Origin: Acidimicrobiia bacterium | GTDB taxonomy: Bacteria > Actinomycetota > Acidimicrobiia > IMCC26256 > PALSA-555 | NCBI GenBank assembly: GCA_036559825.1 | Contig: DATBSK010000044.1 | Location: 1 to 39,079 of the forward strand | Length of the DNA stretch: 39,079 nucleotides | Direction: 5' to 3' | Shown: positions 1 through 39,079 of the stretch, piece after piece | How the letters are laid out: every line of letters starts with the position of its first letter | Position numbering within the stretch: position 1 is the first letter of the stretch | Program-made: the position numbers and the translations under genes | Notes under the pieces: generated by a model | Database searches by the model: none | Told to the model about the DNA's origin: nothing | Seen by the model: the letters and a program-made list of their open reading frames with translations, nothing else

Positions 1-423
1 CTGCTCGCGCCAGTACACCGACGCGTGGTGCATCGTGTTCCAGGTGCCGTACATGTGCACCTTCACGACGGTGTCGAAGTCCTCGGGGGCCATCGAGAAC
101 ATCATCCGGTCGCGCAGGACTCCTGCGTTGTTCACGAGGACGTCGAGCCGGCCGAACGAGTCGAGCGCCGCCTTCACGATTCCCGCGGCGCCGTCGAAGT
201 CGGCGACGCTGTCGTAGCTCGCGACGGCCTCGCCGCCGCGCTGCTCGATGACCTTCACGACCTCGTCGGCGACCTTGGCGTCGGCTCCCTCACCGGTGAC
301 CGACCCACCGAGGTCGTTGACGACGACCTTCGCGCCGTGGTCCGCCAGCAGGACCGCCTCGCCACGCCCGACTCCGTTGCCGGCGCCGGTGACGATCGCG
401 ACCTTGCCGTCCAGCATGCCCAT
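1..423 (-). CDS. SDR-family oxidoreductase (hydroxyacyl-CoA dehydrogenase-like), N-terminal 141 codons; the gene runs off the left edge
   Basis: Absent from the ORF track because it has no in-window stop. Reverse translation from ATG 423-421 gives MGMLDGKVAIVTGAGNGVGRGEAVLLADHGAKVVVNDLGG...LDVLVNNAGVLRDR, with the TGxxxGxG Rossmann motif and the NNAG motif. Minus-strand Shine-Dalgarno GAGGAGGAAGGA at 431-442. Confidence 0.85.
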   Translation of the reverse strand, partial: MGMLDGKVAIVTGAGNGVGRGEAVLLADHGAKVVVNDLGGSVTGEGADAKVADEVVKVIEQRGGEAVASYDSVADFDGAAGIVKAALDSFGRLDVLVNNAGVLRDRMMFSMAPEDFDTVVKVHMYGTWNTMHHASVYWREQ

Positions 424-464
424 TTGCGCGTCCTTCCTCCTCGACCGCAGACTGTCGCCGAACC

Positions 465-478
465 TGACGTCGGCGTCA
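465..478. promoter_or_regulatory. Candidate operator palindrome TGACGTCGGCGTCA in the divergent SDR/MaoC spacer
   Basis: 5-bp inverted arms TGACG/CGTCA with a 4-bp centre. Near-identical 16-mers occur at 464-479 and 4229-4244 (13 of 16 positions match). A degenerate copy lies at 11368-11381. All three sit in divergent spacers. Confidence 0.3.
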
Positions 479-528
479 CCGTACCTCCGGCCGCGCGTCA
501 GCCGTCAAAACGGACCGGGAGCGAATCG

Positions 529-1029
529 ATGGCCGTCGACACGAGCGTGATCGGCAAGCGCACGGGGGCGAATCGCGTGCGCATCGAACGCGGCCCCGTC
601 GGGTTCTTCGCGAGTGCGGTGCTCGACGACAACCCGGTGTACCGCGATGTCGAGGCTGCGAGCGGCGCCGGGTTCGATGCGATCCCGGCACCGCCAACCT
701 TCTCGTTCGCGATGCGGCACATGGGCGTCATCGGCGAGGAGCAGCCACCCGACCCGACCGGTGGGACGAACCCGATGCACGCGGTGATGGGTGACCTGCA
801 CGCGAAGGGCGCGCTCATCCTCCACGGTGAGGAGGAGTTCGAGTACCACCGGCCCGTCATGGTGGGTGACGTGCTGCTCGGTGAGGGGACGATCGTCGAC
901 CTCTACGAGAAGGACACGGACAGCGCCGTGATGACGTTCATCGTCATCGAGACCGTCTGGCGCGACGAGGCGAACGGCGATCCCGTCGTCACCGAGCGCT
1001 TCAACCTCATCGGCCGCCTGAAGAAGTGA
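529..1029 (+). CDS. MaoC-like (R)-hydratase N-terminal-type hotdog protein
   Basis: Inner ATG of track ORF 25..1029; the upstream part of that ORF is antisense to the SDR gene. MAVDTSVIGKRTG...FFASAVLDDNPVYRD...LHGEEEFEYHRPVMVGDVL is a typical MaoC_dehydrat_N/FAS1-type hotdog sequence. Confidence 0.85.
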   Translation: MAVDTSVIGKRTGANRVRIERGPVGFFASAVLDDNPVYRDVEAASGAGFDAIPAPPTFSFAMRHMGVIGEEQPPDPTGGTNPMHAVMGDLHAKGALILHGEEEFEYHRPVMVGDVLLGEGTIVDLYEKDTDSAVMTFIVIETVWRDEANGDPVVTERFNLIGRLKK

Positions 1030-1049
1030 AGTAGGGAGGGGAGCGCGGG

Positions 1050-1826
1050 ATGGGGCGGCTCGAGGGCAAGGTCGCGATCATCACGGGCGCGGGGCAGGGG
1101 ATCGGGCTAGGCTACGCGCGTCGGTTCCTGGAGGAAGGTGCGAAGGTCGCGGTCGCCGAGCTCGATCCCGACCGCGCCGCCGGCGGCATGGCGGCGCTCG
1201 ACGGCATGGGCGACGCGCTCCTGGTCGAGACCGACATCGGCGAGCCCGCTTCGGCGGAGGCGTGCGCGGCAGCGACGGAAGACGCGTTCGGTCGCATCGA
1301 CATCCTCGTCAACAACGCCGCGATCTACCACGACATCGACAACACGGACACGTCGTACGAGTACCTCCTCAAGATCATGAGCGTGAACCAGCACGGCGCG
1401 TGGATCATGTCCCGTGCCGTCGCCCCGACGATGGTCGAGCAGCGATGGGGGAGAATCATCAACCAGTCGTCGGGCGCGGCCTATCAGTACGTCTTCCCGC
1501 CGATCGACGACTTCCAGGGCTTGGGGAACTTCAGCTACTCGATCACCAAGTGGGGGATCATCGGACTGACGAAGTTCATGGCCGCGCAGCTCGGCCAGTA
1601 CGGCATCACCGTGAACTGCATCGCGCCCGGCGTCACGATGACGGCGGCGACGAAGAAGATCGTGCCGGAGGCGTACATCGGCGGGATGACCGCCATGACC
1701 GCGATGAAGCAGACGCTCGAGCCCGAGGACCTCGCGGGCGCGGCCGTCTTCTTCGCGAGCGACGACGCCCGGCTCTGCACCGGCCAGACGCTCGTGATCG
1801 ACGGCGGTCTCGCCATGCCGGCATAG
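1050..1826 (+). CDS. SDR-family oxidoreductase (FabG-like)
   Basis: MGRLEGKVAIITGAGQGIGLG (TGxxxGxG), NNAAI, YSITKWG (YxxxK). Shine-Dalgarno GGGAGGGGAG lies upstream. Confidence 0.92.
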   Translation: MGRLEGKVAIITGAGQGIGLGYARRFLEEGAKVAVAELDPDRAAGGMAALDGMGDALLVETDIGEPASAEACAAATEDAFGRIDILVNNAAIYHDIDNTDTSYEYLLKIMSVNQHGAWIMSRAVAPTMVEQRWGRIINQSSGAAYQYVFPPIDDFQGLGNFSYSITKWGIIGLTKFMAAQLGQYGITVNCIAPGVTMTAATKKIVPEAYIGGMTAMTAMKQTLEPEDLAGAAVFFASDDARLCTGQTLVIDGGLAMPA

Positions 1827-1838
1827 ACACCCCGTGGC

Positions 1839-1857
1839 GGCGGGGGCGGTGCCCGCC
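1839..1857. terminator. Small GC hairpin between convergent genes
   Basis: GGCGGG-GGCGGTG-CCCGCC (6-7 bp stem) lies in the 35-bp gap between the stops at 1826 (+) and 1862 (-). There is no U-tract. Confidence 0.3.
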
Positions 1858-1861
1858 CTCG

Positions 1862-4204
1862 CTACTCGACGGCGCCCTCGTGCTGCAGTCGCTCGATCTC
1901 CTCGCGGCTGAGGCCGAGGAACCCTTCGAGGACCGTGTCGTTGTCCTGGCCCAGGGTGGGGCCGGCGCGGTGGTAGCCGCTGGGCGCGTCCGAGATGCGG
2001 AAGCCGTTCCGTTCGTAGAGGCTGGGACCCATGGACGGGTGGGTGAGGGGCACGAAGTGCTCGCGCGCCGCGAGCTGCTCGTCACCGCGGACGTCACCGA
2101 AGTCCTCGACGGGCACGGCCTCGATGCCCTGGGCCTGCAACAGGCGCGCGACGTCGGCACGAGTCCTGGTGCGCGTCCACGCGCCGACCGCGGCCTCGAC
2201 CTCGTCGACGCGCGCTCGCCGCGCGTCGAGGGTCTGGAGCGACTCGTCCGCGACGCCGATGAGCTCGGCGAGCCGCGCCCACTCGGCATCGGTCCAGCAC
2301 GCGATCGCGACCCAGCGGTCGTCGACCTCGCCCTCGGCGACACAGGGGAACGCGCCGTGGGGTACGGCCCGTGTGGACCGGTTGCCGTCCCGCGTGCCGA
2401 TGACGCCGTCGATCTGGGCCGCGAGCAGCCACGGTGCGAGCGTCCAGCTGCCGGCCTCGACCTGCGAGAGGTCGAGGTAGACACCGCGTCCGGTCCGCGC
2501 TCGGTAGTGGAGGCCCGCGGCGAGCGCGGCCGCGACGTAGCGCGGCGCGAGCGAGTCGGTGATCGTGGCGTAGGGCCCGACGGGCTCGAGGTCGGGCCAG
2601 CCCGTCGACCAGTTGTAGCCCGAGAGCGCGGCGCCCTGCCCACCGAAGCCCGGGTAGTTCTTGTGCGGTCCCGTCTGGCCGTTGAGGCACGCGCTGATCA
2701 TCACGAGGTCGGGCTTGATGCGGGCGAGCGTGTCGTAGTCGAGGCCGAACCCCTTCATGGCGCGGGGCGCGTAGTTCTCCGCGACAGCATCGGCCCACTC
2801 GACGACGAGGCGACGTACGAGCGCGACGGAGTCGGGGTGCTTGAGGTTCAGGGTGACGTTCAGCTTGCCGACGTTGAGGCCGTCGTACATCGGAGCGCCC
2901 TCGAGCCCGTGGGGGTTGTCGGGACCGAGCGCGTACACCCGCAGGAAGTCGGGGCGGGTGCGCGACTCGACGCGGAGCACCGTCGCTCCGTGCTCGACGA
3001 AGTACCGCGTCGCGATCGGGCCGGCAGCGCCCGAGCCGAGCTCGACGATGTTCACGCCCTGCCAAGCCGGGCGGCCCGGCGACCACCGGTCGTTCACGCG
3101 GCGCCCGCCCGGGGACGCGAACGAGACGTCGCGCTCGGTTGACTGTGGCGCCGCGACTCGCGGGCGGACCGGCGCCGCCTGGCCGTCGTCCGAGCGGACC
3201 TGCACGAAGGCGCCGGGGAAACGCTCGATCCCGTCGAGCGCGACGAAGAACCCGCGGGCGTCGAGCTGCTCGCTCGCGAGGATCTCGCGAGGCGAGTTCG
3301 TGGGCGCGAGCATGAGGTTCGTCTCGCAGGCGAGCTCGTACAGCTCGCGCATCGTGTGCCGAGCGAAGTACTCGCCGATCGGCGCCTCGATCGCGCGCAG
3401 CACCTCCTCGGGCGCGTGGTTCGGGTTCCACTGACCCCAGTCCTGCGCCTCGAGCGCGGATGCGTCGACGCCGTCGGCGGCGACCGCCTTGGTGATGATC
3501 TCGAGCGAGGGGATACGTGCCTTCCCGCCGCGCAGACCGAACGAGACCCATCCGTCGGACGTTGGCCAGATCTCGCGCGAGGGGCCGATGTGTGCGCCGA
3601 GGCGACGTCCGCGGAACCCGGTCTGCTCGAATCGGGCGGGTGAAGCCATGTTCGCGACGTCGACGCACTCCTGCATCGAGAGGTCGATCCGGTGCGGGTG
3701 ACCCGTCCAGAGCGCGCTCAGCACCGCGAAGGCCGCCTCGCCGCCCGTGTGCGCGTATCCGGACGGCTCGGTGCAACGCACCGGCGGGCGGTCGGGGTCG
3801 CCGGTGGGGTACATGTTGCCGCTGCTCGCGAGCACGCCGAGGTCCGACGCGCGCCACGCCGCGCGTGGGCCCGTGAGACCGAACGGTGTGACGCTGAGCC
3901 ACACGGCCTGCGGCGAGCGCTCGCGCTCGACGTCGAGCACGCCGGGGAAGCCCGGCGTGTCGATCACGGCGTCCGCGTCGGCGAGCAGCGCGTCGAGCCG
4001 CGGATCGTCGGGGCCGGTCACCTCGATCGCGCGCTTGCCCGCGGTCCACGCGGCCCAGCGGTGCGGTTGGAGTCGTAGGGGGTGCCCACCCGGCGGCTCC
4101 ACCAGCACGACCTCGGCACCGAGGTCGGCGAGGACGCGCCCCGCGATCGCCGCGGGCTCACCCGCGAGGTCGACGACGCGCAGTCCGTCGAGCAGTGCTT
4201 GCAC
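1862..4204 (-). CDS. Tandem-fused family III (CaiB/BaiF) CoA-transferase, two modules in one 780-aa polypeptide
   Basis: Module 1: LDGLRVVDLAGEPAAIAGRVLADLGAEVVLVE. Module 2, from about residue 395: WQGVNIVELGSGAAGPIATRYFVEHGATVLRVE. Both are typical CaiB N-terminal Rossmann starts. GTG start. Confidence 0.9.
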   Translation of the reverse strand: MQALLDGLRVVDLAGEPAAIAGRVLADLGAEVVLVEPPGGHPLRLQPHRWAAWTAGKRAIEVTGPDDPRLDALLADADAVIDTPGFPGVLDVERERSPQAVWLSVTPFGLTGPRAAWRASDLGVLASSGNMYPTGDPDRPPVRCTEPSGYAHTGGEAAFAVLSALWTGHPHRIDLSMQECVDVANMASPARFEQTGFRGRRLGAHIGPSREIWPTSDGWVSFGLRGGKARIPSLEIITKAVAADGVDASALEAQDWGQWNPNHAPEEVLRAIEAPIGEYFARHTMRELYELACETNLMLAPTNSPREILASEQLDARGFFVALDGIERFPGAFVQVRSDDGQAAPVRPRVAAPQSTERDVSFASPGGRRVNDRWSPGRPAWQGVNIVELGSGAAGPIATRYFVEHGATVLRVESRTRPDFLRVYALGPDNPHGLEGAPMYDGLNVGKLNVTLNLKHPDSVALVRRLVVEWADAVAENYAPRAMKGFGLDYDTLARIKPDLVMISACLNGQTGPHKNYPGFGGQGAALSGYNWSTGWPDLEPVGPYATITDSLAPRYVAAALAAGLHYRARTGRGVYLDLSQVEAGSWTLAPWLLAAQIDGVIGTRDGNRSTRAVPHGAFPCVAEGEVDDRWVAIACWTDAEWARLAELIGVADESLQTLDARRARVDEVEAAVGAWTRTRTRADVARLLQAQGIEAVPVEDFGDVRGDEQLAAREHFVPLTHPSMGPSLYERNGFRISDAPSGYHRAGPTLGQDNDTVLEGFLGLSREEIERLQHEGAVE

Positions 4205-4260
4205 GCGTTCGACCCCCGGAGGCTTTCCCTGACGTCCTCGTCAGCCTAGTGTCGAACGCG
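4204..4260. promoter_or_regulatory. Nested inverted repeats filling the divergent CaiB/amidohydrolase spacer
   Basis: Outer perfect 10-bp arms CGCGTTCGAC (4204-4213) and GTCGAACGCG (4251-4260). Inner CTGACG-TCCT-CGTCAG at 4229-4244. Confidence 0.35.
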
Positions 4261-5421
4261 ATGACCCGGATCGTCGACGCCGACTGCCACATCCTCGAGC
4301 CTCCGGACATCTGGGAGCACTGGCTGCCAGAGCGCTACCAGGACCGCGCGCCGAAGCTCGTGAAGGATCCCGAAGGTGGCGATGCGTGGCAGACCGCGGT
4401 CGGCGGCGATCCCGACCCGATCGGCCTGGTCTCGACGCCGGGCAGGCCGTTCGACGAGTTCCGTTGGTTCGGCGTCACCTACGAGGAGGCGCGCGAGGGC
4501 TGCTACGACGGTGCGGCGCGTCTCGCCGACATGGACCGCGACGGCGTGTGGGCCGAGGTCCTTTTCCCACCCCAGCGCACGATGAGCCACTTCCTCGGTG
4601 ACGACGACGACGACTTCGTGCTCGCCGGGGTCGATGCGTACAACAGCTTCCTCTTCGAGGAGTTCTGCGCCGCCGACCCGGCACGCCTCATCGGCCTCGC
4701 ACAGGTGCCGTCGCTCGGCATCGACGTCGCGGTCGACTCGTTGCGCAAGGCGCGCGCGCGGGGCGCGAAGGGCGTGATCATCTCCAACTGGCCGTCGGGT
4801 GGGGAGGGGCTCTCGGCGGACGACGATCCGTTCTGGGCCGCGGCCGTCGACGAGGGCGTCCCCGTGTCCGTCCACATCAACATCATCAGTCGCGCCCAGC
4901 GGTCGGCCGCACGCAAGGCGAACGCACGGTCGGGCAACCCGAGCTACGACATGAGCAGCGCCGCGGCGCGTGCGAAGGCGATCGGCGGGATGAGCCACGT
5001 CTTCTCGATGACCGCGGGTGCGATCACCCAGATGCTCTTCAGCGGCGTGTTCGAGCGCTTCCCGGAGCTCCAGATGTGCTGGATCGAGACCGGTGTCGGC
5101 TGGCTGCCGCACCTGCTCGAGTCGATCGACGATCGGTACTGGCGCAACCGGTCGTGGGGGAAGCTCGAGATCAGTGAGCCGCCGTCGTTCTACTGGCACC
5201 GCAACAATGCCGCGTCCTTCATCACCGACCGCTCGGGCGTCGCGCTGCGGCACGCGGTCGGCGTCGAGAACATGCTGTGGTCGAGCGACTACCCGCACCA
5301 CGGGAACGACTGGCCGTACTCGCGGCGGGTGATCGACGAGACGATGGGTCACGTCCCGGCGGAGGAGCGAGCGAAGATCGTCGGCGGCAACGCCGCGCGG
5401 ATCTGGCACCTCGACGATTAG
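4261..5421 (+). CDS. Amidohydrolase_2 family protein (ACMSD/LigW-like metal-dependent hydrolase or decarboxylase)
   Basis: MTRIVDADCHILEPPDIWEHWLP (the HxH-type start is replaced by DxH, as in this family), ...WSSDYPHHGNDWP near the C-terminus. Inner ATG of track ORF 4195..5421. Confidence 0.88.
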   Translation: MTRIVDADCHILEPPDIWEHWLPERYQDRAPKLVKDPEGGDAWQTAVGGDPDPIGLVSTPGRPFDEFRWFGVTYEEAREGCYDGAARLADMDRDGVWAEVLFPPQRTMSHFLGDDDDDFVLAGVDAYNSFLFEEFCAADPARLIGLAQVPSLGIDVAVDSLRKARARGAKGVIISNWPSGGEGLSADDDPFWAAAVDEGVPVSVHINIISRAQRSAARKANARSGNPSYDMSSAAARAKAIGGMSHVFSMTAGAITQMLFSGVFERFPELQMCWIETGVGWLPHLLESIDDRYWRNRSWGKLEISEPPSFYWHRNNAASFITDRSGVALRHAVGVENMLWSSDYPHHGNDWPYSRRVIDETMGHVPAEERAKIVGGNAARIWHLDD

Positions 5422-6158
5422 GCGTCCTGGGGCGGCAGGTCACCGCGCTCGATCGCGCCGAGTGTGAGGCGCTGGATCGTCCGGTGATGCGTGTAGTCGA
5501 CGAGCTGGCGCGCCAGCGGCAGGATCGCCGCCGCGTGGGCCACGGCAGCACGTTGGAACGCCGCGAACTCGTCATCGGTCCAGTCGATCCCGCCGCCTGT
5601 CGTGAAGAGCTCGACGACGCGGCGTTGGGTCGCCTCGATGCCCTCGGCGTACGTGCGCGCCATCTCGACCACCGCGGACCGCGGGACGCCGAGTCGGTGC
5701 AGCTCCGCCAGGGTCTGGACCAGCTCGAGATCCTCCGCGTCGTAGGCATCGCGCCCGTACTCCTGGGGCTCGCGCAGCACGCCCGCGGCGTGCACCTCGA
5801 TCGCGAGCTCGCGGTCGATGCCCGAGCGATCGATCAGCTCGTCGAGGGTGTACGTGCGCCCCTCGGCGCCGCCGAAGAGGCCCTCGACGAAGTCGCCCCG
5901 ATCGCTCGTCAGCAGCGCCCGGATCGCAGCGAGGGAGAAGCGGCGGCCCTGCAGCTCCTTGATCCGGGCCAGCGCCTCGAGGGGGCTCGGCCCGTAGAGG
6001 TTCGCCCGCCCGGCCCGCTCGGCCGGGGGCAGGAGGCCCTCGCGCTGGTAGTAGCGGATCGTGTCGACGGTGACGTCGGCGCGACGGGCGAGGTCGTCGA
6101 TGCGCCAGCAGCCACCCCGCCCGGCCTCCGCCGGGACGCCCTCGGGGGAGTGTGACAT
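5418..6158 (-). CDS. MerR-family transcriptional regulator with a roughly 150-aa C-terminal domain
   Basis: WRIDDLARRADVTVDTIRYYQREGLLPP...NLYGPSPLEALARIKELQGRRFSLAAIRALL is a MerR winged-HTH plus the start of the coiled coil. The overall N-HTH plus helical C-domain layout resembles the Rv1828/FtsR type (inference). Confidence 0.9.
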   Translation of the reverse strand: MSHSPEGVPAEAGRGGCWRIDDLARRADVTVDTIRYYQREGLLPPAERAGRANLYGPSPLEALARIKELQGRRFSLAAIRALLTSDRGDFVEGLFGGAEGRTYTLDELIDRSGIDRELAIEVHAAGVLREPQEYGRDAYDAEDLELVQTLAELHRLGVPRSAVVEMARTYAEGIEATQRRVVELFTTGGGIDWTDDEFAAFQRAAVAHAAAILPLARQLVDYTHHRTIQRLTLGAIERGDLPPQDA

Positions 6159-6170
6159 CGGTCACCGTCC

Positions 6171-6211
6171 TTGACAGCAACTACCCTAAGAGTAGATACT
6201 CACAAAGTCAA
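6171..6211. promoter_or_regulatory. Face-to-face divergent promoters with a central MerR-type operator
   Basis: Plus strand: -35 TTGACA (6171-6176), -10 GATACT (6195-6200), 18-bp spacer. Minus strand: -35 TTGACT (6211-6206), 17-bp spacer, -10 TAGGGT (6188-6183). The imperfect palindrome CTACCCTAAGAGTAG (6181-6195, 12 of 15 positions self-complementary) sits between the hexamers. This is the only AT-rich patch in the window. Confidence 0.5.
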
Positions 6212-6274
6212 TGCACCGGAACTTGTGCACGAATGCACGAGTCTGGAGGCTCGAGAGCTCGAGAGGAGGAGCCC

Positions 6275-6403
6275 ATGGGAAGCACCGAGCGGGAGCGGGC
6301 TCTGGCGTGGATCGCCCGGCGGCTCGAATGGGAGCGCACGCTGGCCGGTCTGCGCGATGACGAGGCCGCGGACGAGCCCCACGAGGTCAGCCGCGCCGCC
6401 TGA
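6275..6403 (+). CDS. Small hypothetical protein (42 aa) divergent from merR
   Basis: ATG preceded by GAGAGGAGGAG with 5-nt spacing. MGSTERERALAWIARRLEWERTLAGLRDDEAADEPHEVSRAA. It is followed by a strong hairpin. No recognisable domain. Confidence 0.45.
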   Translation: MGSTERERALAWIARRLEWERTLAGLRDDEAADEPHEVSRAA

Positions 6404-6430
6404 GAGCACGCCCCATTCTCACCCCGATCT

Positions 6431-6468
6431 GACGAGACCCGGTCCACCCCCCTGGCCCGGGTCTCGTC
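6431..6468. terminator. Bidirectional stem-loop between convergent genes
   Basis: Perfect 12-bp stem GACGAGACCCGG (6431-6442) / CCGGGTCTCGTC (6457-6468) with a 14-nt C-rich loop. It lies between the stops at 6403 (+) and 6478 (-). There is no clear U-tract. Confidence 0.55.
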
Positions 6469-6477
6469 GCGCGCGCG

Positions 6478-6924
6478 TCAGGCGAGCACCCACCGGGGGA
6501 GCGTGACGTCCTCGACCTGCTGGAACACGACCCGGACCGGCGCCCCGATGACGATCGTCGCCGGATCGACCTCGTTGATCGGACCGTCCGGTCGGGCAAG
6601 CAGGTTCCCCACCATCCGCAGCGTCGGATCCTCGTCGAGCGCCACGACGATCACGTTGTAGGGCGCGAGCTCGGCGTACGCCGGGAGCAGCGGCGGGTGC
6701 GGGACGACGAACGACCAGATCGTGGCCCGGCCCGATACCGGCACCCACTCGACCGCCGTGGAGCGGCAGCGCGCGCACATCGGACGAGGCGGGAACCGCG
6801 CCGTCTGACACGCGCCGCAGCGCTGGACGAGCAGCTCGTGGCGCGCGCACCCGGCCCAGAACTCCTCCGCGTCCTCGCTCTCGACGTCGGGGAGCAGGAA
6901 GCCCGTCGCCATCTCCGTCACCAT
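6478..6924 (-). CDS. DUF35 Zn-ribbon/OB-fold protein (partner of SCP-x-type thiolases)
   Basis: CGACQTARFPPRPMCARC (CxxC...CxxC rubredoxin-like ribbon) followed by an OB-fold segment ATIWSFVV...YNVIVVALDE. Confidence 0.9.
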   Translation of the reverse strand: MVTEMATGFLLPDVESEDAEEFWAGCARHELLVQRCGACQTARFPPRPMCARCRSTAVEWVPVSGRATIWSFVVPHPPLLPAYAELAPYNVIVVALDEDPTLRMVGNLLARPDGPINEVDPATIVIGAPVRVVFQQVEDVTLPRWVLA

Positions 6925-6992
6925 GGCTCGCTCACTGCGCCTCGGGGTACCCGAGCCGCGGCCGTTCGCTCACGTGGCGTCATCTGCGTCAC
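6918..6992 (-). repeat. Intergenic structured element (family copy E) forming a 24-codon bridging mini-ORF
   Basis: Sense sequence: GTGACGCAGATGACGCCACGTGAGCGAACGGCCGCGGCTCGGGTACCCCGAGGCGCAGTGAGCGAGCCATGGTGA. The GTG (6992-6990) overlaps the thiolase TGA (6991-6989). The TGA (6920-6918) overlaps the GTG directly after the DUF35 ATG. Hairpin CTCGGG-TAC-CCCGAG lies at 6941-6955. Confidence 0.6.
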
Positions 6993-8164
6993 CGCCTCAG
7001 TAAGAGAGCGCTCGTCGGCACACCCTCGCCGCTCGTGACGAGGCAGCAGTCGGCGCTCTCGACCTGACAGGTCGAGGTCCCACGCATCTGGCGGACACCT
7101 TCGAGCACCAGGTTGAAGCCGTGCACGTAGGCCTCGGACATCCCGCCGCCGCTCGTGTTCGTCGGCAGCCGGCCCTCGGGCCACTCGAGCGCACCGTCCT
7201 CGGTGAACGCCCCGCCGTCACCGCGGTCGCAGAACCCGTAGCCCTCGAGCGACAGCGGCACGAGCGGGCTGAACGCGTCGTAGATCTGAGCGACCTGCAC
7301 GTCCGCGGGTGCGAACTCCGAACCGTGCCAGAGGCGCCTCGCGGCCGCCCACGACGGTCCGGCGAGCGGATCCTCGTTGAAGTAGTTGATCATCGTCTGG
7401 TGCTGCGGAGGGATGCCTTGCGCGCCCGTGTGCACGTAGACGGGTGGGTGGGGCAGATCCGGCGCGCGCTCGGCAGGGACGAGGACGATCGCGAGCGCGC
7501 CGTCCGTCTCGAGACAGTTGTCGAAGAGACACAGCGGCTCGGAGATCCAGCGCGCCTCCAGGTAGTGCTCGCGCGTCAGCGGCTTCTCGTACATCGTGGC
7601 CGCCGGATTCTGGTTGGCATGCTTGCGAAACGCGAGTGCGACGTTCGCGAGGTGGTCGCGGGTCGCGCCGAACTCGTGGATGTACCGGCGGGTCAGCATC
7701 GCGACCTCGTCGACGGGTCGCAGCAGTCCCCAGGGCCGGCTCCACTGCCAGTGGTCGCTCAGCCGCTGCGGGACCTGCGCCCAGGGCCGGCTCGACTTCG
7801 CGGCACGCTTTCGCGCTCGCCACGCCACGGCGACGGTGCACTGCCCGGTCGCGACTCCCATCGCGGCTTGGAGCACGACGCCGCACCCCGCGCCGCCCCC
7901 GTAGCCGACCTGTGAGAAGAACGTGATGTCGCCGAGGCCGACGTTGCGCGCCACGTCGACCTCGCGGTTCGGCTCCATCGTGAACGACGCCAGCCCGTCG
8001 ACCTCCGCAGGCGCGATGCCCGCGTCGTCGAGCGCGGCGGAGATCGCCTGGCATGCGAGCGAGAGCTCGGTGTCGGGCAGCCCCTTGCCGAACGCGGTCT
8101 GGCCGATGCCGACGATCGCGACGCGGTCGCGCAGCACCGAGTCCGTGCGCGGCATCGTCACCAC
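6989..8164 (-). CDS. Thiolase-like lipid-transfer protein (SCP-x/Ltp type, non-acetoacetyl-CoA thiolase)
   Basis: VAIVGIGQTAFGK...ELSLACQAISAALDDAGIAPAEVDG and C-terminal NTSGGGMSEAYVHGFN are typical of Ltp-type thiolases paired with DUF35. The start is ambiguous: GTG 8164, GTG 8161 or ATG 8155. Confidence 0.9.
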   Translation of the reverse strand: MVTMPRTDSVLRDRVAIVGIGQTAFGKGLPDTELSLACQAISAALDDAGIAPAEVDGLASFTMEPNREVDVARNVGLGDITFFSQVGYGGGAGCGVVLQAAMGVATGQCTVAVAWRARKRAAKSSRPWAQVPQRLSDHWQWSRPWGLLRPVDEVAMLTRRYIHEFGATRDHLANVALAFRKHANQNPAATMYEKPLTREHYLEARWISEPLCLFDNCLETDGALAIVLVPAERAPDLPHPPVYVHTGAQGIPPQHQTMINYFNEDPLAGPSWAAARRLWHGSEFAPADVQVAQIYDAFSPLVPLSLEGYGFCDRGDGGAFTEDGALEWPEGRLPTNTSGGGMSEAYVHGFNLVLEGVRQMRGTSTCQVESADCCLVTSGEGVPTSALLLRR

Positions 8165-8311
8165 CCCGCCTTCATGGCGTCGCTCGCTGCGGCCCGGGAT
8201 ACCCGGTCCGCAGCCGCTTGCTCCGCACCCACCCTCACCAACCCGCCTTCATGGCGTCGCTCGCTGCGGCCCGGGATACCCGGTCCGCGGCCGCTTGCTC
8301 CGCACCCACCC
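8158..8311 (-). repeat. 2 x 77-bp tandem repeat (family copies B1 8235-8311 and B2 8158-8234), MIRU-like
   Basis: Sense unit: GGGTGGGTGCGGAGCAAGCGGC[C/T]GCGGACCGGGTATCCCGGGCCGCAGCGAGCGACGCCATGAAGGCGGG[T/G]TGGTGA. The two units are 75/77 identical. Each carries the hairpin GCGGACCGGG-TAT-CCCGGGCCGC (10-bp stem, 1 mismatch) and a 26-codon ORF. Confidence 0.9.
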
Positions 8312-9154
8312 TCACCACCCCTTGAACTCCGTCGGGCGGCGCTCGAGGAAGCTCGCGACACCCTCCTTGGAGTCCTCGGTGGCCGCGACCAGCTCCACCA
8401 GCAGGGACTCCTCCTCGAACAGCGTCGCCCGGTCCACGTCGAGCGATCGGTTGAGCAGCCGCTTCGCGAAGCCGATCGTCTTCGTCGGGCCCTGGGCCAG
8501 GCGGCCGGCCCACTCGCTCGCGGTCGCGCGCAGCTCCGCGGCCGGCACGACCTTGTTCACGAGTCCGATCCGCTCCGCATCGGCTGCGGCGAGGTCGTCG
8601 CCGAAGAAGACGAGCTCCTTCGCCCGCTGCAGACCGACGAGGCGGGGGAGCAGGTACGTCGGCCCGCCGTCCGGGATGAGCCCACGTCGGACGAAGACCT
8701 GGATGATGCGCGCATGGTCGGCGGCCACGACGAGGTCGGACGCGAGCACCATCGCCGCACCGCCACCCGCCGCGGTGCCGTTCAGCGCGCACAGGATCGG
8801 CTTCTCGCAGTCGAGCATCGCCCCGATCAGGCGCTGGATGCCGGTCCGGATCATCCGTGCCGCCTCACCCGAGACGCGCTCGGGCGCTCCCTCGGGCTTG
8901 GGCGGCGGGGCCGCCCGGCCCGTCCGCAGGTCCGCGCCGGTGCAGAAGTGCTTCTCGCCCGCAGCGGTGAGCACCACGGCGCGCACGTCGAACGAGGTGT
9001 TCGCGTCGCTCAGGTGCTCGATGATCCGGTTGCGCACGGTGGGCGTGATCGCGTTCCCCGCGTCGGGTCGGTTGAGCGTCAGCCAGAGCACCTGCTCGCG
9101 CAGCTCCGCGAGCAGCTCCTGGTCGACGTCGACCTCGTTCACCGTGTCGGTCAC
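8312..9154 (-). CDS. Enoyl-CoA hydratase/isomerase (crotonase) family protein
   Basis: LWLTLNRPDAGNAIT...VVLTAAGEKHFCTGADL...NGTAAGGGAAMVLASD is the crotonase fold signature. Confidence 0.92.
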   Translation of the reverse strand: MTDTVNEVDVDQELLAELREQVLWLTLNRPDAGNAITPTVRNRIIEHLSDANTSFDVRAVVLTAAGEKHFCTGADLRTGRAAPPPKPEGAPERVSGEAARMIRTGIQRLIGAMLDCEKPILCALNGTAAGGGAAMVLASDLVVAADHARIIQVFVRRGLIPDGGPTYLLPRLVGLQRAKELVFFGDDLAAADAERIGLVNKVVPAAELRATASEWAGRLAQGPTKTIGFAKRLLNRSLDVDRATLFEEESLLVELVAATEDSKEGVASFLERRPTEFKGW

Positions 9155-9161
9155 GGGGTGC

Positions 9162-11357
9162 TCACTTCCTCACCACGAGGGCGTCCAGGGCGATCGCGCC
9201 GCGGGGGCGGACGATCAGCGGGTTGATGTCCAGCTCGGCGAGCTGGACGTCGAAGTCGGGGCACGCGAGATCGATCGCGAGCCGTTGCACGTTCATGATC
9301 GCGTCGACGAGAGCGTCCACGTCGGGCCGAGACGCCCCGCGCACGCCCTGCAGCAGCGCTCGCCCCGCGAGATCGTCGAGCATCCGGCGGGCCTCGGCGC
9401 GCCCGAACGGTGGAACGCGGAACGTGACGTCGCCGAGGGCCTCGACGAGCACGCCACCCAGGCCGGTCATCACGACGGGACCGAACAGCGGGTCCTGCGA
9501 CACGCCCACGACCGCCTCGACGCCGCCGTCGACCTGCTCGCACACGAGGATCCCCTCCACCCGACCGCGCGTGCCGGCGGCGCGCCGAGCGCGCGTCATG
9601 AGCTCTTCGAACACCGCCCGCACCTCGCTCGCACCGTGCACACCGACGTGCACGAGACCGAGCTCGGTCTTGTGTGCGAGCTCCGGTCCGCTGGCCTTCA
9701 TCACGACGGGCCGACCGCGGGTGCCGGCCATCGAGCGCGCCGCCCGCGCGGCTTGCGCGGCGCTCGTGCACAGCACGTCGCGCGTCGTCGTCACGCCGTA
9801 GGCGCGCAGCAGCTGCTTCGACTCGTGCTCTGAGAGCGCGGCTCCGGGCTCCGCTCCGGCGAGGATGCGCCGCGCCGCGGACGCTGCTCCGGACGGCCGC
9901 CGCGGTGCGCTCGGGAACGGCGAGCGGTAGCGGCGGGCGAACTGCCAGTAATCGACGTACGCGCGGACCGCGCCGACGCAGTTGCCGAAGGTGCGGAACA
10001 CGGGCAGGCCGCCGTCGAGGAGGCGCCGGTAGTACGTGTCGTCCGTGCCGGGAGGCGATCCCCACACCACGAAGATCGGCTTGGACGTCGTGCGCGCGAC
10101 GTCGATGAGATCACGGGTGAACGGGTCGCTGAACATCGCAACCGCACCGGTGATGGGCACGACGAGGACGTCGATGTTGGGGTCGCCGAGGACGGCGTCG
10201 AGGATCTTGCGGCCCCGCTCGTCGGCGACCGGCGGACCGCCGCAGTCGATCGGGTTCGACACCCGCAGGTACTGCGGGATGAGGCCGTCGTGCAGCGTGC
10301 GCTGGGTCGCCGCGGTCAAGGGCGGCATCCGCAGGCCCGCAGCGGCCACGAGATCTGCCATGTGCGCGCCGGTCCCTCCGGAGATCGCGTAGACCGCGAT
10401 GCCTGGCCCGCGGGTGCCCCAGCTCGGCGGTGACGCGGGGCGCGTGCGCGCCAGCGCGGCCGGGATCTCGAGGAGCTCGTCGAGCCCGTCGACGCGGGTG
10501 ATGCCGTACTGGCGGAACGCCGCCGAGACGACGCGGTCGGAACCGGCGAGGTGCCCGGTGTGCGCCTTCGCCATCGAGGCACCGGCGTCGGTGCGCCCGA
10601 CCTTCACGCAGACGATCGGCACGCGCCGGCGGGCCGCGTGATCGGCCGCGAGGAGCAGCGAGCGGCCGTCCGTGAACCCTTCGACGTAGGCCGCGATGAC
10701 GCCGACCTCGGGCTGGTCCGAGAAGTAGCGGACGAAGTCGGCGAACTCGAGATCCACCTCGTTGCCCGTGGGCGCCCAGTGCGACAGCCGGATCCCGAGC
10801 TCCTGACCCTGGAACACGGGTCGACCCTGGTGGCCGCTCTGGGTCACGAGGGCGATCGCCGGCCCGCCGAGGTCGGTGCGAAAGTCCTCGAACGCGTTGA
10901 GGTTCGTGTTCGGACCGAGCAACCGCGTGTCGCCGTCGCGTGCCAGCTGCCGCAGCCGTGCTTCGAGCGCCTCTCCCTGAGCGCCCGACTCGCCGAAGCC
11001 GGCGGCGAAGATGACCGCGAAGCGGGCCTTGCGTGCCACGACGTCGGCGAACGCCGGCACCGCGTCCCCGGTCAGGATGACCGCGAGGTCGATGTCGCCC
11101 GGCACGTCGTCGACGGACGCGACACAGGGGACGCCGAGCACCTCGGTGCGCGTCGGGTGCACCGGCGTGAAGGTCGCGCCGTGGGCGTCCGCCCAGTCCT
11201 TGATGCGCCTGGTCATCGTCGCGTTCGGCTTGCGCGGCGCGTCCGAGGCGCCGATGACGGCGACCGAGCGCGGATGCAGGAACACGTCGAGATCGACGTC
11301 GCGCAGCGCGAGCGGCCGGCCCGTCACGTCGGTGCCCACCGGTGCCGCGCGTCCCAC
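9162..11357 (-). CDS. ADP-forming (NDP-forming) acyl-CoA synthetase, fused alpha/beta (CoA-binding + ligase-CoA + ATP-grasp)
   Basis: FLHPRSVAVIGASDAPRKP (CoA-binding start), ...GPNTNLNAF..., C-terminal ATP-grasp EHESKQLLRAYGV...VVMKASGPELAHKTELGLV. GTG 11357 is the longest start. GTG 11327 is an alternative. Confidence 0.9.
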   Translation of the reverse strand: MGRAAPVGTDVTGRPLALRDVDLDVFLHPRSVAVIGASDAPRKPNATMTRRIKDWADAHGATFTPVHPTRTEVLGVPCVASVDDVPGDIDLAVILTGDAVPAFADVVARKARFAVIFAAGFGESGAQGEALEARLRQLARDGDTRLLGPNTNLNAFEDFRTDLGGPAIALVTQSGHQGRPVFQGQELGIRLSHWAPTGNEVDLEFADFVRYFSDQPEVGVIAAYVEGFTDGRSLLLAADHAARRRVPIVCVKVGRTDAGASMAKAHTGHLAGSDRVVSAAFRQYGITRVDGLDELLEIPAALARTRPASPPSWGTRGPGIAVYAISGGTGAHMADLVAAAGLRMPPLTAATQRTLHDGLIPQYLRVSNPIDCGGPPVADERGRKILDAVLGDPNIDVLVVPITGAVAMFSDPFTRDLIDVARTTSKPIFVVWGSPPGTDDTYYRRLLDGGLPVFRTFGNCVGAVRAYVDYWQFARRYRSPFPSAPRRPSGAASAARRILAGAEPGAALSEHESKQLLRAYGVTTTRDVLCTSAAQAARAARSMAGTRGRPVVMKASGPELAHKTELGLVHVGVHGASEVRAVFEELMTRARRAAGTRGRVEGILVCEQVDGGVEAVVGVSQDPLFGPVVMTGLGGVLVEALGDVTFRVPPFGRAEARRMLDDLAGRALLQGVRGASRPDVDALVDAIMNVQRLAIDLACPDFDVQLAELDINPLIVRPRGAIALDALVVRK

Positions 11358-11366
11358 GGAGGGAGG

Positions 11367-12665
11367 ATGACACGGGCGTCAGGCGCGAGGCGACTCACCG
11401 GGCCCCAGGTGCTCCGGGGTACCGTCGGCGACGTGTCACCCCGAGGTGCTGCGGGCCGTGATCGCGTCGTCGTCGTCGGCGCGTCGCTCGCGGGGCTGCG
11501 CACGGTCGAGGAGCTGCGCCGGCTCGGCTACGACGGCGACGTCGCCGTGGTGGGCGCCGAGCCCCATGAGCCCTACGACCGACCGCCGCTGTCGAAGGAG
11601 GTGCTCGCCGGTGACGCCGAGGCAGGCGACACGGCGTTGCGACGCCAGCCGCTCGACGAGCTCGGCGCGAGCTGGCACCTCGGCCGGAGAGCGGAAGCGC
11701 TCGATGTCGGCGACCGGGCGGTCACGCTCGACGACGGCACGGTCCTCGCCGGGACGCGGGGGGTCGTCGTCGCGACGGGCGCGGTGCCGAGACCGCTCCC
11801 GGGCACGCCCGAGCTCGCGGGCATCCACCTGCTGCGCACGATCGACGACTGCCTCGCCATCCGCGCCGATCTCGACGCGCGACCAGGTCGCGTCGTCGTG
11901 GTGGGCGCCGGGTTCATCGGCGCCGAGGTCGCGGCCACGTGCCGGCAACGCCATCTGGACGTCACCGTCCTCGAGGCGCTGCCGTCGCCGATGGTGCGCG
12001 GCCTCGGCCCGGTGCTCGGGGACGTGCTCGCCGCGCTGCACCGTGACCACGGCGTCGATCTGCGCACCGGGGTGGGCGTCGAGGGGTTCGACGGCGGGAC
12101 TCGGGTCGAGCGCGTCCGCCTCGCCGACGGCAGCAACGTGGACGCCGACGTCGTCGTCGTCGGGGTCGGCGTCGTCCCCGCGACCGACTGGCTGGTCGCC
12201 TCAGGTCTCGAGCTCGACAACGGCGTCTGCTGCGACGAGACCCTCGTCGCCGCGCCCGGTGTCGTCGCGGCGGGGGACGTCTGCCGCTGGCCGAACCCCT
12301 TGTTCGACGGTGAGCGCATGCGACTCGAGCACTGGACGAACGCCGCCGAGCAGGGTGTCGCCGCGGCCGCGCGGCTGCTCGCAGGCGACGGCGGAGCAAC
12401 GGCCTACGCGCCCGTGCCCTTCGTGTGGTCCGACCAGTACGACCTGAAGATCCAGGTCGTCGGCCACGTCCGCGGTGACGACGACGTCGCGGTCGTCGAC
12501 GGTTCGTTGGAGGAGCGTCGCTTCGTCGCGGCGATCGGCCGCGCGGGGCGCCTCGTCGGTGCCGTGGGCTTCGGCCGTCCGCGTGTCGTCATGCAATACC
12601 GGCGGATGATCGCGGAGCGCACGTCGTGGGACACCGCGCTCTCACACGCGGGCGTCGCGTCATGA
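11367..12665 (+). CDS. FAD/NAD(P)-dependent ferredoxin reductase-type oxidoreductase
   Basis: RVVVVGASLAGLRTVEELRRLGYDG (GxGxxG), PYDRPPLSK, second dinucleotide fold VVVVGAGFIGAEVAA, C-terminal reductase_C dimerisation segment. ATG 11367 has GGAGGGAGG upstream. GTG 11433 is an alternative that would give a more typical N-terminus. Confidence 0.85.
   Translation: MTRASGARRLTGPQVLRGTVGDVSPRGAAGRDRVVVVGASLAGLRTVEELRRLGYDGDVAVVGAEPHEPYDRPPLSKEVLAGDAEAGDTALRRQPLDELGASWHLGRRAEALDVGDRAVTLDDGTVLAGTRGVVVATGAVPRPLPGTPELAGIHLLRTIDDCLAIRADLDARPGRVVVVGAGFIGAEVAATCRQRHLDVTVLEALPSPMVRGLGPVLGDVLAALHRDHGVDLRTGVGVEGFDGGTRVERVRLADGSNVDADVVVVGVGVVPATDWLVASGLELDNGVCCDETLVAAPGVVAAGDVCRWPNPLFDGERMRLEHWTNAAEQGVAAAARLLAGDGGATAYAPVPFVWSDQYDLKIQVVGHVRGDDDVAVVDGSLEERRFVAAIGRAGRLVGAVGFGRPRVVMQYRRMIAERTSWDTALSHAGVAS
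11368..11381. promoter_or_regulatory. Degenerate copy of the TGACG-N4-CGTCA motif (TGACACGGGCGTCA)
   Basis: Lies in the divergent spacer between the acyl-CoA synthetase and ferredoxin reductase genes, overlapping the candidate ATG 11367. Only 4-bp arms are perfect. Confidence 0.2.
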
Positions 12666-13333
12666 GCCACAGCCTGGTGGAGGTCTCCGACGCCGGGGAC
12701 GACGGTGTCGGCGTCCTGGTCCTGAACCGGCCCGACAAGAAGAACGCGCTCTCGATCGCGCTCCGTGACGCGATGAGCGACGCGCTCGAGAGCCTCGCAA
12801 AGGACGAGCGTCTGCGCGCGCTCGTCGTGACCGGAGCCGGCGACACGTTCTGTGCGGGGTTCGATCTCGACGAGTTCGCTGAGCCTGCGATCGCCGACGA
12901 GCTGTGGGCCTCCAGCGATCGCTGGCACCGCACCGTGCTCGAGTTCCCCTTGCCGACGGTCGCCGCCGTGAACGGAGGCGCCTACGGAGGCGGTTTCGAC
13001 CTCTCGGTGATGTGCACGCTGCGCGTGGCGGCCGACACCGCGCGGTTCGCGCACCCCGAGCACGCGTTCAGCCAGGTCGTCTACGCGCCGCTGCACGACC
13101 TGGTCGGAGGCTCGATCGCCCGCGATCTCGTGTTGACCGGGCGCCGCATCGACGCCCCGGAGGCGCAGCGGCTGGGCCTGGTGAACCGGGTCGTGCCGGC
13201 TTCCGAAGTCGTCGACGCGGCACGCGCGGTCGCCGCCGAGATCGGGGTTGCCCCGCGCGACGTGCTGCTGCAGATGACCGCGAAGATCCACCGGAGAGCG
13301 GGCATCACCCCGGACGCGACGCTCGACCTGTGA
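12662..13333 (+). CDS. Enoyl-CoA hydratase/isomerase family protein
   Basis: VLVLNRPDKKNALS...LVVTGAGDTFCAGFDL...NGGAYGGGFDLS. The ATG overlaps the upstream TGA (ATGA). Confidence 0.9.
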   Translation: MSHSLVEVSDAGDDGVGVLVLNRPDKKNALSIALRDAMSDALESLAKDERLRALVVTGAGDTFCAGFDLDEFAEPAIADELWASSDRWHRTVLEFPLPTVAAVNGGAYGGGFDLSVMCTLRVAADTARFAHPEHAFSQVVYAPLHDLVGGSIARDLVLTGRRIDAPEAQRLGLVNRVVPASEVVDAARAVAAEIGVAPRDVLLQMTAKIHRRAGITPDATLDL

Positions 13334-14529
13334 CCGACGAGCGGCTGGTGACGCCGCGGTTCGTGCTCGTCGTCGGCTCCGGCCTCGCGTACTTCATGGC
13401 GCTCGGCACGGTGCTGCCGGTGGTGCCGCAGTACGTCGAGCACCAGCTCGGTGGCGGGGACGTGAGCGTGGGCATCGCCGTCGGATCGCTGTTCGTGGGT
13501 GCCGTCTTGCTCCGCCCGTACGTCGGGCGTCTCGGCGACCGCGTCGGCCGGCGCGTGCTGATGATCTTCGGTGCCGCGATCGTGGCGGTCTCGATCGCGC
13601 TGTACGGCGCGGTCGCGTCGCTCGGCTTCCTCGTCGGCGCGCGCGTCCTGACGGGTGTCGGCGAGGCTGCGTTCTTCGTCGGCGCGGCGACGATGATCAC
13701 GGATCTCGCGCCGCCTCACCGTCGCGGCGAGGCCATCAGCTACTGGTCGGTCGCCGTGTACGGCGGACTCGCGTTCGGCCCGGTCGTCGGCGAGGCCGTG
13801 CGCGACCAGGAGGGGTTCGGCACGGCATGGGTGGTGGCCGCGCTCTTCGGAGCGCTCGCCACGGCGCTCGCCGTGTGCACGCGTGAGGTGCCGCGAGCAG
13901 AGACCGGCGACGCAGGTGCGCACGGCGGCGTGATCAACCGTGCCGCGATCGGCCCCGGTTCCGTGCTCTTCTCGGGGCTCATCGCGCTCGCCGCGTTCAC
14001 CGCGTTCATCCCCCTGTACGTCGACGAGATCGGGCTGCACAACGCCGACGTCGTCTTCCTCGAGTACGGCGGCATCGTGCTCGCCGTGCGGATCTTCGGC
14101 GCGCGCCTCCCCGACACGCTGGGCGGCCGCACCGCCGGCGGAGCCGCGCTCGCCGCCAGCGCCGTCGGGATGACCGTCATGGCGACCTGGGGCACGACCG
14201 CGGGGCTGCTCGTCGGGACCGCGTGCTTCGCGGTCGGAGCATCGCTGCTCTACCCGGCGCTGCTCCTCCTCGCGTTGGGCGGCGCGCCCGAGAGCGAGCG
14301 GGGATCGGTCGTCGGGACGTTCAGCGGCTTCTTCGACCTGTCGCAAGGGCTCGGCTCGGTCGTCGTCGGCGTGATGGCCGCGGCGACGAGCTATCAGGGA
14401 GCCTTCGCGCTCGGGGCCTGCTGCTCGGCGGCCGGGTTCGCGGGCCTGCGGCTGCACGCGTCGCGGCGAGAGCGCCAGGCGCAGGTGGAGGAAGCAGGGG
14501 CGCTCGCGAGCGAGCACCCGGGGCCGTGA
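13330..14529 (+). CDS. MFS transporter
   Basis: About 12 hydrophobic helices. MFS loop motif LRPYVGRLGDRVGRRVLM. The GTG overlaps the upstream TGA (GTGA). Confidence 0.88.
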   Translation: MTDERLVTPRFVLVVGSGLAYFMALGTVLPVVPQYVEHQLGGGDVSVGIAVGSLFVGAVLLRPYVGRLGDRVGRRVLMIFGAAIVAVSIALYGAVASLGFLVGARVLTGVGEAAFFVGAATMITDLAPPHRRGEAISYWSVAVYGGLAFGPVVGEAVRDQEGFGTAWVVAALFGALATALAVCTREVPRAETGDAGAHGGVINRAAIGPGSVLFSGLIALAAFTAFIPLYVDEIGLHNADVVFLEYGGIVLAVRIFGARLPDTLGGRTAGGAALAASAVGMTVMATWGTTAGLLVGTACFAVGASLLYPALLLLALGGAPESERGSVVGTFSGFFDLSQGLGSVVVGVMAAATSYQGAFALGACCSAAGFAGLRLHASRRERQAQVEEAGALASEHPGP

Positions 14530-15647
14530 CGTCGCTGCTGGCGACGAACGACTTCCCGCCGAAGGTCGGCGGCATCCAGACGTACCTCTACGAGATCTGG
14601 CGCCGCCTGCCGCCGGCGCAGACCTCCGTGCTGACGACGCCGTACCCGGGCGCCGCGGCATGGGACGCGGCGCAGCCGTTCCGCGTCACCCGTACCCGCG
14701 AGCGCTTCTTGCTGCCGACCGCGTCACTCGGGCGGCGGATCGACGCGCGGGCCCGGGAGCTGCGCGCCGACGTCGTCTTCCTCGACCCCATGCTCCCGCT
14801 CGGACTCGTCGGCCGCCGGCTGCGCGCCGCGCCGTACGTCGTCGTGACGCACGGCGCGGAGGTGACGGTGTACGGGTCGCTGCCCGGGTCCCGGTCGCGC
14901 GCGCGGACGGTGCTGCGCGGTGCGGCCGGGATCGTCGCCGCCGGTCGGTACCCCGCGGCGACCGCGGCACGTGTTGCCGGGCGCGAGCTGCCGACGTTGC
15001 TCGTCCCGCCGGGCGTCGATCCGTCGCGGTTCGTGCCCCTCGATGCTCCCGCGCGCCGGGCCGCGCGCCTCGCCTTCGGGCTCGACCCCGATGCGCCGCT
15101 CGTCGTCGGCGTGAGCCGTCTGGTCCCGCGCAAGGGATTCGATGTCCTCCTCGATGCCGTGGGCGGGCTCGACGGGGTGCAGGTCGCGATCGCCGGCGCC
15201 GGGAGGGACGAGCATCGGCTCCGGCGGCGGGCGCGCGGTCTCGGCCCCCGCGCGGCCGTGCTCGGGCGCGTCGACGACGACGACCTGCCGCGGCTCTACG
15301 GCGCCGCCGACGTGTTCGCGATGCTCTGCCGCGACCGGTGGCACGGGCTCGAGGCCGAGGGCTTCGGCATCGTGTTCGTCGAGGCCGCGGCGTGTGGCGT
15401 CCCCGCGATCGCGGGCCGCAGCGGCGGCGCCGACGAAGCCGTCCTCGACGGGGAGACCGGCTTCGTCGTGGAGCCGCGCGACGTGCGCTCGATCCGAGGC
15501 GCGATCGAGCGCCTCCTCTCGGACCCGGATCTGCGCGCGCGTCTGGGTGCCACCGCGCGCGAGCGCGTCGTGCGCGAGCTGTCGTACGACGTGCTCGCGG
15601 CGCGGGTCGCGCCACTGGCCGGAGGTGACCTCTCGGTGCTCACCTGA
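14526..15647 (+). CDS. GT4-family glycosyltransferase (PimB/MgtA-like alpha-mannosyltransferase type)
   Basis: VTSLLATNDFPPKVGGIQTYL start and the C-terminal EAEGFGIVFVEAAACGVPAIAGRSGGADEAV (E-x7-E retaining GT-B motif). GTGA overlap with the MFS stop. Confidence 0.9.
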   Translation: MTSLLATNDFPPKVGGIQTYLYEIWRRLPPAQTSVLTTPYPGAAAWDAAQPFRVTRTRERFLLPTASLGRRIDARARELRADVVFLDPMLPLGLVGRRLRAAPYVVVTHGAEVTVYGSLPGSRSRARTVLRGAAGIVAAGRYPAATAARVAGRELPTLLVPPGVDPSRFVPLDAPARRAARLAFGLDPDAPLVVGVSRLVPRKGFDVLLDAVGGLDGVQVAIAGAGRDEHRLRRRARGLGPRAAVLGRVDDDDLPRLYGAADVFAMLCRDRWHGLEAEGFGIVFVEAAACGVPAIAGRSGGADEAVLDGETGFVVEPRDVRSIRGAIERLLSDPDLRARLGATARERVVRELSYDVLAARVAPLAGGDLSVLT

Positions 15648-15687
15648 CCGAGCGCACGTACGCTCACGCGATGGAGCCGACGCGGCG

Positions 15688-16110
15688 ATGACCGGGCGCG
15701 GGATCATCGTGTCCTCGTGGGTCGGCGACCTCGTGTTCGCCGCCACGGCGATCCCGGCCGCGGCAGGCGTTCACGCGTTCGAAGGCGTCGCGCTCGCGAC
15801 TGCGCTCGCGCTGTTCTTCGCTTCGCTCCCGGCCTGGGCATGGGCGTTCGTGGTCGCGGCGTCGCGCAGCGCTCAGGGCGACGACATCGTCATCGGGAAC
15901 ATGTTCGGCTCGATCGGTGGGGCGACCCGCGACGTCCGCGTGCACCTGTTCGGCGCGCTCGCCGTGTGCATCGTCGTCGCGGTCGCGACGATCACCACCG
16001 AGCCTTTCGGCATCATGGTCCCGATGCTGCCGCTCGGGTTCGTCGGGCTCTGGGCCGCACGGCACGGGTCGTTCCCTCCCCGTCGCGAGACCGGGACGCG
16101 CCGGGCCTGA
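15688..16110 (+). CDS. Hypothetical integral membrane protein (about 140 aa, 4 predicted helices)
   Basis: MTGRGIIVSSWVGDLVFAATAIPAAAG...; strongly hydrophobic segments with GC3-rich codon usage. Inner ATG of track ORF 15142..16110. Confidence 0.6.
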   Translation: MTGRGIIVSSWVGDLVFAATAIPAAAGVHAFEGVALATALALFFASLPAWAWAFVVAASRSAQGDDIVIGNMFGSIGGATRDVRVHLFGALAVCIVVAVATITTEPFGIMVPMLPLGFVGLWAARHGSFPPRRETGTRRA

Positions 16111-16157
16111 GGCGCGTAGCGTTTGCGCCCACCACGCCGGCTTGGTTCGATGGACGG

Positions 16158-16592
16158 ATGGCCGACGAAGCCCACGAGCGCATCGCGGTGGCCGCGCCGC
16201 CGAGCCGGCTCTGGGAGATCGCGACCGACTACGAGCGTTATCCCTCGTGGGCCCGGGACGTCAAGCACGTCGAGGTGCTCGATCGGGACAGCCAGGGACG
16301 TGGCAAGCGGGTCGAGTACCGCGTCGCCGGATTGGGAAAGAGCATCCGCTACGTGCTCGAGTACGAGTACGAGGACGCACCGACGGCGTTCTCGTGGCAC
16401 TTCGTGGAAGGTGACTGGTTGCGCAAGCTGGACGGGCGGTACGGGTTCGAGCCCGAGGCTGACGGGACCCGCGTGACCTACGACCTCGTGGTCGATGTCT
16501 CCGCCCCGCTCCCGGGGCTGATCAAGCGCCGCGCCGCGAGCATGATCATGGGCACCGCCCTCAAGGAGCTGAAGAAGGAGGCGGAGCGATGA
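16158..16592 (+). CDS. SRPBCC (START/polyketide cyclase-dehydrase-like) family protein
   Basis: IAVAAPPSRLWEIATDYERYPSWARDVKHVEVL...WLRKLDGRYGFEP is a typical Polyketide_cyc2-type sequence, similar in layout to mycobacterial TB16.3. Confidence 0.85.
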   Translation: MADEAHERIAVAAPPSRLWEIATDYERYPSWARDVKHVEVLDRDSQGRGKRVEYRVAGLGKSIRYVLEYEYEDAPTAFSWHFVEGDWLRKLDGRYGFEPEADGTRVTYDLVVDVSAPLPGLIKRRAASMIMGTALKELKKEAER

Positions 16593-16726
16593 GCGAGCGT
16601 CTCGCGAGCCGGGTAACCCGGCTCGTAGCGAGCGGGGCAGGAGCCGTCGCTTGCGACGGCGACCCGGAAGGACAGCGGCAGGCGCGAAGCGCCCTGCGGC
16701 GAAGCCGCAAGGAGCGGGAAGGATGA
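16589..16726 (+). repeat. Intergenic structured element (family copy A, 134-bp insert) forming a 45-codon bridging ORF
   Basis: ATG 16589 overlaps the SRPBCC TGA (ATGA). TGA 16724-16726 overlaps the next gene's ATG 16723 (ATGA). Peptide: MSERLASRVTRLVASGAGAVACDGDPEGQRQARSALRRSRKEREG. Four stem-loops at 16605-16625, 16643-16660, 16681-16693 and 16696-16708. Confidence 0.6.
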
Positions 16727-17049
16727 GCGAGGCTCTCCGGAACGAGGAGTCCGGGTCGAGCGACGAGGGCAGCGACTACGCCGACCCGGACGCGCCCGGT
16801 CCCTCGATGCCACCACCGACCGCGGTCGAGTCGCTCGTCAACGCCCTGCTCGAAGCCGGACCCGAGGTCGCCGAGCACGTCGTCAAGGCCGCCCAGGAGC
16901 TGCTGCTCGCGGTGCAGGCGATCGTCGACGCGGCGGATCGCGCGGTGCAGGAGCAGCAGACGATCCGCGCGGACCGTACGGCAGACGAGGCAACCGCGGC
17001 TCGCTCCGAGGACGAGGCCGAGGTGCGTCACCTCGATCTCGCCGACTGA
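16723..17049 (+). CDS. Hypothetical acidic protein (108 aa)
   Basis: MSEALRNEESGSSDEGSDYADPD..., helical C-terminal half. AAGGAG lies 8 nt upstream. No recognisable domain. Confidence 0.6.
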   Translation: MSEALRNEESGSSDEGSDYADPDAPGPSMPPPTAVESLVNALLEAGPEVAEHVVKAAQELLLAVQAIVDAADRAVQEQQTIRADRTADEATAARSEDEAEVRHLDLAD

Positions 17050-17070
17050 CGCCCCCGGCCAGCATCGCGG

Positions 17071-18030
17071 GTGACCGGCGGCGCGTCGCCGACGATCGGC
17101 ATCGATCTCGGCGGCACCAACCTCCGCATCGGCGTCGTCGACGACAAGGGGCACATCGTCGACGAGCACCGCGTGCCTGCTCCCCACGAGCTCGGAGCGC
17201 TGGTCGACGCCGTACGCGCCGGCGTCGCCGAGCTCATGAGCCTCGGCGCGCACGCGCTCGGTATGGGCGCGGCGGGCATGATCGACGGTGAGGGGGTGGT
17301 GCGCTACGCACCCAACCTCCCGATGTTCCTCGACGCACCGTTGCGGGCACTCGTGCAGGAGGTCGTGGACATGCCCGTGACGGTGGACAACGACGCGAAC
17401 GTCGCCGCGTGGGGTGAGTTCTGCCACGGCGCGTTGCGCGGGCACCCGAACAGCCTGCTGATCACATTGGGCACCGGTGTCGGCGGTGGCGTCATCAGCA
17501 ACGGCCGTCTCCTCCGCGGCGCCCACGGCTTCGCCGCCGAGGTCGGTCACTGGCAGTTCGACCCCTCGGGACCGCGGTGCGCGTGTGGCGAGGTCGGGCA
17601 CTGGGAGGCGATGGCGTCGGGCACGGCGCTCGGGCGCATGGGACGGTCGCGCGCCGAAGCCGGCACCGCACCGGGGATCCTGGCGCGCGCCGGCGGCGAC
17701 GCCGATCGGGTCACGGGCGTCACGGTCGGCGACAGCGCGCAGGCGGGTGAGCCGGACGGCACCGAGGTGCTCGAGGAGTTCGCGCGAACCGTCGCGCTCG
17801 GGCTCGCGGGGCTCGCGAACATCCTCGATCCCGAGATGATCGTGGTCTCGGGTGGTCTCGTCGAGCTCGGCGACGTGCTGCTCGCCCCGATGCGCGCCGC
17901 GTTCCGCGGTCATCTCGAGGGCGCGTCGCACCGGCCCGAGGTGCCGATCGTCGCCGGGGAGCTCGGCGACGCTGCCGGCGTCGTGGGCGCGGCCGCGCTC
18001 GCGCGGGATCCGGCCGCGGCGCGCGCGTGA
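17071..18030 (+). CDS. glk: ROK-family glucokinase
   Basis: IGIDLGGTNLRIGVVD (ATPase phosphate-1), VDNDANVAAWGE, ROK zinc motif GHWQFDPSGPRCACGEVGHWE. Confidence 0.9.
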   Translation: MTGGASPTIGIDLGGTNLRIGVVDDKGHIVDEHRVPAPHELGALVDAVRAGVAELMSLGAHALGMGAAGMIDGEGVVRYAPNLPMFLDAPLRALVQEVVDMPVTVDNDANVAAWGEFCHGALRGHPNSLLITLGTGVGGGVISNGRLLRGAHGFAAEVGHWQFDPSGPRCACGEVGHWEAMASGTALGRMGRSRAEAGTAPGILARAGGDADRVTGVTVGDSAQAGEPDGTEVLEEFARTVALGLAGLANILDPEMIVVSGGLVELGDVLLAPMRAAFRGHLEGASHRPEVPIVAGELGDAAGVVGAAALARDPAAARA

Positions 18031-18845
18031 AGCTCGGGCTCGCGCTCCCGTCGTTCGTCGACGATCCCGCGATCCCACTCGCCGTCGCACACGCGGCGGA
18101 GGAATCCGGCCTCGATGCCGTCTTCGTCTACGACCACCTCTTCCGCACCGCGGCCGACGGCACGCGCAGGCCGGCGCTCGAAGGTGTGTCGCTCCTCGGC
18201 GCCGTCGCCGAGGCGACGACGACGATCGCGGTGGGCGCGCTCGTCTTCCGGGCGACGCTGCGGCCCGCGGCATCGCTCGCGGCCGCGATCGCCTCGGCGG
18301 ATCGGATCGCACCCGGGCGCGTCATCGCGGCGATCGGTGGGGGCGACGCTCAGAGTCGCGACGAGAACGAGTCGTTCGGTCTCCGGTTCGGATCGGCGAG
18401 CGATCGGATCGACGCCCTCGCGGCGGCGGTGCAGGAAGCGCGGCGCTCGACGCGCGTCCGCGTCTGGGTCGGCGGCAACTCCGAGCCGGTGCGCCGGCTC
18501 GCCTCGAACGCCGCGCACGGTTGGAACTCGTGGGGGAGCTCGCTCGCGCGCTTCGGCGAGTACGCGGCCGAGGTGCGGCCCGACTCGGGGGCGGCCTTCG
18601 AGTGCAGCTGGGGTGGTCTCGTCGTGCTCGCGGAGGACGACCGGCGGGCCGCGGAGAAGGCGGAGCGCCTCCGGGCGGTGCCCGGGACGCTCCTCGGTGG
18701 TCCGGACGCGCTCGCCCGGCAGCTGCGCAGCTACTCGGATGTCGGCGCGGACTGGGTCGTGATCGCGCCGGTCGACTCGCGCGATCCGGAGAACGCCCGG
18801 CTGCTCGGGGAGCGCGTCGCGCCGCTGATCAAGGATCGGCCGTGA
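18027..18845 (+). CDS. Luciferase-like monooxygenase (LLM) class oxidoreductase, probably F420-dependent
   Basis: MKLGLALPSF...ESGLDAVFVYDHL...IAVGALVFRATLRP is a typical LLM TIM-barrel start. GTGA overlap with the glk stop. Confidence 0.85.
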   Translation: MKLGLALPSFVDDPAIPLAVAHAAEESGLDAVFVYDHLFRTAADGTRRPALEGVSLLGAVAEATTTIAVGALVFRATLRPAASLAAAIASADRIAPGRVIAAIGGGDAQSRDENESFGLRFGSASDRIDALAAAVQEARRSTRVRVWVGGNSEPVRRLASNAAHGWNSWGSSLARFGEYAAEVRPDSGAAFECSWGGLVVLAEDDRRAAEKAERLRAVPGTLLGGPDALARQLRSYSDVGADWVVIAPVDSRDPENARLLGERVAPLIKDRP

Positions 18846-19377
18846 TGAAGAGCCCGTGGGCCTCGGCGGTGATCGCGTCACCGACGCGCATCGTCCCGAC
18901 GGTCGTGATGCGGCGGCCTTCGACGCGTGCGGTGTGGGCCTCGAGCGTCACCTCCGTGTGCAGCGGCGTCAGGCGCCGATAGCGGATGGTGAGCCTCCCG
19001 GTCACGGAGACGTGCCCGGCGGCGTTGGTCGCCATGCCGAGAGCCTCGTCGAACGCGAGGGCCACCCAGCCCCCGTGCACGCAGCCGGGCGGGCCCTCCG
19101 ACTCCAGGCCGAACTCGCCCCGACCGACGACGCCCTCGGGCGTCACGTCGTAGGAGAACGGGGGCGAGACGGGATTGACGGAGAAGCGGTGTCGCCAGCG
19201 GTCCGCCTCGGGTGTGCCGGAGCTCGGGGCGCGCTCGAGACGGTCGACGACCTGCTCGGTTGCGCGCGTCGCGGCCGCCAGCTCCTCGTCCGTCACGTCC
19301 GCGCGCAGCACCGCGTCGACGAGCCGCCGGGTCGCCGCTGCCAGCTGCTCGTGCTCCGAGCCGGGCGCTTGCCGCAT
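18829..19377 (-). CDS. PaaI-family hotdog thioesterase
   Basis: GPPGCVHGGWVALAFDEALGMA...VTGRLTIRYRRLTP is the PaaI/4HBT signature. Confidence 0.8.
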   Translation of the reverse strand: MRQAPGSEHEQLAAATRRLVDAVLRADVTDEELAAATRATEQVVDRLERAPSSGTPEADRWRHRFSVNPVSPPFSYDVTPEGVVGRGEFGLESEGPPGCVHGGWVALAFDEALGMATNAAGHVSVTGRLTIRYRRLTPLHTEVTLEAHTARVEGRRITTVGTMRVGDAITAEAHGLFITADP

Positions 19378-19386
19378 GTCGCGCGC

Positions 19387-20205
19387 TCAGCGACCCTTGA
19401 ACACTGGCGGCCGCTTCTCCGCGAAGGCCTTCGGTCCCTCCTTGGCGTCCTCGCTGGCGAAGACCTCCCAGCCGATGGGGTCCTGGTACGCCATCGCGTC
19501 CGCGTCGGACATGTGCTCGGTCTCGCGCCAGGCCCGGAGGATCGCCTTCGTGGAGAGCGGTCCGCACTCGGCAACCTGGGCGGCGACGCCCCGCGCGACC
19601 GAGAGAGCCTGCCCGTCGGGGACGACGCGGCCGATGAGCCCGATCTGCAGCGCCTCGTGCGCCGTGACCGCGCGTGCCGAGAGCAGGATGTCCATCGCGA
19701 CCGTGTACGGGATCTGGCGCGGGAGCCGGCACGCCGAGCCGCCGAGCGGGAACAGCCCGCGGCGAGCCTCCCAGACCCCGAAGATCGCGCTCTCGCCGGC
19801 GATCCGGATGTCGGTGCCCTGGAGCATCTCCGTCCCGCCCGCGACCGCGTACCCCTCGACCGCCGCGATCATCGGCTTGCTGCACCGGTAGTCGCGCAGG
19901 AGTCCCTTCCAGTGGAGGTTGGGCTCCTCGGTCATCCGCCGCTCGACGTACTCGCTCCGGGGTTGGTTCATCGACACGAGGTCCATGCCCGACGAGAACG
20001 AGCCGCCCGCGCCGGTGAGCACGGCTGCGCGGACGTCGTCCGTGTCGTCGACGTAGGTGTAGGCGTCCGCGAGGCCGACCAGCATCGCGGCGCTGAGCGC
20101 GTTGCGCTTCTCGGGCCGATTCATCGTGATCACGACGACCGGCCCGTCGCGCTCGACGATGCAGTCCTCGTTCGAGATGTCGAGTCGCTCCAGAGCGTCG
20201 GGCAT
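19387..20205 (-). CDS. Enoyl-CoA hydratase/isomerase family protein
   Basis: VVVITMNRPEKRNALS...AVLTGAGGSFSSGMDL...EGYAVAGGTEML. Confidence 0.9.
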   Translation of the reverse strand: MPDALERLDISNEDCIVERDGPVVVITMNRPEKRNALSAAMLVGLADAYTYVDDTDDVRAAVLTGAGGSFSSGMDLVSMNQPRSEYVERRMTEEPNLHWKGLLRDYRCSKPMIAAVEGYAVAGGTEMLQGTDIRIAGESAIFGVWEARRGLFPLGGSACRLPRQIPYTVAMDILLSARAVTAHEALQIGLIGRVVPDGQALSVARGVAAQVAECGPLSTKAILRAWRETEHMSDADAMAYQDPIGWEVFASEDAKEGPKAFAEKRPPVFKGR

Positions 20206-20255
20206 CGGATCCTGCTCCCTCGCGGCGGTCGGGGACGGGCGATGTTAGAGGCAGG

Positions 20256-21011
20256 TCACGCGCTGAGGAGCTCGAGCAGCCCCGCCAGCGACGCGACGCG
20301 CGGGCAACCGACGTCGGGGTGGAGGTCGTAGGGGTCGACGAGGACCGGGCGCATCCCCGCGGCCTGCGCGCCTGCGATGTCGGCCGACGGCGTGTCACCG
20401 ACGTGGATCGCACGTCCGGCGGGCACGCCGAGGGCGTCGAGCGCGAGGCGGAAGATCGCGGGGTCGGGCTTGGCGACGCCGACCACGGTCGAGTCCACGA
20501 TCGCGCTGACCTCGACGCCTGCGCCGGGCCCGACCTGGCACACGGCGTCGACGCGCAGCTGCTGCTCCACCGTGCCGTCGGCGTTGGAGACCACAGCGAG
20601 CGAGAAGCCGCGCGCGGCCAGCTCGGCCAGCGCGGCACGGGCGCCGGGGATCGGGCGCGTCCACACGTCGCCGCGCCCGAACTCCGCGAGCAGCGCCGCG
20701 GCCGCGTCGACGACGTCGGGCTCAGCCACACCGCACGCGGTCGCATAGGCGCGGTTGTACGCGTGCCAGATGGTCGAGCCGTCGGCATGGTGACCGGCGG
20801 GCGCGTGGTGGCGCAGCGCGGCAACGCCCTCGTAGTGCGCACGATCGAGCTGGTCGGCGGGGATCACGACGTCGAACGCGGCGAGCGCCCGCGTGACGCG
20901 CGCGTGGTCAGGGAGGTAGAAGACGCCGCCGAGGTCGAGCAGCACCGCGTCGACGTCGTCGAGCGCGCGGCAGTCCGAACCCACCGGGGGAGGGTATCGG
21001 GGCCGCGCCAT
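20256..21011 (-). CDS. HAD-superfamily hydrolase
   Basis: DAVLLDLGGV (motif I DxD-like), LAVVSNADG (motif II), GVAKPDPAIF and HVGDTPSADIAGA (motifs III/IV). ATG 21011 is chosen; GTG 20984 is an alternative. Confidence 0.8.
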   Translation of the reverse strand: MARPRYPPPVGSDCRALDDVDAVLLDLGGVFYLPDHARVTRALAAFDVVIPADQLDRAHYEGVAALRHHAPAGHHADGSTIWHAYNRAYATACGVAEPDVVDAAAALLAEFGRGDVWTRPIPGARAALAELAARGFSLAVVSNADGTVEQQLRVDAVCQVGPGAGVEVSAIVDSTVVGVAKPDPAIFRLALDALGVPAGRAIHVGDTPSADIAGAQAAGMRPVLVDPYDLHPDVGCPRVASLAGLLELLSA

Positions 21012-21054
21012 TGTCGGCGCGGTGCCGCGAGGTCGCGCTGGTACGGTGAGATCG

Positions 21055-22254
21055 ATGGAGTTTCGGCGCATCGGCGCACTGCCGCCGTACGTGTTCGCCA
21101 CCATCGACTCGTTGAAGATGGAGGCACGCCGAGCCGGCGAGGACGTCGTCGATCTCGGCTTCGGCAACCCCGACCTGGCGCCTCCCCCGGTCGCGATCGA
21201 CAAGGTGTGCGAGGCGATCCGCAACCCGCGCAACCATCGCTACTCGATGAGCCGGGGGATCCCCAAGCTCCGCCTGGCGATCACCGATCTCTACCGGCGG
21301 CGGTTCGGGGTCGACCTCGATCCCGAGACGCAGGCCTGCGCGACCATCGGCGCGAAGGAGGGCTTCTCGCACGTCATGTGGGTGCTGCTCGGCCCGGGCG
21401 ACGCCGCGATGGTGCCGAGCCCCTCGTACCCGATCCACATCTGGGGCCCGCTCTTCGCGGGTGCCGAGGTCCGGCACGTGCGCCTCGGCCCCGAGGCGCG
21501 CGACGCGGATGCGGGGGAGCACGACTTCCTCCAGAACCTGCGGGAGGTCTGGGAGCAGTCGTGGCCGCGCCCGAGGGTCGTCGTCCTGTCGTTCCCGCAC
21601 AACCCGACGACCGCCTGCGTCGACCTGGCCTTCATGGAGCAGATGGTCCACTTCGCGCGCGAGCACGACGTGCTGCTCGTGCACGACTTCGCGTATGCGG
21701 ACCTCGGCTTCGACGGGTACGAGCCGCCGTCGATCCTCCAGGTACCCGGCGCGGACGAGGTCGCGGTCGAGCTCTACACGCTCACGAAGTCGTTCTCGAT
21801 GGCGGGTTGGCGCATGGGGTTCACCCTCGGCAACGCGGAGGTCGTGGCGGCGCTGGCGAAGCTGAAGAGCTATCTCGACTACGGCACCTTCCAACCGGTT
21901 CAGATCGCGGCGACGGTCGCGATGAACGAGGCGCCGGAGTTCCCACGATCCGTCAATGCGACCTATCGGGGTCGTCGCGACGCGCTCGTCGACGGGCTGG
22001 CGCGGGCGGGCTGGGAGATCGCGCGTCCCCGCGGGACGATGTTCGCGTGGGCGCCGATCCCGGAGCCCTACGAGGAGCTCGGCAGCCTCGAGTTCGCGAC
22101 GCTGCTCGTCCGGGAGGCGAAGGTCGCTGTCTCGCCGGGCGTGGGGTTCGGGCCCGGTGGTGAGGGGTACGTGCGGTTCGCGCTCGTGGAGAACGAGCAG
22201 CGGATCGGTCAGGCAGTCCGGAACATCAGGCGCGCGCTGACGAAGCTGGGCTGA
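21055..22254 (+). CDS. alaC: Class I/II PLP-dependent aminotransferase, AlaC-like alanine transaminase
   Basis: RIGALPPYVFATIDSLKMEARRAGEDVVDLGFGNPD...YSMSRGIPKLR...SPSYPIH...TLTKSFSMAGWRMG (PLP lysine). By eye this is close to E. coli AlaC/YfdZ. Confidence 0.9.
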   Translation: MEFRRIGALPPYVFATIDSLKMEARRAGEDVVDLGFGNPDLAPPPVAIDKVCEAIRNPRNHRYSMSRGIPKLRLAITDLYRRRFGVDLDPETQACATIGAKEGFSHVMWVLLGPGDAAMVPSPSYPIHIWGPLFAGAEVRHVRLGPEARDADAGEHDFLQNLREVWEQSWPRPRVVVLSFPHNPTTACVDLAFMEQMVHFAREHDVLLVHDFAYADLGFDGYEPPSILQVPGADEVAVELYTLTKSFSMAGWRMGFTLGNAEVVAALAKLKSYLDYGTFQPVQIAATVAMNEAPEFPRSVNATYRGRRDALVDGLARAGWEIARPRGTMFAWAPIPEPYEELGSLEFATLLVREAKVAVSPGVGFGPGGEGYVRFALVENEQRIGQAVRNIRRALTKLG

Positions 22255-22377
22255 GGCGAGCGGCCGCGGCGCGGGTACCGCCTACACGGTCGACGTCGCA
22301 AGCTCCGTCTCCACCGGCGTCGAGAGGCGAAGCCACTCGACGCCTAGCCGCAGCGAGCCGACCCATGGAGCTGAGGC
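22250..22377 (+). repeat. Degenerate, interrupted copy of the intergenic element (family copy D)
   Basis: The left half AGCGGCCGCGGCGCGGGTACCGCC matches B (AGCGGCCGCGGACCGGGTATCCCGG). The right half CCGCAGCGAGCCGACCCATGGAG matches B (CCGCAGCGAGCGACGCCATGAAG). The two halves are separated by about 60 nt that contain a 13-bp-stem hairpin. An 8-bp direct repeat GCTGAGGC lies at 22250-22257 and 22370-22377. Confidence 0.35.
22316..22344 (+). other. Strong stem-loop 20 nt upstream of the plsC ATG (possible alaC terminator or attenuator)
   Basis: GGCGTCGAGAGGC-GAA-GCCACTCGACGCC: a 13-bp stem with one A/A mismatch and a GCGAAGC-type apex. No U-tract. Confidence 0.4.
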
Positions 22378-23132
22378 CTCGCCATCGCCGCGACGCGGTC
22401 GTAGGCTCGTTCGCGGTGCTCTACTGGACGGTGAAGGGCGTGCTCACGCCCGTGTTGCGGGTCCTGTACCGCGTCCGGGTCGAGGGTCGCGAGCACGTGC
22501 CACGTCGTGGCCCCGTGATCCTCGCGGCGAACCACCGGTCCTTCCTCGACTCGATCTTCCTGCCGCTCGTCATCCGGCGGCGCGTCACCTACGTCGCCAA
22601 GGCCGAGTACTTCGACGACCCGAAGACGGCCTGGTTCTTCCGTGCCGTCGGCCAGATCCCGATCCGGCGGGAGGGCGGCACCGCCAGCGAGGGTGCCCTC
22701 GCGGCGGCCACGGGCGTGCTCGAGCGAGGTGGTGTGTTCGGGATCTATCCCGAGGGGACGCGGACGCGCGACGGGTTCACGCACCGCGGGCACACAGGTG
22801 TCGCACGTCTGGCGGCTCGAACCGGCGCGCCCATCGTCCCGGTCGGGCTGGTGGGCACCGACGAGTGTCAGCCCACCGACAAGAAGCTCCCGCGCGCCTT
22901 CCGAACCGTGCACGTGCGCTTCGGCGCTCCGCTGACGCTCCACCACTCGGCCAACGGTGACGAGCGGATGGCGCTCCGGGCGCTCACCGACGAGCTGATG
23001 TTCGAGATCGTCCAGCTCGCGGGCTCCTACGAGTACCGAGACACGTACGCGACCAAGAAGGCGGAGGACCTGCCGGTCGACGTCGCGGAGGTGCCGCGCC
23101 TCACGGTCGAGCCCGCGATGCAGGTCGCGTGA
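22365..23132 (+). CDS. plsC: 1-acyl-sn-glycerol-3-phosphate acyltransferase (lysophospholipid acyltransferase family)
   Basis: ILAANHRSFLDS (HX4D catalytic motif), GIYPEGTRTRDG (EGTR motif). Confidence 0.88.
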   Translation: MELRPRHRRDAVVGSFAVLYWTVKGVLTPVLRVLYRVRVEGREHVPRRGPVILAANHRSFLDSIFLPLVIRRRVTYVAKAEYFDDPKTAWFFRAVGQIPIRREGGTASEGALAAATGVLERGGVFGIYPEGTRTRDGFTHRGHTGVARLAARTGAPIVPVGLVGTDECQPTDKKLPRAFRTVHVRFGAPLTLHHSANGDERMALRALTDELMFEIVQLAGSYEYRDTYATKKAEDLPVDVAEVPRLTVEPAMQVA

Positions 23133-23139
23133 TCGACGA

Positions 23140-24627
23140 TCACCGGTCGTCGCGGGCCCAGCCGCGCGCGCGCTCCACGCCTCGCCGCCAGTCCGCGTAG
23201 CGGCGTTCCACATCGGCCGCGTCACCGCTCGGCTCGAAGGCCGCATCCTCACGCCACGCCGACGCCGCATCGTCGGGTGTCGCCCACACGCCTCGTGCGA
23301 TCCCCGCCAGGTATGCGGCGCCGAGTGCAGTCGTCTCGCGGACCTCGGGTCGCCGCACCGTCACGCCGAGTGCATCGGCCTGCAGCTGGCACAGGAGGTC
23401 CATCACCGCCGCGCCGCCGTCGACGCGGAGCTCCGCCACGGGGATGCCGGACGCGGCGGTCATCGCGTCGACGACATCGCGCGTCTGCCAGACCATTGCC
23501 TCGACGACCGCGCGCGCGAGATGCGCGCGCCCGGTGCCGCGCGTGAGCCCGAGGATGGTGCCGCGCGCGTACGGGTCCCAGTAGGGCGAGCCGAGGCCGG
23601 TGAACGCCGGCACGACGACGACGCCCCCGGTGTCGGTCACGCTCTCGGCCAGCGGGCCGGTCTCCGCCGCGTCGGCGATCACGCCGAGCCCGTCACGGAG
23701 CCACTGGATCGCGGCACCGGTCACGAAGATCGCCCCCTCGAGCGCGTACGTCGTGGACTCGCCGATCTGCCAGGCGACGGTGGTGAGCAGGCCCTCGACC
23801 GGCTCGGGGTGGGTCGGGCCGAGGTTGACGAGGACGAAGGATCCGGTGCCGTACGTGTTCTTGCTCATGCCGGTGGTGAAGCACGCCTGCCCGAAGAGCG
23901 CGGACTGCTGATCGCCCGCGATGCCGCTGACGGGGACCGCGAGGCCCGCCGCTGCGGCCCGATCGGTCGTCCCGAAGCTGCCGCTGCTCGGGCGTACCTC
24001 GGGGAGGCACGAGCGCGGCACTCGGAACAGCTCGAGCAGCTCGTCGGACCACGCGCGCGCGTCGAGGTCGTAGAGCAGCGTCCGGCTCGCGTTCGAGGGA
24101 TCGGTCGCGTGCACGCCGGAGCCCGCGCCGCCCGTCAGGCACCAGAGCAGCCACGAGTCGACCGTGCCGAACGCGAGCGAGGGGCTGGCTTCGAGCCCGC
24201 CCGTCGTGAACAGCCACTCGAGCTTCGTCCCCGAGAAGTACGGATCGAGCACGAGGCCGGTGTGCGCGCGCACGAGCGGCTCGACTCCCGACGCGCGCAG
24301 CTCCTCGCAACGCGGAGCCGTCCGCCGGTCCTGCCACACGATGGCGCGCTGAGGCGTGGCCCCCGTCGCGCGATCCCACACGACCACGGTCTCACGCTGG
24401 TTCGTGATCCCGATGCCCGCGACGGTGTCCTCGGTCTGCGCGACGACCTCGCTGAGCGTCTCCCGCGTCGCGCGCCAGATGTCCTGGGGATCGTGCTCCA
24501 CCCATCCGGGACGCGGGAAGTGCTGCGGGAACTCGCGGTACGCAGACGTGCGCACCCGGCCGGCGTCGTCGACGGCAACGGTGCGCACCCCTGTCGTCCC
24601 GGCGTCGATCGAGAGGACGACAGCCAT
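23140..24627 (-). CDS. glpK: Glycerol kinase
   Basis: LSIDAGTTGVRT, GWVEHDPQDIW, GITNQRETVVVWD and GDQQSALFGQ are the FGGY-family GlpK signatures over the full length (495 aa). Confidence 0.95.
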   Translation of the reverse strand: MAVVLSIDAGTTGVRTVAVDDAGRVRTSAYREFPQHFPRPGWVEHDPQDIWRATRETLSEVVAQTEDTVAGIGITNQRETVVVWDRATGATPQRAIVWQDRRTAPRCEELRASGVEPLVRAHTGLVLDPYFSGTKLEWLFTTGGLEASPSLAFGTVDSWLLWCLTGGAGSGVHATDPSNASRTLLYDLDARAWSDELLELFRVPRSCLPEVRPSSGSFGTTDRAAAAGLAVPVSGIAGDQQSALFGQACFTTGMSKNTYGTGSFVLVNLGPTHPEPVEGLLTTVAWQIGESTTYALEGAIFVTGAAIQWLRDGLGVIADAAETGPLAESVTDTGGVVVVPAFTGLGSPYWDPYARGTILGLTRGTGRAHLARAVVEAMVWQTRDVVDAMTAASGIPVAELRVDGGAAVMDLLCQLQADALGVTVRRPEVRETTALGAAYLAGIARGVWATPDDAASAWREDAAFEPSGDAADVERRYADWRRGVERARGWARDDR

Positions 24628-24641
24628 GCGCGGGGATCAGG

Positions 24642-25085
24642 TCAGCGGTCGCCCCAGAACGCAACCCCCGTGTCGCTCTCGGCGGGCTGCGCCTCCGCGG
24701 CGGGGAGCGCGCGGGTGAGCCGGGCGGCGAGCTCGGCCCCGAGCGCGCGGTGGCCGGGGCGGAACTCGAGCACGAGACGCGCGTCGTTCGTGCCGCGGAC
24801 CCGCAGCTGGAAGAGCAGGCGGTGCGGGTGGACCTTCTCGAGCGTGAAGGACGAGTAGCGCTTCCCGAGCACGAGGTCGCCGGGGCCCGGTCCGCGCCAG
24901 CGGCGGGCGAACAGCAGCACGCGCCGGTCGGTGAGGGCGATCCAGTGCTGCCGCCGGCCGAGGAACAGCAGCGGCACGTTCGGTCGGAGCTGGGCGGCCC
25001 AGCCCACGCCCGTGGTCGCGACACGTTCGCCGGGGGCGAGGACGGATTCGACCGCGGCCATGTACCGCTGCGTGCTGGCGCGCAC
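24642..25085 (-). CDS. Hypothetical protein, possibly bacterial PH-domain-like
   Basis: LFLGRRQHWIALTDRRVLLFARRW...LVLGKRYSSFTLEKV. GC3-rich frame. The start is uncertain: GTG 25085 or ATG about 25061. Confidence 0.55.
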   Translation of the reverse strand: MRASTQRYMAAVESVLAPGERVATTGVGWAAQLRPNVPLLFLGRRQHWIALTDRRVLLFARRWRGPGPGDLVLGKRYSSFTLEKVHPHRLLFQLRVRGTNDARLVLEFRPGHRALGAELAARLTRALPAAEAQPAESDTGVAFWGDR

Positions 25086-25122
25086 GAGCCGAGGTTATCG
25101 GGAGCCTGTCATCATTGGCGCG

Positions 25123-26151
25123 ATGCGCATCGGACTCCTGAACGGCGGTGGTGACTGCCCCGGGCTCAATGCCGTGACGCGCGCCGTCGTGCGGCGCGGT
25201 GAGGGCGTGCTCGGTCACCACATCATCGGCTTCCGCCACGGCTGGCGCGGCGTCATCGGCGGCGAGGTCGTCGAGCTCACCGTCGCATCCACCCGCGGTC
25301 TCCTGTATCGGGGCGGGACGGTCCTCGGCACGTCGCGCACCAATCCCTACAATCAGGAGGGCGCGGTCGACAAGGTCCGCGACACGTTGCGACGCGAGCG
25401 CATCGAGGTGCTCATCGCGGTCGGTGGAGAGGACACGCTCGGCGTGGCGCACCGTCTGTGCCAGGACGGTGTGACGTGCGTGGGTGTACCCAAGACGATC
25501 GACAACGACCTGAGCGCGACCGACTACACGTTCGGGTTCGACACCGCGGTGCAGATCGCGACCGAGGCGATCGACCGGCTGCACACGACTGCCGAGAGCC
25601 ATGACCGCGTGATGCTCGTCGAGGTCATGGGACGGCACGCGGGATGGATCGCGCTGCACTCCGGTCTGGGCGCTGGCGCGGACGCGATCCTCATCCCGGA
25701 GGTGCCGTTCGACCTCGACGAGATCGTGGCTCAGCTCGAGCATCGGCACGCCCGGGGTGTGAACTCGTCGATCGTCGTCGTCGCGGAGGGCGCGACACCT
25801 CGCGAGGGCACGATGGCCACGCTCGAGGAGGATCTCGACGAGTTCGGCCACGTCCGGCTGGGTGGCATCGCGGCGCGGATCGCGCCCGAGCTGAAGGAGC
25901 GCACCGGGTTCGACACGCGCGTCGTCGTGCTCGGGCACCTGCTGCGCGGCGGCACGCCCACGGCCTACGACCGGATCCTCGCGACGCGCTTCGGCCTCGC
26001 GGCGGTCGACGCAGCGCACGACCGCGAGTCCGATGTGATGGTCGCGCTCCGCGGCACCGAGATCGTGCGCGTGCCGCTCGGCGATGCCGTCGGGGCGCTC
26101 AAGACCGTCCCGCCCGAACGCTTCGCGGAGGCCGAGGTGTTCTTCGGATGA
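25123..26151 (+). CDS. pfkA: 6-phosphofructokinase (ATP- or PPi-dependent, actinobacterial type)
   Basis: MRIGLLNGGGDCPGLNAV, IAVGGEDTL, VGVPKTIDNDL, MGRHAGWIAL. Confidence 0.93.
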   Translation: MRIGLLNGGGDCPGLNAVTRAVVRRGEGVLGHHIIGFRHGWRGVIGGEVVELTVASTRGLLYRGGTVLGTSRTNPYNQEGAVDKVRDTLRRERIEVLIAVGGEDTLGVAHRLCQDGVTCVGVPKTIDNDLSATDYTFGFDTAVQIATEAIDRLHTTAESHDRVMLVEVMGRHAGWIALHSGLGAGADAILIPEVPFDLDEIVAQLEHRHARGVNSSIVVVAEGATPREGTMATLEEDLDEFGHVRLGGIAARIAPELKERTGFDTRVVVLGHLLRGGTPTAYDRILATRFGLAAVDAAHDRESDVMVALRGTEIVRVPLGDAVGALKTVPPERFAEAEVFFG

Positions 26152-27056
26152 GCGAGCCGACGGCCGTCTCGGACGCGCTGGCCGACCTGCTGACGCTCCT
26201 CGAGCTCGAGCCGCTCGAGGTCAACCTGTTTCGCGGGCTGAGCCCCCACGAGAACCAGCAGCGCGTCTTCGGTGGGCAGGTCGCGGCGCAGGCGCTCGTC
26301 GCCGCGGGTCGCACGGTCGAGGCCGACCGCCACGTGCACTCGCTGCACGCGTACTTCCTGCGGCCGGGCGATCCGACCATCCCGATCATCTACGACGTGG
26401 ATCGCATCCGCGACGGGCGCTCCTTCACGACGCGACGCGTCGTCGCGATCCAGCACGGCCGTGCGATCTTCAACCTCGCCGCGTCGTTCCAGGTCCTCGA
26501 GCACGGTCCCGACCACGCCGCCCCGATGCCGCTCGTCCCCGATCCCGACGAGCTGCCCACGTTCCGTGACCGGCTCGAGCCCTACCTCGAGCGCTTCGGC
26601 GCCGAGATGGTCGACTGGCTCACGCGCGACCGGCCGATCGACTCACGGCCGGTCGAGGACCCGAAGTGGCTCGCGCCCGGCCCCCGAGCACCGAGCCAGG
26701 ACGTGTGGATCCGGGCGAACGGCGCGCTCCCGGACGACCCGCTCGTGCACGCGTGCGTCGTCGCATACGCGTCGGACCTCACCCTCCTCGACACCGCGAC
26801 GCTTCCGCACGCGATCGGCTATGCCACCGGCAACTACCAGATGGCCAGCCTCGACCACGGGATGTGGTTCCACCGGCCGTTCCGCGCCGACGACTGGCTG
26901 CTGTACGCGCAGACGAGCCCGTCCGCGTCGGGAGCGCGCGGTCTCGCGCTCGGGCACGTCTTCACCAGGGACGGCACGCTCGCGGTGACCGTCATCCAGG
27001 AAGGACTGATGCGGCCGGTCGGAGGACCCGGCACGCCGGACGGTGAGACCGCGTGA
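26148..27056 (+). CDS. tesB: Acyl-CoA thioesterase II
   Basis: LLELEPLEVNLFRG...RVFGGQVAAQAL...HSLHAYFLRPGD...RDGRSFTTRRV, a double hotdog. ATGA overlap with the pfkA stop. Confidence 0.9.
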   Translation: MSEPTAVSDALADLLTLLELEPLEVNLFRGLSPHENQQRVFGGQVAAQALVAAGRTVEADRHVHSLHAYFLRPGDPTIPIIYDVDRIRDGRSFTTRRVVAIQHGRAIFNLAASFQVLEHGPDHAAPMPLVPDPDELPTFRDRLEPYLERFGAEMVDWLTRDRPIDSRPVEDPKWLAPGPRAPSQDVWIRANGALPDDPLVHACVVAYASDLTLLDTATLPHAIGYATGNYQMASLDHGMWFHRPFRADDWLLYAQTSPSASGARGLALGHVFTRDGTLAVTVIQEGLMRPVGGPGTPDGETA

Positions 27057-28102
27057 CGCAACGCGCGACCGAGCAGCCGGTCGACCTCCGCTCGGACACG
27101 GTCACGAAGCCGACGGCCGCCATGCGCGCCGCGATGGCGGCGGCAGAGGTCGGCGACGACGGCTACCGCGAGGATCCGACGCTGAACCGACTCGAAGAGC
27201 TCGCCGCGAGCATGTTCGGCACCGAAGCGGCGCTCTTCACCGCGTCCGGGACCATGGCGAACCAGATCGCGCTGCGGGTCCTCGCGGTCGCGGGCAGCGA
27301 GGTGCTGTGCCCGCGGCGCTGCCACGTCGCCCGCTACGAGCACGCGGCGGCGGCACGCAACGCCGGCGTCCAGCTGCGTGGGCTGACCGATGACGACGGG
27401 TACGTGTCGCCGGGGGACGTCGAGCAGGCACTCGCCGACCAGGGGCACCACCTCCCGCCGGTCTCGGCGATGCTGCTCGAGAACACGCACATGCCCGCGA
27501 GCGGTCGGCCGCTCTCGGTGGAGGCGACGGTGTCGATGGCGGCACCGGCGCGCGCGGCAGGGGTGCGCGTGCACCTCGACGGCGCGCGCCTCTGGAACGC
27601 CGCGCTCGCGCTCGGGACGACGCCGGCCGCGCTCGCTCGCCCCGCCGACACCGTCATGGCGTGCCTCTCGAAGGGACTCGGGGCCCCGATGGGTTCGGTG
27701 CTCGGCGGGCCTGCCGACGTCATCGACGCCGCGCGCCGTGAGCGTGCGCTCCTCGGTGGCAACCTCCGCCAGGGTGGCGTGGTCGCCGCAGCCGGCATCG
27801 TCGCGCTCGAGACGATGATCGAGCGTCTCGCGGACGACCACCGCCGCGCCCGCCGGCTCGCGGAGGCACTCGCCGACCTCTTCCCCGGGAGCATCGACCC
27901 CGACGGCGTCCTCACGAACATCGTGTGCGCGCCTCTGTCGGCGTTCCCGCGCGACCTCGTCGCGCGGCTCGACGCACAAGGCGTGCGCTGCGGCACGATC
28001 GACGCGCGAACCGTGCGCTTCGTCACCCATCTCGATGTCGATGACACCGGGACCGAGCACGCGATCTGCGCGTTGAGCGCGATCGCTCACGAGAGGAGCT
28101 GA
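27053..28102 (+). CDS. ltaE: Low-specificity L-threonine aldolase (beta-eliminating lyase family, PLP)
   Basis: VDLRSDTVTKPT...GDDGYREDPT...FTASGTMANQ...CLSKGLGAP (PLP lysine). GTGA overlap with the tesB stop. Confidence 0.9.
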   Translation: MTQRATEQPVDLRSDTVTKPTAAMRAAMAAAEVGDDGYREDPTLNRLEELAASMFGTEAALFTASGTMANQIALRVLAVAGSEVLCPRRCHVARYEHAAAARNAGVQLRGLTDDDGYVSPGDVEQALADQGHHLPPVSAMLLENTHMPASGRPLSVEATVSMAAPARAAGVRVHLDGARLWNAALALGTTPAALARPADTVMACLSKGLGAPMGSVLGGPADVIDAARRERALLGGNLRQGGVVAAAGIVALETMIERLADDHRRARRLAEALADLFPGSIDPDGVLTNIVCAPLSAFPRDLVARLDAQGVRCGTIDARTVRFVTHLDVDDTGTEHAICALSAIAHERS

Positions 28103-28107
28103 CGAAG

Positions 28108-28899
28108 ATGGGTCGAGTCCTGGTGACAGGTTGCTCGTCCGGGATCGGGCGCGCGTCGGCCGTCGAGCTCACGAAGCGAGGTCACGACGTGGTCGCGACC
28201 GCGAGACGGGCCGCTTCCATCGAGGACCTCGACGTGGCCGAACGCCTCGTCCTCGACGTCGACGACGACGATTCGGTCGGGCACGCCGTCGCCGGGGCCG
28301 GCGACCTGGACGCGCTGGTCAACAACGCGGGTTTCGGCATCGCGGGACCGATCGAGCAGGTGCCGCTGCCCGAGGTCCGCGCGGTCATGGAGACCAACTA
28401 CCTCGGTGTGGTGCGGATGCTCCAGGCCGTCCTGCCGGGGATGCGTGCCCGGGGCGGTGGCGTGATCGTCAACGTCTCGTCGCTCGTCGGGCGCGTCGCT
28501 CCACCGCTCGGGGGCGTGTACGCGGCGTCGAAGTTCGCCGTCGAGGGCCTGACCGAGGCGCTGCACTACGAGGTGGGGCACTTCGGCGTCCGTGTCCGGC
28601 TCGTCGAACCGGGCATGTTCGCCACCGAGTTCCAGGCCAAGGAGTTCTCGTTCCCGATCGCGGCGCCCTACGACGAGCTCGAGCGCGAGTGGGAACGCGC
28701 CCGCGGCGTGCTCGGGGGCCCGGAAGCCCCGGGGCCGGAGGCCGTCGCGAGCACGATCGCCGATGCGATCGAGAGCGAGGAACCCCGGCTGCGGTGGCCC
28801 GTGGGCGCCGACGCGGAGATGGTCCTCGCGGTGCGGGCCACGAGCACCGACGAGGAGTTCGAGGCGACGATGCGGGGAACGCTCGGACTCGAATGGTGA
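28108..28899 (+). CDS. SDR-family oxidoreductase (classical, short N-terminus)
   Basis: VLVTGCSSGIGRA, NNAGFG, YAASKFAVEG. Confidence 0.9.
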   Translation: MGRVLVTGCSSGIGRASAVELTKRGHDVVATARRAASIEDLDVAERLVLDVDDDDSVGHAVAGAGDLDALVNNAGFGIAGPIEQVPLPEVRAVMETNYLGVVRMLQAVLPGMRARGGGVIVNVSSLVGRVAPPLGGVYAASKFAVEGLTEALHYEVGHFGVRVRLVEPGMFATEFQAKEFSFPIAAPYDELEREWERARGVLGGPEAPGPEAVASTIADAIESEEPRLRWPVGADAEMVLAVRATSTDEEFEATMRGTLGLEW

Positions 28900-29618
28900 G
28901 CCTGCTCGTCCCGGACACACCGGCGAGCGCGCTCGCCGTCTACGCCCATCCGGACGACCCCGAGATCTCGTCGGGAGGGACGCTCGCACGCTGGGCCGCC
29001 GCCGGCGCCCGCGTCTGGGTGCTCATCACGTCGCGCGGCGACAAGGGCACCGACGACCCCGACGCCGACCTCGAGGCGCTCGCGCACCGCCGCGTCGAGG
29101 AGACGGCCGTCTCGACGGCGGCGCTCGGGCTCGAGGACCACTTCCACCTCGAGCACGCGGACGGTGAGCTCGTCGAGGACCGGGATTTGCGCGGCGAGAT
29201 CGTGCGGTACGTCCGCCGGCTCCGGCCGGAGGTCGTCCTCTGCCCGGATCCGACCGCCGTGTTCTTCGGTGACTCGTACTTCAACCACCGTGACCACCGC
29301 GTCACGGGATGGGCGACGCTCGACGCGGTCGCGCCTGCAGCCGGCAACCCGCACTACTTCCCGGAGCACCGCGACGAGGGCCTCGACGTGCACCACGTCC
29401 GTAACGTCTTCCTGTCAGGGACGCTCGAACCCAACTGCTGGGTCGACATCACGGCGACGCTCGAGCAGAAGATCGACGCGCTCTTCTGTCACGCGAGCCA
29501 GCTCACGCACACCGGGGACTGGTTCCGCGAGTTCCTCAGGCAGAGCGCCGAGGAGGCAGGCCGCGCCGCAGGGGTGCGCTACGCCGAAGGATTCCGGCGT
29601 CTCACGTTCGGCGGCTAG
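28893..29618 (+). CDS. PIG-L/LmbE-family deacetylase
   Basis: ALAVYAHPDDPEISSGGTLA (AHPDD motif), ...NHRDHR... The start ATGGTGA overlaps the SDR stop. Confidence 0.88.
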   Translation: MVSLLVPDTPASALAVYAHPDDPEISSGGTLARWAAAGARVWVLITSRGDKGTDDPDADLEALAHRRVEETAVSTAALGLEDHFHLEHADGELVEDRDLRGEIVRYVRRLRPEVVLCPDPTAVFFGDSYFNHRDHRVTGWATLDAVAPAAGNPHYFPEHRDEGLDVHHVRNVFLSGTLEPNCWVDITATLEQKIDALFCHASQLTHTGDWFREFLRQSAEEAGRAAGVRYAEGFRRLTFGG

Positions 29619-29860
29619 GGGCGCGCACCGCCGCCCGTGCCCTTCGCCTTCCACTCCGACATCGCGCGCAGGACGAGGACGGCGACGATGCCCACGCCCG
29701 CGGCCGCGGCTGTCGATCCCAAGAGCGTCCCGAGCAGCTTCTCGCCCTCGCAGTCACCGGTGCAGCCGACATCCGCGAGCCCGTAGCCGATGATGCCGCC
29801 GAACAAACCGGCGACGACGACGCTGGTGAACGCGAGGAGGAACGCGGTGCGCGACGGCAT
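29615..29860 (-). CDS. Small membrane protein (81 aa, two predicted helices)
   Basis: MPSRTAFLLAFTSVVVAGLFGGIIGYGLADVGCTGDCEGEKLLGTLLGSTAAAAGVGIVAVLVL... An alternative GTG start lies at 29902. Confidence 0.5.
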   Translation of the reverse strand: MPSRTAFLLAFTSVVVAGLFGGIIGYGLADVGCTGDCEGEKLLGTLLGSTAAAAGVGIVAVLVLRAMSEWKAKGTGGGARP

Positions 29861-29953
29861 CTGCGGCGGCGCGTCGCGAGAACCGGCGTCGTCGGGCTCC
29901 ACCGTGTGATCGTACGGCCGGGCGGACGACCGCTCGGCGGTAACCTCGGCCGC

Positions 29954-30457
29954 GTGCGGGAGTGGCTCGTCGCGGGCGCGCTCGTCGAGGCGCCGGACGG
30001 TGTGCTGCTCGTGCGCAACCGCCGCCGCAGTGGCTCGTCCGACTGGAGCACACCCGGAGGTGTGATCGACGACGACGATGCGACCCTCCTGGAGGGCCTG
30101 ACGCGCGAGGTCGAGGAGGAGACCGGCCTCGTCGTCACGCTCTGGGAAGGCCCGCTCTACGAGGTGCGCGCGGTCGCGGTCGACCTCGGGTGGTCGCTTC
30201 GTGCGGAGGTGTACCGGGCCGTCGAGTACGAGGGCGAGCTGCGCGTCGCGGACCCTGATGGGATCGTCGTCGAGGCGCAGTTCGTCCCGCCGGGGGAGTG
30301 CGCGGCTCGTTGCGCCGCGGACGGCGCGCGGTGGGTGCACGAGCCGCTCGCCGAGTGGCTCGTGGAGCGGTGGGGTCCCGAGGACGCCCGCGGGTACCGC
30401 TACGACGTGCGCGGGAGCAGTCGCGACTCGCTCGACGTGCGGCGAAGCATCCCGTGA
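29954..30457 (+). CDS. NUDIX hydrolase
   Basis: Nudix box GGVIDDDDATLLEGLTREVEEETGL. Start is an inner GTG of track ORF 29906..30457. Confidence 0.85.
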   Translation: MREWLVAGALVEAPDGVLLVRNRRRSGSSDWSTPGGVIDDDDATLLEGLTREVEEETGLVVTLWEGPLYEVRAVAVDLGWSLRAEVYRAVEYEGELRVADPDGIVVEAQFVPPGECAARCAADGARWVHEPLAEWLVERWGPEDARGYRYDVRGSSRDSLDVRRSIP

Positions 30458-31692
30458 CCGGCGACCGGGGCACGGTCGCCGGCCGCGCGCCCGGGATCCT
30501 CCACGTCGATCTCGATGCGTTCTACGCGAGCGTCGAGCAGCTCGCCGACCCGGCGCTCCGAGGCCGGCCGGTCGTGGTCGGCGGTCTCGGCGGACGAGGC
30601 GTCGTCGCGGCAGCGAGCTACGAGGCACGTCGGTTCGGGGTCCACTCGGCGATGCCGATGGCACGCGCGCGGCTCGCGTGCCCGGATGCCGTCTTCCTGG
30701 CGCCGCGTTTCGACGCGTACGCGGCCGCGAGCCGGCAGGTCATGGCGATCCTGCGGTCGGTGACACCGCTCGTCGAGCCCATCGCGATGGACGAGGCGTT
30801 CCTCGACGCGCGCGGCGCCGAGCGTCTGCACGGCGCAGGCCCGGTGATCGCAGAGCGACTGCGCGAGCGCATCCACGCGGTGACCGGCCTCACTGCGTCG
30901 GTCGGCGTTGCGTCGACGAAGATGCTCGCCAAGATCGCGAGCGAGCTCGCGAAGCCCGACGGGCTGGTGGTGGTCGCGATCGGACACGAGCTCGAGGTCC
31001 TCCACCCGCTGCCGGTCGAGCGGCTCTGGGGCGTCGGGCCGGCCACGACCCGCCGCCTCGCGCGGTACGGCGTCGTGACGATCGGCGATCTCGCGGCGTT
31101 GCCGGAGGCGACGCTCGTCGCGGCGCTCGGCCGGGCGCACGGTTCGCAGCTCCATGCGTTGGCATGGAACCTCGACGCGAGGCCGGTGGAGCCGGAACGA
31201 GTGGTCAAGTCGATCGGGCACGAGGAGACGTTCGCGCGCGACATCGTCGAGCGGCCGGTGCTCGAGCACGAGATCGTCCGCCTGTCCGACAAGGTCGGTG
31301 CGCGTCTGCGTGCCGCCGGCCGAGTGTCACGCACGGTGCAGCTCAAGATCCGGTACGCGGACTTCCGCACGATCACACGGTCCCGAACGTTCGCCGAGGC
31401 CACCGACGTCGCGCTCGAGATCGCGCGGAGCTGCGTCGAGCTCCTCCACGATGTCGAGCTCGGGACCGGCATCCGGCTGCTCGGCGTGAGCGCGCAGCAG
31501 CTGGAGCCCGCCGCGGCGGTGCAGGCCGCGCTGCCCTTCGAGAATGGAGCCACCGCCGGCCCCGCGCACGAGCAGCGCCGCCGGGTCGAGCGCAGCGTCG
31601 ACGAGGTGCGCGAGCGCTACGGGGACGACTCCGTGATCCCGGCGCGCTTCGCGCCGCAGCACCCGGCACGACCGCCGTCCTCGCAGGCATGA
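30454..31692 (+). CDS. dinB: DNA polymerase IV (Y-family)
   Basis: ILHVDLDAFYASVEQ, SYEARRFGV, IAMDEAFLD, SVGVASTKMLAKIAS, LWGVGP. GTGA overlap with the Nudix stop. Confidence 0.93.
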   Translation: MTGDRGTVAGRAPGILHVDLDAFYASVEQLADPALRGRPVVVGGLGGRGVVAAASYEARRFGVHSAMPMARARLACPDAVFLAPRFDAYAAASRQVMAILRSVTPLVEPIAMDEAFLDARGAERLHGAGPVIAERLRERIHAVTGLTASVGVASTKMLAKIASELAKPDGLVVVAIGHELEVLHPLPVERLWGVGPATTRRLARYGVVTIGDLAALPEATLVAALGRAHGSQLHALAWNLDARPVEPERVVKSIGHEETFARDIVERPVLEHEIVRLSDKVGARLRAAGRVSRTVQLKIRYADFRTITRSRTFAEATDVALEIARSCVELLHDVELGTGIRLLGVSAQQLEPAAAVQAALPFENGATAGPAHEQRRRVERSVDEVRERYGDDSVIPARFAPQHPARPPSSQA

Positions 31693-32753
31693 CGCTCGAC
31701 ATCGGGTTCGTCGGATGCGGGTTCATCGCGTCCATCCACTCGCTCGCGCTCACCATGCTCATGGACGCGAACCTCGTCGGCGCACGCGTGTCGGCGACGT
31801 ACGACACCGACCGTGGACGCGCGGAGACGCTCGCCGTCGGGCACGGGGCGACCGCGCACGATCGTCTCGACACGCTGCTCGACGCCGTGGACGTGGTCTG
31901 GGTGTGCACGTGGACGTCCGACCATCTCGCGGCCGTGCGCGGCGCGACCGACCGCGGGCGTGCCGTCTGGTGCGAGAAGCCGCTCGCACCCACGCTGGAC
32001 GAGTGTGTCGAGGTCGCGGAACTGCTCGATCGCGTCCCGCACCAGGTGGGTCTCGTGCTCCGCCACTCGCCCGTGTTCGAGGCCGCGGCCACGGCCGTCG
32101 CGTCGGGTGAGCACGGGCGGCCGCTCGCCGCGCTGCTCCGGGACGACCAGTACTTCCCGATCCAGGGTCAGTACGGATCCGACTGGCGGGCCGACGTCGG
32201 TCGCGCCGGCGGCGGGACGCTGCTCGAGCACTCGATCCACGACGTGGACGTGCTGCGCTGGATCCTCGGCGAGCCGACCCGGGTCAGCGCCCGGGTCGCG
32301 CAGCGCTTCGGCCATGCGGGGATCGACGATGTCGCGGACGCCACGCTGGAGCTCGCCGACGGCTCGGTCGCGACGCTGCTGAGCGTCTGGCACCAGATCC
32401 TGCGGCGGCCCTCGACACGCCGGATCGAGATCTTCTGCGAGGACGCGTTCCTCTGGGCCGATGACGATCACATCGGGCCGTTGCACGTCGAGCGCACGGA
32501 CGGCGTCAGCGTGATCGTCGGCGCTCCACCGGCGTGGAGCGAGGCGATCGACCTCCCGCCCGAGATCGCGCTTCCCCTGCTCCAGTACGCGGTGCCGGCC
32601 AAGGCGTTCCTCGACGCGCTCGCGGGCGGCCGGCGGCCGTTCCCCGATGCCGCGACCGCCCTCGCCGCGCACCGGATCGTCGATGCCGCATACCGGTCGG
32701 CGCGCGACGGAGGAGCCCCGGTCGAGCTCCCGGAGCCGCCGCGAGCGCGTTGA
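31689..32753 (+). CDS. Gfo/Idh/MocA-family oxidoreductase
   Basis: IGFVGCGFIASIH (Rossmann), VWCEKPLA (EKP motif). ATGA overlap with the dinB stop. Confidence 0.88.
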   Translation: MTLDIGFVGCGFIASIHSLALTMLMDANLVGARVSATYDTDRGRAETLAVGHGATAHDRLDTLLDAVDVVWVCTWTSDHLAAVRGATDRGRAVWCEKPLAPTLDECVEVAELLDRVPHQVGLVLRHSPVFEAAATAVASGEHGRPLAALLRDDQYFPIQGQYGSDWRADVGRAGGGTLLEHSIHDVDVLRWILGEPTRVSARVAQRFGHAGIDDVADATLELADGSVATLLSVWHQILRRPSTRRIEIFCEDAFLWADDDHIGPLHVERTDGVSVIVGAPPAWSEAIDLPPEIALPLLQYAVPAKAFLDALAGGRRPFPDAATALAAHRIVDAAYRSARDGGAPVELPEPPRAR

Positions 32754-32776
32754 GGGGGCCTCGCGCCTGCGCGACA

Positions 32777-33169
32777 ATGACGGCTGTGCCGCTCTCCGAG
32801 GACGAGCAACGGATCCTCCGCGAGATCGAGGCGAACCTCTCGGTCACGGATCCGAAGCTGGTGCAACAGGTCTCCGACACGACGCTGTACCGCCACGCGT
32901 CGCGGATGATCAAGTGGGCGGTGCTCGGCTTCGTCGGCGGGCTGGTCCTCATGGTGCTCACGTTCACGAGCGTGCTCGCCCTCGGCGTCGCCGGGTTCCT
33001 CATCATGCTGTTCTGCCTGCTCGTCATCGAGCGCAACGCACGCAAGATCGGGCGAGCCGGCCTCGAGAGCCTGACCGGGAACATGCGTGGTGGCGCGCTG
33101 AAGGGCATGTTCGGCTCCGCCGGCCAGCGTTGGCGGGAGCGCTGGCAGCGCGACGACGACACCCCCTGA
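32777..33169 (+). CDS. DUF3040 domain-containing membrane protein
   Basis: PLSEDEQRILREIEANLSVTDPKL followed by two hydrophobic helices, which is the typical DUF3040 layout. Confidence 0.8.
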   Translation: MTAVPLSEDEQRILREIEANLSVTDPKLVQQVSDTTLYRHASRMIKWAVLGFVGGLVLMVLTFTSVLALGVAGFLIMLFCLLVIERNARKIGRAGLESLTGNMRGGALKGMFGSAGQRWRERWQRDDDTP

Positions 33170-33178
33170 CGACGCCTG

Positions 33179-33628
33179 GTGGGGTACTCGGCCACCCAGG
33201 CGGCGCGGCTCGCCGGGTGCACCCCCGCCCAGCTCGAGAGCTGGGACCGAGCGGGGCTCGTCCGCACCCGGCCCGGTGACGACGGCCCGTACGCGTTCCG
33301 CGACCTCGTCGCCCTGCGCATGGTCCGCTCGCTGCTCGACGCCGGGCTCTCGCTCGGGCGGATCCGACGCGCCGTCACCGAGCTGGCCCAGGGTGGTGAG
33401 GAGCTCGCAGAGCTCCGCCTCGTGACCGACGGCGACCACGTGTGGGCCTGCCGCGACGACGGGCAGATCCTGGACGCGCTCGGCCGCGGTCAGCTCGCGC
33501 TGTTCGTCGCCGTGGACCGCCTGGCAGCCGAGGTGGAGGCCGAGGTGCGCGAGTTCTCCCGCGATCGACAGACGTTCCTCGACGACCTCCGATCCGACGG
33601 CCGCGACGACCACCCGGCCAGCTCCTAG
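33179..33628 (+). CDS. MerR-like helix-turn-helix protein
   Basis: YSATQAARLAGCTPAQLESWDRAGLV...YAFRDLVALRMVRSLLDAGLSLGRIRRAV. GTG start. Confidence 0.75.
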   Translation: MGYSATQAARLAGCTPAQLESWDRAGLVRTRPGDDGPYAFRDLVALRMVRSLLDAGLSLGRIRRAVTELAQGGEELAELRLVTDGDHVWACRDDGQILDALGRGQLALFVAVDRLAAEVEAEVREFSRDRQTFLDDLRSDGRDDHPASS

Positions 33629-33641
33629 GAGATGAAGCGGA

Positions 33642-33666
33642 GGCGTGGCCGGACGGCCGGGACGCC
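33642..33666. terminator. GC hairpin between convergent genes
   Basis: GGCGT-GGCC-GGAC-GGCC-(GGG bulge)-ACGCC, between the stops at 33628 (+) and 33685 (-). Confidence 0.3.
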
Positions 33667-33684
33667 GGAGCGGAATCGACCCAG

Positions 33685-35943
33685 CTAGACGAGCTCGTCG
33701 ACCTCGTCCCTGCGACCGAGCGTGCGCGTCGACAGCCGCGCCCGCAGACGTGCGAGCGCGCCGCCGTGCGCGTCGAGGGCCCGGCGAACCTCGTCGACGT
33801 CGCGCCACGCGGCGTCGGCCCGCGCGCCGGGCGGGGCGTCCTCCGAGTACCGGGCGTGCGTGTAGACCTCCGCGAGCGAGCGCAGCGCCGGGCGCGCCTG
33901 ATCGCCCGTGTCCTCGGGCACTCGCGCCGCCAGCTCGTACGGGGTCTCCGACGGCGACGTCGCGATGTGATGGTCAGCGAGCGTGTCGATGAGCTCGTGC
34001 CACGCGCCGACGATGGCGCGACGCGGATCCGCGCTCGCGCGCCGACGCGTGCGGCGGCGGCGCTTCCACACGAGCACGCCGACCAGGGGCGCGAGCAGGA
34101 GGCCCAGGAGGACGGCGACAGCGACGAACGGCCACCACGCGGCACCGCCGCCCGGCTCCTGCGAGCTGCCCGCCGTGATCCTCACGCCGCCGCCCTTCGG
34201 TGCGGACGCGGGCGGTGCGGACGCGCCCGGCACCGTCGACGGCGGCCCGGCGGTTGCGGGCGGGGCCGTGGTCGTCGGCGGCGCGACCGTCGGTGTCGAG
34301 GTCGGCGGGATCACGCGCGCCGGCTCGCCGCTGAGTCCGCTCCCGCCGGGCAGGTCGCTCGGTGGCGTCGGGTCGAAGAGGTGCGTCCAGCCGATGCCAC
34401 CGAACCAGACCTCCGGCCAGGCGTGCGCGTCGTGGTTCGTCACCGTGAAGGTGCCGGTCGTCGCGTCGAGAGCACCCGACGTGAAGCCGACCGCGACGCG
34501 CGCCGGGATCCCGAGCGACCGCGCCATCAGGGCGTACGCGGTGGCGAACTGGACACAGAAGCCGCGGCGATCCCGAAGGAAGGCTGCGACTGCGGCCTCG
34601 TCGTCGCCCAGTGAGATCATCGGGTCGTACGTGAACGCGCCGCTGCGGAAGTAGTCGCGGAGTGCCGTGGCGCGATCGATCGGGTCGTCGAGCCCCGCCG
34701 CGAGGCTGCGCGCGGTCTCCGCGACGACCGGGGGGAGGTCGGGCGGCAGCTTCGTGTAGGCCGCGAGCTCGGGCGGCACCGTGGTCGCGGACGCGGTCCG
34801 GCGATCCTCGGCGTCGATCGTCCGGTGTGGCGTCGCCGACGTGACCTGATACCGGAGACCCGTGACGCTGTCACGGCCGGTCACGAGCGTCGACGAGGCG
34901 CGCACGACGAGCGTGTCGGGTTCGCTCACACGGACCGCCCGGTACGCCGCCGGCATCCACCGCTCGGTGAGCGGACCGATCTCGTAGCGCTGGACGAGTG
35001 CGCCCCGCGGCACCGGCTCGTCGAGGCCGGTGCCGACCGCGTCGTCTCCCTCGGCCGTCAGCGCCCACTGGCCGCCCGCGTCGGAGCGGTACTGGTCGAG
35101 CGCGGTGATGCGCCAGTAGTCGGCCTCGTCGGCCTCCACCGTGAACAGCTGCTGCACGTCCTGCTGCCGGAGCTTGTCGCCGACGTCGAGCAGCGGGGGG
35201 ATCTGGGTCCGGTAGCTCCGCGCACCCCCGGACTGGTCGCCGAGGCCGTCGGTGTCGAGGAGCGGCCGATCGGCGTCGGGCAGCGCGATGGCACCGGCGA
35301 CGCCGGCGCCGACGGCGAGCGTCCCGGCGAGCACCGCGACGAGGAGCGCCCTCGGTGCGTCGAGCACGCGCCGCGCCGGCCCGAGATGGGTGCGATGGCG
35401 CTCGAGCAGGCGCTGGTGCTGCAGGGCGAGGAAGAGGACGGCGGCGACGCCGAAGGCGCCGACGCTGAGCCAACGGTCCTCGTTGGTCCCGAGCGCGATG
35501 CACCAGATGACGACGACGACGCCGGGAGCGATCGCACCGAGGCTCGCGTCGCGGCGGAACGCGAGCGCGTCGGCACCGGCGGCGACGACCCAGACCACGA
35601 CCGCGGCGAGCACGATGATGCCCGCGCGCGCCGGCAGCGGAACCGGCTGCAGGCGCACCACGTCCCACCCCGCGTGGACCCGATCGAGCACGGGCCCGGG
35701 TGACGGTCCGCCGGGCGTCGCGACGAGGATCCCGAGGCCGAGCACCGTCGCGGAGGCGAGCAGCTCGACCCAGAGCTCCCGTCGCAAGGCACGCGTCGCC
35801 GCTGCGACCAGGTGCGGGAGCACGGCCGCGACGACGAGCGGCGCGATCCAGCGGTCACCGGCGAAGACCCGCCCGAAGGCGAGCGCGACGGTGACGCTCA
35901 GCGCGGCGAGCGCAGCGCAGACCGGGACGTCGCGGGGTTCCAT
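33685..35943 (-). CDS. Transglutaminase-like membrane protein (TgpA type: DUF3488 + transglutaminase core + DUF4129)
   Basis: N-terminal multi-pass membrane region. Catalytic-core motifs RRGFCVQFATAYALMARSLGIPARV (Cys), HAWPEVWF (His), FDPTP (Asp). Pro/Thr/Ala-rich linker, a TM helix and a C-terminal DUF4129-like tail. Confidence 0.9.
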   Translation of the reverse strand: MEPRDVPVCAALAALSVTVALAFGRVFAGDRWIAPLVVAAVLPHLVAAATRALRRELWVELLASATVLGLGILVATPGGPSPGPVLDRVHAGWDVVRLQPVPLPARAGIIVLAAVVVWVVAAGADALAFRRDASLGAIAPGVVVVIWCIALGTNEDRWLSVGAFGVAAVLFLALQHQRLLERHRTHLGPARRVLDAPRALLVAVLAGTLAVGAGVAGAIALPDADRPLLDTDGLGDQSGGARSYRTQIPPLLDVGDKLRQQDVQQLFTVEADEADYWRITALDQYRSDAGGQWALTAEGDDAVGTGLDEPVPRGALVQRYEIGPLTERWMPAAYRAVRVSEPDTLVVRASSTLVTGRDSVTGLRYQVTSATPHRTIDAEDRRTASATTVPPELAAYTKLPPDLPPVVAETARSLAAGLDDPIDRATALRDYFRSGAFTYDPMISLGDDEAAVAAFLRDRRGFCVQFATAYALMARSLGIPARVAVGFTSGALDATTGTFTVTNHDAHAWPEVWFGGIGWTHLFDPTPPSDLPGGSGLSGEPARVIPPTSTPTVAPPTTTAPPATAGPPSTVPGASAPPASAPKGGGVRITAGSSQEPGGGAAWWPFVAVAVLLGLLLAPLVGVLVWKRRRRTRRRASADPRRAIVGAWHELIDTLADHHIATSPSETPYELAARVPEDTGDQARPALRSLAEVYTHARYSEDAPPGARADAAWRDVDEVRRALDAHGGALARLRARLSTRTLGRRDEVDELV

Positions 35944-37109
35944 CGCTCTCTCCGGCGCGCGGCCGCCCGGTTCCAGGCGGCGGCGAGGGGCTGGGACGCG
36001 GCATCGACCAACCCGGGCACGGGTGCGGTGGTCGGCGGTCGCGTCGCGATGACGGCGAGCGCCGCACGCCGGTGCATGGGCGCGACGGCGTCGCGCAACG
36101 CGCGATCCGGGGCGCCGGTGGCGACGACGAGCGCACCGATCCCGAGGCGCGACGCCAGCTGGGCACCGAGCGCGGCGAGATGGTCGGGACCGCCGACATC
36201 GACGACGGCCAGCCGGTCGAGCAGGAGCTCCACCGACCCGGCGCCGGGGCGCCCGAGGACCTCGCCGGCCGTCGTGAACACGTCGACGGGCGTCTGGTCG
36301 TCGCGGCAGCGGACTGCGAGCGACGCGACGGCCTCGACCGCGACCTCGAACGAGTCGTTGTCGTGGACCTCAGGACGGGTGTCGAGGAGGAGCACGACAC
36401 GCCCGGGAGCGGCGGCCTCGTCGAGCCGCAGGACGAGCTCTCCCGTGCGCGCGGTCGACCGCCAGTGCACGCGGCGGGGATCGTCGCCGGGCTCGTACGC
36501 GCGCAGCGCGAGGAACTCGCCGGCGCTCTCGGGTGCCGGCACGCGCGGTCCCTCCGCATGCGGGTCGGGCTCGCCGCCCAGGCTCCGGCGAGGCGCGAGG
36601 ACGTCGTGCAGACGCGGGCGCACGACGAGGTCGGTCGGTGGCGTCACGACCCACGCGCGCCGCACCAGCCCGAAGGGGTCGGCGACGACGGCGAGCAGCG
36701 GGCCGAGCTCGTGGACGCCGCGGCGCGTCGTCGGCACGCGGTAGGTCGCGCGCACGGGCTCGTCCGCGGGCGACGGGGGCAGCACGAAGCGCGCCGACCG
36801 GCGGCCTCCGTCGACACGCTCCGTGAGCGAGAGGAGGGGAGTGCGCGCCGTCGTCCGCCCGTCGAGGACGACCCGGCCCTCGCCGCCCACGTGGACACGG
36901 GACGGGCGCGCCGTACGCGCAACCGACAGCGCGGGCCGCCCGCGCAGCACGGCGATCACGCCGAAGGCGAGCAGGAGGACACCCGCGATCCCGAGGCCGG
37001 CGAGCGCACCTGCACCCAGGATCCGCGCCCCGACGAAGAGCCCCACCGACGCGCCGACGAGGGTCCAGCCCCGCCGTGTCGGCGTGGGCCGGCCGAGCGG
37101 GTCGGCCAC
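35898..37109 (-). CDS. DUF58 domain-containing protein
   Basis: GEFLALRAYEPGDDPRRVHWRSTARTGELVLR is the DUF58 signature. N-terminal TM helices. Its 3-prime end overlaps the tgpA start by 46 nt. Confidence 0.88.
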   Translation of the reverse strand: MADPLGRPTPTRRGWTLVGASVGLFVGARILGAGALAGLGIAGVLLLAFGVIAVLRGRPALSVARTARPSRVHVGGEGRVVLDGRTTARTPLLSLTERVDGGRRSARFVLPPSPADEPVRATYRVPTTRRGVHELGPLLAVVADPFGLVRRAWVVTPPTDLVVRPRLHDVLAPRRSLGGEPDPHAEGPRVPAPESAGEFLALRAYEPGDDPRRVHWRSTARTGELVLRLDEAAAPGRVVLLLDTRPEVHDNDSFEVAVEAVASLAVRCRDDQTPVDVFTTAGEVLGRPGAGSVELLLDRLAVVDVGGPDHLAALGAQLASRLGIGALVVATGAPDRALRDAVAPMHRRAALAVIATRPPTTAPVPGLVDAASQPLAAAWNRAAARRRERWNPATSRSALRSPR

Positions 37110-37111
37110 GA

Positions 37112-38089
37112 TCAGCCGGTGGCGCCCGGGACGCGCACCAGCTCGACGACCGAGCGGATGACGTCGACGCCGCGCACGCCTCGGAGGCCGGCCTCGGGCG
37201 TGGTGATGATCCGATGCTCCAGGATGCTCGGCGCGAGCGCCTTGACGTCGTCGGGGATCACGTAGTCACGGCCCGACGACGCCGCGTACGCGCGCGCGGC
37301 GCGTTGGAGCGCGAGCGCGCCGCGGGGGCTGACGCCGAGCACGAGATCATGGTGGCGCCGGGTCGCGTCGGCGAGATCGACGATGTAGTGCTGGATGGCG
37401 GGAGCCACGTGCACCATCGTGACCGCGTCGGCGGCGGCCGCGACGTCGGCCGCCGAGGCGACCGGCTCCAGCGAGTCGACGCGCAGGTGGCCGGTGCCGG
37501 AGCCGTGCGTGTCGAGGATCGCGACCTCCGCGTCCCGGCTCGGGTACCCGATGGGCAGCCGCATCAGGAAGCGGTCGAGCTGGGCCTCGGGGAGGGGATA
37601 TGTGCCCTCGAGCTCGATGGGGTTCTGGGTCGCGATCACGAGGAACGGACGCGGCAGCGAGTACGTCCGTGCGTCGACCGTGACCTGGCGTTCCTCCATC
37701 GCCTCGAGCAGCGCAGACTGCGTCTTCGGCGACGCGCGATTGATCTCGTCGGCGAGCACGACGTGCGCGAAGACGCCACCGGGGCGGAACTCGAACTCGT
37801 TCGTGGCCCGGTTCCAGACCGACACCCCGAGCACGTCCGACGGGAGGAGGTCCGGTGTGAACTGGATCCGGTTCGCGCTCGCGGCGATGGACCGCGCGAG
37901 CGCCTTGGCGAGGGACGTCTTGCCCACACCGGGGACGTCCTCGACGAGGAGGTGGCCTTCCGCGAGCAGGCACACGAGCGCGAGCGACACCTGTTCGCGC
38001 TTTCCCTGGATCACGCGCTCGATGTTGCCGAGCAGCACGTCGAAGAGGGCCGCCACGTCGACCCGACGCGCGGCAACGGGTTGCGCCAT
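37112..38089 (-). CDS. MoxR-family AAA+ ATPase
   Basis: HLLVEDVPGVGKTSLAKALA (Walker A), VVLADEINRASPKTQSALLEAMEERQVTV (Walker B/sensor), full-length 325 aa. Confidence 0.95.
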   Translation of the reverse strand: MAQPVAARRVDVAALFDVLLGNIERVIQGKREQVSLALVCLLAEGHLLVEDVPGVGKTSLAKALARSIAASANRIQFTPDLLPSDVLGVSVWNRATNEFEFRPGGVFAHVVLADEINRASPKTQSALLEAMEERQVTVDARTYSLPRPFLVIATQNPIELEGTYPLPEAQLDRFLMRLPIGYPSRDAEVAILDTHGSGTGHLRVDSLEPVASAADVAAAADAVTMVHVAPAIQHYIVDLADATRRHHDLVLGVSPRGALALQRAARAYAASSGRDYVIPDDVKALAPSILEHRIITTPEAGLRGVRGVDVIRSVVELVRVPGATG

Positions 38090-38101
38090 TGCTAGGGACT
38101 C

Positions 38102-38440
38102 GTGGGAACGCTCGCGTGCTCCACGGATGGCGACGGTAGCAGCGCGTCTCGACGGTACCGTGACCGCGTGCGGCGCCGACGCGGATCGTGGCTCGCCGCG
38201 CTCGCGGGCATCGCGGCGCGACCGTGGCTCTGGGGCGAAGCGGTCGCGGCGAGCGTGCGCATGGCGCGGCCGCGCTGGTGGCGGCGGCCCCCGTTCCTGC
38301 CCGTTCCGGACAGCTCGTACGTCGCCTTCCGCCTCGAGACCCAGTACGGCTCGGACGGCGCCCCGGCGCGGCGCGACCTGGTCACCTACCTCGAGTGGTG
38401 CCGCTCGCAGCGCGCCATCATGCGCCGGGCCCGCCGGTAG
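38102..38440 (+). CDS. Hypothetical Arg/Trp-rich small protein
   Basis: ...AARPWLWGEAVAASVRMARPRWWRRPPFLPVPDSSYVAFRLETQYG...LVTYLEWCR. The start is uncertain: GTG 38102 leaves only 12 bp to moxR, so GTG 38168 is more plausible. No recognisable domain. Confidence 0.45.
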   Translation: MGTLACSTDGDGSSASRRYRDRVRRRRGSWLAALAGIAARPWLWGEAVAASVRMARPRWWRRPPFLPVPDSSYVAFRLETQYGSDGAPARRDLVTYLEWCRSQRAIMRRARR

Positions 38441-38473
38441 CCCTCATTACACTCACCACGCAACGCACGCACC

Positions 38474-38524
38474 GGGAGCGAGCGTGGAGCGGGCCCGGGC
38501 ATCCCGGGCCCGGAGCGAGCGAGC
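38474..38524 (+). repeat. Intergenic structured element (family copy C) upstream of, or fused in frame to, the HNH gene
   Basis: GGGAGCGAGCGTGGAGC-GGGCCCGGG-CAT-CCCGGGCCC-GGAGCGAGCGAGC. Perfect 9-bp stem at 38491-38511, flanked by direct GAGCGAGCG boxes. Confidence 0.5.
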
Positions 38525-38537
38525 AAGGGGAGATGGC

Positions 38538-39047
38538 TTGGGGAGAGCGCTGCTGCTCAACGCCACCTTCGAGCCCCTCTGCGTCGTGTCCGCCCGGCGG
38601 GCCGTCGTGCTCGTGCTCAAGGCGAAGGCGGAGGTCGTGGAACGCAACGGCGCCGCCTTCCGCTCGGAGCGCGCGGTCATCCCGGTCCCGTCGGTGGTGC
38701 GCCTCACGCACTTCGTGCGCGTCCCGTACCGGACCCGCGTGCCCCTGTCGCGGCGCGCGGTGTTCGCCCGTGACGGGCATCGCTGTCAGTACTGCGGCCG
38801 CAGCGCCGAGAACCTCGACCACGTCCTCCCGCGCTCGCGGGGCGGAACGCACAGCTGGGACAACGTCGTCGCCTCCTGCCGTCCGTGCAACGCGCGCAAG
38901 GAGGACCGGCTCCCTCAGGAGGCGGGCCTCCGCCTGCGCCGCGCGCCCGCCGTCCCCCACGCCGACCTCTGGCTGATCGCGACCGCCGGCGCGCTCGACC
39001 CCGCCTGGACGCCCTACCTCCCAGGCCTGGAGGCCGTCCCCGCCTAG
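38538..39047 (+). CDS. HNH endonuclease family protein
   Basis: LLLNATFEPLCVVSARRAV..., HNH core RDGHRCQYCG...LDHVLPRSRGGTHSWDNVVASCRPCNARK. TTG 38538 is preceded by AAGGGGAG at 5-nt spacing. An in-frame GTG at 38484 is an alternative. Confidence 0.85.
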   Translation: MGRALLLNATFEPLCVVSARRAVVLVLKAKAEVVERNGAAFRSERAVIPVPSVVRLTHFVRVPYRTRVPLSRRAVFARDGHRCQYCGRSAENLDHVLPRSRGGTHSWDNVVASCRPCNARKEDRLPQEAGLRLRRAPAVPHADLWLIATAGALDPAWTPYLPGLEAVPA

Positions 39048-39079
39048 GCACACCACCCCGCGCCGGGCCGGGGAGAGGG

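Follow-up and report, generated by a model that had tools for sequence, protein, structure and literature searches.

The spacer between a thiolase-like gene and a DUF35 gene of an Acidimicrobiia bacterium (GCA_036559825.1) is, in our judgement, likely to be an inserted copy of a small, non-autonomous, dispersed repeat of the MIRU kind, with a mini-ORF that keeps the two genes translationally coupled. The spacer is a member of a repeat family whose copies share a hairpin, lie mostly in the sense orientation, are enriched in chains of ORFs linked stop to start and fill an orthologous site in some genomes while leaving it empty in others. Coordinates below are those of the window, the whole stretch of 39,079 nucleotides that was analysed (DATBSK010000044.1:1-39079).

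A mini-ORF bridges the thiolase and DUF35 genes

The thiolase-like gene (6989..8164, minus strand; Pfam Thiolase_N and Thiolase_C_1) is followed by a DUF35 or ChsH2-type gene with a zinc ribbon and an OB fold (6478..6924, minus strand; Pfam zf-ChsH2 and OB_ChsH2_C, the present-day names of DUF35). Both are lipid-degradation genes, and a 71-base spacer lies between them. Pfam places a crotonase (ECH_1) 5' of the thiolase and an ADP-forming acyl-CoA synthetase farther 5'. A look-up of the exact thiolase protein returned no record. Two assemblies made independently (JGI 3300036860 and SRR11742948) both contain the element in identical sequence, 5' of DUF35 genes that are likewise identical, so it is not an assembly artefact.

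The thiolase gene ends, on the minus strand, in ...CTG AGG CGG TGA. Its stop codon (6989..6991) shares a GTGA with GTG 6992-6990, the first codon of a mini-ORF (6918..6992, minus strand) that is 24 codons long, or 21 codons long if read from ATG 6983-6981, which is in frame and 5 nt past the thiolase TGA. From the GTG the mini-ORF translates as VTQMTPRERTAAARVPRGAVSEPW; it also falls inside an ORF at 6918..7184 of the ORF listing. Its stop, TGA 6920-6918, lies within ATGGTGA (CCATGGTGA) and overlaps the second codon of the DUF35 gene. The overlaps at both ends, which had been described in the initial annotation, can be read directly from the DNA. The DUF35 gene has three candidate start codons, namely ATG 6924-6922, which gives the longest protein, GTG 6921-6919, which is codon 2 of that protein and overlaps the mini-ORF stop, and ATG 6912-6910, which follows the mini-ORF TGA by 5 nt. 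GTGA is thus present at both ends of the junction copy, and the path across it, counted from the start of the family core (see below), has its start at -21, its stop at +51 and the start of the downstream gene at +50. No promoter-like or terminator-like sites were found in the region 6300-8500. In particular, where an intrinsic terminator would have a U tract after its GC hairpin, the element has AGTGAGCGAGCC. A scan of 6000-9000 against Rfam at E <= 10 gave no match to the element; two sub-threshold chance matches lie off it (6C with 23.9 of 47 bits and sR53 with 16.5 of 49 bits).

The two ends of the spacer carry a direct repeat of 13 nt with one mismatch, as had been noticed earlier. The 5' copy, GGTGACGCAGATG (6981..6993, minus strand), contains the thiolase stop and the ATG 5 nt further on; the 3' copy, GGTGACGGAGATG (6910..6922, minus strand), contains the mini-ORF stop at 6920-6918, GTG 6921-6919 and ATG 6912-6910, the probable ancestral start of DUF35. 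The copies are identical at 12 of 13 positions and lie 71 nt apart, at offsets -22 and -1. Repeats of at least 13 nt were found by free search in about 5% of mismatched control pairs. When the register is fixed by the shared GTGA, 7 of the 8 further positions match, for which we estimate a chance probability of about 1e-3. The 3' repeat consists partly of element sequence (CCATGGTGA), which is also present in a paralogous copy (C150) that has in common with the junction copy both ...GCAGTGAGCGAGCCATGGTGA and the peptide tail RVPRAAVSEPW*.

Between these ends lies a 48-nt family core (6924..6971, minus strand) composed of GAGCGAACGGCC, a hairpin and AGTGAGCGAGCCA, which is recognized by nhmmer with E = 6e-12. 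The hairpin (6937..6959, minus strand) is formed by GCGGCTCGGG and CCCGAGGCGC around a TAC loop; nine of its ten pairs form and one is a G.G mismatch. Two tandem 77-bp units of the same family occupy the crotonase/thiolase spacer (8158..8321, minus strand), bracketed at both ends by GGGGTGGTGA, and each of these units likewise has one stem mismatch. The kinship between the spacer and the 77-bp units, which had been proposed from an alignment by eye, is borne out by a global alignment score of 26 against 6.7 +/- 2.3 for shuffled sequences (z = 8.6), and it stands above the GC-rich background, since none of 1979 random 75-mers from the window scores as high. Also, the spacer and the 77-bp unit agree in the codon phase of the hairpin, which gives ARVPR in the former and DRVSR in the latter, in agreement with the initial annotation. 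A covariance-model scan of the kind that had been proposed for the tandem array gave 67.8 and 66.5 bits for the 77-bp units and 66.4 bits for the junction copy, which was itself in the seed. The view that the crotonase, thiolase and DUF35 genes are all connected through such elements holds. Folding of the spacer RNA, which had been suggested as a check, gave an energy no better than that of composition-matched shuffles (z = -1.1 to -1.5), and the 77-bp units, too, fold no better than their shuffles. The case for the hairpin comes solely from family covariation.

The junction copy belongs to a dispersed repeat family

The source genome is a 2.86-Mb MAG with 71.5% GC and is about 80% complete. 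With the 75-nt junction copy as the sole BLAST query, 16 other paralogous copies are retrieved from this genome at E < 1e-4, and with a profile made from 11 copies the number rises to 84 at E < 1e-3 and to 127 at E < 1. The family thus has about 85-130 copies per genome. Its consensus core reads GAGCGA(A/G)CG, 3 nt, a 10-bp GC stem, a TAY loop, the stem complement, AG(C/T)GAGCGA and a tail, examples of the tail being CGCCATGG-(A/T)GATG and CCATGGTGA. Family units are 56-90 bp long and form arrays with periods of 56, 57, 60, 65, 77 and 88-90 bp. A longer subfamily has units of about 89 nt with two extra small hairpins and ends in AGGAGCGGGAAAGATGA, that is, a Shine-Dalgarno-like tract plus ATGA.

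Support for the hairpin is drawn from the family as a whole rather than from the junction copy alone. In an ungapped alignment of 47 distinct cores, 97.2% of the stem cells are paired, and at five of the ten pairs both partners vary together (54 cells). This covariation is equalled by none of 500 shuffles, and controls in which the stem is slid are 39-50% paired. The initial annotation made no mention of a dispersed family or of a covarying hairpin.

The distribution of the family was examined with a covariance model of the core (R1). Of 151 genomes of the same order, 53 contain the family according to this model, in a patchy pattern: within the same taxonomic family, some genera have at least 40 copies and others none. 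The same model gave no match in about 300 phylum-wide genomes representing 199 genera, a set that included about 20 members of the same class and a single member of the order. When named genomes were scanned with a sequence pattern, the family was found solely in uncultured MAGs, whose labels are Acidimicrobiia, Actinomycetes or Actinomycetota. Bifidobacteriaceae labels, which a few matching MAGs bear, are evidently mistaken. A description of the family was not found in the searchable literature on Acidimicrobiia repeats and 'MIRU-like' elements.

The orthologous junction is empty in most relatives

To follow the history of the junction, 29 orthologous operons were compared, in which the thiolase carboxy terminus is 73-88% identical. 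At most of the orthologous junctions, a TGA or TAG stop is separated by 2-26 nt from an ATG, GTG or TTG start. Among the empty forms, TGA, 5-10 nt and ATG-GAG-ACC-GGG (METGF) is the most frequent, and the DUF35 amino terminus of the orthologues, M(E/A)TGF, aligns from ATG 6912-6910. Empty sites within the same genus have stop-to-start spacers of 16 nt (G001), 26 nt (G004) and 27 nt (G003). Among the orthologous operons examined, the junction is filled only in the source genome (G000), in G002, which belongs to its genus (56.9 bits), and in G052, a distant genome (51.4 bits). That the site is empty in three genomes of the genus (G001, G003 and G004) and in most of the 29 operons and is filled in two others points to insertion, in support of the initial reading of the spacer as an inserted copy of the 77-bp-unit element.

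The G002 copy has another stem (GCGGCGCACG/CGTGCGCCGC) and another 5' flank, and its mini-ORF is in the other phase (MSERPRRTHRAPQGASP*) and ends with ATGA on the DUF35 start. Judging from these sequences, the copies in G002 and in the source genome may be independent insertions, or one may have been converted from another copy of the family.

The initial annotation had also predicted that relatives with an empty site would show a 4-nt GTGA overlap between the two genes. The empty junctions have TGA or TAG, 2-26 nt and a start codon instead. In the source genome, TGA-CGCAG-ATG follows the thiolase and TGA-CGGAG-ATG precedes DUF35, so that the geometry is duplicated, and with a period of 71 nt the first ATG and the second TGA share one reading frame. 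Together with the empty relatives, these two ends suggest an ancestral TGA-CGGAG-ATG rather than a 4-nt overlap, and the ancestral junction was most likely TGA-CGGAG-ATG-GCG-ACG-GGC (MATGF). Thus, the proposal that an insertion split an ancestral coupled junction stands in that the duplicated junction rebuilds a stop followed by a start on both sides, and falls in its assumption of a GTGA overlap as the ancestral state. It is at the neighbouring crotonase/thiolase junction that relatives do overlap by 4 nt, as GGCTGGTGA or TGGTAGTG.

Family copies often lie in chains of stop/start-linked ORFs between co-directional genes

Genes were called with a crude GC3-based caller, so the positions of downstream starts in the following counts are uncertain. 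Copies in co-directional spacers of the source genome are strongly biased in orientation, with 34 sense versus 6 antisense (p = 8e-6, a value that, like the p-value below, overstates the evidence because copies within arrays and subfamilies are not independent), and within the comparison of co-directional spacers 30 of 33 are sense. In that comparison, made genome-wide with the core profile, a copy is present in only 13 of 90 spacers of 60-100 nt and in 8 of 51 spacers of 100-150 nt. Among 115 stretches from other MAGs, 52 are sense versus 17 antisense; 36 convergent and 18 divergent sites were also found, and some copies lie inside ORFs. The family is therefore not strictly an element of operon junctions.

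A path that leads from the upstream stop by way of at least one ORF to a start in the frame of the downstream gene was counted as a relay chain if each stop-to-start distance lay between -4 and +9 nt. In the source genome such chains are present at 32 of 48 loci versus 10.7 +/- 2.5 with shuffled spacers, and chains made only of overlapping stops and starts (each start lying 1-4 nt ahead of the last base of the stop) at 25 of 48 versus 6.9 +/- 1.9. Co-directional spacers of 40-200 nt have a relay chain in 20 of 26 cases when they contain the element and in 29 of 184 when they do not (Fisher p = 6e-10, overstated as above); for overlapping-only chains the corresponding counts are 14 of 26 and 14 of 184. 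The enrichment is also seen in other MAGs (38 of 72 loci versus 13 +/- 3.1). About one-third of the sense junction copies are without a relay chain under this definition. At 18 loci the mini-ORF runs through the hairpin in phase 1 and at 11 loci in phase 0, with lengths of 13 to 51 codons. The use of two reading phases indicates that the peptide is not conserved; what is kept is the geometry.

From this geometry we infer that the mini-ORF at the thiolase/DUF35 junction is translated and that coupling of the two genes would depend on it; the mini-ORF probably hands ribosomes to the next gene. A copy of the element would have entered a tight thiolase/DUF35 junction (TGA-CGGAG-ATG), leaving the 13-nt junction duplicate now seen on both flanks. 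A ribosome that ends the thiolase at its TGA may then restart at the overlapping GTG, or 5 nt further on at the ATG, translate the mini-ORF of 21-24 codons while melting the hairpin on its passage, terminate at the TGA within ATGGTGA and restart on DUF35 at ATG 6924, GTG 6921 or ATG 6912. Such an insertion would leave two complex-forming proteins coupled, which would explain why copies of this kind survive at operon junctions.

Flanking duplications and the search for a mobilizing enzyme

Duplication of flanking sequence is unmistakable at a handful of loci and is not general. A general test for locus-specific target-site duplications was negative, the best flanking repeat having a median length of 9 nt in self and control pairs alike. 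At one of the clear loci (C166:11523), 14 nt of the downstream start are duplicated, such that the mini-ORF begins MDFS... and the gene MDFY...; at another (C99), the last eight codons and the stop of the upstream gene are duplicated (29 nt); and a third (C183) has a duplication of about 39 nt. An 11-nt repeat flanks an in-frame insertion of 69 nt, or 23 residues, in a DnaE2-like gene (C189), and a 19-nt gene end is present three times at a locus where one unit is without the hairpin core (C193). Since the lengths of the duplications vary between 10 and 39 nt, no standard transposase fits.

We looked for a gene that could mobilize the family and identified none; neither of the two candidates checked, a Y1 transposase and a reverse transcriptase, tracks the element. 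The source genome has no match to Y1_Tnp (PF01797). This domain is present in 10 of the 151 genomes of the order and in only one of the 53 carriers (G024), the remainder belonging to genera without the element; all six control genomes were positive, and the near-complete carriers G001 (98%) and G013 (100%) are without it. RVT_1 is present in 7 of 53 carriers versus 16 of 98 non-carriers, which is no association, and is missing from the high-copy carriers G001, G004, G019, G048 and G057; the reverse transcriptase was accordingly rejected. Integron attC sites were rejected as well, as the GTTRRRY core is missing and the genes form a conserved syntenic metabolic operon.

It is conceivable, although we would not favour it, that the family represents mobile DNA of an active class, with stop/start junctions and start codons as the sites to which it homes. 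Each insertion would then create a target duplication of 10-39 nt that copies the host stop and start, and so would yield a delivery cistron that sets its own phase. The enzyme involved would have to be of an unrecognized kind, different from the Y1/RAYT transposases and from any resident reverse transcriptase. If this were true, the family would have arisen independently of the MIRUs, as their convergent counterpart, and could reveal how MIRUs move.

Alternative explanations

The element might instead be a cis-acting RNA hairpin selected by the host, which might stabilize the mRNA, be processed by an RNase or set the thiolase:DUF35 ratio by braking translation, with the mini-ORF as a by-product. 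The covarying stem and the bias to the transcribed sense orientation are what such a hairpin would show, copies are also found after convergent gene ends, where coupling is needless, and REP hairpins are established stabilizers of upstream mRNA (reviewed in PMC3184786). A conserved regulatory site, however, would not be expected to have an occupancy that is patchy even within a genus, and a by-product does not predict that relay chains are enriched over element-free spacers. The junction duplications and tandem arrays indicate insertion and expansion, and Rfam has no match. We therefore regard a host-selected hairpin as unlikely. Far less probable still is a micropeptide of the RVPR...SEPW type that functions alongside the thiolase and DUF35 proteins. 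The open frame with its coupled start and stop codons, and the tail RVPR(G/A)AVSEPW* in common with the paralogous copy C150, would suit it, but the likeness to C150 follows from common repeat DNA, the hairpin is read in two phases by mini-ORFs of 13 to 51 codons, and the G002 copy at the same junction, in the other phase, yields an unrelated peptide. As the reading phase varies, we rejected this explanation.

The family also has much in common with REP/BIME palindromes, which are short, GC-rich and flanked by conserved bases, number about a hundred copies per genome, are extragenic and clustered, and are transcribed within operons; here, too, the roughly 85-130 copies are mostly extragenic and lie in clusters and arrays. 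Spread by a RAYT acting on single-stranded DNA hairpins is nevertheless highly improbable and largely refuted, because the Y1 transposase, absent from the source genome and found in a single carrier of 53, fails to track the element; in addition, the strong sense bias and the relay mini-ORFs with their built-in start and stop codons are not REP features. Least probable of all is a purely local origin, by tandem duplication or slippage of the junction, with the likeness to the 77-bp units a matter of GC-rich composition. The 13-nt direct repeat on both sides of the spacer and the ordinary fold energy of the junction copy would fit such an event, but it is refuted by the alignment to the 77-bp unit (z = 8.6, equalled by 0 of 1979 window 75-mers), by the 16 other BLAST paralogues at E < 1e-4 and by the family members at the same junction in G002 and G052.

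Comparison with known repeats and coupling devices

An inserted repeat that keeps its neighbours coupled has its closest parallel in the MIRUs (Supply et al. 1997, as described in PMC12548453, PMC4473831 and PMC3184786). These are units of 40-100 bp that lie in operon spacers in the orientation of the genes; their small ORFs overlap the ends of the neighbouring genes, and tetranucleotide direct repeats flank the filled sites. Their insertion is believed to take place at start codons, which leaves the internal ORF coupled at -4 nt and has little effect on gene expression (PMC12548453, PMC4473831, PMC3184786). Whether MIRUs have dyad symmetry is disputed, one account finding it lacking (PMC4473831) and another describing GC-rich inverted repeats (PMC3184786). 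The family described here is alike in its unit size (56-90 bp versus 40-100 bp), in being dispersed as well as arranged in tandem arrays, in lying mostly in the sense orientation between co-directional genes, with convergent and divergent sites in addition, and in having a small ORF whose ends overlap the flanking stop and start. A short direct repeat brackets the filled sites in both cases (RTGA here, a tetranucleotide in MIRUs), both have empty and filled orthologous sites and no known transposase, and both are proposed to keep coupling. Unlike the MIRUs of Mycobacterium, the present family was found in Acidimicrobiia, a different class of Actinomycetota, has a core with a covarying 10-bp hairpin, a TAY loop and GAGCGA direct repeats on the flanks, and can have flanking duplications that are long and variable (10-39 nt); the comparison is with the descriptions of MIRUs rather than with their sequences. 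The different class, the covarying hairpin and the lack of detection outside one order in the roughly 300 phylum-wide genomes together suggest a variant of the MIRU kind and not MIRU itself.

The relay arrangement also recalls delivery uORFs and synthetic bicistronic-design cassettes, in which a short leader ORF has a stop that overlaps or abuts the main start, opens structure and passes on the ribosome (PMC12548453). The stop of the family mini-ORF overlaps or abuts the gene start in the same way; the difference is that the present leader is naturally repeated and apparently mobile rather than specific to one locus.

A further parallel lies in coding sequence. Rickettsia palindromic elements (RPE) are small palindromic repeats able to insert in frame in protein-coding genes, and the one family copy that adds 23 residues to the DnaE2-like gene is alike in this respect. 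In contrast to RPE, to which the family has no sequence relation, in-frame copies are a minority here and most copies are separate, coupled mini-cistrons at junctions.

Implications

If our reading of the spacer is true, the operons of uncultured soil and freshwater Acidimicrobiia have been widely colonized by a repeat that rebuilds coupling where it inserts. The family would then be a natural version of the engineered bicistronic-design cassette, and a second, apparently independent case of the MIRU strategy. The repeats also have practical consequences: many copies are found at contig ends, which indicates that they break MAG assemblies, and they mislead the annotation of start codons. To our knowledge, what MIRUs do and how they move has never been settled. 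With some 85-130 copies, a covarying hairpin and both filled and empty sites within one genus, the Acidimicrobiia family makes the questions of movement and of ribosome relay tractable.

Further copies and their flanking duplications

The covariance model places three further copies of the hairpin family in the window: at 16591-16639 on the plus strand (53.3 bits), at 38476-38526, also on the plus strand (29.2 bits), and at 33321-33355 on the minus strand (23.9 bits). The copy at 16591-16639 belongs to a longer, multi-hairpin subfamily that starts with ATGAGCGAGCG and ends in ...GATGA.

In two elements elsewhere in the window's own genome, at C99:4520-4760 on the minus strand and C183:17780-18020 on the plus strand, the flanks carry long duplicated stretches from the 3' end of the upstream gene, stop codon included. 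The duplication is 29 nt in C99, where VERVFYEA* is present twice, and about 39 nt in C183; target duplications that vary this much in length do not match any standard transposase. At C193:13090-13300 of the same genome, the gene end GGAGCTGGTGTGACCGGGG is present three-fold. One of the C193 units lacks the hairpin core yet carries outer element sequence (GGGCGTCAGCAGCG|ACGCCATGG), which suggests either that this unit underwent a deletion between GAGCG/CAGCG microhomologies or that the element has two nested layers.

A further copy (C189:11456-11506) lies in frame within a gene for a DnaE2-like error-prone polymerase with a PHP domain (C189:11173-14568), a situation reminiscent of the palindromic elements that occur in frame in Rickettsia. 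The encoded protein gains 23 residues from it, RANDREPGIPARSERASGRRLDL. The insertion is bracketed by a direct repeat of 11 nt, GGCTCGACC(C/T)G.

The operon junctions in relatives and the region downstream of DUF35

In other genera, the same two operon junctions (crotonase/thiolase and thiolase/DUF35) contain other tandem repeats, which do not have the hairpin and abound in GAGCGG/GAGCGA, for example gagcggatgcgagcaagggcggcagac x3; such repeats occur in the orthologous operons L040, L043, L050, L051 and L038 of relatives G016, G032, G021, G019 and G026. Both junctions resemble hot spots for repeats of several families. The thiolase-DUF35 spacer of relative G003 (operon L035) is 27 nt long, TGCGGACGATCCCAGCGAGCAAGAC, and is followed by a GTG start. 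The TCCCAGCGAGCAAG contained in this spacer could be a remnant of the 3' half of an element (the loop end, then GCAGCGAGCGA) from which the hairpin has been lost.

An ORF of 42 residues (6283-6411, plus strand) lies between the DUF35 and MerR genes and is convergent with the former. Gene calls for this ORF exist in two other assemblies (L184, 588-716), and it has no match in Pfam; a weak, sub-threshold match to 6C RNA lies nearby, at 6433-6483.

Family copies and assembly breaks

Many family copies are located at contig extremities in the window's own genome (for example, C22:2-39, C101:25-73, C199:2-36, C55:5-44 and C236:108-147). Moreover, the thiolase-DUF35 element is itself the break point in two independent assemblies, at the starts of the stretches L184 and L185. 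The fragmentation of these MAGs thus seems to have this repeat family as one of its main causes.

Follow-up and report, generated by a model that had tools for sequence, protein, structure and literature searches.

Why should every long spacer between co-directional genes in one stretch of an actinobacterial genome hold a copy of the same short repeat? The window (the whole stretch of DNA analysed, 39,079 nt) contains six copies, A, B1, B2, C, D and E, all six in sense orientation to the flanking genes. Its gene map has just five co-directional spacers longer than 60 nt; as the first-pass annotation had stated, each is occupied. That annotation proposed a polar, operon-internal repeat family comparable to MIRUs, and the proposal is borne out by shuffled-sequence controls, location, orientation, polymorphism among relatives and bridging ORFs. 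The occupancy, however, reads better in reverse: in a compact genome, long co-directional spacers exist because the element has been inserted. The family is apparently undescribed. Literature searches found no description of it, Rfam 15 covariance models gave no match at gathering scores across the window, and within the spacers Rfam matches were at chance level (E values over 0.4, well below gathering scores).

The composite motif in the window consists of GAGCGARCG, a GC hairpin with a CGGG-TAY-CCCG apex and AGYGAGCG. Searched as CGGGYANCCCG-N3-9-AGYGAGCG, it has five matches in the window (Table 1) and none in 100 dinucleotide shuffles, one of the controls named by the annotation. Taken singly, GAGCGARCG shows no enrichment (8 matches, 6.0 expected) and AGYGAGCS occurs at chance frequency, so only the composite motif is informative. 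A profile built from 126 distinct copies recovers four window copies at E values of about 1e-10 and copy E (38475-38523) at 4e-4; of copy D it recovers the 5' half alone (22256-22279), at 0.09. It finds no further match above noise in the window and none inside coding sequence.

Across the family the core is about 45 nt long and runs from GAGCGAGCG through a GC hairpin of 10-12 bp (apex GGG-TAT-CCC) to AGCGAGCG. Since the two boxes are direct repeats, the element is polar. The hairpin is preserved through compensatory changes: pairing holds in 87.4% of stem cells, compared with 80.2% when shuffled, with none of 500 shuffles reaching the observed value, and pairing falls to 35-57% when the partner columns are slid. 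Changes on both sides of the stem affect 113 cells where 41 are expected (0/500), and stem position 5 alone is C-G in 64 copies, G-C in 45 and T-A in 6. The shared core with direct-repeat boxes described earlier is upheld, with covariation added to it. Across 45 MAGs, among the matches listed, the TAT loop and the two boxes hardly vary, a conservation inflated by ascertainment, as the census loci were picked by exact motif match. Folding energies of the copies lie only 0.5-3 sd below those of shuffles. An intrinsic terminator was considered and rejected, the 3' arm being followed by AGCGAGCG and not by a T/U run; a terminator scan of positions 6000-24000 placed no site at any copy.

Table 1. 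Repeat copies in the window, with three further entries of the gene map (positions in nt).
Feature	Position	Strand	Composite motif	Structure
Copy A	6918-6993	-	6929-6953	5' box 6963-6971; apex CGGGTACCCCG 6943-6953; 3' box AGTGAGCG 6929-6936
Copies B1 and B2	8158-8321	-	8181-8205; 8258-8282	tandem 77-nt array, 2.1 copies, 96% identity
Copy C, long form	16589-16726	+	16610-16634	ATGA-GCGAGCG, core hairpin (16589-16635), more GC hairpins including GGCGAAGCC, then AAGGAGCGGGAAGG (Shine-Dalgarno-like), ATGA
Copy D, split and degenerate	22252-22367	+		both boxes and half-stems present; 5' half TGA-GGCGAGCG-GCCGCGGCGCGGGTACC (22252-22279); about 63 nt inserted at the apex, with its own hairpin (GGCGTCGAG..GGCGAAGCC..CTCGACGCC); 3' half CCTAGCCGC-AGCGAGCC-GACCC-ATG, up to the start codon at 22365
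Copy E	38475-38537	+	38496-38521	10-bp GC stem, loop CAT, between GAGCGAGCG and GGAGCGAGCGAGC; purine-rich AAGGGGAG 3' of the core, then HNH gene start region at 38538
Pyridine-nucleotide oxidoreductase	11466-12665	+		makes 11340-11465 a divergent spacer
Small gene	29617-29860	-		read as a gene on the minus strand
Small ORF	6275-6403	+		own promoter-like site

The copies are fitted closely to the genes on either side. In copy A a mini-ORF bridges the spacer from GTG at 6992 to TGA at 6918-6920; its start forms a GTGA overlap with the thiolase stop (6989-6991), while its stop overlaps a GTG at 6921 and adjoins an ATG at 6924. The array of B1 and B2 contains two 27-codon mini-ORFs (8315-8235 and 8238-8158), each with a GTG start overlapping the preceding TGA, and the final TGA of the second overlaps the thiolase start region (GTG 8164 or 8161, ATG 8155). 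Copy C carries one 45-codon mini-ORF, from ATG 16589 to TGA 16724-16726, joined by ATGA overlaps to the upstream stop and to the downstream start at 16723. Copies D and E are both without a bridging mini-ORF, copy E being of a 5'-leader type. Copies A, B1, B2 and C read the hairpin as R-V/A-x-R in their stop-free bridging frame; in copy E this frame runs on into the downstream gene. The fixed codon phase described by the annotation applies to those four copies but not to the family, in which phase differs between subfamilies (R-V-x-R in the window, A-G-I-P-P in an 86-nt type and A-G-Y-P-G in a start-abutting type). Its caution about open frames was well placed: the consensus core is stop-free in all three sense frames, so an open frame alone says little.

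The junctions themselves point to insertion. Duplications of 9-13 nt, drawn from the pre-existing stop/Shine-Dalgarno/start junction, flank the insertions A, B and C. At copy A they are GGTGACGCAGATG (6993-6981) and GGTGACGGAGATG (6922-6910); each B unit has AAGGCGGGTTGGTGA at its 3' end, a repeat of AAGGGGTGGTGA, with which the upstream enoyl-CoA hydratase gene finishes; and at copy C ATGAGCGAG is present twice, once per junction. Family-wide, flanking duplications were not detectable, their length distribution being close to the null. The presence/absence comparison that the annotation had called for gave clear differences at orthologous spacers. Across 80 relatives, the genes at the enoyl-CoA hydratase–thiolase and thiolase–OB-fold junctions mostly overlap or stand less than 25 nt apart; empty orthologues exist for the copy A junction, and the B junction has an empty site in L115 (ttcaagggttggTGAcgATG). 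Because these junctions are mostly tight, the window copies are lineage-specific insertions. A few orthologous junctions are filled, with this family (L127, L150, L139 and L172) or with other tandem repeats. For unit number within the same population, the one contig available for comparison, the independent metagenome contig L001, covers copy D only, and the sequence of copy D is identical there.

Bridging also extends beyond the window. Of 53 sense spacers, 30 (57%) show a tight bridging chain, compared with 35 of 106 after a deletion of 1-2 nt (33%, p=0.006), 32 of 163 element-free spacers (p=1e-6) and none of ten antisense spacers. The phase control still reaches 33%, since open frames abound at high GC content. 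The mini-ORFs start on the upstream stop (NTGA) or a few nt away and end on or just before the downstream start. At rpsQ–rplN in three MAGs, read directly, a bridging mini-ORF of 39, 35 and 23 codons is found despite differing upstream parts. The 86-nt subfamily has built-in ends, namely TGA, 29 codons, the Shine-Dalgarno-like AGGAGCGG and NTGA, and in about half of its copies its own TGA serves as the upstream stop and its own ATG as the downstream start. Many copies bring their own stop codon, small bridging frame, ribosome-binding site and start codon.

In a genome scan the motif turned up in at least 112 genome stretches from at least 45 species-level MAGs, of which, among the matches listed, almost all carry the label Acidimicrobiia or Actinomycetota; viral contigs had none. 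Single MAGs carry at least 9-14 sites each. The census of 868 kb, its genes called with a simple GC3 scorer whose calls in the window included at least one mistake, holds 173 copies, 157 of them (about 91%) intergenic against a coding share of about 84%, so that the earlier expectation of an intergenic family is confirmed. Stop and start codons directly adjoin the copies. The annotation's other generalisations hold for the window but less strictly for the family. Gene-sense orientation is a bias and not a rule: co-directional sites are sense in 58 cases and antisense in 12 (83%, binomial p = 2e-8). Restriction to co-directional spacers likewise fails, as divergent (18/100) and convergent (8/34) spacers hold copies too, some before start codons in divergent spacers and others antisense after stop codons. 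Tandem arrays, all head-to-tail, occur at 27 of 128 sites and reach 8 units; their periods, about 55-117 nt, are not all 3n-1 (also 55, 57, 58, 63, 84, 94 and 117 nt), and an inverted pair within 300 nt occurs at only one of the 128. Gene contexts are unrelated. Several copies lie 3-9 nt upstream of the starts of tuf, rplN, nuoI, leuD, leuA and purD, at a junction common to several MAGs; at rpsQ–rplN identity is 46/47 and 44/47 in the core and 80-89% in the adjacent rplN coding sequence. Intragenic copies are rare exceptions; one, in L082, lies in frame inside a NarL-type response regulator.

The explanation judged probable is that of a non-autonomous interspersed repeat family of Acidimicrobiia-type actinobacteria, lodging at gene junctions inside operons. 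The spacer would then be made by insertion, and would not be a pre-existing gap that was filled; both neighbouring genes would stay intact because the junction is duplicated and the sense frames are open. Ribosomes ending upstream may re-initiate via the mini-ORF into the downstream gene, which would preserve coupling in a genome full of 4-nt overlaps and allow insertion to be tolerated. The window has eight ATGA/GTGA overlaps of 4 nt (including 12662-12665), where at least nine had been claimed earlier, and one 7-nt ATGGTGA overlap. The conserved hairpin and GAGC boxes would be the part recognised by a putative trans-acting copying machinery, and when transcribed they would probably also form a stable intercistronic mRNA hairpin. 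As anticipated, no transposase is encoded in the window: Pfam and NCBIfam scans of its called genes, a few of which lack a match, showed no transposase, integrase or reverse transcriptase, and neither a HUH gene nor a RAYT was found among them. A bolder and rather unlikely version is that the family represents a novel type of mobile element in bacteria, in which stop codon, bridging ORF, ribosome-binding site and start codon travel together as a self-contained cassette for translational coupling. Its copying to stop/start junctions would be the work of a putative dedicated strand-specific machinery, either templated by RNA or a single-strand nuclease of Rep-like type, with the hairpin and (GAGC)n boxes as recognition site, and some copies (before rplN, tuf, nuoI and leuD) would later have been co-opted as class-wide intercistronic expression signals.

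It is possible, if doubtful, that the element is mainly a selected cis-acting RNA signal, its hairpin and GAGCGAGCG boxes being bound or cut by a host factor which sets mRNA stability, processing or relative translation between cistrons, with dispersal secondary; this is compatible with an interspersed repeat. The sense bias, the covarying hairpin and the near-invariant loop and boxes (45 MAGs, among the matches listed) would suit such a role, as would the recurrence of copies just before the tuf, rplN, nuoI, leuD, leuA and purD starts and an rpsQ–rplN core more conserved than the adjacent coding sequence, although choosing loci by exact core match biases that last comparison. Against it, the element is absent from most orthologous junctions and its gene contexts are unrelated, arrays of up to 8 units and the intragenic L082 copy resemble expansion and not regulation, no Rfam family was matched, and the folding energies are just 0.5-3 sd below shuffles. 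The element might instead be the REP-like substrate of a single-strand DNA enzyme (HUH/Y1, RAYT or Rep-like), with hairpin and (GAGC)n boxes as its binding and nicking site and orientation following the replication strand. In the AAV terminal repeat, the Rep-binding element is formed by GAGC tetranucleotide repeats. GAGCGAGCG itself is present in AAV Rep-binding-site papers (PMC2900306), which is a lead and not a test. A GC hairpin beside direct GAGC repeats, strand polarity and absent terminal inverted repeats all fit. Yet the 39 kb contain copies on either strand, each oriented like the genes around it, a pattern for which the direction of replication cannot account. A conserved GTAG head is missing, there is only one close inverted pair among 128 sites and no HUH gene in the window, and IS200/IS605-type insertion proceeds without target duplication whereas the window copies show duplications of 9-13 nt. 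This reading is considered unlikely.

Genuine small protein genes, in which the nucleotide repeat reflects a conserved peptide, are highly improbable. Start codons, the Shine-Dalgarno-like AGGAGCGG and the constant 29 codons of the 86-nt type might suggest them, but the stem changes compensate at the nucleotide level, different subfamilies read the core in all three frames, the frame shifts between successive tandem units, and copies exist in antisense and in divergent and convergent spacers. A chance set of GC-rich hairpins in a 72% GC genome, invited by the chance frequency of GAGCGARCG and AGYGAGCS and by the commonness of stop-free frames at such GC content, hardly merits belief: it is refuted by the shuffles (five composite matches against none in 100), the genome scan, with hundreds of near-identical copies in other genomes, and profile E values of about 1e-10.

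The family ranges through an actinobacterial class that is little studied and for the most part uncultured, and its many natural filled/empty pairs offer a test of whether termination-reinitiation via a mini-ORF preserves coupling. In metagenomes, the arrays could serve as strain markers, and the elements explain gene-calling artefacts such as starts placed inside repeats and spurious small ORFs.

Among known systems, integron attC sites are likewise polar imperfect palindromes between co-directional genes in one orientation. Identity with them was rejected: the boxes are direct and not inverted, inverse core and core sites (RYYYAAC/GTTRRRY) are absent, the neighbours are syntenic housekeeping or metabolic operon genes with empty orthologous junctions and not cassettes, and the window has no integrase. 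Rickettsia palindromic elements (RPE) are 100-150 bp long and mostly intragenic. Like them, the present repeat is open in reading frames and may sit in frame within a gene (L082), but intragenic cases here are rare. REP, BIME and REPIN sequences share short, GC-rich, imperfect palindromes that are intergenic and multicopy and can act as intercistronic mRNA hairpins. They differ in that the family has no GTAG head, its conserved flanks being GAGCGARCG and AGYGAGCG; its units are single or head-to-tail and not inverted pairs (1/128 sites); it has strong sense polarity, with stop and start codons within the element; and no RAYT was found in the window.

The closest organisation is that of MIRUs (Supply et al. 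1997, per the review of Delihas 2011, PMC3184786), units of 40-100 bp in the spacers of polycistronic operons. They show filled and empty sites among relatives, short direct repeats at filled sites, tandem arrays, small ORFs with ends overlapping the flanking stop and start codons, and no encoded transposase (PMC3184786). The present family has a core of about 45 nt in units of about 55-117 nt with many copies per genome (6 in the 39 kb window), lies between co-directional operon genes with a gene-sense bias (58 vs 12), and has small ORFs overlapping flanking stop and start codons in A, B1/B2 and C and in 30/53 sense spacers, though not universally. Most of the 80 orthologous loci are empty, direct repeats flank A, B and C, and tandem arrays include the 77-nt period in the window, again without an encoded transposase. 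It differs in host (Acidimicrobiia-type MAGs, not Mycobacterium), in its defining core, a covarying hairpin between direct GAGCGAGCG boxes, in junction duplications of 9-13 nt and up to 25 nt where MIRUs have tetranucleotides, in a subfamily with its own Shine-Dalgarno-like site, and in copies before starts in divergent spacers or antisense after stops. The comparison holds for organisation; no homology to MIRUs at sequence level is known, and the family is not filed as MIRU by descent. So far MIRUs have mostly been seen as a trait of Mycobacterium. A second family, apparently unrelated, that follows the same logic by occupying stop/start junctions, keeping the frame open and regenerating overlaps suggests a general route by which small repeats persist in compact, overlap-rich genomes.

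The window carries six copies of a short polar repeat, A to E with B double, and reading and aligning the five spacers that hold them yields a shared core: GAGCGA(G/A)CG, 8-11 nt, a GC stem running to CGGG, a 3-nt loop (TAT, TAC, TAA or CAT), CCCG with the return stem, and AG(C/T)GAGCG. The window has a GC content of 72% and single boxes occur in it at chance frequency, giving no signal alone. The shared core proposed in the first-pass annotation nevertheless withstands a shuffled-sequence control: the composite CGGGYANCCCG-N3-9-AGYGAGCG has five matches in the window and none in 100 dinucleotide-preserving shuffles. A profile HMM trained on 126 distinct copies recovers A, B1, B2 and C with E-values of ~1e-10, E with 4e-4 and D, in its 5′ half only, with 0.09; over the window it gives no further match above noise and none inside coding sequence. 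Copy B comprises 2.1 tandem units of 77 nt that are 96% identical. Copy D is a split copy, in which both boxes and half-stems are kept with ~63 nt, bearing their own hairpin, at the apex. The window is of metagenomic origin. One of its genes, with an identical spacer D, is also present on two short contigs, one from JGI and one from Logan (acyltransferase protein look-up); an exact-protein look-up of the thiolase found no record.

On the corrected gene map the window has five co-directional spacers longer than 60 nt and no others, and each contains a copy; as first described, all six copies are in sense to the flanking genes. Further long co-directional gaps were suggested by a GC3-based gene caller, a crude scorer that misread the oxidoreductase gene and chose antisense ORFs. 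Each dissolved on inspection (at the oxidoreductase gene, the small gene and the 42-aa ORF of the table); as the oxidoreductase gene lies on the plus strand, the spacer 11340-11465 is divergent, not co-directional. The count of at least nine 4-nt overlaps is reduced to eight of the ATGA/GTGA type, and one 7-nt overlap is counted besides. The called genes are annotated with ordinary metabolic or housekeeping functions, with a few ORFs matching nothing; they include no transposase, in agreement with the first description, and also no integrase or reverse transcriptase. The HNH domain of the gene beside copy E is a weak match to IscB and Cas9 HNH models. This endonuclease was considered as the mobilising enzyme and rejected, since the other copies, in ~1.3 Mb of loci, have no homologue of it nearby.

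Coordinates of the repeat copies and of other features in the window and in compared stretches (L-numbered)
Feature	Stretch	Position	Strand	Remarks
Copy A	window	6918-6993	-	thiolase–OB-fold junction
Copies B1, B2	window	8158-8321	-	hydratase–thiolase junction
Copy C	window	16589-16726	+	
Copy D	window	22252-22367	+	
Copy E	window	38475-38537	+	
3′ box CAGTGAGCGAGCGA	window	6925-6938		example, in copy A
Mini-hairpins of copy C	window	16640-16722		GCGAAGC/GGCGAAGCC type
Mini-hairpins of copy D	window	22300-22345		GCGAAGC/GGCGAAGCC type
42-aa ORF, unannotated	window	6275-6403	+	GAGGAGGAG ribosome-binding site; sigma-70-like promoter match at 6171-6200
GC hairpin	window	~6431-6467		between convergent genes, 3′ of the 42-aa ORF
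Pyridine-nucleotide-disulphide oxidoreductase (ferredoxin-reductase-type)	window	11466-12665	+	
Strongly negative AT skew	window	12000-16000		-0.18 to -0.22, unlike the remaining window
Small gene	window	29617-29860	-	
HNH endonuclease, 169 aa	window	38538-39047	+	directly 3′ of copy E; TTG start; frame open upstream to 37395
Core within a coding gene	L082	2012-2057		gene 1724-2425, NarL/LuxR-type response regulator
Copy at rpsQ–rplN	L048	7895-7941		
Copy at rpsQ–rplN	L100	1982-2028		
Copy at rpsQ–rplN	L104	3670-3715		
Other tandem repeat	L132	2234-2472		three ~78-nt units ending in ATGAGCATGG

A full-motif scan of 185,579 species-representative genomes identified at least 112 matching stretches from at least 45 MAGs. 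All the matching MAGs listed have a GC content of 66-73%, and the labels among the matches listed, with MAG taxonomy as deposited, are nearly all Acidimicrobiia, Actinomycetota or ‘uncultured Actinomycetes’. The repeat also occurs in deposits labelled, implausibly at 66-73% GC, as Bifidobacteriaceae, Bifidobacterium breve, Gemmatimonadales or Verrucomicrobiae (L015, L017, L032, L052, L053, L073, L077, L090, L092, L094, L095, L100, L111 and L112); either mislabelling or mis-binned contigs probably account for this. Carriers of the family include the genomes JAXLRK01 (2 contigs, 3.55 Mb), CAVZKC01 and CAVPKG01. No synteny was found between the window and the 112 motif loci among the matches listed; judging from the distribution of the family, the window presumably belongs to Acidimicrobiia as well. 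Viral contigs searched for the motif gave no match, Rfam returned nothing for the window at gathering scores and nothing meaningful in two spacers searched to E = 10, and full-text literature searches found no description of the repeat family.

Three recurring forms can be told apart by eye and simple rules. The 86-nt unit, often in tandem and with copy C as a longer relative, consists of (A/G)TGA-GCGAGCG, the core hairpin, AGCGAGCG, a GGGCCCGAGCGGCCC hairpin, a GGCGCC-N3-5-GGCGCC hairpin, (A/G)GGAGCGG, 4-6 nt and (A/G)TGA. The 5′-extended form has an extension ending in GCTCGCCAGC, and in 8 of its 16 co-directional sense copies the 3′ box lies 3-9 nt upstream of a start codon; the starts abutted include those of tuf (L051), rplN (L048, L100, L104), nuoI (L052), leuD (L065, L110), leuA (L020), purD (L044) and acyl-CoA dehydrogenases (L015). 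Short units of 55-63 nt occur in arrays of up to eight (L045, L075); they end in GAGCGACCCATG, a type of 3′ end that copies A, B and D of the window also have. Mini-hairpins of the GCGAAGC/GGCGAAGCC type recur in copies C and D and as the third hairpin of 86-nt units (L005, L014, L095); with these accessory hairpins the family looks modular.

Single-sequence folding energy is unremarkable in this GC-rich background (z only -0.5 to -3), and covariation was taken as the structural evidence instead. The 11-pair stem, scored over 148 distinct cores, has 87.4% of its cells paired, compared with 80.2 ± 0.5% for shuffled partners, where 0/500 reach that value, and 35-57% for slid partners. Cells changed on both sides of the stem number 113 against 41 ± 4.7 expected (0/500 shuffles). 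Stem position 5 alternates between C-G (64), G-C (45) and T-A (6), and positions 7-8 form Watson-Crick pairs or else a tandem A·G/G·A mismatch.

The census of copies covered 868 kb, 84% of it coding by the GC3 caller, at loci from the motif matches listed; these were picked by exact motif match, a selection that inflates core conservation. Intergenic copies make up 157 of 173, and most of the 16 ‘coding’ copies are over-extended gene starts. One of the 16 is a genuine RPE-like intragenic insertion: in L082 the full core lies in frame inside a response regulator, adding ~20 residues (GASVREAGIPPSSERPMLAGDVG) just N-terminal of the conserved GYLLKDR motif. Among 128 collapsed sites, the co-directional ones comprise 58 sense and 12 antisense sites (p = 2e-8), the latter lying a few nt 3′ of a stop codon. 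Hence the rules that copies are always in sense, occupy every co-directional spacer and avoid convergent and divergent spacers describe the window and do not extend to the family: only 69/239 co-directional spacers carry a copy, even among loci selected by motif match, and among spacers of 60 nt or more copies lie in 18/100 divergent and 8/34 convergent ones. Within the window, copies lie on either strand, each oriented with the genes around it, which argues that the polarity of the element relates to transcription or translation rather than to replication direction.

Copies A, B1, B2 and C each contain a short ORF that shares bases with its neighbours at both ends: its GTG or ATG with the upstream stop (NTGA), its TGA with the start that comes next. 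From one start to the next it is 71, 77 or 134 nt, every distance being 3n-1. Units of the 86-nt type have a frame from NTG that stays open for exactly 29 codons, and in most copies the closing NTGA is preceded by AGGAGCGG. Chains were called tight when an upstream stop led through at least one mini-ORF to the true downstream gene with every junction offset, counted from the stop's first base to the next start, between -4 and +8 nt. Such chains are present in 30/53 sense element spacers, against 35/106 for the same spacers after a 1-2 nt deletion (p = 0.006), 32/163 for element-free co-directional spacers (p = 1e-6) and 0/10 for antisense element spacers. This test supersedes a looser one that accepted any long ORF and performed no better than control. 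The consensus core is stop-free in every sense frame, and the fixed codon phase originally claimed at the hairpin is not upheld: the reading is R-V-x-R in the window, A-G-I-P-P in the 86-nt type and L082, and A-G-Y-P-G in the start-codon-abutting type.

Some housekeeping junctions are occupied repeatedly across MAGs: rpsQ–rplN (L048, L100, L104), leuC–leuD (L065/L110), before nuoI (L052/L007) and before tuf (L051). At rpsQ–rplN the core is identical at 44-46/47 positions compared with 80-89% for neighbouring rplN coding sequence, a comparison biased by the motif-based choice of loci. Read directly, this junction keeps a mini-ORF of 39, 35 or 23 codons in three MAGs despite differing upstream parts, and two of the three span exactly ATGA to ATGA.

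The presence/absence polymorphism expected of a spreading element is seen when 80 metagenomic sequences related to the thiolase (amino-acid identity 74-87%) are compared at two junctions, hydratase–thiolase and thiolase–OB-fold. These junctions normally overlap or are shorter than 25 nt, as in the empty example ttcaagggttggTGAcgATGctc (L115), and are filled in few relatives. Since most relatives lack an insertion, copies A and B are lineage-specific insertions. A minority carry insertions of the same family (L127, L150; L139, of the 86-nt type; L172, the 5′ extension only). Unrelated tandem repeats occupy the hydratase–thiolase junction in L132, L123 (two 72-nt units), L120, L124 and L180 (13-nt repeats), and one or other of the two junctions in L178 and L188 (both AT-rich). 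The two junctions have been hit repeatedly and have the look of general hot spots for insertions of minisatellite type. Copy A is flanked by duplicated GGTGACGCAGATG and GGTGACGGAGATG, which cover the stop, the Shine-Dalgarno and the start; every unit of copy B ends in a repeat of the hydratase gene's last codons; and ATGAGCGAG is duplicated either side of copy C. Across the family, the length distribution of flanking direct repeats is close to the permuted null, save for a handful of 12-25 nt, so target duplication is not claimed as a general feature. The distribution fits duplications that are old, decayed or of variable length.

Most likely, the element is copied by a predicted trans-acting machinery, with the hairpin and (GAGC)n boxes as the likely recognition module. 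Insertions would survive where duplication of the junction spares the stop upstream as well as the Shine-Dalgarno and start downstream. Copies in sense would be favoured because they are stop-free in that orientation and terminating ribosomes could re-initiate through the mini-ORF, preserving coupling. After transcription the hairpin may also serve as a structure in the mRNA between cistrons, a role for which some of the copies in front of housekeeping genes may have been co-opted. The 3′ box CAGTGAGCGAGCGA appears identical to part of the AAV2 terminal repeat at its (GAGC)n Rep-binding element; the likeness is no more than a lead, and probably a coincidence in a simple repeat. To our knowledge, the AAV Rep-binding element is the only protein-recognition precedent for GAGC boxes.

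Several other readings of the hairpins were weighed and rejected. A terminator would place a T-run after the stem, where there is none, and a scan of 6000-24000 found no terminator-like site on any copy. Small protein genes might be suspected behind the mini-ORFs; compensatory stem changes and the use of three reading frames for one core argue against them. An attC site is discounted by the direct boxes, the syntenic housekeeping neighbours and the lack of an integrase among the window's called genes. REP/REPIN elements are characterised by a GTAG head and inverted pairs; here the head is absent and close inverted pairs occur at 1/128 sites.

The closest likeness is to MIRUs, as first suggested. 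Compared with MIRU features as summarised in PMC3184786, the family shares unit size, operon-internal position, overlapping small ORFs and filled and empty sites with flanking repeats. It differs in that its hairpin covaries and stands between direct GAGC boxes and in that the 86-nt unit has a stop, a Shine-Dalgarno-like site and a start built in, as well as in its longer junction duplications, the start-codon-abutting form, class-wide spread and host class. Because the host class differs and the likeness is one of organisation, we call the Acidimicrobiia family MIRU-like rather than a MIRU.

What the first reader, a model, noticed from the sequence alone, without database searches (positions are those of the whole stretch)
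8158..8315. Two 77-bp tandem units between the crotonase and thiolase genes, each a 26-codon mini-ORF chained by GTGA stop/start overlaps (MIRU-like)
- **Seen directly, repeat units:** 8235-8311 and 8158-8234 are 75/77 identical.
- **Seen directly, overlap chain (sense = minus strand):**
  - The crotonase stop TGA (8314-8312) is overlapped by GTG 8315-8313.
  - That GTG opens an 81-nt ORF (V/M-RVGAEQAAADRVSRAAASDAMKAGW) ending at TGA 8237-8235.
  - That TGA is overlapped by GTG 8238-8236, which opens a second ORF with the identical peptide, ending at TGA 8160-8158.
  - That TGA is in turn overlapped by GTG 8161-8159, in frame with the thiolase (ATG 8155).
  - The result is an unbroken chain: gene, GTGA, miniORF, GTGA, miniORF, GTGA, gene.
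- **Seen directly, substitutions:** both differences between the units (GCC/GCT and GGT/GGG) fall on third codon positions and are synonymous in the mini-ORF frame.
- **Seen directly, structure:** each unit carries the hairpin GCGGACCGGG-TAT-CCCGGGCCGC.
- **Seen directly, junction mimicry:** the unit's 3-prime end (AAGGCGGGKTGGTGA) mimics the crotonase 3-prime end (AAGGGGTGGTGA). It looks as if a GTGA-coupled gene junction had been duplicated.
- **Established knowledge:** mycobacterial interspersed repetitive units (MIRUs, M. tuberculosis complex) are roughly 40-100-bp tandem repeats in intra-operon spacers. They contain small ORFs whose ends overlap the flanking stop and start codons.
- **Inference:** this is the same architecture in what does not look like a Mycobacterium tuberculosis-complex sequence, so it may be an undescribed MIRU-like family. 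The array is a candidate VNTR locus.
Basis: partly seen in the sequence, partly recalled or inferred. Interest (0 to 1): 0.75.

Follow-up and report, generated by a model that had tools for sequence, protein, structure and literature searches.

The report
Hairpin repeat units with relay mini-ORFs
Two copies of a small hairpin-containing repeat sit between two fatty-acid-degradation genes of an uncultured Acidimicrobiia bacterium, each readable as a tiny gene that could pass ribosomes on to the next gene; they belong to a large, apparently undescribed repeat family that is built like the MIRU repeats of tuberculosis bacteria but is unrelated to them in sequence.

Summary
Window 8158-8234 and 8235-8311 are 75/77 identical. 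On the minus strand they form the chain crotonase, GTGA, 26-codon ORF, GTGA, 26-codon ORF, GTGA, thiolase.

It is a recent insertion. Four close relatives (89-92% crotonase identity) have the stop codon directly followed by the thiolase start. An independent contig with the identical thiolase holds at least a partial third unit.

The 55-nt core of each unit belongs to a large family seen almost only in Acidimicrobiia MAGs. The core is GAGCGAGCG, a 10-bp stem with a UAU loop, then AGCGAGCG. The window holds five copies at four sites.

- The stem shows strong, strand-specific covariation.
- Copies are mostly sense to the flanking genes (35:10).
- Sense copies between co-directional genes are usually bridged by one ORF with NTGA overlaps at both ends, in any of three frames, so the peptide is not conserved.

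A real 77-bp M. tuberculosis MIRU shows no sequence similarity, and MIRUs are defined as lacking dyad symmetry.

Verdict: a new hairpin-bearing interspersed repeat family, MIRU-like in architecture only. Its mode of spread and the translation of the mini-ORFs remain untested.

The parts
8312..9154 (-). Enoyl-CoA hydratase (crotonase) gene. Its stop TGA 8314-8312 is the first link of the overlap chain. Its last 10 nt (8321-8312, GGGGTGGTGA) are the partial third repeat copy.
   Evidence: Pfam ECH_1, E 1.3e-53. TRF array extends to 8321. The ...TGG TGA ending is shared by most relatives.
8235..8311 (-). Repeat unit 1 (77 bp). Mini-ORF 1 runs from GTG 8315-8313 to TGA 8237-8235 (26 codons plus stop).
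8158..8234 (-). Repeat unit 2 (77 bp). Mini-ORF 2 runs from GTG 8238-8236 to TGA 8160-8158. Its last 10 nt plus CGATG recreate the ancestral junction ...TGGTGACGATG.
   Evidence: The ancestral junction is seen in L122.
8252..8306 (-). 55-nt family core of unit 1: GAGCAAGCG, hairpin 8288-8266, AGCGAGCGA.
   Evidence: Family model R1, 64.6 bits, E 1.6e-10. Exact hairpin match.
8175..8229 (-). 55-nt family core of unit 2; hairpin 8211-8189.
   Evidence: R1, 63.7 bits.. Predicted hairpin within a fold of -32 kcal/mol, z -2.85.
6989..8155 (-). SCP-x-type thiolase gene, the downstream partner of the chain. Alternative in-frame starts are GTG 8161 and GTG 8164.
   Evidence: Pfam Thiolase_C_1 and Thiolase_N. 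N-terminus compared with L002 and L004.
6918..6992 (-). Single related element between the thiolase and the DUF35/ChsH2-type gene. Core is 6923-6977. Relay ORF runs from GTG 6992-6990 (GTGA with the thiolase stop) to TGA 6920-6918, overlapping ATG 6924 of the next gene. Flanked by a 13-nt direct repeat GGTGACG[C/G]AGATG.
   Evidence: R1, 62.3 bits.. Absent in L002, L004 and L203.
16585..16726 (+). Related element (core 16585-16640 plus two further small hairpins) between a polyketide-cyclase-like gene and a small ORF. The 45-codon relay ORF runs from ATG 16589 to TGA 16724-16726, with ATGA overlaps at both ends.
   Evidence: R1, 63.1 bits..
38470..38527 (+). Related element in the leader of an HNH-endonuclease-like gene (start TTG 38538), in a divergent intergenic region. 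No relay ORF.
   Evidence: R1, 43.1 bits..

Best explanation
The two 77-bp units are tandem copies of one member of an abundant, lineage-restricted family of small interspersed repeats of Acidimicrobiia.

- **Core.** The family core is about 55 nt: a (GAGC)n-like motif GAGCGAGCG, a 10-bp stem with a UAY triloop, and a second AGCGAGCG.
- **Insertion.** One element was inserted directly after the crotonase stop codon, together with a duplicate of the last ~10 nt of the gene (GGGGTGGTGA, stop included). Unequal recombination or slippage between those direct repeats then amplified element plus duplicate as a 77-bp unit.
- **Chain logic.** Each unit ends with a copy of the stop codon, and 77 = 3n+2. 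A start codon overlapping each stop (GTGA) therefore opens an ORF that ends exactly at the next copy. The last copy keeps the native stop/SD/start context of the thiolase.
- **Proposed function of the chain.** Ribosomes that finish the crotonase can re-initiate and be relayed across 154 nt of inserted RNA, melting the hairpins, to the thiolase start. I read the mini-ORFs as a relay that selection (or the insertion geometry) preserves, not as peptide genes.
- **Role of the hairpin.** The hairpin with its flanking motifs is the part under sequence and structure constraint. It is probably read on the transcript strand, either for propagation of the element or as an RNA stem-loop.

**Shown:** insertion polymorphism, family membership, hairpin covariation, orientation and phase bias.
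**Inferred:** translation of the mini-ORFs, coupling, how the units amplified, how the element spreads.
For: **Recent insertion**
- Empty junctions in L002 (92% crotonase identity), L202 (92%), L203 (91%) and L004 (89%).
- Most of about 30 further relatives have spacers of at most 30 nt, e.g. L122 ...TGGTGACGATG.
- No hit of the family model in 250 kb of orthologous operons.
- L004's genome is empty here but carries copies elsewhere (L036).

**Family**
Nearly all are from Acidimicrobiia or unnamed Actinomycetota MAGs.
- Model R1 gives 119 hits at E < 1e-3 in loci L002-L101, none of them in the loci from other phyla.
- The window holds five copies at four sites.

**Structure**
- 88.8% of cells paired.
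- 106 double-change cells, against 30.7 in shuffles.
- Covariation score 0.313, against about 0.04 when the partners are slid.
- G.U 21 against A.C 3, so the structure is strand-specific.
- 35 of 99 copies have tandem G.A/A.G in place of two pairs.
- The inner stem also covaries, e.g. GCACG-TAT-CGTGC and CAGG-TAC-CCTG.

**Orientation**
- 35 sense against 10 antisense between co-directional genes (p = 2.5e-4).

**Relay ORFs**
- About 20 of 35 sense sites have one ORF with NTGA overlaps at both ends.
- The frame offset between flanking genes is +1 in 20 of 32 sites (chi-square p = 0.002).
- The upstream stop is [AGT]TGA in 22 of 32 sites, against a 37.6% background (p = 3.5e-4).
- Tandem periods 77, 86, 56 and 68 are all 2 mod 3.

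**Peptide not conserved**
- Three frames are used (RVSR, GYP, GIP).
- There is no third-position excess of variation.

**Selection for coupling at this junction**
- Unrelated inserts in L121, L153, L124, L130 and L003 are each bridged by an ORF from the crotonase stop to the thiolase start.

**Not a regulon motif**
- Downstream genes include nuoH, tuf, rplD, dnaJ, proS, truB, miaB and ybeY.

**Other**
- Copy number: L001, with the identical thiolase, has two full units plus 17 nt of a third at its contig edge.
- No promoter-like or terminator-like site lies in the spacer.
Against: - No mobilising enzyme or autonomous partner was found. The one inverted pair examined flanks an ordinary gene.
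- Flanking direct repeats are not a general family feature. The mean best repeat is 7.5 nt against 6.6 in the control, and identity around the two stops is 10.8 against 9.6. A transposase-type target duplication is therefore unsupported outside this window.
- Copies within one genome share only the core and differ in their stems by compensatory changes. That fits selection on each copy (a host function) as well as it fits several proliferating sublineages.
- About a fifth of copies are antisense and lack relay ORFs.
- Some tandem periods (55, 57, 100, 117 nt) are not 2 mod 3.
- Translation of the mini-ORFs is untested.
- Gene calls behind the statistics are crude GC3-based calls, and at least one site was misclassified.
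- The source genome itself could not be scanned, and the exact 32-mer is absent from the metagenome collection.
- The copy-number difference rests on a contig end in a short-read assembly.
Confidence: 0.6

Rival explanations
1. A host-selected cis-acting RNA element. The stem-loop with its GAGCGAGCG flanks would be a binding or processing site (a stabiliser against exonucleases, an RNase site, or an RNA-binding-protein site) recruited to many transcripts. On this view the repeats are kept for that function, and the mini-ORFs merely allow ribosomes to pass.
For: - The structure is strand-specific (G.U 21 against A.C 3) and copies are mostly sense.
- Stems differ between copies of one genome through compensatory changes, which suggests each copy is under selection.
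- The orthologous thiolase|DUF35 copies in the window and in L003 keep the pairing with different stems.
- The loop UAY is nearly invariant.
- Copies lie in leaders and spacers of highly expressed genes such as tuf and rplD.
Against: - Close relatives do without it at the same junctions.
- The distance from the hairpin to the next start codon ranges from about 0 to 90 nt.
- Downstream functions are unrelated to one another.
- Antisense copies exist.
- There is no Rfam match.
- Tandem amplification and lineage-specific stem variants look like repeat-element dynamics.
Confidence: 0.25
2. A REP/REPIN-type DNA element. The hairpin would be recognised on single-stranded DNA by a RAYT- or IS200/IS605-like Y1 transposase that mobilises the copies.
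For: - Size and form fit: a 23-nt imperfect palindrome that is extragenic and abundant.
- Strand specificity of the stem would also fit recognition of one DNA strand.
Against: - No conserved GTAG-type 5' tetranucleotide.
- Copies are direct tandems, not inverted doublets.
- Orientation follows the local genes in all four window sites on both strands. A 78% sense fraction exceeds what a ~60% leading-strand gene bias could give (p = 0.009).
- No such transposase gene was seen next to copies, although only one inverted pair was inspected.
Confidence: 0.1
3. A genuine but highly diverged member of the mycobacterial MIRU family, with common descent within Actinomycetota.
For: - Same unit length (77 bp).
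- Same class of location, and a small ORF per unit with overlapping ends.
- Both contain AGCG-rich stretches (GCAGAGCGTAGCGATGAGG in MIRU, GCAGCGAGCGACGCCATGAAGG here).
Against: - R1 scores the MIRU at 3.3 bits, E 4.5.
- The best local alignment scores 15, against a shuffled mean of 16.6.
- The MIRU overlap is 1 nt (TGATG) rather than 4 nt.
- MIRUs are defined as lacking dyad symmetry.
- No Mycobacterium appears among the scan hits.
Confidence: 0.03
4. The mini-ORFs encode a functional 26-residue peptide (two identical copies).
For: - The two units differ only by synonymous third-position changes.
- The related thiolase|DUF35 element is read in the same frame and gives a similar peptide (..AAARVPRGAVSE..).
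Against: - Two substitutions are not statistics.
- Across the family all three frames through the hairpin are used.
- Variation shows no codon periodicity: 0.84, 0.80 and 0.69 bits at codon positions 1, 2 and 3.
- There is no Pfam hit.
- Conservation follows base pairing, not codons.
Confidence: 0.03
5. A purely local event or an artefact: a one-off tandem duplication of a spacer, or an assembly error, with no wider meaning.
For: Only two units are present, and no identical unit occurs elsewhere in the window.
Against: - An independent metagenome contig carries the same units.
- The core matches a family of hundreds of copies at 64 bits.
Confidence: 0.02

Closest known systems
MIRU (mycobacterial interspersed repetitive units; Supply et al. 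1997, as summarised in PMC4473831 and PMC12548453)
   Same: - Direct tandem units of 40-100 bp; both the canonical MIRU and these units are 77 bp.
- They lie in spacers between genes of an operon and are dispersed at many loci.
- Each unit holds a small ORF whose ends overlap the neighbouring stop and start codons.
- Unit length is 2 mod 3.
- Copy number is probably variable.
- The inserted ORF is presumed to keep the downstream gene translationally coupled.
   Different: - No sequence similarity.
- A conserved, covarying 10-bp hairpin is the core here, whereas MIRUs are defined as lacking dyad symmetry.
- The overlap is 4 nt (GTGA/ATGA) rather than 1 nt (TGATG).
- Orientation is a 78% bias, not a rule.
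- Many copies are single and sit in leaders.
- The host is Acidimicrobiia, not Mycobacterium.
REP / BIME / REPIN elements and their RAYT transposases
   Same: - Short, imperfect, GC-rich palindromes.
- Extragenic and present in very many copies.
- Stems are maintained by compensatory change.
- Lineage-specific sequence variants occur.
- Copies lie within transcription units.
   Different: - No GTAG-like head.
- Arranged as direct tandem units, not inverted doublets.
- Strongly sense-biased.
- Positioned at stop/start junctions with relay ORFs.
- No RAYT was identified (not testable genome-wide here).
RPE (Rickettsia palindromic elements) and other translation-compatible insertions
   Same: A palindromic repeat that survives inside expressed regions because it remains compatible with translation.
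   Different: RPEs insert in frame inside protein genes and become part of the protein. Here the element forms its own separate ORF between genes.
Relay / leader short ORFs in translational coupling (termination-reinitiation; 'bicistronic design')
   Same: A short ORF whose only apparent role is to deliver ribosomes to the next start codon through a 4-nt overlap and to unfold local structure (PMC12548453).
   Different: Here the relay ORF is carried by a repeated element and can be chained in tandem. Function is inferred, not measured.

Membership tests
MIRU | Direct tandem repeats of about 40-100 bp | tested here: met
   Period 77, 2.1 copies, 96% matches. Other arrays of the family have periods of 55-117 nt.
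MIRU | Located in intergenic spacers between genes of an operon | tested here: met
   The units lie between co-directional ECH and thiolase genes, with no promoter-like or terminator-like site. At family level, many copies also lie in leaders or between divergent or convergent genes.
MIRU | Small ORFs whose ends overlap the stop and start of the contiguous ORFs | tested here: met
   GTGA overlaps at all three junctions. About 20 of 35 sense family sites show the same arrangement, with significant phase and context statistics.
MIRU | Same orientation as the adjacent genes | tested here: inconclusive
   Met at all four window sites. Across the family the count is 35 sense against 10 antisense, and at least four antisense sites were checked by hand.
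MIRU | Absence of dyad symmetry (PMC4473831) | tested here: not met
   A 10-bp stem with a 3-nt loop, 88.8% paired over 99 copies, covariation 0.313 against 0.04 when slid.
MIRU | Sequence similarity to the MIRU consensus | tested here: not met
   The real senX3-regX3 MIRU was fetched (L201). R1 scores it 3.3 bits, E 4.5. The local alignment scores 15 against a shuffled mean of 16.6.
MIRU | Copy-number polymorphism between strains (VNTR) | tested here: inconclusive
   Two units in the window, against two full units plus 17 nt of a third at the edge of L001. Both are assemblies that may break or collapse in repeats.
REP/REPIN | Imperfect palindrome of 20-40 nt, extragenic, in many copies | tested here: met
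REP/REPIN | Conserved 5' GTAG-type tetranucleotide and arrangement as inverted doublets | tested here: not met
   The flanks are GAGCGAGCG and AGCGAGCG in direct orientation, and arrays are head-to-tail.
REP/REPIN | Cognate RAYT (Y1 transposase) gene in the genome, flanked by the repeats | not testable with these tools
   Whole genomes cannot be scanned. The one inverted pair inspected (L036) flanks an ordinary small gene.
MITE | Terminal inverted repeats and a target-site duplication of fixed length | tested here: not met
   No terminal inverted repeats. Flanking direct repeats are 10 and 13 nt at two window sites but are not general.
Any Rfam RNA family | Match to a curated covariance model | tested here: not met
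   No match at gathering score in the window. Only chance-level hits at E up to 10 in 6850-8400.

The most novel reading that the evidence does not exclude
The family could be a previously unrecognised kind of strand-specific mobile module that targets overlapping stop/start junctions (RTGA). On this reading it installs its own relay ORF: a portable cassette of hairpin, (GAGC)n and start codon. Insertion into essential, highly expressed operons (tuf, rplD, nuo) would then be harmless by design.

The hairpin and the GCGAGC repeats would be the recognition site of an unknown enzyme. Alternatively, given the variable 10- and 13-nt flanking duplications, they could be the handle of an RNA-mediated copy mechanism.
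Probability: 0.15. Interest if true: 0.8.

Novelty: new variant of a known kind. Interest (0 to 1): 0.6.

Why it matters
- **Convergent architecture.** It would show that the MIRU architecture (repeat units that carry their own translationally coupled mini-ORF) is not peculiar to mycobacteria. A second, unrelated family has arrived at it in another actinobacterial class, down to unit lengths of 2 mod 3. That makes the idea that inserted relay ORFs preserve coupling testable by comparison: sense against antisense copies, occupied against empty junctions.
- **A missing annotation.** It adds a covariation-supported hairpin family that is absent from Rfam but frequent in Acidimicrobiia MAGs.
- **Practical consequences.**
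  - Such units break short-read assemblies; L001 ends inside the array.
  - They mislead gene callers into N-terminal extensions.
  - They could serve as VNTR markers for strain tracking of uncultured Acidimicrobiia.

Tried and rejected
- **blastn-short of the unit against the window.** It found only the two units. The related copies are too diverged outside the core and were found through hairpin, motif and covariance-model searches instead.
- **Sixth copy at 33320-33361.** Rejected: it has no hairpin and lies inside a coding ORF.
- **Idea that the crotonase C-terminal Trp came from the repeat.** Rejected, because ...GW* is the common ending in relatives.
- **General target-site duplication.** Not supported.
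- **Exact 32-mer scan of metagenome contigs.** No match, so other loci with the identical unit could not be found.
- **Viral contigs.** No match.
- **Whole-spacer folding energies.** Uninformative: z = -1.2 for the sense strand.
- **Regulon hypothesis.** Rejected, because downstream genes are diverse.
- **Transposase next to an inverted pair (L036).** None seen.
- **P0001 contig (93% identical crotonase, 91-nt gap after the gene).** No DNA was available.
- **Literature searches.** Searches for an Acidimicrobiia repeat family, for 'MIRU-like' and for the core sequence found nothing relevant.
Full report
**1. The observation**

The window has 72.5% G+C. Tandem Repeats Finder reports one strong array at 8158-8321: period 77, 2.1 copies, 96% matches, score 314. 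The two full units (8158-8234 and 8235-8311) are 75/77 identical and differ at 8164 and 8212.

- Crotonase stop TGA 8314-8312 is overlapped by GTG 8315.
- An 81-nt ORF runs to TGA 8237-8235, which is overlapped by GTG 8238.
- A second 81-nt ORF runs to TGA 8160-8158, which is overlapped by GTG 8161. That GTG is in frame with the thiolase (ATG 8155).

Both ORFs give VRVGAEQAAADRVSRAAASDAMKAGW, and both differences between the units are synonymous third-position changes. The hairpin GCGGACCGGG-TAT-CCCGGGCCGC occurs twice, against none expected; its fifth pair is an A.G mismatch.

Pfam identifies the minus-strand operon:
- ADP-forming acyl-CoA synthetase (9162-11357)
- enoyl-CoA hydratase (8312-9154)
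- the repeats
- SCP-x-type thiolase (6989-8155)
- DUF35/ChsH2-type OB-fold protein (6478-6924)
- a MerR gene follows.

No promoter-like or terminator-like site lies in the spacer.

**2. Organism, and whether this is an insertion**

Crotonase homologues at 80-93% identity come from metagenomes and MAGs named Acidimicrobiia. The same operon was fetched from relatives.

Empty junctions, where the stop is directly followed by the start:
- L002 (92% crotonase identity): ...GGGTTCTGA|GTGGCC
- L004 (89%): ...TTCTAG|GTGCCC
- L202 (92%) and L203 (91%)

They also lack the element between the thiolase and DUF35.

A survey of 80 metagenomic relatives shows that most have spacers of 0-30 nt. The commonest form...AAGGGNTGG TGA CG ATG (L122), is exactly what is found at the end of the window's array. 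The gene end ...TGGTGA is therefore ancestral. Each unit ends with a copy of it, and the array is 2.13 units long with the crotonase end as the partial copy.

The family model finds nothing in 250 kb of these orthologous operons.

An independent contig (L001, JGI 3300036862) encodes the identical thiolase. It carries two full units plus 17 nt that match a unit end, not the crotonase end, at its very first bases. The array is therefore real, and L001 probably has at least three units. This is suggestive evidence of copy-number variation, not proof.

**3. A larger family**

Hairpin and motif searches found related single copies in the window:
- between the thiolase and DUF35 (core 6923-6977, minus strand)
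- at 16585-16640 (plus strand)
- at 38470-38527 (plus strand).

L003 is a 90% relative from an error-prone long-read assembly. It has its own variants at both junctions of the operon, with a different but complementary stem (GTGGCGCACG-TAT-CGTGCGCCAC).

The great majority are from Acidimicrobiia or unnamed Actinomycetota MAGs, with a few obvious chance hits in other phyla.

The aligned copies (A1, 99 sequences) have the consensus GAGCGAGCG-nCC-GCGAGC-CGGG-TAT-CCCG-GCnCGC-AGCGAGCG.

A covariance model (R1) scores the copies as follows:
- The two units: 64.6 and 63.7 bits.
- The other three window copies: 63.1, 62.3 and 43.1 bits.
- 119 hits at E < 1e-3 in the fetched loci, including copies that do not fit the search pattern, and none in the chance loci.

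A sixth window hit (33320-33361, 24.6 bits) has no hairpin and lies inside an ORF; I reject it.

Rfam has no match. The searchable literature has nothing on such a family.

**4. What is conserved**

The stem is supported by covariation:
- 88.8% of cells paired.
- 106 double-change cells, against 30.7 in shuffles.
- Covariation score 0.313, against about 0.04 when the partners are slid.

The six outer pairs were not constrained by the search pattern. Copies found only by the model show that the inner pairs covary too.

G.U pairs outnumber A.C by 21 to 3, so the structure belongs to the strand shown. In 35 of 99 copies two adjacent pairs are replaced together by G.A/A.G. The loop is TAT (80 copies) or TAC (16).

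Copies within one genome share only this ~50-nt core and differ in their stems.

Variation shows no codon periodicity in the mini-ORF frame: 0.84, 0.80 and 0.69 bits at positions 1, 2 and 3.

**5. Relation to genes**

The gene calls here are simple GC3-based calls, which are crude; one window site was misclassified.
- 105 sites were classified. Between co-directional genes, 35 are sense and 10 antisense (p = 2.5e-4; p = 0.009 even against a 60% expectation). At least four antisense sites hold up on inspection.
- All four window sites are sense, on both strands.
- Among the 35 sense sites, about 20 are bridged by a single ORF that starts at an NTGA overlap with the upstream stop and ends at an NTGA overlap with the downstream start.
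- The frame offset between the flanking genes is +1, as such a bridge requires, in 20 of 32 sites (chi-square p = 0.002).
- The upstream stop context is [AGT]TGA in 22 of 32 sites, against 37.6% of 510 gene ends (p = 3.5e-4). ATGA accounts for 10 of 32, against 11%.
- The bridges use all three frames through the hairpin (peptides with RVSR, GYP or GIP), so the peptide is not what is kept.
- Tandem arrays of 77, 86, 56 and 68 nt are 2 mod 3 and chain in the same way. Arrays of 55, 57, 100 and 117 nt do not fit.
- Antisense copies have no bridge.
- Downstream genes are unrelated in function: nuoH, hpf, ybeY, miaB, a cysteine desulfurase, tuf, rplD, proS, truB, dnaJ and several acyl-CoA dehydrogenases.

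**6. The same junction elsewhere**

Relatives carry other GAGC-rich inserts without the hairpin at the crotonase|thiolase junction:
- L121: three copies of GGAGCGAGCGAC
- L153: two units of about 65 nt
- L124 and L130.

Each of these is again bridged by an ORF from the crotonase stop to the thiolase start. Even 25-nt spacers hold relay ORFs of 3-8 codons. Only L145 has none. This argues that coupling across this junction is under selection whatever the insert is.

**7. How the 77-bp unit is built**

The insert lies directly after the TGA. The structure is [GGGGTGGTGA] + 67 nt + [GGGTTGGTGA] + 67 nt + [GGGGTGGTGA] + CGATG.

The thiolase|DUF35 element is likewise flanked by GGTGACG[C/G]AGATG, a 13-nt repeat with one mismatch.

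Such direct repeats would allow unequal recombination to amplify element plus duplicate, which is my inference for how the two units arose. They are not general in the family. I therefore do not claim a transposase-type target duplication.

**8. Comparison with real MIRUs**

MIRUs are defined by three features: no dyad symmetry, small ORFs overlapping the contiguous ORFs, and the same orientation as those ORFs (PMC4473831). They are thought to insert at start codons so that their ORF couples to the gene (PMC12548453).

I fetched the M. tuberculosis senX3-regX3 spacer (L201). It holds 3.1 units of 77 bp. Each unit carries a 78-nt ORF with a 1-nt TGATG overlap.
- R1 scores it 3.3 bits, E 4.5.
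- The best local alignment with our unit scores 15, against a shuffled mean of 16.6.

The likeness is therefore architectural (including the 77-bp length and 2 mod 3) and not a sign of homology. The hairpin is a feature that MIRUs are defined not to have.

**9. Verdict**

The finding is real. It is a recent, probably copy-number-variable insertion of a member of a new hairpin-bearing interspersed repeat family of Acidimicrobiia.

The relay-ORF architecture is a statistically supported family property of sense copies between co-directional genes.

Three things remain open:
- whether the hairpin serves the element (propagation) or the host (an RNA stem-loop)
- how copies spread
- whether the mini-ORFs are translated.

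I put 0.6 on the interspersed-repeat-with-relay-ORF reading and 0.25 on a host-selected RNA element. The rest goes to the REPIN-type, MIRU-homologue, micropeptide and artefact readings.

Noticed in passing
L121 2826-2900; L153 526-650; L124, L130, L145 (downstream of the crotonase match): The same crotonase|thiolase junction in relatives holds several unrelated GAGC-rich inserts. These include GGAGCGAGCGAC x3, a ~65-nt x2 tandem, and a 15-nt x5 'CGACCATGAGAACC' array. All but the last are bridged by an ORF from the upstream stop to the thiolase start. Even 25-nt spacers (L125, L127) contain relay ORFs of 3-8 codons.
   Followed up: partly
L098 7320-7751; L025 4826-4994; L080 1831-2053; L095 5629-5799; L034, L035, L113: Long tandem arrays of family units occur in other Acidimicrobiia MAGs: at least 7 x 55 nt, 3 x 57 nt, 4 x 56 nt, and 2-3 x 86 nt. 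The 55- and 57-nt arrays are not 2 mod 3, and their gene context was not examined.
   Followed up: no
Alignment A1, columns 36-37 with 53-55: In 35 of 99 copies two adjacent Watson-Crick pairs of the stem are replaced together by G.A/A.G (GCGAGC...GCGAGC). This either is a tandem sheared-GA motif or reflects the direct GCGAGC repeats being the selected feature.
   Followed up: partly
P0121-P0126 (M. tuberculosis RegX3 calls); L201 1501-2271: Public gene calls for RegX3 are 245-347 aa instead of 227, because the caller extended the N-terminus through the MIRU array. The same hazard applies to genes downstream of the Acidimicrobiia elements.
   Followed up: no
L004, L036, L040, L047, L062, L066, L068, L079 (GCA_964501785.1 and other 'binchicken' MAGs): These records are titled 'uncultured Bifidobacteriaceae bacterium', yet they carry the high-GC Acidimicrobiia-type operon and the repeat family. 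The taxonomic title looks wrong.
   Followed up: no
L003 10929-12080: The thiolase gene of this ENA long-read contig is broken into several calls by frameshifts, which look like assembly errors. Frames read from this locus are therefore uncertain.
   Followed up: partly
window 38533-39078 and 37112-38443: The ATG at 38533 opens a non-coding-looking frame. The real gene after the element is an HNH-endonuclease-like ORF starting at TTG 38538. The gene upstream is on the minus strand, so this element sits in a divergent intergenic region.
   Followed up: yes
window 33320-33361 (-): A hairpin-less match to the family flanks (GAGCGAGAGCCCGG...GCAGCGAGCGGACCAT, 24.6 bits) lies inside a plus-strand ORF (33179-33628). 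It is probably chance.
   Followed up: partly
window 27969-28026; window 309-423 with 1050-1164: A 30-nt x1.9 tandem repeat (TRF score 74) and a 115-nt inverted repeat at 70% complementarity. Neither was examined.
   Followed up: no

Follow-up and report, generated by a model that had tools for sequence, protein, structure and literature searches.

The junction between an SRPBCC gene and the gene of a small acidic protein raises a simple question in the window analyzed here (i.e., the whole stretch of 39,079 nucleotides): is the hairpin-rich spacer that lies between them a structured leader belonging to the downstream gene, or an insertion that preserved the translational coupling of the two genes? 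The initial annotation had proposed both readings, and every sequence detail that it gave is borne out at its coordinates: the ATG of a 45-codon ORF (16589) overlaps the stop codon of the SRPBCC gene (TGA, 16590-16592) in an ATGA, the encoded peptide is exactly the one quoted, and the TGA of this mini-ORF (16724-16726) overlaps the start codon of the downstream gene (ATG, 16723), so that the 3' end of the element is again an ATGA. All four stem-loops described earlier are in place, and the AAGGAG of the downstream gene (16709-16714, 8 nt 5' of its ATG) adjoins the last of them (Table 1). The downstream protein matches DUF5304 (PF17230) at E = 1.4e-4, i.e., under the curated cut-off, its orthologues in relatives likewise come after an SRPBCC gene, and the mini-ORF itself matched no Pfam family.

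Table 1 Features of the spacer element and its flanking genes (window coordinates)
Feature	Position	Strand	Remarks
Upstream gene, SRPBCC / Polyketide_cyc2 protein, 144 aa	16158..16592	+	Pfam PF10604, E = 6e-20
Repeat element and 45-codon relay mini-ORF	16589..16726	+	ATGA to ATGA, period 134 (= 2 mod 3)
5' junction GATGAGCGAG	16588..16597	+	upstream-gene stop, mini-ORF start and start of box 1
Box 1 GAGCGAGCG	16591-16599	+	5' flank of hairpin 1
Hairpin 1 CGAGCCGGG-TAA-CCCGGCTCG	16605..16625	+	family core; covariation; -22.4 kcal/mol, z = -3.0
Box 2 AGCGAGCG	16627-16634	+	3' flank of hairpin 1
Module B, 45 nt (15 codons) added in the long form	16635..16680	+	
Module B hairpin GCCGTCGC-TT-GCGACGGC	16643-16660	+	
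Hairpin GGCGC-GAA-GCGCC	16681..16693	+	replaces hairpin 2 of the short form
Hairpin 3 GCGGC-GAA-GCCGC	16696..16708	+	covariation; fold z = -3.05
3' terminus: Shine-Dalgarno-like AAGGAGCGGGA, 4-nt variable spacer, ATGA	16709..16726	+	
Downstream gene, acidic 108-aa protein, starts MSE	16723..17049	+	weak DUF5304 match

Compared with shuffled sequences, three of the four stem-loops of the spacer fold with z-scores of -2.9 to -3.1, the one at 16681-16693 folds more weakly (z = -1.6), and the entire spacer reaches z = -2.1. Scanning the element for promoters and terminators yielded neither, nor a terminator-like tail, and at gathering thresholds nothing in the window matched Rfam 15, the below-threshold matches of window and spacer being at chance level (E of at least 0.8). 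In a single copy, an open frame of 44 codons is unremarkable at 72% GC (about 0.47 by our own estimate); its significance rests on the family.

The genome is a 2.86-Mb Acidimicrobiia MAG (G000), 80% complete, whose contigs often break within these repeats, and it shows the spacer to be one copy of a dispersed modular repeat and not a locus-specific leader. The family HMM produced 68 hits in 62 loci, so that at least 62 family loci are present, about 30 of them of the same subfamily as the spacer copy, and model R1 has 76 matches in the genome, including the spacer element (contig C44) at 77 bits. Within the window, the core that had been recognized as shared recurs on the minus strand at 6866-6973, 8134-8225 and 8235-8302, in copies that match the same covariance model, as does a further copy on the plus strand (38474-38544). 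Searches with blastn and nhmmer recovered about 20 short copies and three further long ones, the latter at 86-88% identity. The extra 45-nt module is carried by the spacer copy and these three, i.e., four long copies, and module B also occurs, in other arrangements, in at least six other mosaic elements; the constant parts are the 5' core and the 3' Shine-Dalgarno (SD) module, and module B is the optional part. Subfamily copies begin near-universally with NTGAGCGAGCG, the 3' terminus has the family consensus AGGAGCGGGAnnGATGA, and other copies share the 3' hairpin block as well. The heptamer GCGAAGC of the last two stem-loops had earlier been pointed out as forming a stable mini-hairpin; we reject it as a functional feature because the loop sequence varies among copies (GCA, GGA or GAA).

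The gene context of the copies was obtained with our own simple codon-log-odds gene caller. Each of the 62 loci lies between genes. The element points the same way as the downstream gene at 55 of 60 (binomial, about 5e-12 by our calculation) and shares the direction of the upstream gene at 47 of 57 loci. At 18-19 loci the upstream stop falls within the first 4 nt of the element, the first TGA being that stop, and ten loci lie in divergent spacers, where there is no upstream gene to couple to. Copies precede functionally unrelated genes. Tandem pairs were seen at C31, C162, C7, C2, C239 and C173 as well as in the window, and relatives carry tandem arrays of up to 4 units. Given that 401 of the 1757 co-directional gene pairs in the genome have 4-nt overlaps, coupling junctions are abundant targets.

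The element starts with TGA/NTG, ends with NTG/TGA and almost always has a length of 2 mod 3, so that one open mini-ORF bridges its neighboring genes. Every intact subfamily copy reads in this order: NTGA, a mini-ORF of 28-45 aa, NTGA and a gene of more than 100 aa, and the strict relay chain holds for both tandem pairs too. The periods found in G000 (83, 86, 89, 131 and 134) are all 2 mod 3. In a set of 91 copies from many MAGs, which share descent so that open frames and copy counts are not independent events, NTGA stands at both ends of 44. Of these, 36 have a length of 2 mod 3, in 10 length classes from 62 to 134, and 8 do not. Of 78 copies, 47 have an A directly 5' of the first TGA, although A makes up 3.3% of third codon positions. 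The closure of the frame persists from copy to copy. The peptide is not conserved, and the Arg-Val-x-Arg that the initial annotation took for a shared reading fails outside some of the copies: the hairpin-1 loop is read R-V-S-R in these and Gly-Tyr-Pro in other relay-competent ones. Across hairpin 1 the frame is displaced by indels (RVSR vs GYP), yet the total phase is restored.

An empty ATGA site at this junction in related genomes had been suggested as a check, and it exists in one genome of the same genus and three of other genera: the SRPBCC and DUF5304-like genes meet in a bare ATGA in G003 (same genus, GAGCGATGACCGAG) and in G014, G005 and G010 (other genera). Two other members of the genus retain the element termini only, i.e., G004 (ATGAGCAAGGAGCGGGTGACATGA, a 7-codon relay ORF, 111 nt shorter) and G001 (ATGAGCGGCCGGGAGAGGAAGCGATGA, an 8-codon relay ORF, 108 nt shorter), and similar terminus-only remnants are also found within G000. 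A second locus (C219) is occupied in G000 and G004 and empty in G001, G006, G026 and G029. Judged from these junctions, the spacer element is an insertion. The 10-mer GATGAGCGAG does occur at both of its ends (16588-16597 and 16722-16731, 134 bp apart), the junction repeat of this copy having 1+9 exact matches at a period of 134, but its interpretation as a fixed 10-bp target duplication was rejected: the repeated stretch varies between copies from TGA to TGAGCGAGCG, i.e., from 3 to at least 10 nt. Empty sites already contain (A/G)TGAGCGAG.

We consider it likely that the spacer is a lineage-specific insertion of a hairpin-rich repeat at an ancestral ATGA, with a relay mini-ORF that keeps the coupling. 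The idea of an insertion preserving translational coupling, one of the two originally offered, is supported by the relatives with a bare ATGA and by the membership in a dispersed repeat, and none of the outcomes named in advance as speaking against it was seen. From 5' to 3', the copy is made up of box 1, hairpin 1, box 2, module B (optional in the family), two more hairpins, an SD-like sequence and ATGA, and it entered, in sense orientation, the ancestral ATGA stop/start overlap between the SRPBCC and DUF5304-like genes. A ribosome ending the SRPBCC gene would re-initiate at the overlapping ATG, read 45 codons while melting the hairpins on the way, stop at the TGA over the downstream ATG and re-initiate there, helped by the element's own SD; by such a stop/re-start relay through the mini-ORF, the ancestral translational coupling would survive the insertion. 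The mini-ORF probably passes ribosomes on in the manner proposed for mycobacterial MIRU, its peptide is most likely a by-product, and the hairpins are more likely to be features of element propagation or RNA stability than gene-specific regulators.

A further reading, which we put forward as possible though doubtful, is that the family represents a distinct class of mobile DNA that homes to translational-coupling junctions. Such DNA would recognize a stop/start overlap together with the short box (A/G)TGAGCGAG and bring in a "delivery ORF" that sets its own phase and carries its own SD. Its hairpin cassettes, module B among them, would be exchanged, and in-frame internal deletions would reduce it to relay scars of 7-8 codons. 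Neither a Y1 transposase nor a reverse transcriptase would take part, the insertion being due to another enzyme or to host recombination on microhomology. If this is true, a share of the short relay spacers found genome-wide would be insertion fossils.

It appears rather unlikely that the spacer is instead a domesticated structured RNA (an RNase III/E site, an mRNA stabilizer or a translational attenuator), in which the hairpins would set the expression ratio of the neighboring cistrons, the number of tandem units would serve for tuning and the mini-ORF would be secondary. Folding and covariation analysis across copies does reveal three covarying hairpins, kept across genera by compensatory changes: paired cells make up 95.9%, both partners have changed in 5 pairs, the observed covariation score was reached by none of 500 shuffles, the 91-copy set holds additional compensatory changes, and C200 carries a compensatory variant (GCCGGCGC/GCGCCGGC) of the module B hairpin. 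The strict sense orientation, the SD that directly adjoins the last hairpin and the tandem arrays of up to 4 units fit a structured RNA as well, and REP, ERIC and Correia elements, which affect mRNA stability, provide precedents. However, the genes after the copies are functionally unrelated, the same junction is occupied or empty between species of one genus, remnants keep the relay frame without any hairpins, there is neither an Rfam family nor a terminator-like tail, and the G-U bias is weak (22 G-U vs 13 A-C in the stems, an excess too small to mark the structure as one acting in sense RNA). A structured-RNA role is compatible with the insertion and relay explanation.

We regard it as very improbable that the repeats are REP/BIME-type elements, i.e., single-stranded hairpin DNA moved by RAYT or an IS200/IS605-type Y1 transposase and cut at the TGA. 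REP/BIME elements with RAYT transposases occur in gamma-proteobacteria and others, and the likeness extends to small, GC-rich palindromes that are imperfect and whose modules combine into mosaics, to extragenic copy numbers in the tens to hundreds, to conserved boxes adjoining hairpin 1 and to insertion beside a particular short sequence with no duplication of fixed length. In contrast to REPs, the Acidimicrobiia family is one-sidedly sense-oriented and anchored at start codons, with a phased ORF and an SD, and most copy-rich relatives lack a RAYT/Y1 gene: PF01797 (Y1_Tnp) is absent from G000 and from the copy-rich G001, G004, G009, G013 and G019, with control genomes positive, and its presence in 4 of 41 genomes has no relation to copy number, on which grounds we rejected a Y1/RAYT transposase as the mobilizer. 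That the 45-codon ORF encodes an Arg-rich micro-protein with a function of its own and many paralogs is hard to credit; its frame is open and in phase in nearly all copies and its coupled start would be SD-independent, but the sequence of the peptide is not conserved and has no Pfam match, the frame across hairpin 1 shifts while the total phase is restored, compensatory stem changes alter residues, and remnants of 7-8 codons still bridge the genes. Retro-element-like copying by way of RNA would account for insertion exclusively in sense (orientation follows transcription at 55 of 60 loci), but it merits next to no credence: selection for a working relay explains this bias equally well, and reverse transcriptase (PF00078), rejected as mobilizer, is absent from G000 and most copy-rich relatives, its presence in 6 of 41 genomes bearing no relation to copy number.

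Among 151 genomes sampled across the class, model R1 found matches in one order only. Exact 27-mer matches came from MAGs labelled Acidimicrobiia/Acidimicrobiales, Actinomycetes or Actinomycetota, and two 27-mer-bearing MAGs are labelled Bifidobacteriaceae, a label that is probably wrong. For Acidimicrobiia, our literature search turned up no account of repeats of this kind. In Streptococcus pneumoniae, the BOX elements (boxA-boxB(n)-boxC) similarly combine constant end modules with an optional or variable middle (module B in the Acidimicrobiia family), but they are unrelated in sequence and host, and they are not known to carry ORFs that overlap stop and start codons. Correia/NEMIS and ERIC elements resemble the family in their co-transcription with neighbors, RNA hairpins and strain-variable presence, and they possess terminal inverted repeats and fixed target duplications, whereas the 5' end of the spacer element (ATGAGCGAGCG) does not match its reverse-complemented 3' end (TCATCCTTCCCGCTCC) and the junction repeat of the family is variable in length.

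The closest likeness is to MIRUs (Supply et al. 1997), which the passages cited here describe as short repeats scattered between the genes of operons, frequently as tandem units, invariably pointing the same way as their neighbors and bearing a small ORF that overlaps the stop and start of the neighbors (-4, ATGA); they are thought to enter at start codons with little disturbance of expression, and no transposase is known for them (PMC12548453, PMC4473831, PMC3635867). Each of these traits has its counterpart in the Acidimicrobiia family, which is dispersed, intergenic and often in tandem (62 loci; arrays of 4 in relatives), oriented like its flanking genes (downstream 55/60, upstream 47/57), equipped with a small ORF that overlaps the stop and start of its neighbors in all intact subfamily copies, and without a Y1 transposase in G000 and most copy-rich relatives. 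It differs in having three to five stable hairpins in a modular mosaic, whereas MIRUs are described, in the passage cited, as being without dyad symmetry (PMC4473831), and in its host, one order of Acidimicrobiia and not Mycobacterium. By this comparison, the family can be regarded as a hairpin-bearing analogue of the mycobacterial MIRUs, probably unrelated to them in sequence and set apart by its dyad symmetry and its host.

For annotation, relay mini-ORFs should not be called proteins, and downstream starts can be mis-called; the repeats also break MAG assemblies, and strains could be told apart by their number of tandem copies. TGAGCGAG is a candidate sequence-specific target of the element. 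Bare junctions, scars of 7-8 codons and 30- and 45-codon forms together provide natural variants for the study of termination-reinitiation through structured RNA. The design known from MIRUs, i.e., a repeat that invades stop/start junctions with a throw-away ORF keeping ribosomes flowing, would have arisen or persisted outside mycobacteria, here in a hairpin-bearing and modular form that reaches tens of copies in a genome and extends over an order of uncultured Acidimicrobiia.

The spacer between the SRPBCC gene and the DUF5304-like gene is a copy of a dispersed repeat and no local leader. The source genome (G000) is an incomplete MAG (2.86 Mb, 246 contigs, 71.5% GC, estimated 80% complete), and blastn recovered from it three other full-length copies and ca. 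20 shorter ones of roughly 89 nt, in which the central part of the window copy is missing. All copy counts for the family are lower bounds: ca. 55 cores by nhmmer with the 5' core as query, 68 matches at 62 loci with the family HMM, and at least 76 matches (104 candidates scored) with R1, the covariance model of the family. Several contigs terminate within repeat copies (C102 at its end; C199, C22, C211, C30 and C7 begin or end there); the repeat is one reason why the assembly of this MAG is broken up, and its copy number is underestimated. The initial annotation had left the choice between an insertion and a structured leader; dispersed copies and empty sites uphold the former, and the latter fails as a locus-specific reading.

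Coordinates of the window copy's ORF, its flanking genes and other copies of the repeat in the source genome
Feature	Location	Remarks
SRPBCC gene	window 16158-16592	Pfam Polyketide_cyc2; stop TGA 16590-16592 within ATGA
45-codon ORF	window, start ATG 16589	stop TGA 16724-16726, within second ATGA
Downstream gene	window, start ATG 16723	108-aa acidic protein, weak DUF5304 match
Full-length copy	C121:19125-19254	blastn, one of three at 86-88% identity
Full-length copy	C229:959-1083	blastn, one of three at 86-88% identity
Full-length copy	C205:19995-20125	blastn, one of three at 86-88% identity
Copy of a core subfamily	window 6866-6973 (-)	R1 match
Copy of a core subfamily	window 8134-8302 (-)	R1 match; tandem pair of copies
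Copy of a core subfamily	window 38474-38544 (+)	R1 match

Within the window copy, the features first annotated are borne out by the sequence: the ATGA overlaps at both ends of the 45-codon ORF, its peptide (matching exactly), the 10-mer GATGAGCGAG at both junctions, 134 bp apart, and the four stem-loops with AAGGAG. Three of the four stem-loops are clearly more stable than shuffled sequences (z about -3), and that at 16681-16693 reaches only z = -1.6. At 16601-16633, the spacer TCTCG pairs with box 2 (CGAGC), one of the short boxes flanking hairpin 1, and extends this hairpin across a 3-nt bulge; in other copies TGAAG replaces TCTCG and the extension is impossible. The short form of the element begins with NTGAGCGAGCG, 5 nt, hairpin 1 (CGAGCCGGG-TAT-CCCGGCTCG) and AGCGAGCG, and continues with hairpin 2 (GGGGC-CGAGC-GCCCC), hairpin 3 (GGCGGC-GCA-GCCGCC), AGGAGCGGGA, 3-4 nt and NTGA. 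The window copy is a long form, with 45 additional nt (15 codons; module B) that contain the hairpin GCCGTCGC-TT-GCGACGGC. As module B precedes a hairpin-1-type core in C19, C157 and C166 and enters further combinations in C200, C154 and C69, the family is built as a mosaic: the hairpin cassettes vary in their arrangement, and the 5' end and the 3' end, a Shine-Dalgarno-like sequence (SD) with ATGA, stay constant. The box-hairpin-box core is also common to A-only forms (about 50 nt) and to a 57-nt subfamily, often in tandem.

The empty ATGA site sought at the SRPBCC junction is present in G003, of the same genus (GAGCGATGACCGAGCC), and in G014, G005 and G010, of other genera. Two further members of the genus carry scars, i.e., element termini that still bridge the genes by an ORF running from NTGA to NTGA (a relay ORF): in G004 (ATGAGCAAGGAGCGGGTGACATGAGCGAG) the element's first six bases are fused to the SD end, giving 7 codons, and in G001 (ATGAGCGGCCGGGAGAGGAAGCGATGA) the ORF has 8 codons. 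These spacers are shorter than the window copy by 111 and 108 nt, both multiples of three, and the simplest reading is that the element inserted in the genus and that two lineages then lost internal parts of it in frame; G003 either was never invaded or has lost the element precisely. In G000, too, several spacers look like termini-only scars (e.g., GTGAGCCGCCAGGAGCGGAAGAGGTGA in C171); they are among 112 strict NTGA-to-NTGA mini-ORF spacers of 3-66 codons between long ORFs.

The stretch repeated at the element's two ends varies among copies from TGA to TGAGCGAGCG, which rules out a fixed target duplication. Given that 7 of 18 genes downstream of elements start NTGAGCGA, compared with 2% of all starts predicted, and that the box is already present at empty orthologous sites (the G014 SRPBCC junction reads ATGAGCGA), insertion favours stop/start overlaps resembling the element's own 5' box; recognition of a specific sequence would account for this, and so would a process dependent on microhomology. 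The C219 junction is occupied in G000 and G004 and empty in G001, G006 and G026 (GTGAGCGAG) and in G029 (GTGACCGAG); at the C43 junction, G002 (ATGAGCGAC) and G001 (GTGACCGG) both lack the element. At the junction orthologous to C219:15985, G008 (locus L144) carries a different insertion after a TAG stop, with a GGCCGGACGGCC hairpin and the end GAAGAGATGAGCGAG, and this site appears to have been struck independently.

Genes in G000 were called with our own codon-log-odds caller (2847 genes, 92.6% coding), which recovered both genes flanking the window copy exactly. By these calls every one of the 62 loci falls between genes. The element shares its orientation with the downstream gene at 55 of the 60 loci concerned and with the upstream gene at 47 of 57, and 18-19 loci have a called upstream gene whose end falls in the first 4 nt of the element. 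Ten loci lie in divergent spacers, so the constant feature is the downstream gene's start codon and not an operon-internal position. Overlaps of exactly 4 nt are very common in G000, in 401 of its 1757 co-directional gene pairs. Every intact copy of the window copy's subfamily runs from NTGA through a mini-ORF of 28-45 codons to a second NTGA and an ORF of >100 codons with high GC3; the first TGA is the upstream gene's stop wherever that gene ends at the element, and tandem pairs chain two mini-ORFs. Periods in G000 (83, 86, 89, 131 and 134) are all 2 mod 3. The window copy's frame is unremarkable by itself (at 72% GC, 44 codons would stay open with an estimated chance of about 0.47), and the case for a relay frame rests on the family. 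Among 91 copies from many MAGs aligned to R1, a start codon overlies the 5' TGA in 67, and of the 44 that have NTGA at each end 36 measure 2 mod 3, in ten length classes (62, 65, 77, 83, 86, 89, 92, 101, 128 and 134); three length classes of NTGA-to-NTGA copies are not 2 mod 3. An A precedes the 5' TGA in 47 of 78 copies, versus 3.3% A at third codon positions. Since the copies are related by descent, none of these counts, in G000 or across MAGs, stands for independent events.

The mini-ORF peptide is unconserved. The initial annotation had correctly placed core copies elsewhere in the window, at what are now R1 matches, but its Arg-Val-x-Arg reading is not general: some copies read the hairpin-1 loop as R-V-S-R, others as G-Y-P, with overall phase restored. 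The phase is kept although the peptide is not, which suggests that translation itself matters and not its product. Outside the window, at C137:4781-4873 (+) of G000, a 636-codon ORF opens directly on the element's 5'-terminal NTG; here the repeat apparently forms no separate mini-ORF but an in-frame N-terminal extension of the protein encoded downstream. G000 also holds a second, different relay-type repeat (C49:2599, C76:8920, C128 and C165), NTGA(G/T)CCGGAGCGGAGCCGTGCTCGGAGGAGC..GGCGGAGGCG..GAGATGA, of 20-21 codons, which bridges long ORFs from NTGA to NTGA.

The stems are supported by covariation across copies. In 16 G000 copies 95.9% of cells pair (28-49% in slid controls), five pairs have changed on both sides, and none of 500 shuffles reached the observed score; further compensatory types occur in the 91-copy set and in module B of C200. 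A modest excess of G-U over A-C pairs in stems (22 vs 13) is compatible with function at either the RNA or the DNA level, and searches found no Rfam family for the element and no promoter or terminator inside it. The hairpins may have a regulatory role, possibly alongside the relay; however, as a primary role this is disfavored, as the downstream genes are mutually unrelated, presence of the element varies within the genus, and scars keep the frame and lose the hairpins. A functional micro-protein is contradicted by the divergent peptides, and a REP/RAYT system or a retro-element by the absence of Y1/RAYT transposases and reverse transcriptases from G000 and most copy-rich relatives; the window copy has no terminal inverted repeats.

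R1 matches occur in 25 of the 41 relatives, their distribution is patchy among genera, and the highest count in a genome is 87 (counts being lower bounds); the near-complete G063 carries four-unit arrays of period 86. In a class sample of 151 genomes, the 17 positives all belong to one order. An exact 27-mer of the family was found at 78 loci in public genomes, all MAGs labelled Acidimicrobiia, Acidimicrobiales, Actinomycetes or Actinomycetota, apart from two labelled Bifidobacteriaceae; the "uncultured Bifidobacteriaceae bacterium" records (L057, L075, L091, L099, L113 and L124; CAZCYE01..., CAZHKE01...) are probably mislabelled. Our literature search found no published description of such repeats in Acidimicrobiia. 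The closest design is that of MIRUs, which the literature describes as intergenic, co-oriented repeats whose ORF ends overlap the adjacent genes and which insert, with -4 coupling, at start codons (PMC12548453, PMC4473831, PMC3635867). The Acidimicrobiia repeat matches this design as described but has dyad symmetry, the lack of which is given as a defining feature of MIRUs (PMC4473831), and sits in another class of Actinomycetota. By these descriptions the element would work like a MIRU, yet is no member of that family.

The best-supported reading of these sequences is a selfish or neutral repeat whose presence at coupling junctions would be tolerated because ribosomes would terminate and reinitiate twice in succession by way of the mini-ORF, which together with the element's own SD would keep the downstream gene translated.
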